Below, in pieces: positions 1-64,000 of a DNA stretch of 64,000 nucleotides. This DNA is from Balanoglossus misakiensis (lineage: Eukaryota; Animalia; Hemichordata): the NCBI GenBank assembly GCA_040954595.2, contig CM082587.2, forward strand, positions 7,305,705 to 7,369,704. Direction: 5' to 3'. The notes under the pieces are model-generated. The model had not been told where the DNA came from and made no database searches. It worked only from the letters and a program-made list of their open reading frames with translations. Position 1 is the stretch's first letter; the number at the start of each line of letters is the position of its first letter. A program made the position numbers and the translations under genes.

Positions 1-145
1 ATGAAGTCAGATATGATAGTGTTAATTTGGTGCTTGCCATTGACTTTTTATTTCAGTCTACATATTGCTTACACAAATATTTAAAATGATGGAAAAAATC
101 TGTCAGATATTAATTTGGTTCTTGGAATTTACTTTTTTTTTTCAG

Positions 146-3100
146 TCCACACTGTCAACTACTGCCTTTGGCATTGGTGCCAAGTACTTCTCATTGTATG
201 AAGAGCAAGGAGTCGGAATGCAGTGGCATAACTTCAATAAGAGCCCACTGGAAGAGGATAAATATAACTTATTCCATGTCATAATGATTATGCTGGGAGA
301 TGCGATCATGTACGGTGTCTTGACCTGGTATATTGAGGCTGTCCATCCAGGTGTGTATTCCGTATGTGACAATTTACCTTGGATGGGAAAAAAAGCTCAA
401 AACGAAATTAATCATGTTTACACTGTATATAGAGGGGATATGGCCTGAAAGGGTTGATGTTGTATGCATCTTGTGGATGGAAACCTTGAACTTTTGAATA
501 TTCATTGTTTGATGAGATTTGACATCAAAATTTGTAAAAAAAAGTTAAAGTAAGAAGCAGTTCTCTTTAACCCATTGACAACCATGGTTCAGTCCAAATG
601 CATTGTTTTCTATGGTAAGGTTGGACCTCTAAACAGGGAACTGGGAGAGGGGGGGGGGGAAAGGGTAAAGTTGAATGGCTTTCTTTCAACCGTTGTCCAA
701 ACAGCAAAATCATAATTACATTGTGTGTATAGCTTGTTGCCATCTTTTTGACTCCTGTAGGTTCATATGGCTTACCCCGGCCGTGGTATTTCCCCTTCCA
801 AAAATCGTACTGGTTCGGTCACGGCACTACAGAGAGTACACAGATGTCATTGACGACGTGCTTCAGGCGCGGAACCTACACGCCGTTGTCAGTGATGGAG
901 GAAGACCAGGCCTGTGCTATGGCTGCTGCATCACAAGGTGTGTGGTCGGTATTATTTTCTGACTGTCTAACACTTAAAGGGTGACGATCGTCTTGTGCCA
1001 GACCAGAGACTCTGGTTACAAAAGTTGTATACAGTCAAAGGCAGTGTTCTGTGCTTAACAACAGACAAGATGTTGCTGCTATAATAAAGTGTGTCTGAAT
1101 TCATTGCTTTTGATATTATTTTCTGAGAAATTAAACATTTTTGCTGATGGCAGTTGAAGTCAAATTCTTTGTACTTTAATCCCCATGGCAACTTATGACT
1201 TCTGAGCTGGATTCAAACACTGCCTCACCATGCAGATGTTAAGATGTGACATTCATTTGGTTATGTTGAAGTGTTGGCAGATTGAAACTCTAACACGTTA
1301 TACTTATCCGTTAATCAGAGGAAGAAAATCGATACATTGAAGAAGAACCAATCCACCTTCCGCTTGGAGTCTGCATTGATGGCCTTGTCAAGGTTAGTTT
1401 TCCTGAGATTTCATCAAGTAGAAATTTCATTCTTCTGAAAACCAGTGCTGTAGGAAGCAGAACTTACCAGAACTAACCCGGTTGATTGCAATGCGCTCTT
1501 TGTATGTCACTTCGGAGCTGGAAATTTCAATAGAAAATTATTAGTATTTCTAACATATTTTGCATCATAACCTATCAAAGAGTGTTTATGTCATATTTAT
1601 TTTGATTCAAGAATCAGTTGAGATCGGATCTTCATTGGATCTTGACAAAAAATTGCTTTTTGTCTCAATTTATGGTACTGTAATAAATGGTTGACTACAT
1701 GTACCGGTTAATGTCTATAGGGGTATTTTCTTGTCTGTTTAATTTGTACTCTTCAATCTATATTTTCATGATTTTATTTCTCAAGGTGTACAAGAACAAT
1801 AACAAGCCGGCAGTGAACAAGCTGAGTTTGAATTTCTACGAAGGACAGATCACGTCCTTTTTAGGACATAATGGTGCCGGGAAAACCACAACACTGTAAG
1901 TCTCATCAAGTGGGAACTTTGATTCATGGACTGGAATTGGTTGAACGTGAAAATGCACAAAGTTCAAGTTGTGAATTTTTGTATACCATCATCTCTAATT
2001 TACATATGCCCATATATGACTAAGAGAGTGTGCTCACAGTCTTCTTATGACCGTGTGGTGGCACATTGTAAATCACATGGCCATCCATGTGAAAGTCTGT
2101 GATTGGCAAGATCTTTACTGTACTTTCCATGGGTAACTTCCTAAAAAGGGGACTGTGTCCCTTAAACATTGCCATCCCCGAATTTCAAGATTTGAGTCAA
2201 TCCACATCACTATGATTTTGCCAGAGTGTGCTTTTATACTGTTCTGGTCGAATTTCTACTCAAATTGGTATACTTCCATTTTTCTGTTGCTTAGGTCTAT
2301 TCTGACTGGTTTGATTCCACCCACTGCTGGTACTGCAGTCATATGTGGACACGACATCAGGACGGACATGTTGCAGATCAGGCAGAGCTTGGGAATGTGT
2401 CCACAGCACAATGCATTGTTTGACAAGTGAGTAGTCAGCCATAAACAGCTAGCAGAGACATCAGAAATCGTTCGCACTTGGATCAATTTGTAAAATACTG
2501 TTGGCTGTAATGTTTACAGATCATTGTTATTATGGCTATGAGCTGTTGTGTCTTCTATAATGGAATCTCCGTCACGCCATGACATTTAAAGTGAAGCGTT
2601 GTATGATTAGTGCCATGTTAAATTCAATGAAATCAAAATCCAGGAATTGATTTGAAATGTCTTTAAAACGAGCCTGAATGTCTCTCGTCACTTACTTCAC
2701 AGATTGACAGTTGAAGAGCACATTTGGTTTTATGCCAGCTTGAAAGAATCATCTTCGACAGATATCTGTAAAGAAATGGATGTGTAAGTTCCCCATTTTG
2801 TGAGATATTCTTTTCCACATTTGGTTAATGTCCAATTTCTGGCTGCAGTCATAGATACTTGAGTGATGAGTTCAGGTGACTAATATCGGCAAATTATTAT
2901 TTAATAAAAATTCACTTAACCATTAACAGTGTTTATTATTATTACATGTATTATGAAATTTTAAAACTTGTTTGAAATAGCATTGGACAGTGTTATGAAA
3001 GTTTAATGTAAATGTTTAATGTAAAATATTTATTTTACCTATACTCCATGACAGACTTATCAAAGATATTGGACTACTTAACAAAAGAAACAGTCAGGTG

Positions 3101-6100
3101 GACACGCTTTCTGGGGGAATGCAGCGTAAATTATCAGTGGCCATTGCCTTTGTGGGTGGCTCTCGTATGGTTATACTGGACGAACCCACGGCTGGTGTGG
3201 ATCCTTATGCTAGAAGAGCTATATGGGATCTGCTTCTCAAGTATAAACATGGTAAGATTTGGTAGATGGTCCTTGTGTTGTGTAGATTGGTGTTGTGTGG
3301 TGTGGTGTGGTGTGATGTGATGTAATACTGTAAAACACTTTATTTTCGCGAGTTAAAATTTTCGCGATATCGAGAGAGGCCACTGTTTCGCGAGTATTAA
3401 TTTTCGCGTTCTCTTATTTCATTCACTGCATCGTTATCTTCAAAATAATTTACGCGACTTTTTATTTTCACGCTATTTTGGCTCTCGCGTATTTCGCGAA
3501 AATTTATTGCTCGCGAAAATAACATGTTTTACAGTAGGGAAGGAACTGTAAAAGTATGATTAGTTTTGACCATCATTCATACTTCATACATTGAGACGTA
3601 CATCTGATGGACTCTGACTTTCGATGTCTACTTGACAGGTCGAACCATCATCTTGTCCACCCATCACATGGACGAGGCAGACATGCTGGGAGACAGAATA
3701 GCAATCATCGCCAACGGACAACTGAAATGTTGTGGATCACCGCTCTTTCTGAAAAGTACTTACGGAGAAGGCTACAAACTTACCCTTGTGAAGAAACCCA
3801 CCGATAATGGCTACGACAGTACGAGCATGGAGAATCTCGTTGGTGAGTTTCACACGAAATCATGATACTCTGTCTCTCCTGGTTGGAACTAAGGGACCTG
3901 TAAGATCAGTATTTGGGAATATTGGAACCATGGTAACAATTCTGTTGGTTGCCCGTGGCTGCATTGATATTATTTTAGTGCACAATGACATTGTTTAAGA
4001 GGTAGCAAAAAAAAACATATGTACAGTTTACAAAGAAATGAATTCATTTAATTCTTACGTGTACAGATTTCAGTGATCAAGACGACGATGGCTCTAACAG
4101 ACAATGGCCAGGCCACACAGAAAATCGACAGACGACTTCAACAGTCGACTGCAGGGAGAAACTGACCCGCTTCATACAGAAACACATTGCCGGGGCCATG
4201 TTGGACTCCGAGAACCAACACGAGCTGTCTTACATACTGCCGAGCGAGGCCGCCAAGAAGGGGTGCTTTGAGAAGTTGTTCGAGCAGCTGAATGAGCAGA
4301 TGGGGGAGCTGGGAGTGTCCAGCTATGGACTGATGGACACTGCTTTGGAAGAAGTCTTTTTGAAAGTCACTCAGTCACACGCACAGATTGATCCAGGTAT
4401 TAAGGAGATGCAATATACATGTACTATCTGTTTGATACAAGCAGTTTTTAATGGTCAAACGTTTTCATGTCTAGATACATGTAGTGACAAACATTAGCAT
4501 TATAAACCCTTGCATGCTGACCCCTCATGACCTCATTCTAAAGTTTTTTTCTTAGTTGGGTTCATAGGATTAAAGGGGACTTTAGCTGGCAGACTGTGGC
4601 AGAGAAAGTTCAGTACACACAGTAATTATTAGAATGTCTGTCACCAAAAAGGTAATGCACCATTAGCTGTAACTTTTGGATCACTCACTTCGTTTGTGAA
4701 TTTCAGACCTAATGAGTTTGGAACAGAAAGAGTCTGGGACTAAACCGGAAGACGGATCCAACGCACTGCCATCGGAATACGACATGTCACCCCCAACATC
4801 GCCACCACCAGCAGGGAGAGCAGAGTCGCCGCTGCTAAACTTCAACGCAGCAAGTCCCCCCACCCCGCCCAGGGGTGAGAGTTCACAGTCCCCTCCGAGG
4901 GGTCCAAGTTCACTGTCGCCACCACCGCCTCCCAGGGAAGTGGAGCTGTCCCACGTGTCGGAAGGACTGGGGACCTCGTCCTCGGAGTCGGACGTGTCGT
5001 TGCACGAAGTGTACAGCCGACAACAGGGTGAAATTGAACCGTTGCTGGGCAGCAGTGATTCCGACACAGATGGTAATATCTTAGCTCAAGAGAACTGACT
5101 TTTTATTTGCCAATCTGGTGTTTCTTGTTCTCATTTTTACCACCATTGACACCACATAATGCAAATAATGTCATACGTCTTCACTCCCGACTTGAAAATA
5201 AAATGTGGAGTGCTTCTGGAAAAACCTGGAATTTGAAACCAGTCCTGAAAAATTGAAATTTAGTCCTGAAATGACCTGTAAAATGGATATTTCTGTCTTG
5301 TATAAATTTCAGTATGGTATAAACTCAAAATGTACCAGTCTGTTTGTGATAGATGATGGAAATCCGGTAATGAGAATTATGTGATAGATATACTCATTAC
5401 TGGATGTTGTCTATAAGTAATTATTTTTGGTCATATATTACCAGGTACTGACAGGCCGACATTGCATGGATTTGAAGGTACCGGCAGCTACACCGTGACT
5501 GGTCTGCCACTCCGAATGGGTCAGTTCACCAGTCTGCTGCTGAAACGATTCCACCACGCCAAGCGCAACTGGAAAGGCCTCTTCTCCCAGCTCTTCCTGC
5601 CGGCCCTCTTCATCTGCATCGCCATGACCGTGGCGCTGCTGGCTCCGCAGATCGGCAACCTGCCGCCGCTGGTGCTCACCCCGACGCAGTACCACTACCT
5701 GGAGTACCCGCGGGGCAACTTCATCCCGTACGCCGACGAGGCCCGCTACGGCCGCGACTACATCGTGTACCAGTCCCCGGACGGCGACGCGGGGCCGGCC
5801 AGGCTGACCTCGACCCTGAACTACCCGGCCGGGGTCGGGGCGACCTGCATCCTGCGCGACCCCTTCAACAAGACCGCCCTGAGCCGAGACTTTGAGGAGC
5901 TGAACTACACGCTGTCGCACGACATGATCGCCAAATACTTCGACGACATGTGCTTGCAGTCCATCCGGCTCAACAAGGTGTTCCCGCACCTTGTTCCCAA
6001 ATCCAGTGTCTTCGCGTCGGAGATGCAGCACCACGCCCAGCAACCCTACCCGGATGACGAAGTGCTGGACTACATACAAGATGATTATGGAGGTACAAAC

Positions 6101-9100
6101 TTATCTACTGTGTATTTTTGCGTGAAATTGTGCATAATTTGACATTATTATACATCTATAAGTGCCGAGAACAATAGATTTTGGCGTGCAATAAAAAGCC
6201 GTACGGAACGGTACGTACGGAACGCGCGTTAAATAAGTTTTAGGTTTCAAGGCGCCCCAACTCACCTTGTACAGGTATGCGTTGTTATGCGGACGGTTTC
6301 AAGGTGCCCCCACTCCAACGCACGTGCGCACACGTAAACAAAAAACAAAGATGGCTGCTCACTGAGTCAACTGAGCGGTTTTCGATCGATTGTATCGGCA
6401 TTTTTGGCATTTTGAAAGCCAAGTAACATGCAACACAAGAACTAACGGAGATGTAAGATGTATAATAATAAGGTTATTACGAAAATACCGCAAAGTATGC
6501 ACTCGGACATTAGCGCAGCGCATTGCCCTCCGCTGCGCGTTGGGCGATACTTGGCGCTAATGTCCTCGTGCATACTTTGCGGTATTTTCGTAATAACCTC
6601 ATATTCTCACATCCTTCATGTATGAGGCTGTTTAATGCAACTTGGGTCACAACTCTTACCCCCCCCCCCCCCAAAAAAAAAACAACAAAAAAAAAAACAT
6701 GGTACATCCCGTTGCTTTAAATAACATGGTTGAATCCATAATCTGAGATATTGGGGTCAAAGTAGCTAGAAAGTGGTTAGAAACACACAATTTTAATTTT
6801 CTTGCCATATTTACTTGTATTGATCTAATTAATAATGATGGTAGCTTGGTAGAAGAATTTATCTCCCCCAGGGTCGTCAGTAGTCCGATAATACAATTCC
6901 TTTTAATCAAAACACACACACCTGAAACAATGAGAAAGTGCCTTGTTCAACGACACAACATCAGGGCCATGATCGAAGTCACCATCCTCTGAGGCCAAGT
7001 CTGGATCTCAAACTCACAACCTTCCAAATTGTGTGTCTATGTACCCCTCACCACTAGGCCATGTACTATGCCTCTCATTGTCAATGCTTATTTTCAATCT
7101 CGCATCTCTCGCAGAACTGCCATCGCCCAACAGCACGTACCACATCAAAGAGGTACCCTGTGAGTGTGCCAAGAATGGACACGGTTTTATTTGTCCAGAC
7201 AATGTGGGCGACCCGTTGCCTCCCAATCACCGAGTGGTGACTGGCGACACTCTCTTAGATGTCAGTGGTAGAAATGTCTCCGAGTATCTGCTCTACACTA
7301 CCGATAATTACAGACTCAATAGGTTGGTGGAGATTTACATCTGCTTTTATGGGAACATTAAAGGTCCATTAGCTGTAATTTTTGGGGTAGTTTAATTTTC
7401 ACAATTTCTGTTCTACATGTACATGTACTTTATACATATTCTTGTTTTTACTCCCCATATTATTAAGCCTACTATCCTGCTAATGGATTCCAGTCTGGAC
7501 CTGAATTCACTTTTGAACAATTTACAGTGCTTGTTACTACAAAGGGGCTGTGTTGAAAAACAAAATACTAAGCAACTAGTTATGTTTTATAGTAGTAGCA
7601 CAAGAAACCTCATGCAGATGATCTTAAAACCAAGATCCTGAAAAAGTGCATACGGTTGGAGTTACTGGACTCGATTCAAATTTAGCTGTAGTGCTTGCAG
7701 GGTTTAAAATTCTAGATTTGTTCCAATCATTGCTAATATTATAAAGCAAGCAAGCCCAAAGTGATCGTGTCCCGATCTGATAAAAGCATTTGTGGAGGAT
7801 CTCCAAGTATTGAAAATTTGGTAATTGGATCTTTCCTAATGTACAGGTATGGAGCTCTGACATTTGGCAATGTACGCCCGTATGTGCCGCCGGACTTTGG
7901 TTCTCTTGTGCCTGTCATCTACCGGAAACTGGCTGTGAGAAATGTCGCAATGGTGAGTCATGTGATTTTGTCTGGGTTTTTTTTTTAGTCACTTCTGGAA
8001 GCTATAACTGTGGAACTAAGAGTAGTCCGAACAGAAAATAGGATTGAACCGTTTACTCCAGGTTTGGCAGTAAATCCCTAAACATTGTCAAAGCGTGACC
8101 GGTTGTGAAGAAATTATGTAAATAGGAGATGTAGAAAAAATTTTGAGGCTATAAAGATATATTTCAAAGATAGTCATTCTAAAGCTGGTCTCTAATCATA
8201 CGCCCAGACTCACGCAAACGGTCTTTCAGTTAAAAATATAGAATTACATGTATCATGTACCCCACCGCATGATCTGTATGAGGTACTCCAGATATGGTTG
8301 TTATTAAGTTTTTAACATAAAGGAAATCCCTTAATAATTTTTCTGTATATTTATGCTTTTTGAAAAGATATTAAAACCTTTTTGTGTACATGTATTTCAT
8401 AAAAAGGTTTCTCTTATAAATTCATAGGAGATAATTACATGGATTTGTTTGCTTTGTTTAGGCTTGGTACAACAACAAGGGATTTCACAGCATGCCGACT
8501 TTCCTTAATACTTTGAATAATGCCATACTGAGAGCTAATCTGGACCCCCGTATCCATGGCAACCCATCAGCCTATGGAATCACAGCCATCAACCATCCGA
8601 TGAACGAAACAGACTCCAGCTTGTCGGCTGAATACATGTAAGTAGTGCTTTGACAAAGAGCTTCCATCCTGAAGATTTATGTCTCTACAGAATATGATAG
8701 ACAGCAGTTCGTTATGGTTTATCCGAAGCTGCTCCAATGGGCTTGTATTTCATGGGATTCAAAATTGAATCTGGTTGTGATATTCATGTATTGAGGAGTC
8801 AACACACACACACACACAGACACATACAGAGAGACACAGACACATACATGTACATGTACACACATACATAGACCTACAGACACACATACCGGTACACAGA
8901 CACAGAGACACAAATGCACAGAAACAAACACATACACACACCAACATTTGGCCACAAACTGATTTGTGACAGCTTTGACAAAGGCAAGTGTTCACTCTGG
9001 AATGTTTATTATTCATTTTTGCATCTGCCTCCTGTATGTATTTCTACGTTCAGCATTTTCAAAATTATCGTTATGGAGATACATGTACTTCAATCTGCTC

Positions 9101-12100
9101 TTCATTTCAGACTGAAAAGTACAGACGTGGAGGTCGCCATCTTCATTATTGTTGCGCTGTCGTTTGTGCCAGCCAGTTTTGTGTTGTTCCTAGTTTCCGA
9201 GAGGGCTTCCAAGGCGAAACATCTACAGTTTGTCAGTGGTGTCAATCCTGTGGTCTACTGGGCATCCAATTACACGTGGGATATTGTGAGTATAGAGTGA
9301 CTAAGTAAACCTATATATCCCACAGAGGTGCAGCCACCAGTATTTTACCTTTCAGTAGTACATCATTCTGTACCTTTATATTTGTTGTATGTACAGTAAA
9401 ACCTGTCTAAGAAATTGTTTAGTTTGCAGAGGTGGCTGGTTCATAGAGGTTCCTTTAATATGTGGTTCTGTGTCAAAGGGACAGGAAAATCTGTTCCATA
9501 TAGACAGGATTCCAGATTAGACAGGGTTGGGTTTAGACAGGTTTTACTGTACATACAAATGTAGCTAACTTCCTTGGAGGTGCTGGAACTTAGTGCAGGA
9601 CGCAGGACTCCTCCTTGTTACTAGAAACAAAGCAATCTCTGCTTTTTAAGTCTCTCTGGCAACAGTTTATTTCATTTCAATCAAGAACACTGGACCACCC
9701 TGGTTAGGAAGACAACTTCCAACTGACTTCATAGGTCACCAAGGGGTCAGGGTTCAAAGGGTACATGCACAAATCTTTGAATTTTGAAAATAAATCATGA
9801 TTTTCTTTTCACAGTTAAATTACTTTGTACCAGCTACGTGTTGTATTGGTATCCTGTTGTTATTCGATGTGAGGGCGTACACTTCATCCACCAACATGCC
9901 GGCTGTTATTCTGCTGTTCTTGCTGTATGGGTGAGTATGACTATCTCAGTCAATACACCTTATTTTCTTTAATAGAAGACAAAACAAAGATGAGCTGTCT
10001 GAATTTTCAGTCTGAATGCCTTTAAAATTATCCTTGGAATCCAATTATGGTATCAAAACATGATCAAACTGATCCTTGAAAAATGTTGTTTTTGATGACT
10101 ATTATTGTTGCTTGTAATCTGAAAATGTGAAACAAATTCGTTTTTTTAGAAAAAGAAAAGATACTTGTTGTCAATTACAGAATCTGTCTATTTACAAGTT
10201 AAGTTAGAAATTGCAAATTTTTTATCCCAAACTCATAGTGAGTTGAAGGATATGACATGTTCATGTCCATTTTCCTGCCACAGCCAACCATAACCATTCC
10301 ATCCAGGTTATAATGGCTTCTTATTTGCATATTATTTGTTAACAGGTGGTCTTTTACCCCTATGATGTATCCAGCGTCCTTCTTCTTTGATGTTCCGAGC
10401 ACAGCCTATGTCTTTCTCATTGTCATCAATTTGTTTGTCGGGATTACGACAGTCATCGCTTCGTTCTTCGTGGAATCATTTGCCGATGATGCAGTAAGTT
10501 ACAGTTTGCCCTCCCCCCCAAACCCCCTCCACCCATTTTGTCTGATTAAAAGGAAAGAAATTGATCTGTCATGTACTTTTTTGTTCTGTAGGAATTGAAG
10601 AAAGTGGGCTCCATTCTGAATGATGTGTTTTTGATGTTTCCAAATTACTGTCTGGGTCGAGGTCTCATGGATATCGCCTACAATGATTACTTCAATGAAT
10701 ATTACTATAAGATTGGTACGTATTACAACTTTAGATAACATCAATGTTCAAATTATTTTTAGTCTGTTTTTAGTCTATTAAACAGTGGAAGAGGAATTGG
10801 TGGGTTTTTTTCCTGCCAAAGTGGACATCACGTAATCCATGACAAATGTCACATCTATAAAGTATTACTTCGGAATTATAAATGTTTTTGTCAAAAATGA
10901 TAAACGTGTCGTATGTTTTTGTGATTGCCAGGTGAGTTTGACAAGATGCATTCTCCGCTGGAATGGAGACTGACAGCCCGTATGTTGACCATCATGGCCA
11001 TTGAAGGATTAGCTTTCTTTTGTATCACGGTTCTCTGCGAATACAGATTCTTCTTGAAGCCCAGGTAAGGGCCGTTGAAAAACCTAGATGCAGGTGTTGA
11101 GTACTGTAAAACACTTTATTTTCGCGATATCGAGAGAGACCACTGTTTCGCGAGTATTAATTTTCGCGTTCTTTTATTTCATTCACTGCATCGTTATCTT
11201 CAAAAAAAATTTCGCTATTTACGTTCTTGCATATTTCGCGAATATTTATTGCTCGCGAAAATAAAGTGTTTTACAGTATATATTTGATGCTAAAAATTTT
11301 GTGAATCTTCTCAGTAACTGTTTTCTTTGTATCTAGTTAACAGTTATCTGGATAATTGATACAGTATGTTTCACATACTACTGAACTTTTAAGTCTTCAT
11401 CTGTACGGACTGCTTATCCTGATGTTAAAATATTTTGGCTCTTTAAAGTTGATGGAATAATTCAAAATAAATTCTCAAACATGCAGATATTACAATTGTC
11501 CAAGAATGTCTTGTCTATCTTAAAGTTTCCTTTCTGTCGGATAATGTTTAACAAAAGTGTAGTCACGAAGAATTTTATTTCCCTTTCCCTGGGAAAGCTA
11601 ATGGCAGAATTTCTTGTCGTTTTTTTGCAGGAAGACAATATTCAGCAAACTGCCGCTTGACGACGAGGACAGCGATGTTGCTAGGGAGCGACAGAGGGTG
11701 CTCCGAGGGGAGGCCAATAATGATTTATTAAGACTTGTTAATCTTACAAAGGTAGGGAGATTGGTGGCACAACTGGTCAATAATGAATTATTACCCCCTG
11801 GGGGCTGTGTACAGCCAGTGCCCAGAGGAGAGACTGATAATGATTTGTTATGACTTGTCAATTTGACTGACGTTAGAAATAGGACTACTGGTAGCATCAT
11901 ACTGGTCAATAATGAGTTATTACCCTTTAGGTCACGTGGGTGTGGTAGAGTGTGTTCAGAGCAGAGATTGATGCTGATTTATTATGAATACACACATGTA
12001 GCTATTAATCTTACAGAATATGAAAGAGTATAGTGTCCAGACTCTAGTGTCACACTAGTCAATAATAAGTTATTACCTATTGAGGTCACATGGGTGTGCC

Positions 12101-15100
12101 AAAGAGTGCTCGAAGGAGAGTGACTTTAATACTCAGATTTCCCAATCTAACAGATTGAAATAAAAACAGTGATATCATCAATAATGACTGCTCACCTACA
12201 AGGTCACCAACAAGTTCTGACCTTATTCCAGTAATATTCAGATGCCAAGAGGTCAATAATTATAATAAATTTAAAATTGCAAGTAGAGGCCTAAATTTAC
12301 CATAAAAAATAGTTCGACCGAAAAGAATCATTCTGTCCTGGGAACAAAATGGAGGGCTATATTAGACAGATCTGTCGTTGATTTTGTCAAATTTGAAAAT
12401 AGCGATTCCGATTTGATGTTTACTTTTATTCAATATACAGGTTTACAAGAACAAGAAAAAGGGTAGACATTTGGCTGTGGATAGGGTGTGTCTTGGAGTG
12501 TCCCAAGGAGAGGTAAAGTTTGGATTTCATACTTTATTTATAGATCATATCTGTAGGAATATGAGCAAGCAAAAATACAAATGTTTACATTTGTGATGTC
12601 AAATAAATATAAATAGACCACAAAAGCCAGAATCTACACCATTATGATATCCACTGAAGAAATTTTATTTGTACTCTTTCAGTTGACTCTTAGTCTTACT
12701 GCACTTATATATTGTCATTTGATTTGGCTGTTTCACACAGTGTTTTGGTTTACTGGGTGTAAATGGTGCTGGCAAGACAACGACATTTAAAATGTTGACA
12801 GGAGACGAACTCATCACCAGTGGAGATGCCTTCCTAAATGGACACAGGTATTGATTTTGGGGGATTATCAGATATACAAAATAGTGCACTTTTAGTAATA
12901 TTGTATACCAAGCTGTACATAAATGAATGAGTGAGTGAGTGAGTGAGTGAGTGAGTGAGTGAGTGAGTGAGTGAGTGAGTGAATGAATGAATGAATGAAT
13001 GAATGAATGAATGAATGAATGAACAAACGAACACACAAACTCGAGATTGAGATTGAACCTGTTATAAGAAAGCAATCCATAACACATGCAAATCTTCAAC
13101 TTGATACATTCGCTGGTCTTTACATGTACAGTGCTATAAAGTCAGCTAGCTTTGAAAATGGGTGCATCCTTGTGCAGATCGTGGAGCTCAGACATTTGGA
13201 CAACCTTCACCAAGTTCATAATTGTATGTGGAATTTCTATTTCTCCTCTATTACAGTATTTTAACAGATCTTCGTAAAGTCCATCAGAACATTGGTTATT
13301 GTCCGCAGTTTGATGCACTGTTTGATGAGTTGACAGCTCGTGAACATCTGCTTCTCTACGCTCGTCTCAGAGGTGTTCCATACCAAGAGGAAAATCAGGT
13401 CAGTGGGAATCGCAATATTGTAACAAGACTTTACTTGGCAGTCATCTCTGAGGCATAAACTTAACCCTTTCACCGTCAGTTCCCTGTGTAGAGGTCCAGT
13501 CCTTTACCATAGAAAACTATTGGTTTGAACCAAACAATGGTGGTGAAAGGTTTAAAGCACAGATAACCCCCCCCCCCCCCCCCCATTTATGAAATAAACA
13601 GACTGTACTCCATGTCACACTGCAGTGTGAATTGGAATCAAAGCAATGCGATTCAGACGTCTGGTTTTGTCGGCATTCTCTTGCAAACTCTATATTATTA
13701 CAAGGGAACGGAAAATGCATTAGGACACCTGCGATTTATACTTGACTATTTTTTTCCCCTGTGCATAATTCCAGGTTGTTGACTGGGCGCTGAACAAACT
13801 GGCCCTACTCAAGTATGCGGACAGACCGGCTGGCACGTACAGTGGTGGCAACAAGCGTAAACTATCGACGGCCATCGCACTGGTTGGACATCCGCCGGTG
13901 ATATTCATGGTGAGACTCACCTCATAGAAAGATTCGTCAAATTGAGGTTTTCTCTGTCACTGTTTGGATAGCGTCGTCAGTGTGGATCTGAAAAGAAATG
14001 ATTTTTATTTGGAAAATGTGAATGGAACAGCACTTTCAAATGACGTTCTGCTCCTGTGCTAGAACTCCTTCAGTCAGTGAGCAGGTATAGCAGTTTCATG
14101 AAAAGGTGACTTTAAGAGTTGCTTTTCTCACTCAAGCACAAAGGACATTGCAACATTGCATTGGTATTGATATACAAGGTGTTTTAAATGTTAAATTGAC
14201 TGTGTGATATCTTGCAGGATGAGCCAACCACCGGCATGGACCCTCATTCAAGACGTTTCCTCTGGGACTTGATATTGAATATCATCAAAGATGGCAGATC
14301 TGTAATATTGACATCGCACAGGTAAATGAATATCTTTGTATCTCACGTACTTCTGATATATACGTGTAGATCTAGGGCTACATATTAAACATTTACAAGG
14401 TCAGTAATAGCATTGGTTCATGATTAGTAATGATTGAGAAAAAGTAGAAGTGGATGACCCTGTTTGCAGACCTCACCAGGTGTTCAGACCACACAAACCA
14501 AATGATACCAGGTGGTCTGACCACACAAGTCATACCATAGTTAAGACCTCACCAGGTGTTCAGACCACACAAACCAAATGATACCAGGTGGTCTGACCAC
14601 ACAAGTCATACTCATAGTTAAGACCTCACCAGGTGTTCAGACCACACAAACCAAATGATACCAGGTGGTCTGACCACACAAGTCATACCCATAGTTAAGA
14701 CTTCACCAGGTGGTCAGACCACACAAACCAAATGATACCAGGTGGTCACAGACCACACAAGTCATACCCATAGTTTAGACTTCACCAGGTGGTCAGACCA
14801 AGCAAACCAAATGATACCAGGTGGTCTGACCACACAAGTCATACCCATAGTTAAGACCTCACCAGGTGGTCAGACCACACAAACCAAATGATACCAGGTG
14901 GTCTGACCACACAAGTCGTACCCATAGTTCAGACCTTACCAGGTGTGGTCAGACCACACAAACCCCTGTGCAAACCCCACACCGGTTTACATCACATAAA
15001 AACAGGCGTAAAGACCCCAGGAAAACTTCGTCGCTGTTGTAGTTCTGATACCACATGCACTATAATGAAACCAGCAGTGTTTGTGTCCAGACAACAAATT

Positions 15101-17715
15101 ACTCCAAACCAGAAGTCTTTGTAAATGTAATTTCACATCAAAAGTAACCAACATCACCCAATGGTTGCATTCAGCATGGAGGAGTGTGAAGCCCTGTGTA
15201 CCAGACTGGCCATCATGGTGAACGGACACTTCAAATGTCTCGGCAGCATACAGCATCTGAAGAACAGGTTCGGGGATGGTTACACCGTAACTATCCGAGT
15301 GAAAGGAGCCAGGCCAAATCTACAACCGGTCATCCGTTACTTCATGAGAGCATTTCCGAATGCTGTCCTCAAAGTAGGTGGCAATGTATTGTAGTTGTTG
15401 TACAGTGTTATTTTTCAGTGTTACATATGTGTAATTTCAACATCCATACCATCAGGAGTATGTGGTCTTGAAAGGGACATTATGAGAATAAAAACGGTCA
15501 GATTTTCCTGTGGAAAAATCAAGGATTGTGATGCAGTCAATGTCAAGTATTTATATTGGGAAGTCTTTCAATAAAGTCCAATAAAATTGAAGTCAACCAT
15601 TGTATTAAACTGAATATCCTTCACAGCCATGTGATGTACAAGACCTCTTTCAAAGAATGATATGGGTTTATTGACCGAATGGGAATAGTACTGTCTTCAT
15701 GGAATTGTTATTGACTTCTTCATTTCCTGAATACCGTGAAATCATTGCTGCTTTGAATATAAAAACTGTCTCAGTTCTCTAGTGTCATTTTATTGACGCA
15801 TTGTATGTGTCTTGTCTGTCCTAACTGAACGTGGAATTGCACATTTTACAGGAGAAACATCATAACATGATCCAGTATGATTTACAAGCGGCTGACGACC
15901 TCTCCCTGAGTCACATCTTCGCGGAAATGAAGATCATGGAAGATATGCTGAACATTGAAGATTACTCCGTCAGCCAGACAACATTAGACAATGTGAGTCA
16001 GCACCTTTTACTGTCACATTTTGGTTTTGTCCCGTCGTTTTATGTGATAAGGATCGATTAGTGTACAAGAAATGTTGGTAGGGGATGTCGAAATGCGTGT
16101 TATAACCCCGTCTGCCCCTTCCTCCCAGTTTTTACCTTGTATATAAAGCGACCACACGTTTGTGGCTGACCTTTTGAAGGAGGTGGAATGTTCCAGAATT
16201 GTTATTTTATGAATAAACGTACAAACAGACCCACAGTTTTTGTTTCAAGAAGATTTGTTTCACTTTGTTGAAATATTGAACACAGAGAAAATGGAAGTGT
16301 AGGCATTTTAACTGTTATTGGCATGTATCAACATTGATGAGTGATAAAATTTGTATGTTTTACAAATAGCAATTATAGTCACCAGTCCACTTAATACTGT
16401 GGAGTATTGTAGGCCTACAGACAAAATTTGAGAAAATTCAGAAAAAAATGTAGCCCAAGCCAGTAGCATTTTGTTTAAATGTTTGTCTTTTCTTGTGCAG
16501 GTCTTCGTGAACTTTGCCAAACTGCAGTGTGAACGCATATCTGATGAGAGAGCGTCACTAGCACCCAGACGCAGAGTTCCTACAGAACTGGAAGATCTAC
16601 TCAACGATGAGTGTCTGGAGGATGATGACGACAACAATGGGGATGCGTACAGAGTACGATTTGATGGCTTGGAGGTGAGTTTATACAGACACTGAGATCA
16701 CCATCCCACGTACGTGACCATATTGGTTTCCATGTATCTAAGAAAATTTCCCATTCCATAGAAATTGAATTTTATCTGCCAGTTTACTTGAAAGCAGTGC
16801 AGTCGCCATGTCATCGAGCCACGTCATTTATTTTTACCTTCCAATGTGAACACAAAATCATTGCATTGCTTTGAATAGGAACATGCATGGATTTTTATCT
16901 TCTGGTAAAACCTTGTGTGGGCCTGTTTCCTAATGTACAGTCCAGTAATACTTTGGCGAATCCATGCTACGTCTGTCTGCCACACTGGAAGACATGTTGC
17001 TGAAATCATGGTCATTTAACACTGTGTGTGCAGTTGTATGACTTGTATATCCCTGTGCAGATTTCAGATTTCAGCTTGTCACAATGAGATTTGTAGAAAA
17101 TGGAAAAATGCCCAAAACTGTAATTAATATGTAACTATTTACTGAATGTACAATGATTTTCTTGCAAGTTACACAACACGTACACTGCATGCAGCCCCGA
17201 TATGAATTCTATGAGTCCTCCCAGCACGAGACCACCCACCCACTAGAGTGACCACCCACACTCCAATACCGCGAGTTCCATATTCCACTGCTCTCCATGG
17301 CAACATGCAATGCATATGTATACAACTTTATATGCATTTGTGTGTGTTGCCGACTCGAAAAGAAATGAGCAGAGACTATCAGTGAAATCCTAGTAGTTGT
17401 TCTCTATAGGGCAGTGTGCTGGAATTAGAAGTCTGCTTTGGGTATTATTCGAAGCTTACTGTGTCAATGATATTAGATTGTTGATTTCACCAGTGTATGA
17501 CGTTGGCGATCGCTGCAGCTTTCTGCAGACACGTCCTAGCTTGCACGTCATAGTATGCAATGTATTACTGGCTATATATACAAAAATTGTATATGGCACA
17601 AGATTGTACTTGTGCTGACTGTTAACTATGCAAGCTTCATTTATTTTTAACAGTCGTGTTTCCGTTGTCTTTTCTCTTACAGAGCCATCTTGCGTTCAAC
17701 ATGGAAGTGGTTTGA
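146..17715 (+). CDS. ABCA2: ABC transporter subfamily A, ABCA2-like (5'-partial, 29 exons in window)
   Basis: GT-AG exons: 146-350, 761-937, 1319-1392, 1786-1895, 2295-2426, 2703-2783, 3055-3251, 3639-3842, 4067-4396, 4707-5072, 5445-6092, 7115-7322, 7847-7952, 8462-8637, 9111-9285, 9815-9930, 10346-10493, 10592-10715, 10932-11064, 11631-11751, 12441-12512, 12741-12847, 13257-13398, 13775-13909, 14218-14321, 15175-15373, 15852-15992, 16501-16674, 17683-17715. NBD1: [37 protein letters not shown]2: [39 protein letters not shown]2-type stretches: [36 protein letters not shown], and terminal SHLAFN. Confidence 0.93.
567..669. mobile_element. Short piggyBac-like (TTAA) MITE, copy 1
   Basis: TTAA-CCC...GGG-TAAA ends; the interior (tctatggtaagg..ggacctctaaacagggaactg) is the reverse complement of the element at 13461-13555. 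Confidence 0.55.
3328..3534. mobile_element. TA-flanked MITE (Tc1/mariner-type), copy 1
   Basis: TIRs CTGTAAAACA...TGTTTTACAG flanked by TA on both sides; interior rich in TTCGCGA; second copy at 11104-11276. Confidence 0.8.
6144..6599 (+). mobile_element. IR-body-IR-hairpin element A (unclassified non-autonomous)
   Basis: 14-bp inverted repeats 6144-6157 and 6456-6469 bound a body; followed directly by a hairpin at 6471-6599 with 32-bp perfect outer arms. Confidence 0.7.
8802..8940. repeat. Degenerate (CA)n/(CAGA) microsatellite
   Basis: Visible CA-rich low-complexity run in an ABCA intron. Confidence 0.8.
9394..9549. mobile_element. TA-flanked pogo/Tigger-like MITE
   Basis: Perfect 17-bp TIRs CAGTAAAACCTGTCTAA / TTAGACAGGTTTTACTG with TA on both sides. 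Confidence 0.8.
11104..11276. mobile_element. TA-flanked MITE, copy 2 (internally deleted relative of 3328-3534)
   Basis: Perfect 24-bp TIRs CTGTAAAACACTTTATTTTCGCGA, TA target duplication, interior near-identical to copy 1. Confidence 0.85.
11695..12200 (+). repeat. Decayed tandem copies of an exon-end/donor segment
   Basis: Motifs gtgctc.gagg.gag..aatgattt.tta.gacttgt.aat and ctggtcaataatga.ttattacc recur about 4 times, starting inside exon 11631-11751. Confidence 0.6.
12923..13023. repeat. Compound (GAGT)n(GAAT)n microsatellite
   Basis: Read directly from the sequence. Confidence 0.95.
13461..13555. mobile_element. Short piggyBac-like (TTAA) MITE, copy 2
   Basis: TTAA-CCCTTTTCACC...GGTGAAAGGT-TTAA; inverted relative of 567-669. 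Confidence 0.6.
14469..14961. repeat. Intronic minisatellite, ~77-bp unit, ~6.4 copies
   Basis: Units start at 14469, 14545, 14622, 14699; each is made of two related halves containing ACCAGGTG.TC.GACCACACAA. Confidence 0.92.
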
Positions 17716-20700
17716 ATACCGACAAGAGGCGGGAGATTCCAACCATTGTGTCAGTGTGACGATGTGAAGATTATATTCATATAGAAGCCAAATCGTTATT
17801 GAATGTAGATCTGTCGTTTGGAGTTCCTGAGAGCAGAACAAGACACTGCGTGACAGGAAACTGTTATTATACTGTCCTCTCTACAAGGTGCATCAACCAA
17901 GGAATCTAAAACCACGTCCATATGCTGTACTATAATCGTGAAAGAATTCCTTCTGTGTATATATAGTGCAATTCAACCTCTTCCCCATCCAGACAGGCCT
18001 CGATCTATATAGCTCAAAAAGCTAGTTAGTGCTATCATGTTGTGAAGTAACATGTAAAATAACTTCAGGAAAACCTGTGGAACGCTTGCTGGGGTGGTCT
18101 GGTGTGAAGAGATTACACCATATGCAGTATTAATAAAAAAGGCAGTTTTCTCACCAGTTTATGATATGAGGAAATCTTACAGATCCTTTCTTACTTCTCT
18201 GGGGAAAAAGCAATCGTCAAAATTCTTTTTAAAAAAATCCATGTTTCAAGTGGAACAGTTGCATGTATGCCCTAAAGGTTGTGTTCCATTTAATAGTGTA
18301 CAACCTGGGCCTTATTTTAAGAATACTCTCGGTTAAAAATTTGTGTAAACTTTTGTCACAAAGCAGTACTATTTTGATTATACCCCCCCCCCTCTAATAG
18401 TACATTGGGCAAGCGCTTCATGTTTTGTTTTGCCATCGATAGTGCGCGCTTCCAATCCAAGACTGGTGGATTTTTCTGCAGTCCGTATACGCACTGAAGA
18501 CACCGATTCTCAGACCCATATCCGACCATGCTGGAGGCTTTACCCTTTCTGTTGGACAATTATCCCTTGTATGCTACAGAACCCCGAACTCTGCAAGTTG
18601 TGCTGACTTCGAGTATTTACCCACACATCACATTTTTTATCCCATCCAAGGGTGGGATTCAACCCTGTCAGTTACAGAGTGTTTTTTTTAATCTGTTCAC
18701 TACAAACAGGGTGTTAGCTTCTACGTTCTTCTTCTTCTTCAAAAGTTGATTAATTACAGGTGCTAATTATTGGTTCTTAGGAATACAAAGGGGTAGCTGG
18801 TTGATCAGAGTTCTTGTCTCCACGATCTGACGCAAATAGTTTTTCAATCCTTTTCGAATTAGCATATATTAGAGATGCAGACAGACATTTAGGGTAAAGT
18901 TAAGGGCTGCATGGCAAGGAAATTGACCAATCACGAGACTTGGGAGTCTGAAATTAAATGCCACTAGTGGTCGAATGTAGGATAAACATCACATTGCTCA
19001 ATTTATACCACTGACTGTACCAGATGTGCTTTCCGAAACATTTTGTCCACATTTCAGTTTCTGTTTTTTGATCATCCAGATCAACTCTGTTGCATGTGAA
19101 GCTGACACAGTTTCAGGTGGAAGCGATGAAAGCTGTCAAAGCCAACACTTGATAGACTGGAAACCTGAACAGACTGAACACCCCCACCCCTCTCAAGGCA
19201 TTGCCCAATAGAGTCTGTGTGTACAAAAGAGACATTTGTATTACCAAACACGTCTGCCAAATGCAATATTTGTGCAGGGTATAGACAAGGTTGACAGTTT
19301 CCAGTTCAGTTATCGTATTTGAATTTTCTAAGGTTTCTATTTAATTTATAATAATAATAACGACTGAGATTTCATTTCTTAACAAAAATCATGTACCATC
19401 TTGCTGGCCCAAGTTCTTTCTAAAATTTAGCTACTATCATCTGATGTTAAATTTGCTTACTGTTCTTTTTAAGCTGGATCTCAAAATTTTCTTTAAAAAG
19501 CAAACTTTTAATTATATAAATTTAATGTTTTTGGAATATTCTTTTCAACGTAATTGTCTTATTTATTATTTTTTGTCCATATGTGATAATTTATTTTAAT
19601 CAATGTAAACTGTATTTAAGTTGTGAAAAGTTTGAATTGATCATCTCAGTTTATTTTTAAAGTTAAATTTAAGGTAACTTGTGAGGTTCGTGACAGTATA
19701 TTTTAATTACAAATTTCTTGGTCAGAGTCAGATTTTGACACCAAAGATCGGTCTATATGGTCATTTTAAGAAAACCTGATGTGTACACTGGCGGTAAACC
19801 ATGTCTCAGATTTTTAAAAGACACCCCCCCCCCCCCCATTATTTCAGGTCATATTTTCCAAGATCGTTTTTGTCATAATAATTTGTTTAAAACCTGGTTA
19901 TTGAGAATGCTGTATGATTGTGTGAAAACTTGGTGGACTTCCTATTATCACCATTTTGAGTTTAATACACTATAAAAGACAAAGAAATGTGTCAAAAGTA
20001 CAAACTGAGTGCAGGACGTTGCCATACACTCTTGTCATTATTGACAAGTTGTCACCTCTAAAAACCACAGAAAAACGAGTAGTTTGTATGAAAAGGGCCA
20101 TTTCAGGAATTTCAAAAGTACCCATATGAACCTCACAAGCTACCTTATTGGCAGCTTACATTTTGTTTGGTTCAGTTTTGTACTTTAGCAAAACCGTCGT
20201 TAAACTCACTCTAATGTTTTTGTGTGTGTGCCAATATTTGTGTTGTTTGATTTTATTTAAACACTGGGGGCGCTGTCACACTGCTACAGGTGATAACCAT
20301 GCATCTGGGTAGTCAACTCCGTAAAGCCAAAAATGTTGTGCCACTATCGTCCGTGCCACAGCTCATGAGAATTCTTTTGAATAAAAACAAACTTTGCATT
20401 TTTCCAGGAAAAAAAACCAAGGCTTGACTTTGAGTTCTCCAGTTGGCTCCAAGAGCCAAGGTTTCGAAGTCCGCGCAAACGATAGAATATCAACTAATGC
20501 TACATTGTACTCTAAACCAATTCCATCCCCATATCAGATTTTAGAAACTTTCAACAGCATAATTCGAAAATAACTATAATTCTGAATGCATATCATTTTA
20601 GTGAATTTTTTTGTCGTGTGAAATACTTCACAATTTTCTGTTTGAAACTTCAGAAGAAAAAGTTCTTTTATGAATTCTTGAAATTGGGGCAGCTCTTTTT

Positions 20701-22485
20701 TTCGTCAGTTAAGGAAACTTTTCAGGATAGAAATGTATTACTTGTGTGATTTTGCATAGCTTCTAAAAGCCTTGAGTGCTAATGAGTAAATTTAAAGACA
20801 AGGGAAAATGATACGATGAAGAATCTGTTTCTGTATTGCCTGGTTGTCTTAGAATCTTCCTTGGCAAAAAAACACAGTCCCTCCAACTTACCGGGAAACT
20901 GTGGCAAAACGCTTTGATATGATCATGAGTCAGAGCGCCAATTGTGTGATTCACGTTTTGCACGGAGGAATTGTAATTTACATTAAAGTGCATGTCTACA
21001 AGGTATCCCAAAAAATGTGTATTGACCCAAGGCACATTATCATGGTATTTACATATTTCTATTCAAATGCACTTTGACCCTGACATAACTAAAAGAGCAG
21101 TGATTGGACCTATATATATATTTGTAGTTTCTTCTTTTCTATTGGTTATACACAATCAGAGTCTATTTACTACAGGCGGTGTCTATTCTCTAGTTCAGAC
21201 CGGTATAGGATATAATATTGATTACTGTTGCAATATATCTTGTATTTGTCTCGTAAACCTTGATAATAAAGTAATTTCTGGTCCAAATGTATACCTTTCA
21301 TTTGATTCCATAGTACGGACGCGTTATTAGTCTATAAATGGAAATTTTGGTGCACTATTTTTTTTTCTCATGGTTTGACTAACCTTGAAAATAATTGTAT
21401 TTCTGACCCTAATTTCATTGTTAGAGAAGAAATACTGTCATGTATGTATATGCTTGACTGTATGCATGTATGAACATGCATGCATGTCTGTTAACTGTGC
21501 AGTACAATTCACTACCATACAGTCACAAACAACAAAAGACAAACTTAGGATACAGTATCAGTTAAGAATGAATTTTACTTCTTAGATTTCATTTGAATAC
21601 ATCATCATAGCCAACTTTTCCAGAAAAGCCCAGTTCAATGGGTGCAAATGTGGGACACTAGGAAAGTAGGCCAGTTTGTTATAAATGACAACAAACATGC
21701 AACAGTATGTACATGTATCTTGTGCTCCTGGGGTATTTATAATAACTATTTCTACGGAGACAGCATCTCTAGAGAAAGCCTAGTGAAAATATTCGACTAT
21801 TTTAGTCATATTTGAATTTTGGTGTGATCTGCACTTTCAAATCTTGACAACATGAGTCCAGAATATTGGTCACAGTTTAGGTCACTGTATGGGTATTTTC
21901 CATTAACAAGTCTCATTTAAAAGTACATTGATTTAAAATTCGTTCACAATTACTGTATCGTTTCACAAGGAAAATGCATGCGATGCTTTTACATTAAATT
22001 TTAAGTGCCTTTAATCATTTCTATTGCCATAAAATGTGACCTGTTCCCATAGACTGTCTATGCTGTTCCAAGCAGTGCTCTGACCAGATACATCTCACAC
22101 TATGGCAAACAGCAGTTGAGAGCGAAGATGCAACTTTTTAATGTTGAAAAATCCAAATTAGCACGGAGCACAATCTGGTTGGTAGGAAAATTTCTATCTG
22201 AATAACTTACTGTTCTCGTGACACCCTCAGATTTTTCATGTCATCATGAAATTCGGAATCTGAATACAAGTCTATGGTGCTGAGTTCATTATCTTACAAA
22301 GCAAATGTTGAAATGGCAACAATTCTGGACGAGTTAGTGTCTGTATGCTGACTTAGAGAAATAAAAAATCTATAGTACATCACAGTATGGTATAAAGGCA
22401 ACATCTTGTGTAAAATTTAGGCAACGAAAACTTGGGTAAATTTCTTGTGGCGCTTTGCGGAATTTTCTTTGTTTTGCATAGTTGT

Positions 22486-25400
22486 TTATTCAGCAGCTTT
22501 GAGCATGGCGATGGCTGCAGTCAGTTTGGAGATCTCGTTTCCTGTCTGTGAAAGCTGAAATGGAGAAGAAATAACATGTTTATTTAAAAGATATAGAAAT
22601 GAACATTGTGCCGTGGAATAAAGTAAATTATGGTAAAAATCTACGCACAAACTCAGGAAATAATATACGTTTTTTTGTATTTAACAGAACGAACAATGAG
22701 TATGTGCATTACACTGTTAAAGAACACCAATTGTAAGATTACCTTTTCTTCATTTGCCTGTCGTATATTTTCAGGAACTTTGTTTTCGTAATCCTCTATC
22801 TTGGTTGCATTTTGTAGTTTGTTTTGTTGTGCGACTAATCTTTCCACTTTTTGTTCAAGCTTCGTAACTTCTTTGTCCATGTCAATCATTCCCTGAAATG
22901 GAATGATGAAAACGTTTTGTTTACATTTCCTTCATGCAATCTTACACAGAACAGCAGATTTAAATTTAACCCTAATGCTACTGGGTGTCATATCTGTTTA
23001 GAGATTCAAGTCCCTTAAAATACATATTTCAACTTTTTTTACTTAGACACACTTGGCAGTCTGCGCCCCCCGAAAAATGTACCAAATCGTACTGTATTGG
23101 TCTGAGGGTCTTGTATAGGCCCTTCTGAATAACACACACTTAGCAGCCTAACAGGCCTGGGAGCCAGGATTCTAGGCACCCTGGAAATCAAACCAGTTTC
23201 AACTGACTTGGCAGCGTTAGGGTTAACTCTAGATTTTTAGCATGTACATCCTTTCACTTCCATTTCAAAATCAACTGGAATCAAATCCGTCATCAACCCT
23301 CACAACGCCTACCTTGAGTAAAAGATGTACTTCACATTTGTCCGAGACGGTCGCGATGGCACAACCGAGGGGTGGTTGTTCTTCATGCTGCATGCAGTGT
23401 ATGGTGGAGGTGCTGGCCAGCGTTTGCATTATCTGGGCGTACGGCTCCAGGAGCGCGACGATGGAGGGATTACCACATCGCAGGTACACTGCAAGAAAAA
23501 AAAAGTACAACGAGGAGATAAAAATCAATCAAATCATATACTGGTTGCCGTTTCACTCATATCACGAAAACTCAGAAAACTTCCCCAATTAATACATAAT
23601 GGAATGTCCCTGACCCAGAAAAAATGACTGGATCATTCCATTTTGCAGGACATTGGGGGTAGGGATGGGGATCGATGACTCACCTTCTGGTTTCTGTTTT
23701 GTAAGTTGGTATTCTGCCCTGATCACGCGGATCTCTTTGATGACATTCTGGACAAACTCAAAATCTTGCTCCAACTGTTCATCTCTGAAAGCAAACTGTC
23801 AAAAAGGCAAAAAAAAAGTTTTACATCGCTGAGTGCAAACATGCACAATATGACTTTCTCAGTATGCAAAATCAGAGGAACGGGTAATGACTAATTTCAC
23901 AGCTAACGTCCAAAAAAGACACAAATTAAAGATTCCACAGCTTACATCCTTCGCCTCTGGGTAAGCAGTCACGCATATGCTAGGTGGCCCATCCTCTGAT
24001 CTCCTTGGCAACCGTTGCCATAGCTCCTCGCTGACGAACGGCATGAAGGGACTGATGAGTTTGAGTCCGGTATCCAGGCACGTGTAGAGCACGTTCCTGA
24101 CGGTGGCCTTGGCTTGTTCGTCGCTGCCCTGGATAATCGGCTTCATGTATTCCTGGAAAATGGAGCAGGGTGTGAGGAAGACCAATCTGGCGGTGTGGTC
24201 GTCATGGTTTCTGACATGAGAGCTTAGTTTTAATGGTGTGTGTGTGTGATGGTGTATTCCAAGATCCATGTGAGTTCAACCATCACGGACACTTCACCTA
24301 CATATTAGTATGAAGTGTACACTTGTGATGGTGAACTGGTTTCATTTGCCCCACATATACATCTAGCAGTACACATTATCAGTACTGCAGTTGTCAATAG
24401 TGGGGGTTCAAACTCAAAAATCTATCTTTTGTTGGGATCAAGACCTATGCTTTATGGAATATAAAAATTTTCTAAAAAACTGCACATCTTCCTGAGAATC
24501 TTAAATACTTCTGGATTATCAAATGATTGTAAGTGTAGGTTCTTACCACATAGACATCACAAAGTTCATAGAGCCACAGATTGTATATGGAGGTAGTGAT
24601 CGCCGGGAAATCGTACTCTGGCCAACCGGTCTCGCAGGTTTTCACGGCACTGCTGAGTCTACTCAACATCCATTTGTCAACCAAGCTCTCTGATCCTGTT
24701 GCCTGTTGGTGGAGAAGAGTGTGTCTTTCTTTGGAGATTCTATGTGTGTGTGTGTGTGTGTGTGTCTGTGTGTGTGGTACTGTGCGGGAAAATGAATGTG
24801 TTGTCAAACCATCTTGTGTATGTTGAAATTTTTTTTCATGCCGTGTGCCAGTAGAGTCATTGCCCAGTTGGCTTCTGATTGGTCTTATTTCTTTGTGAAG
24901 TCATTCACCACATAGGTCTATACCAGGTGTGCGTATGATGTAACCAAACGAATACATCCCTCGAACACTGTCTGATATACATTTGTCTGTATTGTAGCTC
25001 CAGTTTTAGTAAGTGGTTGGTGTGTGTGATGGTGTACATCGAGATCCATGTGAGTTCAACCATCACAGACACTTCACCTACATTTTAGTATGACGTGTAC
25101 ACGTGTGATGGTGAACTGGTTTCATTTTCCCCACATATACATCTAGCAGTACACATTATCAGTACAGCAGTTGTCAATAGTGGGGTTCAAACTCGAAAAT
25201 CTATCTTCCGGCAGAAATATCCGTCTGTATCAACTGAATCTTCCACTGCCATTCAAACTATGTATTTGCTGAAGAATCTGAATTGGTGGTAGTGGTGATG
25301 TACCGGTATAGCGAGATGAAACATTTTGGGAACGGGTTAAAATTGTGAAGTCAGCTCTTCAAAATGAATTCTCTGTCCACCTGAGGTGGTGTTTCATGAT

Positions 25401-28400
25401 TGCTTTATAGGGGCACACTTTATCAGCTGTCAAACACACTGGCTTGGGAGGTCATACTATCATCGATGCTACACTGTGTCAATTGAGAATTCAAGTCACA
25501 ATACGAAAATGGTGTATGCTCGACACTGTCCTAGAAAACATGCTAAATTTCCAGCGTGTGACAATGGCTCAGAGTTCACCAAATGGGGGATCGAACACAT
25601 CAGAGAACATTGCTTGCTACCACACCTGAATCTGTGTCGCTGGCTTGTAGTTTTCACCCAGTGACATCAGTGCGAATTTTGTCGCGTTCCACAGCTTGTT
25701 ACAGAAATGACGGTAACCCTGGACACGTAGCACATCTAAGTTGATATCACGACCTGAAAGAAAGAAAGAAAGAAAAATAATCAATTTAGCTCTGTCTTCT
25801 AAATCCGAACAGTCAATCCGCATAAAGAATCATAACAGTTCCTATGGCGATATTTTTGCATCTGAAGTCTGACTGTCAGCTGATATGTGGCACTGGACGA
25901 GTGTCACTTTCAAATTTCGATCAAGTACAATTGCTAGCCATTTTTACTTTCACCCATCCCATTTTCTCAAATCCAGAATATTCTCATCGAAAAATATTCC
26001 ATCTGGTGCCACAAATGTACCTACCTTGTGACGTGTATGCACACAGTGCAAATCTCAGTGCATCCGTTCCGCATTCCGGAATGCCAGTCGGATAATCCTC
26101 CTTCTGTCCTTTCTTGGCCTTGTCAATTTCTTTCGGGTCCAAGTTGCTGCCTTCTAACTGCTGATAAAGACCCTGCAAAGCACAATATTGCAACAAATAT
26201 TTTATAGATATTCTGACTTATAAATTGAAAAACAAAAAATTGAAAATCAAACACCAGTTCTCTGCAATGAACTATTGGTTGTAAAAATGTACTATAATTT
26301 TTTCTTGAATTAAACATTCTTCCTACCTCTAATGATATTCCATGGATCACATCCAGAGGATCGATCACATTCCCGAGAGATTTGCTCATTTTCCGACCGT
26401 GCGCGTCCCTGACCATGGCATGTAAATAGACCTCCCGGAAGGGCAGTTTCCCGCACAGTTTCTGTCCGAACATGACCATCCTGGCCACCCAGAAGAACAG
26501 GATGTCGTGACCCGTCTCCAGCAGAGTGCCGGGGTAGAAAACCTGCAAGTCTTCAGTCTGTCAAGGAAAAATACAACACAATTCAGTTTAAAAAAGCATT
26601 CAGTAGTTCAATTCTTTCATTTGCACACACTCGCTTTCAAACAATTTTGAAATTCCTTGAGAGACTGTGAATTTGCAAAATTTCAACAGGCAGTGAATAA
26701 ATGCTGTCAGTACAAATAAGCCTTTTCAACACATGATCCCTTTTAGATATTATTTTCGAGAACACTTGTGCTCCAGAAAGACTACCAGTATTTGTAGAGT
26801 AAATTTATGTGTTGTTTCACTTTTGATGACCAAAAGAATAACAGCATCGCACTAATCCGACCAAACCATGTACAGTATTGATTACTGATCCCACTTTTAC
26901 CCCCCAAAGTCTAACTTCAACGATGCAAGGACAACAATACCAACTGTAGCTAACCTACCTCATCTGGCCATCCAAATATAGAGAAAGGGAAAAGTGCTGA
27001 AGAGTACCACGTGTCTAACACATCCTCATCTGAAAAGAAAATTAAAAAAATAGCAATTTATTACACCGCAAGATTTGGATTGGTAAGCACAGGGCTAAGA
27101 TGTCCAGACGACAGACAAATTCCCTGTGTTGTATTCTTCCACATAAATCTGCATTCAGTGTTTTCAAAAGGAGACTCTTACCTTGTCTGAGTTGTATTTT
27201 GTCCTGGCTCACACCAAATCTCTCCGCAGCTTTCTTCCTGGCCTCCTCTTCATCTCTGCCACTCACCCAGTATTTTCCGTCCGTGTCCTATAAGTCAAGA
27301 ATTGGGTTTCGAGACGTTCACAAATTTTGGCAAACAGGAACTTGTTTCTGGTTGAACAAGTAATATATACGCTACCACAACATCTTGCCACGATTGAAAT
27401 AAAGGGCGGGAAAATAAATATAAAAATTCTTCAAACTCACCTCACCAGCCGGTATGCTTGGGTCATCAATGGTAACAAAATAAGCAGGAATACGATGTCC
27501 CCACCACAACTGACGAGATATGCACCAATCTCTGTTGTGAACAGAAAAGGGCATAAATTATTGAACGGATTCTATGGAAGGTTACATATAAATGTTTGTA
27601 TTTTTTTCAATGAATTATATTACTTGTTTACTTGCTGCCTGTATGTAAATTGCTTGACCTAATCAATTAAGCTATACAAAAACAATACTTGATTGATTAC
27701 CTGATATTGTTCAGCCAGGAATTCCAGGTTTTGATGTGCATGTCTGGTATGATTTTCAACTCGCCCTTCTCGACCACTTCAACAGCATTTCTTGCCATCT
27801 CTGCGCAGTCCACGTACCACTGGGGCTTGATCAGCGGTTCAACGATGTCTTTGGAGCGACTGAATCAAGAATCAAAATAAGAAAATGAATTTCGATCTCT
27901 GTCTGTCTGTCTCTGTTTCTCTCTCTCCAATTTTAACTATTATCAATTCATTGCTTTGGTGATAAGTTGAGTCGAAGTCTCATTCATGGTTGATCCAATC
28001 CTTTCTGTCATTAAACTGTGGTCCAGTCATGCACATTGTAGTGTACTGTGAGATGGGGTCAAAGGTGAAATGATCTGTTGGAAACACAAACTGACTAACA
28101 ACCAAACGTGAATGGCAGGCAAGTCTGCCCGCAGCAAGCTTCTGTTCATATCACGGTTTCAGTTCGAACAGTACGACAAGAACACCACGGCCAGATTTGG
28201 TGTACTGTGAATTGTGTTGAAATAGTGATGGACTAATTTGTAAACCAATCTGTTTCTAAGCATGATAGAACTCTTCACAAAGGTAATAACCGTAATTCAT
28301 AAATGAAACCAAGCCCTATGATAAACATCACATCTTATTACCTGCAGATAGGGACTACCATAGGGTTATCTTTGGTCTCCCGGTACAGACCCTTCTCTTT

Positions 28401-31400
28401 CAACGCCTTCAACACAGCAACGCGGGCATCAAATCGTTTCATTTTCTGAGCATCAGAAATAAAATCACAACGGTTAAAGATATATGACTGCATTAGACCG
28501 GGTACAAACAGTAATTGTTGTAACCTTCGTTGATTTAGTTTTGAATCTCCCAATCTGTAATCAAGGCAAACTAACATGAACTACAGTTTCTTGCTCTACG
28601 CCATATTTCATGTCTAAATACCAAATGTTTACTGGTCAATAAAATACAGTAGACTGTCACTCCTGTCTGAGAGATTTGTCATGAAATGATGTCACCAATC
28701 CCCACAGAATTCTCGTTCATACACAACATGAAATCACTTACAGCAAATTGTGGGCAGACATCAGTGATGTTGCCATTGTCATCGATCATCGTCAGGAAAG
28801 GCAGATCGTGTCGTTTGCCGACATCGTAATCATTGTGATCGTGAGCTGGGGTGATCTTGACGGCACCTAAACACAAAACAGCAAAGGTGAATTATGTAAT
28901 ATATGGAAAATATTTTAGATATCATTATTATTTTGAGTCTACATATTCTCCATTGTCTGCATCATTGTAAACTGGCTGCCTGATTCCGGAAACAACTAGA
29001 TAAGGAGTGTGCATTTTGGCTGTACCCTTGTTCTTTTGTTTCTAGCAACCAGTGGACAGTATATCATAAAACACCTGATATGCGAGATCGTCCACTATTG
29101 TAATGAGTCTTGCTTTAGTCACAAGAAACTGTCACCAATGCCAACTCGGGTAGTGTTCTATACCCAACAAACTACACAAACCACAGTATCATGTAAGAGT
29201 GAGGACTTGTGTGGAGACTTACCGGTACCGAACTCCATATCCACAAACTCGTCGCAGACAACCGGCATGGGTTCGTTGCGGAACGGATGGATCACGTTTT
29301 TCCCGTGGAGATGCTTGTAGCGGTCGTCGCTGGGATGGACGGCCACAGCCGTGTCGCCTAACATGGTCTCCACACGAGTTGTTGCCACGACGATTTCTTC
29401 ATCTGTGGCCGTGAACAGAAAATGTAGATGACCATCAGGAAATATGACACTTTTACAAAATGTCTTCAAACTTACACTTTTTCTGTATCTTTTTGTTTAA
29501 ATGGATGATCTATCAGATTCACTTCTGTTTTCTCTTCAAGCTTATATAATCAACATACATTAACATACAGTCATGTGACTTACCTGAATCTTCCACCTGA
29601 TATGCAAATGAGACAAGCACACCAAACTCTACTTTCTTGTCATACCCAGGCACCGGTAAAAACGTTCGGCCGGGTAATTCCTTTTTGTCAACCTGTAAAT
29701 TCCAATATTATTAATTTTAAAGTACTACATGTATATAGATTACCAAACACATCACACTATTGTACATTACCACATTTCATGATAGTAGGAACACGGATCC
29801 CATTGGGAATGCAGAAAACATGAGAACTGACCTCTATATCAGATATGGCCGAATTCAACCGACAGGACCAGTTGACCAGTCGGTTGCTACGGTAAATCAC
29901 GCCTTCGTCGTGGAGACGCACAAATGACTCCTTGACAGCCCGGGAGAGTTTGTCGTCCATCGTAAAACAGGCACGGTCCCAGTCGTACGAGGAACCCATG
30001 GCTTTCAACTGTTCATAAATACGATCTCCTTTTCTGAAGACAGAAAGAAGAATACGTTTTTAAGTTGATATCTTAAGTAGAAAGAGAAAATAAATTTACG
30101 ATAAAATCCAAGCAATCATATATTTTCTTCACTACACAACAAAACCAACAACATACTCATTTTTCCATTTCCAGACTTCTTCCACAAATTTCTCTCTTCC
30201 CAAATCATGCCGGGTCAGTTGCCTTTCCCTCATCAACTTCTTTTCCACCACAACCTGGGTGGCGATTCCGGCATGGTCGCAGCCAGGATTCCACAGACTA
30301 ATCTCCCCTCTCATTCTGTGCCTAATAAAAACGTGAAGAAATGAAGACGCCAAAAGAATCAAATTGTGGCAGATCATTCTGGTTAAAAGACACTAATTCT
30401 GAAACTAGCATGATAAAAAGCTGTCATTCTTTGAAAAAAAATGACAAAGCATGTCTTGTATTTTCATGAAATCTGTCTACTTTTTTTTTCACAGCCTAAC
30501 AAAGTGATAACAGAATTTCCACCGCTTGAGGGAAGTGGGTGTGGAGGGGGATCAAGCATGAAGTGAAACCTGTCTACTAAGGACATCTTCGGGAACAGAA
30601 AAACTGTCCTGAATAGGGAGGTGTCCTTAATACACAGGTAGCATTCTATTCAAATTATAACTTTTGTCCTTAAAAATCTGTCCTTAATAGAGAGGTGTCA
30701 GTGTCTGCAAGGACAGTTTTCACTGTGCATGTAAATCACACTAAGACTTGGTACATACTCACCAGCGAGTCAGTGCATCTTGTACAGAACTGGTCAATGC
30801 ATGGCCTAAATGTAAGGACCCGGTCACATTTGGTGGTGGTATACACATCATGAACACCTTGGCCCCCTTCCCAACTTCCTCCTTAAGGGAACCTCTCTAC
30901 GATAAATAAAAACATAAACAAGCGTGGTTAATAATGTACTGCGATTCTGATATGTGATTTTATAATTAAAGCAACATTTTTGACAAAATGACCAAGAGGA
31001 AAGATGAACAGAGTATGATCTGGTGTGATGCTCTGATTGAGTATTTACAGCAACTTAAGAGCAAGTGAAAGAGATATCATGTAGGCTACAGTCAGATTGC
31101 CAACAGAGGCAATCTAAGTAGTAATGCAATTAATCTACAACCGGCCCTGTTATACCAAACTGTCTGCAAGAACAAAGATGGCAAAATCATGTCGTGATTA
31201 CTCACATTGTATTCTGGTTTGAAAAACTGCATCTTTTCCCACCATGGATACCAGGCAGCTTCCACATACCTGGGACTGTACGAGTCGGGCATTGCACATG
31301 TTGAATCTATTGGGAGAAATATTATATAGTCATTAATAAATAAGGCAAATTACATGATGAGCATAGTATATCATAATTTAATTAACCATTATACATATTT

Positions 31401-32657
31401 ATATTATACCAGTATATTGATGGTGTAAATCACGCTATTTGATTGGTCGAGACACGACACGTGACCGTGATATATTAGCCATATACCACAGTCATATATC
31501 ATAGTTAAAGAAAATGCCTTTTTAAAATGTTTTATGCAAAGTTTCAATATACTGGCATAATATAATAGCAATAAAACACCCCCAGCCATGGTATACCACT
31601 CGATTTTGACCAGTTCAACTCCATATACGCACTCGCTATCGCTCGTGCGTATATGTCGTGAACTGGTCAAAATCTCGTGATATACCATGGCTGGGGGTGT
31701 TTTATTGCTTAAGTATCTCAAGGCATCAAATTTATGTTTACTGTAAAAGAAACCATGCTTGTTGGGGGCAAATTGATGATGAGGGTTTGATAACTTTATA
31801 CTTTCTCTGCCCTGGCTCTTTTTTTTCGGTGCTGGCTGTTATGCACTGATACTCTGGAAGAAATGTCTGCTGAGAGCAATGCACACTTCGTTATACTAAC
31901 CTTTCTTCTCGCCCCATGGAGTTGGTATATCATACGTTATTACAGCCTTTGCTTCTTTTTTCTTCTTTTCTTTCTTTTTCTGAGGATGTTTTAAAATACA
32001 TGGTTAAACTATATAATGGTTACAGTCTTTTAATCAGTTTATGAAATACACAGCAGACATATATTACATGTAATATGTATATTTTCAAAGCAACTGATAC
32101 CGTGGTTTGAATGTTGATTAAATTATTTCCCAATTTACATGTAAAAAATATCATCAGATACTACTAAATACGATCTTGTTTAAAGTCGATCAGCAAAAAA
32201 TTGGTCATTACCACAATTCCACATTTCATGTATACTTGCCAAAGAGACAGTAAAGACAGGGGAGTGGTAGGGCAATGGGACCGCAGCGGTCAAGCATATT
32301 GTACAATCCCATTACTTGAAATGTTGGTACCTCGTTTTGGTTCCCTTGTGCCTTCGCTTGCTTCTCCTGCTTTTGCTTGAACTTATCCAGCTTGGCTTGC
32401 TTTTTAGCCTCCTTCTTCAACTGAGCCTCTGTTTTTGGTTGATCGCCCGTCGTGGCATCATTATTGGCATCGCCGGCGCCGGCTGCAGACGCCGGAGGTG
32501 TGTCGTTTCCTGTTTCCATCCCCTGCGAGGGTTTCTGTCCTCTGTCCGGCGTATGTAAGATTTCAGAAGAAATCAAACGACACTCGAGTCTAACCTGCTG
32601 CCCGATCGCTATATGCTTCAAGTTTCTCGTCAAATTTCTTGCAATTCCATGCAACAT
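22486..32657 (-). CDS. VARS1: Valyl-tRNA synthetase (VARS1-type), 23 exons, with candidate N-terminal mitochondrial presequence
   Basis: Exons (minus): 32657-32331, 31979-31901, 31306-31206, 30896-30763, 30321-30157, 30033-29832, 29692-29584, 29402-29223, 28866-28742, 28445-28342, 27859-27701, 27531-27441, 27287-27182, 27029-26959, 26557-26327, 26172-26025, 25753-25626, 24702-24547, 24152-23946, 23795-23684, 23488-23313, 22892-22743, 22554-22486. Motifs: [13 protein letters not shown] (HIGH), [83 protein letters not shown]-terminal coiled coil. Confidence 0.96.
22970..23222. mobile_element. piggyBac-like MITE with TTAA target duplication
   Basis: TTAA-CCCTAATGCT...AGCGTTAGGG-TTAA (10-bp TIR, 1 mismatch) in a VARS intron. 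Confidence 0.65.
24241..25207. repeat. Pair of ~187-bp direct repeats (24241-24428, 25021-25207)
   Basis: Near-identical blocks offset by 780 bp, in the two introns flanking VARS exon 24547-24702. Confidence 0.9.
30562..30725. mobile_element. Decayed pogo/Tigger-like MITE
   Basis: AGTGAAACCTGTC...GACAGTTTTCACTG ends and repeated GTCCTTAATA motifs; resembles 9394-9549. Confidence 0.5.
31403..31709 (+). mobile_element. IR-body-IR-hairpin element B
   Basis: 18-bp inverted repeats 31403-31420 and 31544-31561 (1 mismatch), followed by a hairpin at 31567-31709 with loop TCGCTATCGCTC. Confidence 0.72.
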
Positions 32658-33041
32658 ATGACCTTTTCTTTCGGAGTGATTGCATGAGAAATCGACCTTC
32701 TGCTACCACGCATGCCTTCAGCCTCGTTGTCAGTCGGAAAACCCGGAAGAAGTATTCTGACGCAAACCATGTTGTGTACTACGGACGGGGTAGGTCTGAG
32801 ACTTACTCAATATTTAAAAAAAACGCCAAGCTGGTTATTCAAGAGGTCATCAATTGTATATGCTTTACAATATACATTTTAATGCTTAAGTATATAATAT
32901 TCGTACCGAATAGATTTGAATGGTGATTAAATATACAGAAGGTGATAACCGTTCACACCTTCCCTTTTTTGAAGAATGGTCGAAGCCGAAACCTTATGGA
33001 AAAGCTCCGTGATCACGTGATTGGAGACCAAACCTGTCACG
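32658..33041. promoter_or_regulatory. Probable bidirectional promoter (VARS / GCLM)
   Basis: Divergent start codons 384 bp apart; ETS core CCGGAAG at 32743-32749, TGACGCAA at 32758-32765, palindromic E-box ATCACGTGAT at 33012-33021 overlapping ATTGG. Confidence 0.65.
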
Positions 33042-36000
33042 ATGGCGGACTTGGACGCACCGATGATACCATCAGCGACGAGTATTGTGATTCACAGCGG
33101 CAACATTATAAACTGGAACCGTCTGAAGAGGAAGACTACGCGAACCCCAGCGGAGGAGGTAAGGAGAAACTGCCTTGTTTGTTTCTGCAACCGATAGATC
33201 GCGGAAAATACCGGTCATCATCGCAGTTCGCACTACATGTACATATCTAATCTAGTGCGACATGCATGACACCGATACCAGCTCTTGCATGACGCTGTTT
33301 TCGTACATGTAAAAAACAAACTCCACGAAACAACTGTGGACTTATATCTCTTACTCAGATCTGAATGTCTTCGCTGAATCGACGTCTTCCGAATTGTATT
33401 TGAACACTGTTCCGCGACATTGGTCCTTGCTTGGTCTGTATCTAACCCGTAACCTCAATATTTACATAACAAAAAATAACGCACTTCAGTCCATAAAAAG
33501 TTGCATAGTCATGGTGAAAATCGCACTGTGGCGTGGGTGATTTTTTCTAAATTTTTACCACGGAATGGGTTTATTCGAAGCAATACGGGAAAAATTATTG
33601 TACAATGAATCCATATGATACACAAAGTGGAATAAAATGTGTTAGAAATATACATGTAAAGCACTTCTGTGCCTTCTGAAACTTAATTGTCAGTGCAAAC
33701 TGCTAAATTGTTGCAAAATAAATCGTTAATGAAATTGATGAGTGTCCATTATGTTTCAAAATTAGGAAAACGATTTAGACGACGGGATATTCCGGTAGTA
33801 GACCATGATGTTTTGGACCAATTATCTACAGTACTACAAGTCTCAGGATTTGTCTTGTGTTTAGGGTTTGACGGCAAAACAAAGTTGCCCCTCCCACATG
33901 TACCCAGGCCAGGTGCACCAAAAAGTGCACCACCACATGATCAAAAGAATTAAAGAATGCCCTTTTAACCAAATATGGTTGTTATGTAAAAATTGAGGTG
34001 CTGGTTACGTGGTATCTGTAACATCGTGGAATGCTAAGTTAAATCGAGTGACTGGGATTTCGTATCATGCATTGTATAACGGAAAGATTTGAAATGATTA
34101 TCAGTATCAAACCGTATCATCAACCTAACAAAATATCCATCTATCTGTATGTATTAATTTCACAGTTGTACGTGAGCCTTGTAGCCACACTGAACAGCTG
34201 GTTGAAGCACGTGGACAGAGACAATGTTCGAAATTTACAGAATGTGGAGTGCTTTGACACAAAATACATTGAAAAGATCCCGCGCGAAGAGAGGGATGAG
34301 CTGAAGGTCACGGTCAAACTGTTTGCTTCCAATCTGGAGCCCGACCTGATGAGGCAAGCCCTGGACAGAGGTAAGACGTCATTGCATATTTTTAGTGTTG
34401 TTAGGCCAAAGAAAAAAAACGGTATGGTTGGGTCAGGGGTAGACTCTCACAGCCCCTCTCGCTGTCCATGCAGGCTTATGGTCTGATTCTGAAGTCACGA
34501 GTCGAAGAACACTAGAAGAAAAAACAGCTGACGAATGTAACTTTCATCATATGGAGACTTTGAAGTAATGACATATTTCAAAAGGAGTTCTCCATATGTA
34601 GCACCTGTCGTATACCAATCAATCAAGTATTTATAAGGAAGTGTTCAATAGTGTATTACAGACTATCCTGTACATATACATTGACATGGAGGCCTTCTAA
34701 AAGACCCTTTTCCGGTTTTTCCAAGAAACACTTCGTCGATGTATACATGTATGCTGTGCAAATTTTGAAAAACCCAGATTCATGTTCTAAAACCTACCAA
34801 TGATGCAGTAATACCCCAATGTGTAATGAACACATACCGACATATACATATACAGTGATCTTATCAAGTCAACATTGTCTTTTTCCCTTTCATTTTGACA
34901 GTGTGCATCGAGCTTGACATCACCAAAGTGGATCTTCTGCTCTTGTCCATGCCGGAGAGACCGTTTGAGGAAGAATTAAACGTCGACCACTTCAAACCCG
35001 TGTGGGAAGTGTTGGAAGCATTGGTGGACGAGGGGAAAATCGAGTCCATCGGGGTCAGCGACCTGGACAAGACCATGCTGGAACAACTGCACGATTGGGC
35101 CAGGGTAAGGTTCTGGAATTCAGTTGCTGAGGTGGGAGGGGGATTTTCAGGTTAAGACAGGATACTAGAGGGGATTGACGACTATTATCAAAAGCAGGAA
35201 TGTTTATTTTTAGCTTTTACGATTACTAACCTCAGATTCTTGCAAATAGGGACTGTAAATCCACTGCATCTAAAATATTGTCTTTAAATTTCACAGATCA
35301 AACCTTCCATCAATCAAGTCAATCTACAGTCGTGTTGTAAGATGCCCCCAGACCTGGTAGAGTATGCCAGGGAGAAAGAGATACAATTATTGACACACTC
35401 TGACCCAAAAGGTATGTACATTTTTTCTCTCTGAAAAACCAAAATTAGATACTGAAAAAGGCAGCAACTGTAACTTTAAGTTAGTCTACAAATTTTGAAG
35501 GCAAAATTTTTTCAGTAGGGGTTGCAAAATGTGCCTGCCAGCAGAAATCCGCCATCTTGAATTTTTATCGCTTACCGATTAATTCCACAAATTTCAGCGT
35601 ATTTCAAAGGGCACTGTGGTCACAGACCCCTATACATGTATGTAGCATGTGTGAACATGTGAAGGTGCATGCCTGTAATTTTCAAAATTAGATTCAAATA
35701 ATAAGTGGGTGTTTCAAATTTCTTTAAATGGGACCGTCGTGTATTGGGAGATCACTAGCACCAGTGTTTTCCAATAACAAATTCAAGGACATACTGTTAC
35801 ACAAAGAGAGTGTATTGTTCCCTTTCTGTTCATGTGCCTACGTCAAGAAATGTGTACACGTCATATGTATGCTGTGAGGGACAGTACATTTTTCTGTATT
35901 GCCTGCTCTGTCTGTGTTGAAGTTCTATTGTGAAAATAATTGTCATTTTTGTGCAAATATTTTTTTATTTTTGAGAGTCAGGGTATAACTCTATCCGTAC

Positions 36001-36395
36001 ATTTGAAATTTTCTGTGTTGTTCACAACCCTCCCACATGACAAACTCAAAGCTGGACTGTCATCACTAGTAGAGCAGGCCTTCTTTCATAAGAACGGCAG
36101 TCGAAATTGTCATTTTCCTCTTATTTCTTTCTCGGACCTGGTAATCATATTGATTCTTGGACCTGATTTTATGACTTATTGAGTAACCATTTTTTGCGTT
36201 TTCCCTCTTGTAGAAATATTACCCGCCAAAGGGTTCCGGGACCTGATGAGTGACACGTGTCACCCTGACGACGGAATAAACTGGTACCCGTCATGGAGTC
36301 TGCGATACTCGGCCCTCATCAAATTACGGGGCATCATCAAGAGAAAAGGCTACATTGCACGCGCTCAGAGACTCAGCCAACAGGAGATGTTCTGA
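33042..36395 (+). CDS. GCLM: Glutamate-cysteine ligase modifier (regulatory) subunit
   Basis: Exons 33042-33158, 34166-34370, 34902-35104, 35297-35411, 36214-36395. Motifs: IHSGNIINWNRLKRK, EERDELKVTVKLF, GKIESIGVSDLD, PSINQVNLQSCCKMPPDL, QLLTHSDP, WSLRYSALIKLRGIIKRKGY. Confidence 0.93.
33498..33517 (-). promoter_or_regulatory. Antioxidant response element (Nrf2/CNC-sMaf site) in GCLM intron 1
   Basis: Minus strand TCACCATGACTATGCAACTT matches the extended consensus TMAnnRTGAYnnnGCRwwww with one mismatch in the w tail. Confidence 0.55.
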
Positions 36396-37246
36396 GCAAC
36401 GACTGTAGAATCACTCAGATAAAATAATTTATGGTGTAATTCACAAGATTTTTTAAAGACACTGTATTTTTTATGTATATAGTTTTTAAGAGATTTATTC
36501 TGTCAAATTGAACACAGTAGGTGATTTTCTTCACTTGTTGTCCGTTTGACGATTGATAATTTGCGAAAATCCACCGTATATGAACACTGTACCACATTCA
36601 GGGTTCTCCCAACGTTAGTCGGCCATGGTCGGGCGTGACCAGCACTCAAGTGAAAAAGCTAGCAAAGAAAGTCTGCCAGCAGGTACTGTTGTGTACTCAA
36701 TCTAGTCTGTTGTCTCATTTTGATACATTGATGAACAGGATTGACTTGCAACAGACATGAATATTAATGAGCACAAATATTAATGAACATGAATATTAAG
36801 GAGTAGTTGGCACTCAATGAAAGCTGGGCAGAACCCTGCACAGTAGGTTAACGTTTTCACCACTTGCTGTCCCAAGCAATTCTAAGTTACAATAGTACGT
36901 ATAGTTGTATGTTTCCCTGTCAACTTAAACCCAACTCTGAACAAAAACCAATGTTTTCTATGTAATATTATTCTAGATGAACTTTTAGGGGAACACAGAC
37001 TATTAATATAAGACATGTCATGTTTACAGGTGACCGAGAGTGCATGAATTATATCAGGGAGATTTTTTGACATTTTAAACAGTACATTTCAAGTAAAATT
37101 AAAATACCTCAGATTTTCATTCAGTCCAAGGACAATTATAAAAGTACATATATTTTGCTTGAAATGTTGCACAGCTGGAAAAATTTAGCTGGAGTCCCTG
37201 ACTTGTACGTTTTTTGACCTTTTTAATGGGACAGCAGTATCTGCTC

Positions 37247-37603
37247 AATTCTCCCTACCTTAAATAGGTTTTAAGCTACCCAAGTGAGTGATGAAAATCT
37301 CATATGGTCAACACAATTTCAAGATGGCCGATTTTTGCCATGTTTAAGAAATGGGAGCTAAAGTGATGATTGGCTATTCTGAAACTTTTTAACAGAAAAA
37401 AATAAGAAAATGTGAAAAATTTTAATGAGTTTAATAAGGTAACTACAAAGACAGACATGTTTGACCAAAGGAAGTCATGAAATACAGTATATATATCATT
37501 TCTTCTATCTCTTAGTACAGTACGGTTGGCGACTTTTCGCCCAGAATGCAATGTGATTGGACCCCCTAGCACAAAATGAAAACCTATTTAAGGCAGCCAG
37601 AAT
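37247..37603. mobile_element. TIR-bounded non-autonomous element
   Basis: CTACCTTAAATAGGTTTT (37255-37272) versus AAAACCTATTTAAGGCAG (37579-37596), extendable to AATTCT/AGAATT. Confidence 0.55.
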
Positions 37604-38394
37604 TATGTAAGCCTGTAAAATCACCCCACCAAGGTTTATTTTTGCTTCACAATGACAGAACTAGACTGTCTCTGTCGTTTCGGTTTCAAGGATGTTAATC
37701 CAGTGGCTACCATGGAGATGAATATAAATTGGGGTGGTTACCATGGAGAGTAAGACATTTTCTACTGTGTCTGTTCGAAAAACAATTTATGCGACGGCAA
37801 AATTTGCATTTTTGATTAACACGCAAGAAGACATTTGTACAAGAGTCTACTGGTACGCTTGACATAGTGTGTTCTTCCGGACAATCAAAGCCAACTACTA
37901 GTATGTCAACGATCACAAAACTTTGGTAAACACTTGTAAATAAATCTTCTCCAGTTATATAGGCCTAATGTGTAGGCTTATTACACTATCTAACCATGGT
38001 TGTATGTGTCGATATCAATACATCTCTGTTGAATACGGTCAAGAAAATAACCCATTGCCCACCCTGCGTATGCGTTAGTCCCAAAATTCCCCAAATCCAT
38101 AAGTTTGTAATACAACACCATAAACCATAATTTAAACCTAAAATGAAACATTTCAATGCAAAGTTAAAACAGGACAAATGGTTGAGGCAACTGAGCCGGA
38201 TTTCAGGGAGCAGACTTCGTACCTGCTGTAAATCCTTGCATTTAGAGTAAGACCAACAGTAATGTGAGGGCGTACCAAATAAGATCAGCTTAGCTTCACA
38301 AAGTCTTCAAGCGCCACTGTTGGGTTCACACCGGACAATTTACACCAGACTAACACACGTGCGCGTTTTTACTATAAATTCTCCACTTTCCCTA

Positions 38395-40596
38395 TCAACT
38401 TTTGAAGCTTAGATTGACCAATCCCGATGGGCGATTCTCCCGCCCCATGATGACGTCATCTCCGCCAGTCTGTGTCGCCGCCTCTGAATGGCAAACCTGA
38501 TGCAAATTGACGTCATCGGTGACTTCTTTGCTGGTAGCGTTCTCCGACATGCGCTGTCGTCTCGACGTGTAAGGTTCCATCACAAATATTATCAGACCGC
38601 CAAATGTAAGGAGCGCACCGTAGAAATAAAACGAGTTGTTGTAGTCGCCGGTGACGTCATATATGAAACCTTTGAAGAAGAAAAACGAAACAAAACTTAA
38701 TCACGACATTAAACTACTCAATCACTTATGTTTTATATTTAACTTTCAGCAGCCAGACGAGACTGTTTTACGGAACAAACCATTGCCAATGACATAGTCA
38801 CAGTGGTGTAATGGCTTAAGAAAACACTACAGAAATAAAACATGGTAGAATAAAAATAGGCAAGACGTGTAAATCACAAGACATTCACCACGGTTCGGAC
38901 ATTGCCTTTGGACGTGAAAATAATACAAACAAAATGGCAACCTTTTTGGCCACATTACTTAAATCACCGCAGTACTGTGTCCTGGTACCGGGCCCTGGTA
39001 TCAGTTTTAAAGGCCGTTTTCTCGATCCCAGGGCAGAACAATGAAGGCCAACAAGGAAGCCTTTGTGTTAACACGTAACTGTTTATTGGAAACATAAGAT
39101 TTGACTCACTGTTGAGCTAGGCCTTTAAAATTCTCTTGGTCCATCCTGTTTCAGTAATGATTGTGTATAGATGGACGGAGCCAACTCAATACGTCCCCCG
39201 AATTACGTCCATGTAAAACAACTTCCATGTCCCATTTTGCAAAGTATGCATGCCTGCCTGCGCCTAATATGGCATTCTGGTAGTCTGTACTAAATTGCCA
39301 AATTAACAGTATAGGAAAACTGAACTATTAAAAAGATTTATTTTGATATACCATTCCTTACCTGCACAGGGTGGGCCAATTAAGGATCCGAGGCCAATGA
39401 ACAGTGTCGATATTCCAGCGCCCGCTGTTAACATCTCACTTCCGAGGAGATCTCGAATAATTTGAGGTATCAAGCCGTAGACCAAACCAAAGAACGTACC
39501 AAAACAGACCGCGTAAACCATGTACGATGCATAGTTCGTTGCCAGAGAACTGGCCAGATTTGTCACTCCAGTGGAACAGGCGGCAAAGGCGAACACCTTG
39601 ATGCTTGTAGTGCATTTTTGAGTGACATGAAGAATTAACAAAATGGAAAACCTGCCCACTATTCCCGCCACACCGAACACGGAGACGATCAGAGAAATGG
39701 CCCTGGGAGAACCAAGATTTTTTGTCTCTGCACGTGCGAGTAGATGTGTTGGTGAACTAGAAATTCCTATCCCGACCGCCACGGTACTCGCCACCACAAA
39801 CAGTGCGAAGGTGGGAAAGTCGGTGAACACCCTAAAATCACACGTGTCGGTGATAAATTTTCCGCACTTCGCTGAAAGCTTGGTCTTCTGCAAGGCTGGC
39901 TGCTTGGAGGAGAGTTTGCGATCCTTTTGGGGAGCTCTGAACAAGGCGGCAGAGATCCCCATGTTGGCGTTGATGGCCGAGAACACGATGACGGCACCTC
40001 GCCAACCGTAGAAGTCGATCAACGTCTGCAATAGCGGCGGGAAAATAAAAACTGCCAGACCCGCTCCACTCGACGCCAAGACATTTGCCAAAGTGTACCT
40101 TTTCCTTACGTAAAGCGAAACTATTCCCACTGCAGCAGGCATCACCAGAGCATATCCGAGTCCTGTTGACGAAGTGTGTACTTTTTTGTAATATAATATT
40201 CTCCAACAATTTTGTGGTCAAATAAATTTCAATGTATGTTTGACTAGAACACCGCGTACATTGCTGGATGAAAAGTTATACGAAAACGAAAATGAACGAT
40301 TAGTATTAAATAATGTTCATCTATAAAAAATTAATCATTTTCCTATGTTCCAAAGACATCGTTTCTTACTGACAAAACAACACGAATTGGGTTTATTTGT
40401 TAGTTGCGAAGCACAGATTATGCCACTGAAAAGCACATATTATCAACTTACCCACAAGCAGTCCAATGGTTAAGTATAATAGCTCGATGCGATGTGCCCA
40501 TGCGCTCAAAAAGTAACCCGTTGACGAAAACAGAGTTCCGACAGCCACAGTCATTCGAAAACCAATTTTTTTAACACATACATTTGATAATGGGGC

Positions 40597-40673
<77 letters not shown>

Positions 40674-41379
40674 AACAATATATCGCTGACATATTTCATA
40701 AGTTTTCGTGCATGATCTCTGGATTTAACTGCTAATAAAAAGGTAATTTTCATATTTAATTTACTTATTAGCGATGTATTACTGAATTTACTGCATATAG
40801 TGATCCAGGCCTAACAGAGATCTGGTTGTTCTAGGAGACAATTGCTTGTGGCATTTTGTCAGGCAAACTATGCACACGTGAGCATATTCAGTTCATATGT
40901 GGCCTGTCTTTCGAAAGCAGCGTGTGGTTTTATGTGCATTGGACCGGATACAGTAGCTGGACGGTGTTGTTGGAAGTGCTGCGCAGATCAAGTGAAAGTC
41001 TAGCTGTGGTACGCTGCTGTACCTTGGGGGCTGATTACATGTCCGCGGGGGGTCTGCTTACCTATTTTGATTGCATTCGAAGGTTATAATGTACTTAGTA
41101 GAACTACACACTCCCAAAACGGGTCACATGCAGTAGAAACCTGTGCGCGTAACAAGGTAAAAACTTACCCAGTAAATACTCCATAGACATTAGCAATGCA
41201 ATGATCCACGATGTACGGGCCGATGTTTCTTCAAAGTGGTCTTGAATAATGACAAAGAGGGGACCGATAGCATGATACGCCCCAAATACATATATGCTGC
41301 AGACATGGGTGCCAAGAACAACCAACCACCCGACGCAGCCACCGTCTTTGGTCGCGGCTTCTGGGTTTTGGACGTCCAT
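38395..41379 (-). CDS. SLC16/monocarboxylate transporter family MFS protein (~476 aa, 4 exons)
   Basis: Exons 41379-41169, 40595-40452, 40162-39362, 38669-38395 total 1431 nt in frame. Motifs: DGGCVGWLVV (DGGWGW-like), YVRKRYTLAN, LIDFYGWRGA, LIGPPCAGFIYDVTGDY. Confidence 0.9.
40598..40668. repeat. (GA)n microsatellite forming the acceptor polypyrimidine tract of SLC16 exon 2
   Basis: On the minus strand, (TC)n runs directly into TAG at 40596-40598. Confidence 0.95.
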
Positions 41380-42941
41380 AGCTCAGTAAAAAATCAACGA
41401 TATATTCAGACAGTAGTTCCCACTCCCAAGTTACCATTCACACACATTTACAAGATTGAACAATGCTCACAGGGGCATGGGACCTGACCTTATGCCAGAA
41501 GGTCAGGTGACACGTACCACGACCCAGTTATAAAGGGGGGATTGTTCGTTTTTACGGCATGGGTGCGGCGGAATGTCAGAAGAACCCATGTTTTTTTTAA
41601 CCAAAGAACTTTGGGGAACTAAATCGTGTGCAGGGCTTAATATTGGATGTTTTCCGCTATCCTATATCGACAAACGATACCAAGTTGAATTTGTGGAGAT
41701 TCTAGAACCAATGTGCGCATGCTTACCAATACAGTTTTAAACTCCTGCAATGGGTGGCTTAATAAACGGGTGAGGCACCCATTAATTATATAACTTGTTC
41801 ATTTCTATGTTTACGGCCACAATCAGAGGCGGGCAATATGTTTGTGTGTATACCCATCAGATTTGCAAAGTGACTTGAGCTGCATGCCCACGAGTGTGCC
41901 ATGCTCTTAGCAATGACAAAACGTTAGATAACGAGAAAAAAATCAAATTTCTCTCCAATTTCTGGCAACCTCTATTGGTGGGCAGGTAGCCACATATACA
42001 TAAGAAAAACTGCACTTTCGTTTGCCATGCATGACTCAACAATAAAGTGAATGAGCGTAGCCAAAAATAGACGAGTGCGTGTTAATTCGTGTTTTTCAAG
42101 CAGACCCATCTTTCATCTTTTTTATTCGTGTAAAATTGAATTCAAGTATTAATACTCTTTACTAACACGGTTGGAACTATTTTAGGATAATTGCATGTAG
42201 ATGAATTGACAGTCAGTATACTCAGCATACAACGTAATGCACTACTACGTATAGGCATAGACCCGTTGTTTTTGTCATATTATCAATATGTAGAATTACT
42301 GTAATTTCCCCATGTGCAACGAAACTACTCATTTTGTTCACATTTTAATCGCATGCAATTATCCCATACACAGTTCCAATCAAACTCGTCGTGGTCGGCG
42401 CAATGCAGTTAAAGCATCAATGTCCACTAAATATCACAGGTTTTATTGGTATTCAGAAACCCTTCACATGTCTTCTGGAAAAATTGGTAAAGGTTACACC
42501 TGCCTACTGGCAGGGAAGAAGAACGCCCTAGCATGACGATACGTGAATGGGGGTCATTATGATAAACTGAGGAGTCTCATGAGGAGGGGGGGGGGGGGCT
42601 TGTATTTCCTTTCAGATTTTGAAAGGGGTGAATCGTTAGTAATGTTATCCCCTAATTATTCCACGTTTTATATCATTGCGAAATTTTAATTCAAATTTTA
42701 TATTCCTTGCTTCCGGTGATAAGTGAATAAATCTTCTCTGCCTTTGCACAGATTTCTGCTCTCTGAAAGTTTTCAAATACTTATTTCATTAGTGCAATAA
42801 ACATTCTCACTTTTGGTAAGAAATATGATGAAATACATATATTTGCAGCGTTAATTGTGTGACGCCAAAGAATGATAAACTGACCTCATGAATTTGAAAT
42901 TCGACAAAGACGTCTTTTGGGGGAAATCTTAACTAAATCTT

Positions 42942-44757
42942 TTACATGTATTTAGCTTTTAACAAAGTGGTATTTTCTTGAATGATTTGTAGGCACAAGT
43001 CGATATGCTTTCGATGAGTTCGAAAACATAAAATACATATTCTGAGGCAATATTTTCCCCTGATCATCACGGATGACATGAAGGTTCTTCCGTCAGCCAA
43101 AATGTTTTCTTGGAGCTCCCTGTTGAATTTGTCGGTCAGGTCATCGTCTTTGGCGTCGTAGTAGAAGACCACTGTACTAAGTTGTGGGTTCAACTTAGAT
43201 ACAAACCCTTCCATAGCTAAAAAAAGAAACGAAATAAATAAATCGTATTTTAACGGTAACGTCGAAAACGTTATTTTAGGGTGGTTGATTACCCTATTTC
43301 AGAAGAAAATACTCGTATTTCTCAATGTGATAGTTTCAGTTGTCAAAATCTAAATATTTCTACAAATTGTCAACATTGGTCCCTTGCATGATTCCCCGTT
43401 TTCCTGACAAAAAGTGAAATTTTAATTTGGCAGCAATGTAGGAAATATCACACCAATAAATATGGTGTTATTTTCATATATTCCCCGTGCGTACTAAACA
43501 TGTGACAATGCATATTACGAAAATCGGTCTCACATGTAATCTTTTCGTGGAAATACTTGGCTAGCACCAGCTTTTCTTCCAGTGCCGTTGCAAACGCTTT
43601 CACGCCAAACAACTTCAACGGGAGCCACATTCTTAGACCCCTATGAAAGAAATCGGGTAAAAAGCGCATTGGACAACATTGGGTTTCCAAAATCAAATTT
43701 TCCGGGGAACATAAACATCATCGCGCGTAGTACATGTGTATATAGCTTGAATTTGAAACATCCCTTTACCTCGAGTGTTTGGTTAGCTCGAACGACAGCT
43801 CGCACGGCGAAAATTCTAGGCCTCCAGCATCTCCGAGATAATTGGTGTCTTTTGCTGTTGAAAAGGCCTTGCGAAGTTTGCAACCATCACGAACCAGTAC
43901 TATTCCTGAGCCATAAGGGAGGAACAGGCCTGAAATGTTATGACCACTTTATATCATCTGCGATTAATTCACACGCGCATAAAACCCTCTAATGCTGTGT
44001 GACACAGAGGTGGGCGGTGGGCGAATCAAGCTGCTTACCTTTATGTGGATCCAAGATGGCCGAATCACTCCTCTCAATTCCCTTGAAAAGATGCTTGACC
44101 TCACCAACCAGAAGAAAGAATCCGCCATACGCCGCGTCCACATGAAGCCACACATTGTATTCCTCCGCCACATCGGCTATTTGGTCAATAGGATCTACAC
44201 AGCCGCTTACAGGGTCGCCCGCACTTGCTAGAATGATAAAAGGTTTCAAACCGTCCTATCAAGGACGAAGAGATATATGTTAAAAGAAACTGGTGATCCT
44301 AAACGACACCCTTTGCCTGTAGCATCTTTTCCCTCGATTTATATGATCGATTAGCAACGCCACAGAGTGTACTTTGGTGTCTGCGCTTTTGTATAGACAC
44401 ACATAATCGTTCGATTATAATCTAGATATTCAATCACCCTTGAGATCAAATAGGAAGAAATTACCTCTTCGTCCTTTGCTATATGTTTCCTCAAACTTTC
44501 CACGTCCATTGTCAAGTTCTCTTCTGTCACGGGGATTTTTCTGACAATGGCGTCGCTCATACCGAGCACTCTGGCGGATTTCTGGAGGCAATCGTGTGCC
44601 ATTTCCGTCACATACACAACAAGTCTTGAAAGAAAAAAACACTTTTGCGTGAACCGTGAATACATATTTTAAGCTTCTTGCTCTGCCAACAATCCTACAT
44701 TTAAATTGCACAACTTAACACGTGACGTGATAGATATATTTTATACAAGAAATGGCG

Positions 44758-44827
<70 letters not shown>

Positions 44828-45795
44828 GAAGAACTGGACACAAATAAGACAATATTAGTACTTGTCATAGTCTTTTCCTTTTATGTTCTTGCTTTCTCGG
44901 GCTGTTGCCACGGCAATAAGAGTTCCCGATGACCCACCACTTGTTAAGTTCCCAGCATGCCCTGGTGGATAGCCACATAGTCCGGCTGCCCAGGAAACCA
45001 ACATATTTTCCAATCGAACCCCTTCCGGCCCCATACTGAAGACTCCTTTTTTAGAAATAAAGGTTATATGGATCTTTCATTAACAAACAAACAAACAAAG
45101 AAACAAACAAACAAACAAACACTATTAATTAATTAATTAATTAATTAATTAATTAATTAATTAATTAATTAATTAATTAATTAATTAATTAATTAAATTA
45201 AATTAAATTGCACAACTTAACTCTGTCCCTTTAATAGACGTGCCTGCTATCCAGTTTGTGTGGCAAAAACTTGGAATGGGTTGAAACATACCGGTATATT
45301 TGTTTGTCGCGGCTGTTAAGAAATCCCCAATGGCCGAAGGAAAGAGTCCTCCTCCTGAAATAAATGCTAAATGCATACCATGAGCAGTTGTAGCGCCTGA
45401 TTTTAAAACAGTCTGCTGATACAAATCCAAAAGCTTATCTGAAAGCGAAACATAGAGAAAATCCAGTCGTCATATAGGCACACGCATATGAATGAACAAT
45501 TGTATGCAATCAACCAGCTAAATTTATTGTGAAAAATATTCGAAAGCAGTAACAACAACACCACAACGTACGCACCTAAACTGGTACCATGGTCTGTGAT
45601 AGGGCTATTTAGAATGCCCGATGTCTCATTGCCACCTTCTCTCATTAACACTTTACAATCCTGAGTTTCCAATCCAGCCAAGAAATTTTCGGCTGCATCC
45701 ATGGTTCTCTTCATTAACTCATGCCGTTCATCATGCCCAGGCTCCAAACACATCGCTCCAGCCTCAAGATCTTCAAGTCTCGCCGACAGGTCCAT
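42942..45795 (-). CDS. Group II PLP-dependent (aromatic amino acid) decarboxylase, microbial-type, copy 1 (~489 aa, 8 coding exons)
   Basis: Exons 45795-45576, 45438-45292, 45045-44862, 44624-44465, 44255-44039, 43929-43770, 43640-43534, 43216-42942 total 1470 nt with consistent phases. Motifs: GNLTSGGS, AHDCLQK, WLHVDAAYGG, DPHKGLFLPYG, NYL loop, ELTKHSRGLRMWLPLKLFG, LRICILCFRTH. Confidence 0.9.
44761..44824. repeat. (GA)n microsatellite
   Basis: Read directly from the sequence. Confidence 0.95.
45083..45205. repeat. Compound (AAAC)n/(TTAA)n microsatellite
   Basis: Read directly; the (TTAA)n part is self-complementary. Confidence 0.92.
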
Positions 45796-47369
45796 TTCCA
45801 CGTCTGATGGATTCCAAAAGAAGTATACTGGGTCTAGTATTGTTAATGTGCCATTTAACCCACCCCAAATCAAAGACTGGTGTATACAAGTACACTGTAC
45901 ATGTACTGATGGATTGTTAAGGCTTGTACCAATGACTATGTATTGACCTAGGACCCCCCCCCTTTTTTTATTGAAGCCACCCTGTTCAACCCCTCGTTCT
46001 CGCACAAGTGGATGCGTTGATTAATTATTCGTCAGCAGCTTGTCAATCTTTTGCTTTTGTTAGTGTCCCCATTTTCCGAGCTCGGTTCCTGCGATGTAAA
46101 GTCCGTCTGTCGATTTTATTTTCACCTTTCTAGGACATTTCGTGGTTATTTGAGATTTAGTATTTCCGAACGAAGGCACGGGCTCTTCAATCTCCTAAAA
46201 CTATAGATTTCAGGGCTGGTTGCAGCTCCGCGGCAAGTGACCGTGTCCAAAAATGCCATGTAAAAAATGCAAAGTATGTACGACGGTTATACCGCAGTGG
46301 TTGACTACTGGAGTGACCTGGACCTAAGTGAACTGTCTCAACAAAGCATGATATTATAATTGCAAGTGGCCCACCTAGTTAGGTTAATGGCGAGGTTTCG
46401 CAGCCCAGCCACTCACGTAGCTGTGCGTTGGTGCATATAGGTATTTAAAAAAATAACCAACACATCCATCCATACAAACACATTCAAAGCATGTTTAAAA
46501 TCATGAACCGAGCCTCAAGTTGAGATAGCAAAGTGCCCATCTTTCATTTCAATACCATAGTCTAATTAAGTAACAATTAAGTAACACAAGTCTAATTAAG
46601 AACGTAAAGAAGCTTACCTTTCGATAATGTGCTTTGGTATGCACAGTAAGCCACAATCACGTGGGGATTGGATTGTAATGTACACGGCGATCGTATCCAA
46701 TTCCCACGTGACTGTGCAGTAAGCAAAACAGTTGACTTCCTCGACCAAGCAGAGCGCACCCATTGGCAGAATTGAGCCAGGGAACTAGTCTGACCGCCCA
46801 TAGATCCCCGAGAAAATTCCAACGCAGGTAAATTATCGATACGTATAGTTCAAGCCATATTCCAAAATTACATTTAGTTCTTATGAAGAAAGTAAGTTTT
46901 CATATCCCAAATACTGGCAACTCAGCTCCATACTTGCAACAATAAAATAATAAGTTTTATAGTTATTGTAGCGTGTTACTTTCAAAATATAGGTCTTGCA
47001 CCCTAATGTATCTTTATTTTACTAGTAATGTCTTTGTTTAAAAAGAAAGCTCTCTCTCCAACCCTCTGTATTTAGCGTTTAAAGGCCATTCATGCACTGC
47101 CATTTGAGGACAAAGAGGGGCAGCTGCCACGATGATGTCATCCTAGATGGAATTCTTGAGGGCAGTTTACACACTTTGGGGTTTGACAAACAGTTGTACC
47201 TGCAGGTATTATTTTGCCACATTCTACCGCATTTCCGTGTTACAGCTTCATTGATAGGAAAGACTATGAAATTAATAATATTTGCAGTTTTAATTCAGTG
47301 ACGCCAGAGAATAATAAAATTCGACAGACGAAGACGTCTTTTTTGAGGGGGGAATCTTAACTATATCTT

Positions 47370-50293
47370 TTACATGTATTTAACTTTTAACAAAGTGGTA
47401 TTTTCTTGAATGATTTGTAGGCACAAATCGATATGCTTTCGATGAGTTCGAAAACATAAAATACATATTCTGAGGAAATATTTTCCCCTAAACATCACGG
47501 ATGACATTAAGACTCTTCCGTCAGCCAAAATGTTTTCTTGAAGCTCCCTGTTGAATTTGTCTGTCAGGTCATCGTCTTTGGCGTCGTAGTAGAAGACCAC
47601 TGTACTAAGCTGTGGGTTTAACTTAGATACAAACCCCTCAATAGCTAGAAAAGAAACGAAAGAAAGAAATCGTATTTTAACGGTAACGTCGAAAACGTTA
47701 TAAAAGGGTGGTCGATTACCCTATTTCAGAAGAAATTCTTTCTCAATATGATAGTTGTAGCTGTCAGAATCATAATATTTCTATAAATTGTCATTCGTCC
47801 CTTGCAAGATGCCCCGTTCTCCTGACAAAAAGTGAAATTTTAATTTGGCAGCAATATATCACACAAATAATACCAATTTTATTTTTCATAGTTTCCCCTT
47901 GGGTACTAAACATTTGACCATGCAAATAATGAAAATCGGTCTCACATGTAATTTTTTCGTGGAAATACTTGGCTAGCACGAGCTTTTCTTCCAGTGCCGT
48001 TGCAAACGCTTTCACGCCAAACAACTTCAGCGGCAGCCACATTCTTAGACCTCTGTGGAAGAAAACAATTGTTGCATATTTTAATCTCCTAATCTCGAAT
48101 GCGCATATATCAAGATGTCTACTATATACAGTACTATGTTGACACAATACGATAAATACTATGACAGAACTTCATGACCTCTGCGCGCGATCTGTGCAAT
48201 ATGGATTTTATTTTCATGAGTGAGAAGGTGTATTCTTCCGAGTATTTTTACGAGCGATAGCGAGTAAAAATGCAGAAGAATACACCTTCTCACGAGTGAA
48301 AATAACATCCATATTGCACAGATCGCGCGCAGAGGTCATGAAGTTCTGTTATTATTGCATATGTTTCCCCAGATTTGACGAAAATCAAAGTTTCGATCGT
48401 GGCGTATTGATTTTCATTACAGTGATGCGCCAAAGGCTATGCAACCCAGAGAAGGCCGCTCATTGGCCAAAATGACGCAACCTTTGTTATGCAAAGAAGG
48501 GTCATGTGGGGTCATTCCATCAGTGGGTTACCTGAGGTCGTGAGATCGCAGCGATAAATTTCGAAACACTGGCGATAGCGAGAAATTTCCGTAATTTTCG
48601 AGGTTCCAAAACACACTGACAACTAAATGTTCTGTTATTCTGACGATAGTTGGGAAGGATAATAAAAGAACGTGCCAGAATGTTGAAAAATCCGCATGTT
48701 TCGGCGATCATGTTGGCTCATTTCATCGGTGGTTTAGCTCAGGTCGCAAGATAGCATCGGCAATATTTGAGAAACTGGCGATAGCGAGGGATATTCCGAG
48801 GTTCCCAAACATACTGCCAAATAATGTTTTGTTATTCTGACAAAATTTGGGAAGGATAAGACAATGGCATCTCCGAATGTTGAAAATTCCCCACGTTTCG
48901 GAGATCATACTCCAGCTCTGCCGACGGCGTTCAATGTTTACAAACAAAACGTAGTCCGGCTTGTTTTTACTCATTTGCATATGGGTTGTGAAAAATACCA
49001 CTTTGTCACGCGCACAACTAAAACAACAATCGGCTTTTTTGCGACTGAAATAAAACTTTTGTTATATCCTCCGGAGGTTTATATGAACTCCAAGTGATTG
49101 TGTAACAGAACGAGGGTTAAACTTTGAAAGATACGATCGATTGAAGGGGAAATGGGGGATCTTATTCTTCTGGATGCTCATTTGCATATGAGCTCGCAAA
49201 AATACCAGAATTATTATTGCACGGCCCGCTTGGAATACTGTGGTACATATGCAATAATTTGTTGTATATTGTCATCAATTCTAAGCAGTAAAACAGTATC
49301 ACCACGTGTGTGGCAGTTCCGTTTGCTGTATCCCAAACACTCTTTTGTGTTCGTACAATTTGCCACCACGAATTTGAAACAAATGCTGGTCCCTTTACCT
49401 GGAGTGTTTGGTTAGCTCGAACGACAGCTCGCACGGCGAAAATTCTAGGTCTCCAGCATCTCCGAGGACATCAGTGTCCTTTGCTGTACTCGTGGATTTT
49501 GCTGTACGCGTGGAGAAGGCATTGTGAAGTTTGCGACCATCGCGAACCACTACTATTCCCGAGCCAGACGGCAGGAACAGGCCTGAAATATTATGGAGGA
49601 AATATACCACCTTCTCATTCAAGTGCCATAGCTGTGGAAACGCTAGTCTGGTCCCCTGCCCCATTCCCACCGCTTGCTGCGCTACACTAAACATTGGAGG
49701 CATCCATCTTGTGGTATTTGTTTCATGATAAATGGCGGGCCAGGTTTTTTTTGGCCAAGATCGGGTCGTACCTGATCCCTTTCCTTTTAGCGTAGCGCAG
49801 CCAGCAGTGGGAATGGGGTAGGGGACCAGACTGTTCCACCAGGGAGGCGGGGGGGGGGGGGGGGGGCGGAGATATGCTAATTACCTAGCGGACATAGCAT
49901 ATCCCCCCCCGCCCGACGGAACAGCTGCGTTTCCACAGCTACAAGAGCCACCGTGAAACCGCAGTTGGAAAAGTTATCCTTAAATTTCAGACCAAAACAA
50001 ACACTTATAGTTTCATCATTGCTTGGGCACACACCAACTTTTTTGAGGTGGGCGGTAGGTGAATCAAGCTGATTACCTTTATGTGGATCCAAGATGGCCG
50101 AATCACTCCTCTCAATTCCCTTGAAAAGATGCTTGACCTCATCAACCAGAAGAAAGAATCCGCCATATGCCGCGTCCACATGAAGCCACACATTGTATTC
50201 CTCCGCCACATCGGCTATTTGGTCAATAGGATCAACAGAGCCGCTCACAGTGTTGCCCGCATTGGCAACAATGATAAAAGGCTTCAAACCGTC
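47370..50293 (-). CDS. PLP decarboxylase copy 2 (exons 5-8 only in window; intact gene or truncated pseudogene unresolved)
   Basis: Exons 50293-50077, 49582-49399, 48052-47946, 47644-47370 have the same phases as copy 1, open frames and canonical splice sites; exons 1-4 are not seen before the satellite. Confidence 0.75.
48164..49258 (-). mobile_element. IR-body-IR-hairpin element C (reverse orientation)
   Basis: Hairpin 48164-48349 (loop GAGCGATAGCGA), then 14-bp perfect inverted repeats 48351-48364 and 49245-49258; the host intron is 1346 bp versus 129 bp in paralog copy 1. Confidence 0.78.
49629..49941. mobile_element. Nested MITEs in decarboxylase copy 2 intron 5
   Basis: Outer 15-bp TIRs TAGCTGTGGAAACGC / GCGTTTCCACAGCTA; inner element 49645-49832 with ~45-bp imperfect TIRs AGTCTGGTCCCCTGCCCCATTCCCAC. 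Confidence 0.75.
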
Positions 50294-50678
50294 CTGTCAA
50301 AAAACAAATATAGATATATATTTTAAAAGAAACTGGCAATCTTAAAAGACACCCTTTGCCGGTAACATCTTTTCCCTCGATGTATATGATCGATTAGCAG
50401 CGCCAAAGATATACTCTGATGTCTTCTGTACAGACAGTACACAAAATTTTTCATTTGTTATAGATTGGTTTCTCGCAAAACTGGACTTGCAGCGCGAGTT
50501 CCCATGACGACGTTTAAAGTAAGTCTTGTGGGAAATGCGCGCCATTTCCCTTACAAAAGATCAGCTGCCTCAGAGGCATGGCAGAAGACTATCATCGTTT
50601 GCAAGTTATGATGCATCAGACATTTAAAAAAATATCGAGGTCATACGCGCAGCGGTTTTCAAGTTTTTGATGTGGACG

Positions 50679-50927
50679 GACATACATACATACATACATA
50701 CATACATACATACATACATACATACATACATACATACATACATACATACATACATACATACATACATACATACATACATACATACATACATACATACATA
50801 CATACCTACATACATACATACCTACATACATACATACATACATACATACATACATACATACATACATACCTACATACATAAATACATACATACATACATA
50901 CATTCATACATACATACATACATACAT
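50679..50927. repeat. (TACA)n microsatellite
   Basis: Read directly; about 60 units abutting the satellite. Confidence 0.97.
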
Positions 50928-53900
50928 GATTTTTTTTTAATTGAAGAAATTTTGAAATTTCGCAAAGTCGAAAAATTGTCATTTTTGGATGATTTTCATG
51001 AGCTATAACCCATGATTTTTTTCAAAAATCGAAGAAATTTTGATGTTTCAGAAAGTCGAAAAATGGTCATTTTTTGATGATTTTCATTAGCTATAACCCA
51101 TGATTTTTATCAAGAAATGAAGAAATTTTGATGTTTCGGAAAGTCGAAAAATGGTAATTTTTTGATGATTTTCATGAGCTATAACCCATGATTTTTATCA
51201 AAAATCGAAGAAATTTTGATGTTTCGGAAAGTCGAAAAATGGTCATTTTTTCATGATTTTCAGGAGCTATAACCCATGATTTTTATCAAAATATGAAGAC
51301 ATTTTGATGTTTCGGAAAGTCGAAAAATGGTCATTTTTTGATGATTTTCATGAGCTATAACCCATGATTTTTATCAAAAATCGAAGAAATTTTGATGTTT
51401 CGGAAAGTCGAAAAATGATCATTTTTTCATGATTTTCATGAGCCATAACCCATGATTTTTATCAAAAATCGAAGAAATTTTGATGTTTCGGGAAGTCGAA
51501 AAATGGTCATTTTTTCATGATTTTCATGAGCTATAACCCATGATTTTTATCAAAAAATGAAGAAATTTTGATGTTTTGGGAAGTCGAAAAATGGTCATTT
51601 TTTCATGAATTTCATGAGCTATAACCCATGATTTTTATCAAAAATCGAAGAAATTTTGATGTTTCGGGAAGTCGAAAAATGGTCATTTTTTCATGATTTT
51701 CATGAGCTATAACCCATGATTTTTATCAAAAATCGAAGAAATTTTGATGTTTCGGGAAGTCGAAAAATGGTCATTTTTTCATGATTTTCATGAGCTATAA
51801 CCCATGATTTTTATCAAAAATCGAAGAAATTTTGATGTTTCGGAAAGTCGAAAAATGGTCATTTTTTGATGATTTTCATGAGCTATAACCCATGATTTTT
51901 ATCAAAATATGACGAAATTTTGATGTTTCGGAAAGTCGAAAAATGGTCATTTTTTGATGATTTTCATGAGGTATAACCCATGATTTTTATCAAAAATCGA
52001 AGAAATTTTGATGTTTCGGAAAGTCGAAAAATGGTCATTTTTTCATGATTTTCATGAGCTATGACCCATGATTTTTATCAAAAATCGAAGAAATTTTGAT
52101 GTTTCGGAAAGTCGAAAAATGGTCATTTTTTCATGATTTTCATGAGCTATGACCCATGATTTTTATCAAAACATGAAGAAATTTTGATGTTTCGGAAAGT
52201 CGAAAAATGGTCATTTTTTCATGATTTTCATGAGCTATAACCCATGATTTTTATCAAAAATCGAAGAAATTTTGATGTTTCGGAAAGTCGAAAAATGGTC
52301 ATTTTTTCATGATTTTCATGAGCTATAACCCATGATTTTTATCAAAAATCGAAGAAATTTAGATGTTTCGGAAAGTGGAAAAATGGTCATTTTTTCATGA
52401 TTTTCATGAGCTATAACCCATGATTTTTATCAAAAATCGAAGAAATTTAGATGTTTCGGAAAGTCGAAAAATGGTCATTTTTTCATGATTTTCATGAGCT
52501 ATAATAACCCATGATTTTTATCAAAAATCGAAGAAATTTTGATGTTTCGGAAAGTCGAAAAATGGTCATTTTTTCATGATTTTCATGAGCTATAACCCAT
52601 GATTTTTATCAAAAATCGAAGAAATTTAGATGTTTCGGAAAGTCGAAAAATGGTCATTTTTTCATGATTTTCATGAGCTATAACCCATGATTTTTATCAA
52701 AAATCGAAGAAATTTAGATGTTTCGGAAAGTGGAAAAATGGTCATTTTTTCATGATTTTCATGAGCTATAACCCATGATTTTTATCAAAAATGGAAGAAA
52801 TTTTGATGTTTCGGAAAGTCGAAAAATGGTCATTTTTTCATGATTTTCATGAGCTATATAACCCATGATTTTTATCAAAAATCGAAGAAATTTTGATGTT
52901 TCGGAAAGTCGAAAAATGGTCATTTTTTCATGATTTTCATGAGCTATAACCCATGATTTTTATCAAAAATGGAAGAAATTTTGATGTTTCGGAAAGTCGA
53001 AAAATTGTCATTTTTTCATGATTTTCATGAGCTATAACCCATGATTTTTATCAAAAATCGAAGAAATTTTGATGTTTCGGAAAGTCGAAAAATGGTCATT
53101 TTTTCATGATTTTCATGAGCTATAACCCATGATTTTTATCAAAATATGAAGAAATTTTGATGTTTCGGAAAGTCGAAAAATGGTCATTTTTTCATGATTT
53201 TCATGAGCTATAACCCATGATTTTTATCAAAAATGGAAGAAATTTTGATGTTTCGGAAAGTCGAAAAATGGTCATTTTTTCATGATTTTCATGAGCTATA
53301 ACCCATGATTTTTATCAAAAATGGAAGAAATTTTGATGTTTCGGAAAGTCGAAAAATGGTCATTTTTTCATGATTTTCATGAGCTATAACCCATGATTTT
53401 TATCAAAAATCGAAGAAATTTTGATGTTTCGGAAAGTCGAAAAATGGTCATTTTTTCATGATTTTCATGAGCTATAACCCATGATTTTTATCAAAAATCG
53501 AAGAAATTTTGATGTTTCGGGAAGTCGAAAAATGGTCATTTTTTCATGATTTTCATGAGCTATGACCCATGATTTTTATCAAAACATGAAGAAATTTTGA
53601 TGTTTCGGAAAGTCGAAAAATGGTCATTTTTTCATGATTTTCATGAGCTATAACCCATGATTTTTATCAAAAATCGAAGAAATTTTGATGTTTCGGAAAG
53701 TCGAAAAATGGTCATTTTTTCATGATTTTCATGAGCTATAACCCATGATTTTTATCAAAAATCGAAGAAATTTAGATGTTTCGGAAAGTGGAAAAATGGT
53801 CATTTTTTCATGATTTTCATGAGCTATAACCCATGATTTTTATCAAAAATCGAAGAAATTTAGATGTTTCGGAAAGTGGAAAAATGGTCATTTTTTCATG

Positions 53901-56900
53901 ATTTTCATGAGCTATAACCCATGATTTTTATCAAAAATCGAAGAAATTTAGATGTTTCGGAAAGTGGAAAAATGGTCATTTTTTCATGATTTTCATGAGC
54001 TATAACCCATGATTTTTATCAAAAATGGAAGAAATTTTGATGTTTCGGAAAGTCGAAAAATGGTCATTTTTTCATGATTTTCATGAGCTATAACCCATGA
54101 TTTTTATCAAAAATCGAAGAAATTTTGATGTTTCGGAAAGTCGAAAAATGGTCATTTTTTCATGATTTTCATGAGCTATAACCCATGATTTTTATCAAAA
54201 TATGAAGAAATTTTGATGTTTCGGAAAGTCGAAAAATGGTCATTTTTTCATGATTTCCATGAGCTATAACCCATGATTTTTATCAAAAATCGAAGAAATT
54301 TTGATGTTTCGGGAAGTCGAAAAATGGTCATTTTTTCATGATTTTCATGAGCTATAACCCATGATTATTATCAAAAATCGAAGAAATTTTGATGTTTCGG
54401 AAAGTCGAAAAATGGTCATTTTTTCATGATTTTCATGAGCTATAACCCATGATTTTTATCAAAAATCGAAGAAATTTTGATGTATCGGAAAGTCGAAAAA
54501 TGGTCATTTTTTCATGATTTTCATGAGCTATAACCCATGATTTTTATCAAAAATCGAAGAAATTTTGATGTTTCGGAAAGTCGAAAAATGGTCATTTTTT
54601 CATGATTTTCATGAGCTATAACCCATGATTTTTATCAAAAATCGAAGAAATTTTGATGTTTCGATAAGTCGAAAAATGGTCATTTTTTCATGATTTTCAT
54701 GAGCTATAACCCATGATTTTTATTAAAAATCGAAGAAATTTTGATGTTTCGGAAAGTCGAAAAATGGTCATTTTTTCATGATTTTCATGAGCTATAACCC
54801 ATGATTTTTATCAAAAATCGAAGAAATTATGATGTTTCGGAAAGTGGAAAAATGGTCATTTTTTCATGATTTTCATGAGCTATAACCCATGATTTTTATC
54901 AAAATATGAAGAAATTTTGATATTTCGGGAAGTCGAAAAATGTTCATTTTTTCATGATTTTCATGAGCTATAACCCATGATTTTTATCAAAATATGAAGA
55001 AATTTTGATGTTTCGGGAAGTCGAAAAATGTTCATTTTTTCATGATTTTCATGAGCTATAACCCATGATTTTTATCAAAAATCGAAGAAATTTTGATGTT
55101 TCGGAAAGTCGAAAAATGGTCATTTTTTCATGATTTTAATGAGCTATAACCCATGATTTTTATCAAAAATCGAAGAAATTTTGATGTTTCGGAAAGTCGA
55201 AAAATGGTCATTTTTTCATGATTTTCATGAGCTATAACCCATGATTTTTATCAAAAATCGAAGAAATTTTGATGTTTCGGAAAGTCGAAAAATGGTCATT
55301 TTTTCATGATTTTCATGAGCTATAACCCATGATTTTTATCAAAATATGAAGAAATTTTGATGTTTCGGAAAGTCGAAAAATGGTCATTTTTTCATGATTT
55401 TCATGAGCTATAACCCATGATTTTTATCAAAAATGGAAGAAATTTTGATGTTTCGGAAAGTCGAAAAATTGTCATTTTTTCATGATTTTCATGAGCTATA
55501 ACCCATGATTTTTATCAAAAATCGAAGAAATTTTGATGTTTCGGAAAGTCGAAAAATGGTCATTTTTTCATGATTTTCATGAGCTATAACCCATGATTTT
55601 TATCAAAAATGGAAGAAATTTTGATGTTTCGGAAAGTCGAAAAATTGTCATTTTTTCATGATTTTCATGAGCTATAACCCATGATTTTTATCAAAAATCG
55701 AAGAAATTTTGATGTTTCGGAAAGTCGAAAAATGGTCATTTTTTCATGATTTTCATGAGCTATAACCCATGATTTTTATCAAAATATGAAGAAATTTTGA
55801 TGTTTCGGAAAGTCGAAAAATGGTCATTTTTTCATGATTTTCATGAGCTATAACCCATGATTTTTATCAAAAATGGAAGAAATTTTGATGTTTCGGAAAG
55901 TCGAAAAATGGTCATTTTTTCATGATTTTCATGAGCTATAACCCATGATTTTTATCAAAAATCGAAGAAATTTTGATGTTTCGGTAAGTCGAAAAATGGT
56001 CATTTTTTCATGATTTTCATGAGCTATAACCCATGATTTTTATCAAAAATCGAAGAAATTTTGATGTTTCGGAAAGTCGAAAAATGGTCATTTTTTCATG
56101 ATTTTCATGAGCTATGACCCATGATTTTTATCAAAAATCGAAGAAATTTTGATGTTTCGGGAAGTCGAAAAATGGTCATTTTTTCATGATTTTCATGAGC
56201 TATGACCCATGATTTTTATCAAAACATGAAGAAATTTTGATGTTTCGGAAAGTCGAAAAATGGTCATTTTTTCATGATTTTCATGAGCTATAACCCATGA
56301 TTTTTATCAAAAATCGAAGAAATTTTGATGTTTCGGAAAGTCGAAAAGTGGTCATTTTTTCATGATTTTCATGAGCTATAACCCATGATTTTTATCAAAA
56401 ATCGAAGAAATTTAGATGTTTCGGAAAGTGGAAAAATGGTCATTTTTTCATGATTTTCATGAGCTATAACCCATGATTTTTATCAAAAATCGAAGAAATT
56501 TAGATGTTTCGGAAAGTGGAAAAATGGTCATTTTTTCATGATTTTCATGAGCTATAACCCATGATTTTTATCAAAAATCGAAGAAATTTAGATGTTTCGG
56601 AAAGTGGAAAAATGGTCATTTTTTCATGATTTTCATGAGCTATAACCCATGATTTTTATCAAAAATCGAAGAAATTTAGATGTTTCGGAAAGTGGAAAAA
56701 TGGTCATTTTTTCATGATTTTCATGAGCTATAACCCATGATTATTATCAAAAATCGAAGAAATTTTGATGTTTCGGAAAGTCGAAAAATGGTCATTTTTT
56801 CATGATTTTCATGAGCTATAACCCATGATTTTTATCAAAAATCGAAGAAATTTTGATGTATCGGAAAGTCGAAAAATGGTCATTTTTTCATGATTTTCAT

Positions 56901-59900
56901 GAGCTATAACCCATGATTTTTATCAAAAATCGAAGAAATTTTGATGTTTCGGAAAGTCGAAAAATGGTCATTTTTTCATGATTTTCATGAGCTATAACCC
57001 ATGATTTTTATCAAAAATCGAAGAAATTTTGATGTTTCGATAAGTCGAAAAATGGTCATTTTTTCATGATTTTCATGAGCTATAACCCATGATTTTTATT
57101 AAAAATCGAAGAAATTTTGATGTTTCGGAAAGTCGAAAAATGGTCATTTTTTCATGATTTTCATGAGCTATAACCCATGATTTTTATCAAAAATCGAAGA
57201 AATTATGATGTTTCGGAAAGTGGAAAAATGGTCATTTTTTCATGATTTTCATGAGCTATAACCCATGATTTTTATCAAAATATGAAGAAATTTTGATATT
57301 TCGGGAAGTCGAAAAATCTTCATTTTTTCATGATTTTCATGAGCTATAACCCATGATTTTTATCAAAATATGAAGAAATTTTGATGTTTCGGGAAGTCGA
57401 AAAATGTTCATTTTTTCATGATTTTCATGAGCTATAACCCATGATTTTTATCAAAAATCGAAGAAATTTTGATGTTTCGGAAAGTCGAAAAATGGTCATT
57501 TTTTCATGATTTTAATGAGCTATAACCCATGATTTTTATCAAAAATCGAAGAAATTTAGATGTTTCGGAAAGTGGAAAAATGGTCATTTTTTCATGATTT
57601 TCATGAGCTATAACCCATGATTTTTATCAAAAATCGAAGAAATTTAGATGTTTCGGAAAGTGGAAAAATGGTCATTTTTTCATGATTTTCATGAGCTATA
57701 ACCCATGATTTTTATCAAAAATGGAAGAAATTTTGATGTTTCGGAAAGTCGAAAAATTGTCATTTTTTCATGATTTTCATGAGCTATAACCCATGATTTT
57801 TATCAAAAATCGAAGAAATTTTGATGTTTCGGAAAGTCGAAAAATGGTCATTTTTTCATGATTTTCATGAGCTATAACCCATGATTTTTATCAAAATATG
57901 AAGAAATTTTGATGTTTCGGAATGTCGAAAAATGGTCATTTTTTCATGATTTCCATGAGCTATAACCCATGATTTTTATCAAAAATCGAAGAAATTTTGA
58001 TGTTTCGGGAAGTCGAAAAATGGTCATTTTTTCATGATTTTCATGAGCTATAACCCATGATTATTATCAAAAATCGAAGAAATTTTGATGTTTCGGAAAG
58101 TCGAAAAATGGTCATTTTTTCATGATTTTCATGAGCTATAACCCATGATTTTTATCAAAAATCGAAAAAATTTTGATGTATCGGAAAGTCGAAAAATGGT
58201 CATTTTTTCATGATTTTCATGAGCTATAACCCATGATTTTTATCAAAAATCGAAGAAATTTTGATGTTTCGGAAAGTCGAAAAATGGTCATTTTTTCATG
58301 ATTTTCATGAGCTATAACCCATGATTTTTATCAAAAATCGAAGAAATTTTGATGTTTCGAGAAGTCGAAAAATGGTCATTTTTTCATGATTTTCATGAGC
58401 TATAACCCATGATTTTTATCAAAAATCGAAGAAATTATGATGTTTCGGAAAGTGGAAAAATGGTCATTTTTTCATGATTTTCATGAGCTATAACCCATGA
58501 TTTTTATCAAAATATGAAGAAATTTTGATATTTCGGGAAGTCGAAAAATGTTCATTTTTTCATGATTTTCATGAGCTATAACCCATGATTTTTATCAAAA
58601 ATCGAAGAAATTTTGATGTTTCGGAAAGTCGAAAAATGGTCATTTTTTCATGATTTTCATGAGCTATAACCCATGATTTTTATCAAAAATCGAAGAAATT
58701 TTGATGTTTCGGAAAGTCGAAAAATGGTCATTTTTTCATGATTTTCATGAGCTATAACCCATGATTTTTATCAAAAATCGAAGAAATTTTGATGTTTCGG
58801 AAAGTCGAAAAATGGTCATTTTTTCATGATTTTCATGAGCTATAACCCATGATTTTTATCAAAAATCGAAGAAATTTTGATGTTTCGGAAAGTCGAAAAA
58901 TGGTCATTTTTTCATGATTTTCATGAGCTATAACCCATGATTTTTATCAAAATATGAAGAAATTTTGATGTTTCGGAAAGTCGAAAAATGGTCATTTTTT
59001 CATGATTTTCATGAGCTATAACCCATGATTTTTATCAAAAATGGAAGAAATTTTGATGTTTCGGAAAGTCGAAAAATGGTCATTTTTTCATGATTTTCAT
59101 GAGCTATAACCCATGATTTTTATCAAAAATCGAAGAAATTTTGATGTTTCGGAAAGTCGAAAAATGGTCATTTTTTCATGATTTTCATGAGCTATAACCC
59201 ATGATTTTTATCAAAAATCGAAGAAATTTTGATGTTTCGGAAAGTCGAAAAATGGTCATTTTTTCATGATTTTCATGAGCTATGACCCATGATTTTTATC
59301 AAAAATCGAAGAAATTTTGATGTTTCGGGAAGTCGAAAAATGGTCATTTTTTCATGATTTTCATGAGCTATGACCCATGATTTTTATCAAAACATGAAGA
59401 AATTTTGATGTTTCGGAAAGTCGAAAAATGGTCATTTTTTCATGATTTTCATGAGCTATAACCCATGATTTTTATCAAAAATCGAAGAAATTTTGATGTT
59501 TCGGAAAGTCGAAAAGTGGTCATTTTTTCATGATTTTCATGAGCTATAACCCATGATTTTTATCAAAAATCGAAGAAATTTAGATGTTTCGGAAAGTGGA
59601 AAAATGGTCATTTTTTCATGATTTTCATGAGCTATAACCCATGATTTTTATCAAAAATCGAAGAAATTTAGATGTTTCGGAAAGTGGAAAAATGGTCATT
59701 TTTTCATGATTTTCATGAGCTATAACCCATGATTTTTATCAAAAATCGAAGAAATTTAGATGTTTCGGAAAGTGGAAAAATGGTCATTTTTTCATGATTT
59801 TCATGAGCTATAACCCATGATTTTTATCAAAAATCGAAGAAATTTAGATGTTTCGGAAAGTGGAAAAATGGTCATTTTTTCATGATTTTCATGAGCTATA

Positions 59901-62900
59901 ACCCATGATTATTATCAAAAATCGAAGAAATTTTGATGTTTCGGAAAGTCGAAAAATGGTCATTTTTTCATGATTTTCATGAGCTATAACCCATGATTTT
60001 TATCAAAAATCGAAGAAATTTTGATGTATCGGAAAGTCGAAAAATGGTCATTTTTTCATGATTTTCATGAGCTATAACCCATGATTTTTATCAAAAATGG
60101 AAGAAATTTTGATGTTTCGGAAAGTCGAAAAATGGTCATTTTTTCATGATTTTCATGAGCTATAACCCATGATTTTTATCAAAAATCGAAGAAATTTTGA
60201 TGTTTCGATAAGTCGAAAAATGGTCATTTTTTCATGATTTTCATGAGCTATAACCCATGATTTTTATTAAAAATCGAAGAAATTTTGATGTTTCGGAAAG
60301 TCGAAAAATGGTCATTTTTTCATGATTTTCATGAGCTATAACCCATGATTTTTATCAAAAATCGAAGAAATTATGATGTTTCGGAAAGTGGAAAAATGGT
60401 CATTTTTTCATGATTTTCATGAGCTATAACCCATGATTTTTATCAAAATATGAAGAAATTTTGATATTTCGGGAAGTCGAAAAATCTTCATTTTTTCATG
60501 ATTTTCATGAGCTATAACCCATGATTTTTATCAAAATATGAAGAAATTTTGATGTTTCGGGAAGTCGAAAAATGTTCATTTTTTCATGATTTTCATGAGC
60601 TATAACCCATGATTTTTATCAAAAATCGAAGAAATTTTGATGTTTCGGAAAGTCGAAAAATGGTCATTTTTTCATGATTTTAATGAGCTATAACCCATGA
60701 TTTTTATCAAAAATCGAAGAAATTTAGATGTTTCGGAAAGTGGAAAAATGGTCATTTTTTCATGATTTTCATGAGCTATAACCCATGATTTTTATCAAAA
60801 ATCGAAGAAATTTAGATGTTTCGGAAAGTGGAAAAATGGTCATTTTTTCATGATTTTCATGAGCTATAACCCATGATTTTTATCAAAAATGGAAGAAATT
60901 TTGATGTTTCGGAAAGTCGAAAAATTGTCATTTTTTCATGATTTTCATGAGCTATAACCCATGATTTTTATCAAAAATCGAAGAAATTTTGATGTTTCGG
61001 AAAGTCGAAAAATGGTCATTTTTTCATGATTTTCATGAGCTATAACCCATGATTTTTATCAAAATATGAAGAAATTTTGATGTTTCGGAATGTCGAAAAA
61101 TGGTCATTTTTTCATGATTTCCATGAGCTATAACCCATGATTTTTATCAAAAATCGAAGAAATTTTGATGTTTCGGAAAGTCGAAAAATGGTCATTTTGT
61201 CATGATTTTCATGAGCTATAACCCATGATTATTATCAAAAATCGAAGAAATTTTGATGTTTCGGAAAGTCGAAAAATGGTCATTTTTTCATGATTTTCAT
61301 GAGCTATAACCCATGATTTTTATCAAAAATCGAAAAAATTTTGATGTATCGGAAAGTCGAAAAATGGTCATTTTTTCATGATTTTCATGAGCTATAACCC
61401 ATGATTTTTATCAAAAATCGAAGAAATTTTGATGTTTCGGAAAGTCGAAAAATGGTAATTTTTTCATGATTTTCATGAGCTATAACCCATGATTTTTATC
61501 AAAAATCGAAGAAATTTTGATGTTTCGAGAAGTCGAAAAATGGTCATTTTTTCATGATTTTCATGAGCTATAACCCATGATTTTTATCAAAAATCGAAGA
61601 AATTATGATGTTTCGGAAAGTGGAAAAATGGTCATTTTTTCATGATTTTCATGAGCTATAACCCATGATTTTTATCAAAATATGAAGAAATTTTGATATT
61701 TCGGGAAGTCGAAAAATGTTCATTTTTTCATGATTTTCATGAGCTATAACCCATGATTTTTATCAAAAATCGAAGAAATTTTGATGTTTCGGAAAGTCGA
61801 AAAATGGTCATTTTTTCATGATTTTCATGAGCTATAACCCATGATTTTTATCAAAAATCGAAGAAATTTTGATGTTTCGGAAAGTCGAAAAATGGTCATT
61901 TTTTCATGATTTTCATGAGCTATAACCCATGATTTTTATCAAAAATCGAAGAAATTTTGATGTTTCGGAAAGTCGAAAAATGGTCATTTTTTCATGATTT
62001 TCATGAGCTATAACCCATGATTTTTATCAAAAATCGAAGAAATTTTGATGTTTCGGAAAGTCGAAAAATGGTCATTTTTTCATGATTTTCATGAGCTATA
62101 ACCCATGATTTTTATCAAAAATCGAAGAAATTTTGATGTTTCGGAAAGTCGAAAAATGGTCATTTTTTCATGATTTTCATGAGCTATAACCCATGATTTT
62201 TATCAAAAATCGAAGAAATTTTGATGTTTCGGAAAGTCGAAAAATGGTCATTTTTTCATGATTTTCATGAGCTATAACCCATGATTTTTATCAAAAATCG
62301 AAGAAATTTTGATGTTTCGGAAAGTCGAAAAATGGTCATTTTTTCATGATTTTCATGAGCTATAACCCATGATTTTTATCAAAATATGAAGAAATTTTGA
62401 TGTTTCGGAAAGTCGAAAAATGGTCATTTTTTCATGATTTTCATGAGCTATAACCCATGATTTTTATCAAAATATGAAGAAATTTTGATGTTTCGGAAAG
62501 TCGAAAAATGGTCATTTTTTCATGATTTTCATGAGCTATAACCCATGATTATTATCAAAAATCGAAGAAATTTTGATGTTTCGGAAAGTCGAAAAATGGT
62601 CATTTTTTTGATGATTTTCATGAGCTATAACCCATGATTATTATCAAAAATCGAAGAAATTTTGATGTTTCGGAAAGTCGAAAAATGGTCATTTTTTCAT
62701 GATTTTCATGAGCTATAACCCATGATTTTTATCAAAAATCGAAGAAATTTTGATGTTTCGGAAAGTCGAAAAATGGTCATTTTTTCATGATTTTCATGAG
62801 CTATAACCCATGATTTTTATCAAAAATCGAAGAAATTTTGATGTATCGGAAAGTCGAAAAATGGTCATTTTTTCATGATTTTCATGAGCTATAACCCATG

Positions 62901-64000
62901 ATTTTTATCAAAAATCGAAGAAATTTTGATGTTTCGGAAAGTCGAAAAATGGTCATTTTTTCATGATTTTCATGAGCTATAACCCATGATTTTTATCAAA
63001 AATCGAAGAAATTTTGATGTTTCGGAAAGTCGAAAAATGGTCATTTTTTCATGATTTTCATGAGCTATAACCCATGATTTTTATTAAAAATCGAAGAAAT
63101 TTTGATGTTTCGGAAAGTGGAAAAATGGTCATTTTTTCATGATTTTCATGAGCTATAACCCATGATTTTTGTCGAAAAGTGAAGAAATTTTGAACTTTGG
63201 CAAAGTCGAAAAATTGTCATTTTTGGATGATTTCCAAGAGCTATAACCCATGATTTTTGTCAAAAATCGAAGAAATTTTGATGTTTCGGAAAGTCGAAAA
63301 ATGGTCATTTTTTCATGTTTTTCATGAGCTATAACCCATGATTTTTATCAAAAATCGAAGAAATTTTGATGTTTCGGAAAGTCGAAAAATGGTCATTTTT
63401 TCATGATTTTCATGAGCTATAACCCATGATTTTTATCAAAAATCGAAGAAATTTTGATGTTTCGGAAAGTCGAAAAATGGTCTTTTTTCATGATTTTCAT
63501 AAGCTATAACCCATGATTTTTATCAAAATATGAAGAAATTTTGATGTTTCGGAAAGTCGAAAAAAGGTCATTTTTTCATGATTTTCATGAGCTATAACCC
63601 ATGATTTTTATCAAAAATCGAAGAAATTTTGATGTTTCGGAAAGTCGAAAAATGGTCATTTTTTCATGATTTTCATGAGCTATAACCCATGATTTTTATC
63701 AAAAATCGAAGAAATTTTGATGTTTCGGAAAGTGGAAAAATGGTCATTTTTTCATGATTTTCATGAGCTATAACCCATGATTTTTATCAAAAATCGAAGA
63801 AATTTTGATGTTTCGGAAAGTGGAAAAATGGTCATTTTTTCATGATTTTCATGAGCTATAACCCATGATTTTTATCAAAAATCGAAGAAATTTTGATGTT
63901 TCGGAAAGTCGAAAAATGGTCTTTTTTTCATGATTTTCATGAGCTATAACCCATGATTTTTATCAAAATATGAAGAAATTTTGATGTTTCGGAAAGTCGA
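50925..64000. repeat. Satellite DNA array, 88-bp monomer, ~148 copies, continues past the window end
   Basis: Consensus ATAACCCATGATTTTTATCAAAAATCGAAGAAATTTTGATGTTTCGGAAAGTCGAAAAATGGTCATTTTTTCATGATTTTCATGAGCT; period checked (51181 to 51269). Confidence 0.99.

Follow-up and report, generated by a model that had tools for sequence, protein, structure and literature searches.

Hairpin-ended, gene-less elements in Balanoglossus misakiensis: likely CryptonA derivatives with a proposed folded-strand route of movement

The window analysed here, a stretch of 64,000 nucleotides from the hemichordate Balanoglossus misakiensis, contains three non-coding elements, A, B and C, which are built to one plan and are mutually dissimilar in sequence save for 16 matching nt in the loops of B and C. 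The question raised by this locus is to which class of mobile DNA such elements belong and what moves them. We find that A and B are mobile, gene-less and duplication-free and consider it likely, on balance, that A, B and C are non-autonomous CryptonA elements, for which we predict movement by a tyrosine recombinase working on a single folded strand. Since we found no enzyme gene linked to the ends of A, B or C, we infer both the family and the mechanism.

One architecture in three dissimilar sequences

All three elements lie in introns: A (6145..6603, plus strand, 459 bp) in an ABCA-type transporter gene, B (31399..31712, plus strand, 314 bp) in a valyl-tRNA synthetase-like gene on the minus strand, and C (48160..49257, minus strand, 1098 bp, reversed, its ends placed by analogy with A and B) in a pyridoxal-dependent decarboxylase gene. 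The initial annotation had described three sequence-divergent elements, each with a body between inverted repeats and a long hairpin close to one of them; repeats, hairpins and divergence were all recovered, and the ends that it assigned were approximately right, if slightly off. The layout, as seen in A, runs from a terminal repeat through the body to an internal repeat and the hairpin. In A the terminal repeat (6144..6157, plus strand, with 6144 taken as flank) agrees at 14/14 positions with an internal inverted copy at 6456..6469 (minus strand), and in C the repeat at 49245..49258 (minus strand, with 49258 taken as flank) agrees at 14/14 with 48351..48364 (plus strand). The 14-18 bp proposed earlier thus fits A and C but not B, in which 31399..31420 (plus strand) matches 31544..31565 (minus strand) at 21/22 positions. 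Likewise, the proposed ATTAT start is TTAT in all three: the leading A belongs to the flank in A and C, and B has none. The element tips read TTAT and CATA/TTAA, and because the inverted copy is internal, the two tips do not form a pair of terminal inverted repeats.

The hairpins of A (6471..6599, minus strand), B (31567..31709, minus strand) and C (48164..48349, plus strand) each begin 1 nt from the internal repeat and exceed every other inverted repeat of the window in length. Their arms of 65-94 bp end 3-4 nt from the element end, and A and B accordingly run 3-4 nt beyond the hairpin. They are far more stable than shuffled sequences (z = -13, -19 and -23 for A, B and C; 0/200 shuffles as stable in each case). 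Any such hairpin occurred in 0/100 resampled sequences of 50.6 kb, and we reject a chance origin.

The symmetric arm mismatches, previously read as TC/TC from a directly repeated CTCG, are real, but the informative strand is the opposite one, where the two-by-two loops are tandem GA/GA in 6/7 cases among the window copies, and most A-family contigs have GA/GA at the seventh as well. These loops and the cap always share one strand. Minus-strand GA/GA loops lie at 6503-04/6566-67 in A and at 31600-01/31675-76, 31620-21/31656-57 and 31633-34/31643-44 in B. In C, GA/GA lies at 48218-19/48294-95 and beside the cap; the middle loop of C is degenerate, whereas in its distal loop the two-by-two mismatch is clean and closed by a wobble pair. 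The hairpin loops on the GA strand are of the GCGNAGC/GCGNNAGC DNA mini-hairpin type, namely GCGCAGC at 6532-6538 in A and GCGATAGC at 31635-31642 (minus strand, from the hairpin fold) in B and at 48254-48261 in C. In most A-family copies the cap becomes GCGTAGC and the adjoining GA/GA is restored (variants 6535 G>A and 6541 T>C, from read contigs). B and C were said to carry an identical loop in the same polarity, and indeed TCGCTATCGCTC occurs exactly twice in the window, at 31633(+) and 48263(-), with identical polarity to the body. The body of C also holds two units of ~206 bp that are 75% alike (48502..48908, plus strand), each of which adds a GCGATAGC cap (48572 and 48778), both on the strand that carries the terminal cap.

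In DNA hairpins, CGAG/CGAG is described, in the part of the source available, as forming tandem sheared G.A pairs (PMC10085684), and GCGNAGC/GCGNNAGC, from a similarly partial source, as forming extra-stable DNA mini-hairpins that are far weaker as RNA (PMC13037366). Nearest-neighbour energies barely distinguish the strands (A +0.2, B -3.4, C -0.9 kcal/mol); the 1999 and 2004 DNA parameter sets agree and so count as a single result. We reject RNA as the selected fold, since the caps are of DNA type and the elements lie in both orientations to their host genes.

By itself, the cap motif turns up widely in phage and bacterial DNA. Pattern scans for further copies gave 4, 6, 0 and 7 matches in viral sets (17 in total), 23 in metagenomes and 97 in GTDB, and there was no long-armed copy among them. 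Their arm scores were at most 18 and at most 34, versus 84-100 for A, B and C, so that the cap motif cannot by itself identify such elements. A Pfam scan of positions 1-50,940 covered 283 of 339 stop-to-stop frames of at least 55 aa (the other 56 being mostly alternative frames over exons and microsatellites) and returned host genes only and no recombinase gene, and an Rfam scan of 1-51,000 gave 0 matches. A search for PF12012 on stray host contigs in prokaryote assemblies was uninformative, because the control never matched either (0 of 5, 7, 400 with 1 more unscored, 3, 55, 2, 1, 1 and 1). A 112-aa frame in C was compared with 1.84 billion proteins; its 3 matches, all of them tandem-repeat translations with scores due to repetition, were rejected.

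Mobility of A and B

A and B are mobile, as is evident from empty alleles, many different flanks and the lack of a target-site duplication, all in reads of one sample. Empty sites, which the initial annotation had proposed to look for, were found in public-read runs X1 and X2 for both elements: 6119 is joined to 6603 in the A-empty allele, with 27 diverged flank letters, and 31388 to 31743 in the B-empty allele, with 40. Loose ends occur behind the right end of A at 6603 in 18, 13 and 2 contigs, before the left end of B at 31399 in 10 and 10 contigs, and behind its right end at 31712 in 8, 8 and 3. Both are high-copy, with a summed read depth of 1e4-5e5 against 24-68 in the flank for A, and a depth of 1e5-5e5 against 40-210 for B. 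For C, mobility had been argued from an intron ten times longer than that of the paralogue; the lengths hold (1346 versus 129 bp), but the argument is weak, since the two introns do not align and the paralogous intron therefore provides no empty site.

The flanks read A|TT, T|GT and A|GT for A, B and C. A direct repeat shared by the junctions is 3 bp long in A, where ATT stands at both junctions and leaves the left end uncertain by at most 3 nt, and is absent from B and C; the left flank of B ends in T. In the loose-end groups of A and B, NTAT, like the element's own start, is frequent just past the right end, from which the target of the window copy of A, TTCT, departs. Read contigs also contain head-to-tail B copies with spacers of 12 and 24 nt, each with TT at its start and A at its end. 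The B junction may resemble that of a salmon non-autonomous Crypton. No direct end-to-start (circle) junction was present among the A and B read contigs listed. We reject a MITE derived from a DDE transposon, given the lack of terminal inverted repeats at both tips and of target-site duplication, in agreement with the earlier view that these are not ordinary MITEs.

A splint for both ends and a proposed single-strand route

When the two ends of an element are joined, the predicted stem continues from the hairpin along the inverted repeat, interrupted by a 2-nt bulge, in 3/3 elements, and the internal repeat together with the first arm is complementary to both joined ends, though the sequences of A, B and C are unrelated. 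This suggests that the internal repeat (6456..6469 in A, 31544..31565 in B, 48351..48364 in C) may act as a splint for both element ends, similar to the internal complementary region of DIRS elements. That these elements are recognized by structure had been a good suggestion in the initial annotation, which nevertheless chose the wrong strand, the other being the one with GA/GA and GNA/GNNA caps, and missed the complement to the joined ends.

One strand of each element thus bears the terminal hairpin with its tandem GA/GA loops and GCGN(N)AGC cap, together with an internal mirror of both ends. We propose that this GA strand, when exposed, for example at a replication fork, would fold so that the mirror copy holds the 3' end beside the 5' end, and that a recombinase supplied in trans would then close a single-stranded circle whose junction lies in duplex beside the 2-nt bulge. 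That one strand could be exchanged with a junction-like chromosomal site (top strand A^NTAT, element junction A^TTAT), with the bulge and the G.A pairs choosing the strand and hindering a second exchange. Replication would resolve the junction and copy in the second strand, yielding an insertion without duplication. Rather more tentatively than the assignment of A, B and C themselves, though with nearly even confidence, we suggest that animal CryptonA elements in general may be eukaryotic integron-style elements, in which a strand is peeled off, closed on the splint into a rod-shaped single-stranded circle that bears sheared G.A pairs and a DNA mini-hairpin cap as its marks, and inserted by one exchange at a target of 4-5 bases, such that the substrate would be defined by its shape and not by its sequence.

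If true, this would provide a structural signature with which many abundant unclassified repeats could be classified, the first eukaryotic DNA transposon with integron-type single-strand recombination, and a connection from Crypton ends to the internal complementary region of DIRS. It would also make it possible to test, on a concrete substrate, a recombinase that would take nearly any cargo between short ends without double-strand breaks.

Alternative explanations and known systems

The initial annotation had left the choice between a Crypton-like tyrosine recombinase and a HUH nuclease; the end rules favour the former, but no enzyme gene was found tied to the ends. The elements might be non-autonomous Helentron or Helitron2-type elements with an unusually long terminator hairpin, driven by a HUH Rep-helicase, which we regard as unlikely. 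The coarse layout is alike in the published portions consulted, with a 5' repeat at the end and an inverted copy just ahead of a terminal hairpin, as are the T start, the lack of duplication and the internal tandem repeats in C (PMC3627910, PMC4067079). The rule of an asymmetric inverted repeat of 8-15 bp, its 5' copy 0-4 nt from the end, is followed by repeats of 14, 22 and 14 bp at 0 nt. HUH enzymes would themselves provide the single strand, and a target tetramer plus element end on the GA strand is also compatible with a peel-and-paste geometry. Against this, the internal repeat lies 134, 147 and 191 nt from the 3' end where the rule is 20-60, the arms of 65-94 bp stand 3-4 nt from the end in place of a 3' palindrome of 5-10 bp at 8-35 nt, and the flanks do not show a TT insertion with T-runs on both sides. 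A 5' stem of 8-9 bp in C would suit a Helitron2, but it is weak in B and lacking in A, and 5' hairpins are no better than shuffles (z 0.2, -1.8 and 0.2 for A, B and C). The bond to be cut is also predicted to lie within duplex, whereas single strands are what HUH enzymes cut. Helentrons, including HINE/DINE-1, and Helitron2 share asymmetric inverted repeats followed by a terminal hairpin, which is ~10x longer in A, B and C (PMC4067079, PMC3627910, as far as the portions consulted describe it).

Equally improbable, in our judgement, is that Crypton derivatives move here as ordinary double-stranded circles (the Goodwin model), with the palindromes serving as arrays of duplex binding sites or as cruciforms and CTCG as a directly repeated protein-binding word. 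This is the published Crypton model, according to the sections available (PMC3212892, PMC13465315), and it gains from near-equal strand energies and from the fact that no single-stranded intermediate was observed here, but it leaves unexplained the long arms and their perfect covariation across unrelated families, the mini-hairpin cap at the exact centre, the GA/GA loops on one strand and the bulged complement of the joined ends. Least probable of the three is a non-autonomous DIRS-like retroelement, in which the TC strand would be transcribed, the GA strand would be the single-stranded cDNA, with its ends annealed to the internal complementary region, and a DIRS recombinase would integrate it. 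In DIRS that region is essential and complementary to both termini, and the single-stranded cDNA has antisense polarity, according to the part of the source consulted (PMC7192593); A has one trinucleotide at both junctions, and C carries two octamer motifs near its start. However, B and C lack a shared trinucleotide, the repeats of 14-22 bp are not long inverted terminal repeats, and the constant 2-nt bulge departs from the exact complement of DIRS. The window frames scanned also held no reverse transcriptase remnant. What A, B and C have in common with DIRS, as portrayed in that same part, is an internal segment complementary to the joined termini and, if our model holds, a circle integrated by a tyrosine recombinase; they differ in that a long perfect hairpin stands where DIRS has its right repeat, and in having no reverse transcriptase (PMC7192593).

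Returning to CryptonA, the sections available describe abundant non-autonomous derivatives in animals, also in a hemichordate, and the ends and mechanism of animal Cryptons are listed there as not determined (PMC3212892). As in animal CryptonA, A and B lack target-site duplications and none of the three elements has true terminal inverted repeats (PMC3212892, PMC5753468, PMC13465315, in the portions consulted), and like CryptonA derivatives they are short and gene-less, with high copy number in A and B, in a marine invertebrate host (PMC3212892, PMC5753468, likewise in part). The Crypton F and S groups have a terminal direct repeat of 4-6 bp matching the target, a feature not reported for CryptonA either in the sections available (PMC3212892). 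Unlike A, B and C, published animal Cryptons are reported there without terminal repeats, and a double-stranded circle is assumed (PMC3212892, PMC13465315). The words 'hairpin' and 'palindrom' have 0 occurrences in the two Crypton main texts checked, and the end design of A, B and C found no counterpart in the published papers searched.

Integron and phage CTX sites are folded single strands that undergo one exchange and replicative resolution, as far as the portions consulted describe them (PMC3458562, PMC5027507). If our model holds, A, B and C would resemble attC and CTX, as presented in those portions, in their strand-picking unpaired features and in an exchange near a short core (PMC3458562, PMC5027507). 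They would differ in being eukaryotic, in a site divided between the two ends, which the internal splint would reassemble, in using tandem G.A pairs and a mini-hairpin cap rather than single extrahelical bases, and in dispersed targets without an attI platform.

Hairpin ends of three divergent elements

The window is animal DNA and contains spliced genes for an ABCA transporter, a valyl-tRNA synthetase-like protein, an MFS protein and two pyridoxal-dependent decarboxylases. Within it, the gene-less elements A (6145-6603), B (31399-31712) and C (48160-49257, reversed) carry the repeat pairs and hairpins described in the initial annotation, and its claim that they share no similarity in arms or body also held. 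No inverted repeat elsewhere in the window is as long as their three hairpins, and a comparable hairpin appeared in 0 of 100 resampled sequences. Because GCGN(N)AGC occurs 17 times in 50.6 kb, the chance of its lying at the centre of all three hairpins, on the matching strand, is roughly 6e-10.

The directly repeated CTCG mismatches noted previously are present, but they are informative on the opposite strand, as tandem GA/GA rather than TC/TC. This applies to one of two mismatches in A (most A-family contigs have GA/GA at the other one too, through 6541 T>C), all three in B and both in C, which has an additional degenerate middle loop; the distal GA/GA lies 29-36 nt from the cap, the central hairpin loop. 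The cap is GCGATAGC in B and C and GCGCAGC in A, with GCGTAGC in most A-family contigs. Two further caps in the body repeats of C lie on the same strand as its terminal cap. Standard energy models barely separate the hairpin strands, and the strand preference thus leans on two published studies: CGAG opposite CGAG gives sheared G.A pairs by NMR (PMC10085684), and GCGNAGC/GCGNNAGC form extra-stable DNA mini-hairpins that are weak as RNA and occur at ssDNA priming sites (PMC13037366). The body of C also contains a 31-bp direct repeat (48970-49000 and 49177-49207) with an octamer motif in each copy (ATGCAAAT, element orientation), possibly a promoter remnant.

Mobility, element limits and surrounding repeats

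Assembled contigs from three runs of one sample were aligned to A and B, whose summed contig depth exceeds that of the flanks about a thousandfold or more, a value that is not a copy number. The two repeats are very abundant, and in runs X1 and X2 each locus also has an element-free allele, which upholds the earlier proposal of mobility for A and B. For C, that proposal had cited a long intron; the length difference is confirmed (1346 vs 129 bp in the paralogue), but the introns between matched exons do not align. The two decarboxylase genes are tandem paralogues (42919-46020 and 47347-50409) with exons 86-95% alike.

B spans 31399-31712 without duplication, and loose contig ends accumulate before and behind these limits; A ends at 6603, where the empty allele leaves a 3-nt shift possible, and the ends of C were placed by analogy with A and B. 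With uniform cut placement, the elements begin TTAT and finish with the arm plus CATA (A, C) or TAA (B). Large contig groups continue past the right end of B with GTAT (7, 6 and 4 contigs) and past that of A with TT then ATTAT (17 and 12), while the remaining right-end groups start ATA, ATAT or TTA; two head-to-tail B pairs have spacers of 12 and 24 nt, each with TT at the start and A at the end. These few groups, conditioned on the window's flank, suggest a target A^NTAT, like the elements' own junction A^TTAT; A's own insertion site departs from this target. The right flank of A (6604-6619) weakly resembles A's own start, so that the apparent hairpin runs past the element.

The surroundings also include an 88-bp satellite (50939-64000; 148 copies, 97% matches) continuing past the window end, a 77-bp tandem repeat in an ABCA intron (14468-14964, 6.4 copies) and ordinary-looking MITEs with terminal inverted repeats at 3326-3536 and 11102-11278, which belong to one family, and at 9385-9558, 49645-49832, 19670-20147 and 37247-37604.

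A predicted splint for the joined ends

When the end is joined to the start, the hairpin is lengthened by the whole repeat in all three elements, interrupted each time by two bulged nucleotides that lie 1-2 bases off the junction; repeat pair and hairpin therefore form one device. In a linear single strand, both ends would be predicted to fold onto one internal segment, the splint (internal repeat copy plus first hairpin arm), and a closed circle would be rod-shaped, with the junction inside the duplex. We propose that the element strand would be freed from the duplex and form a circle, and that a tyrosine recombinase would then perform one strand exchange, followed by replicative resolution. 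This mode of exchange fits the predicted duplex junction, the short core that element and target appear to have in common, the constant cut position, the lack of a duplication and the restriction of unpaired marks to a single strand. No direct end-to-start junction was present among the contigs listed for A and B.

Partner enzyme and relation to known systems

No recombinase gene tied to these ends was present in the window frames scanned, and neither scans of three sequence collections nor a search of proteins with the longest frame of C yielded a usable match. PF12012 had no usable match in prokaryote assemblies, and the control likewise had none. The scans did return an intergenic hairpin in a Peribacteria MAG (L098:9970-10060; arm score 34, the best of 104 matches), shorter and imperfect, which shares the cap type and is likewise interrupted symmetrically by CTCG, and two viral contigs (L009, L010) whose non-coding DNA carries arrays of a small CTCGCT(N)CGCTCG stem-loop.

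Given these negative searches, family membership is inferred, with CryptonA as the likely group. CryptonA comprises the RT-less recombinase transposons of such animals and has many gene-less derivatives and ends yet to be defined (PMC3212892). The papers searched describe no Crypton ends with a hairpin, G.A pairs or a splint, and within that literature the design is likely new; entries in Repbase Reports and Dfam, published figures and the bulk of the Glomhopper supplement fall outside it and may bear on the point. The three elements are real, A and B are mobile, and all three probably belong to a known group, with ends of a design new to the literature searched.

Helentrons have a coarse layout in common with A, B and C, which fail three of the Helentron end rules tested. 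A standard duplex-circle route is possible, as is a DIRS-like retro route; DIRS retrotransposons have an essential internal complementary region that follows the same logic as the splint (PMC7192593). The recombinase route that we favor resembles that of integron attC sites, for which PMC3458562 and PMC5027507 describe a demonstrated single strand exchange with replicative resolution, as proposed here for A, B and C.
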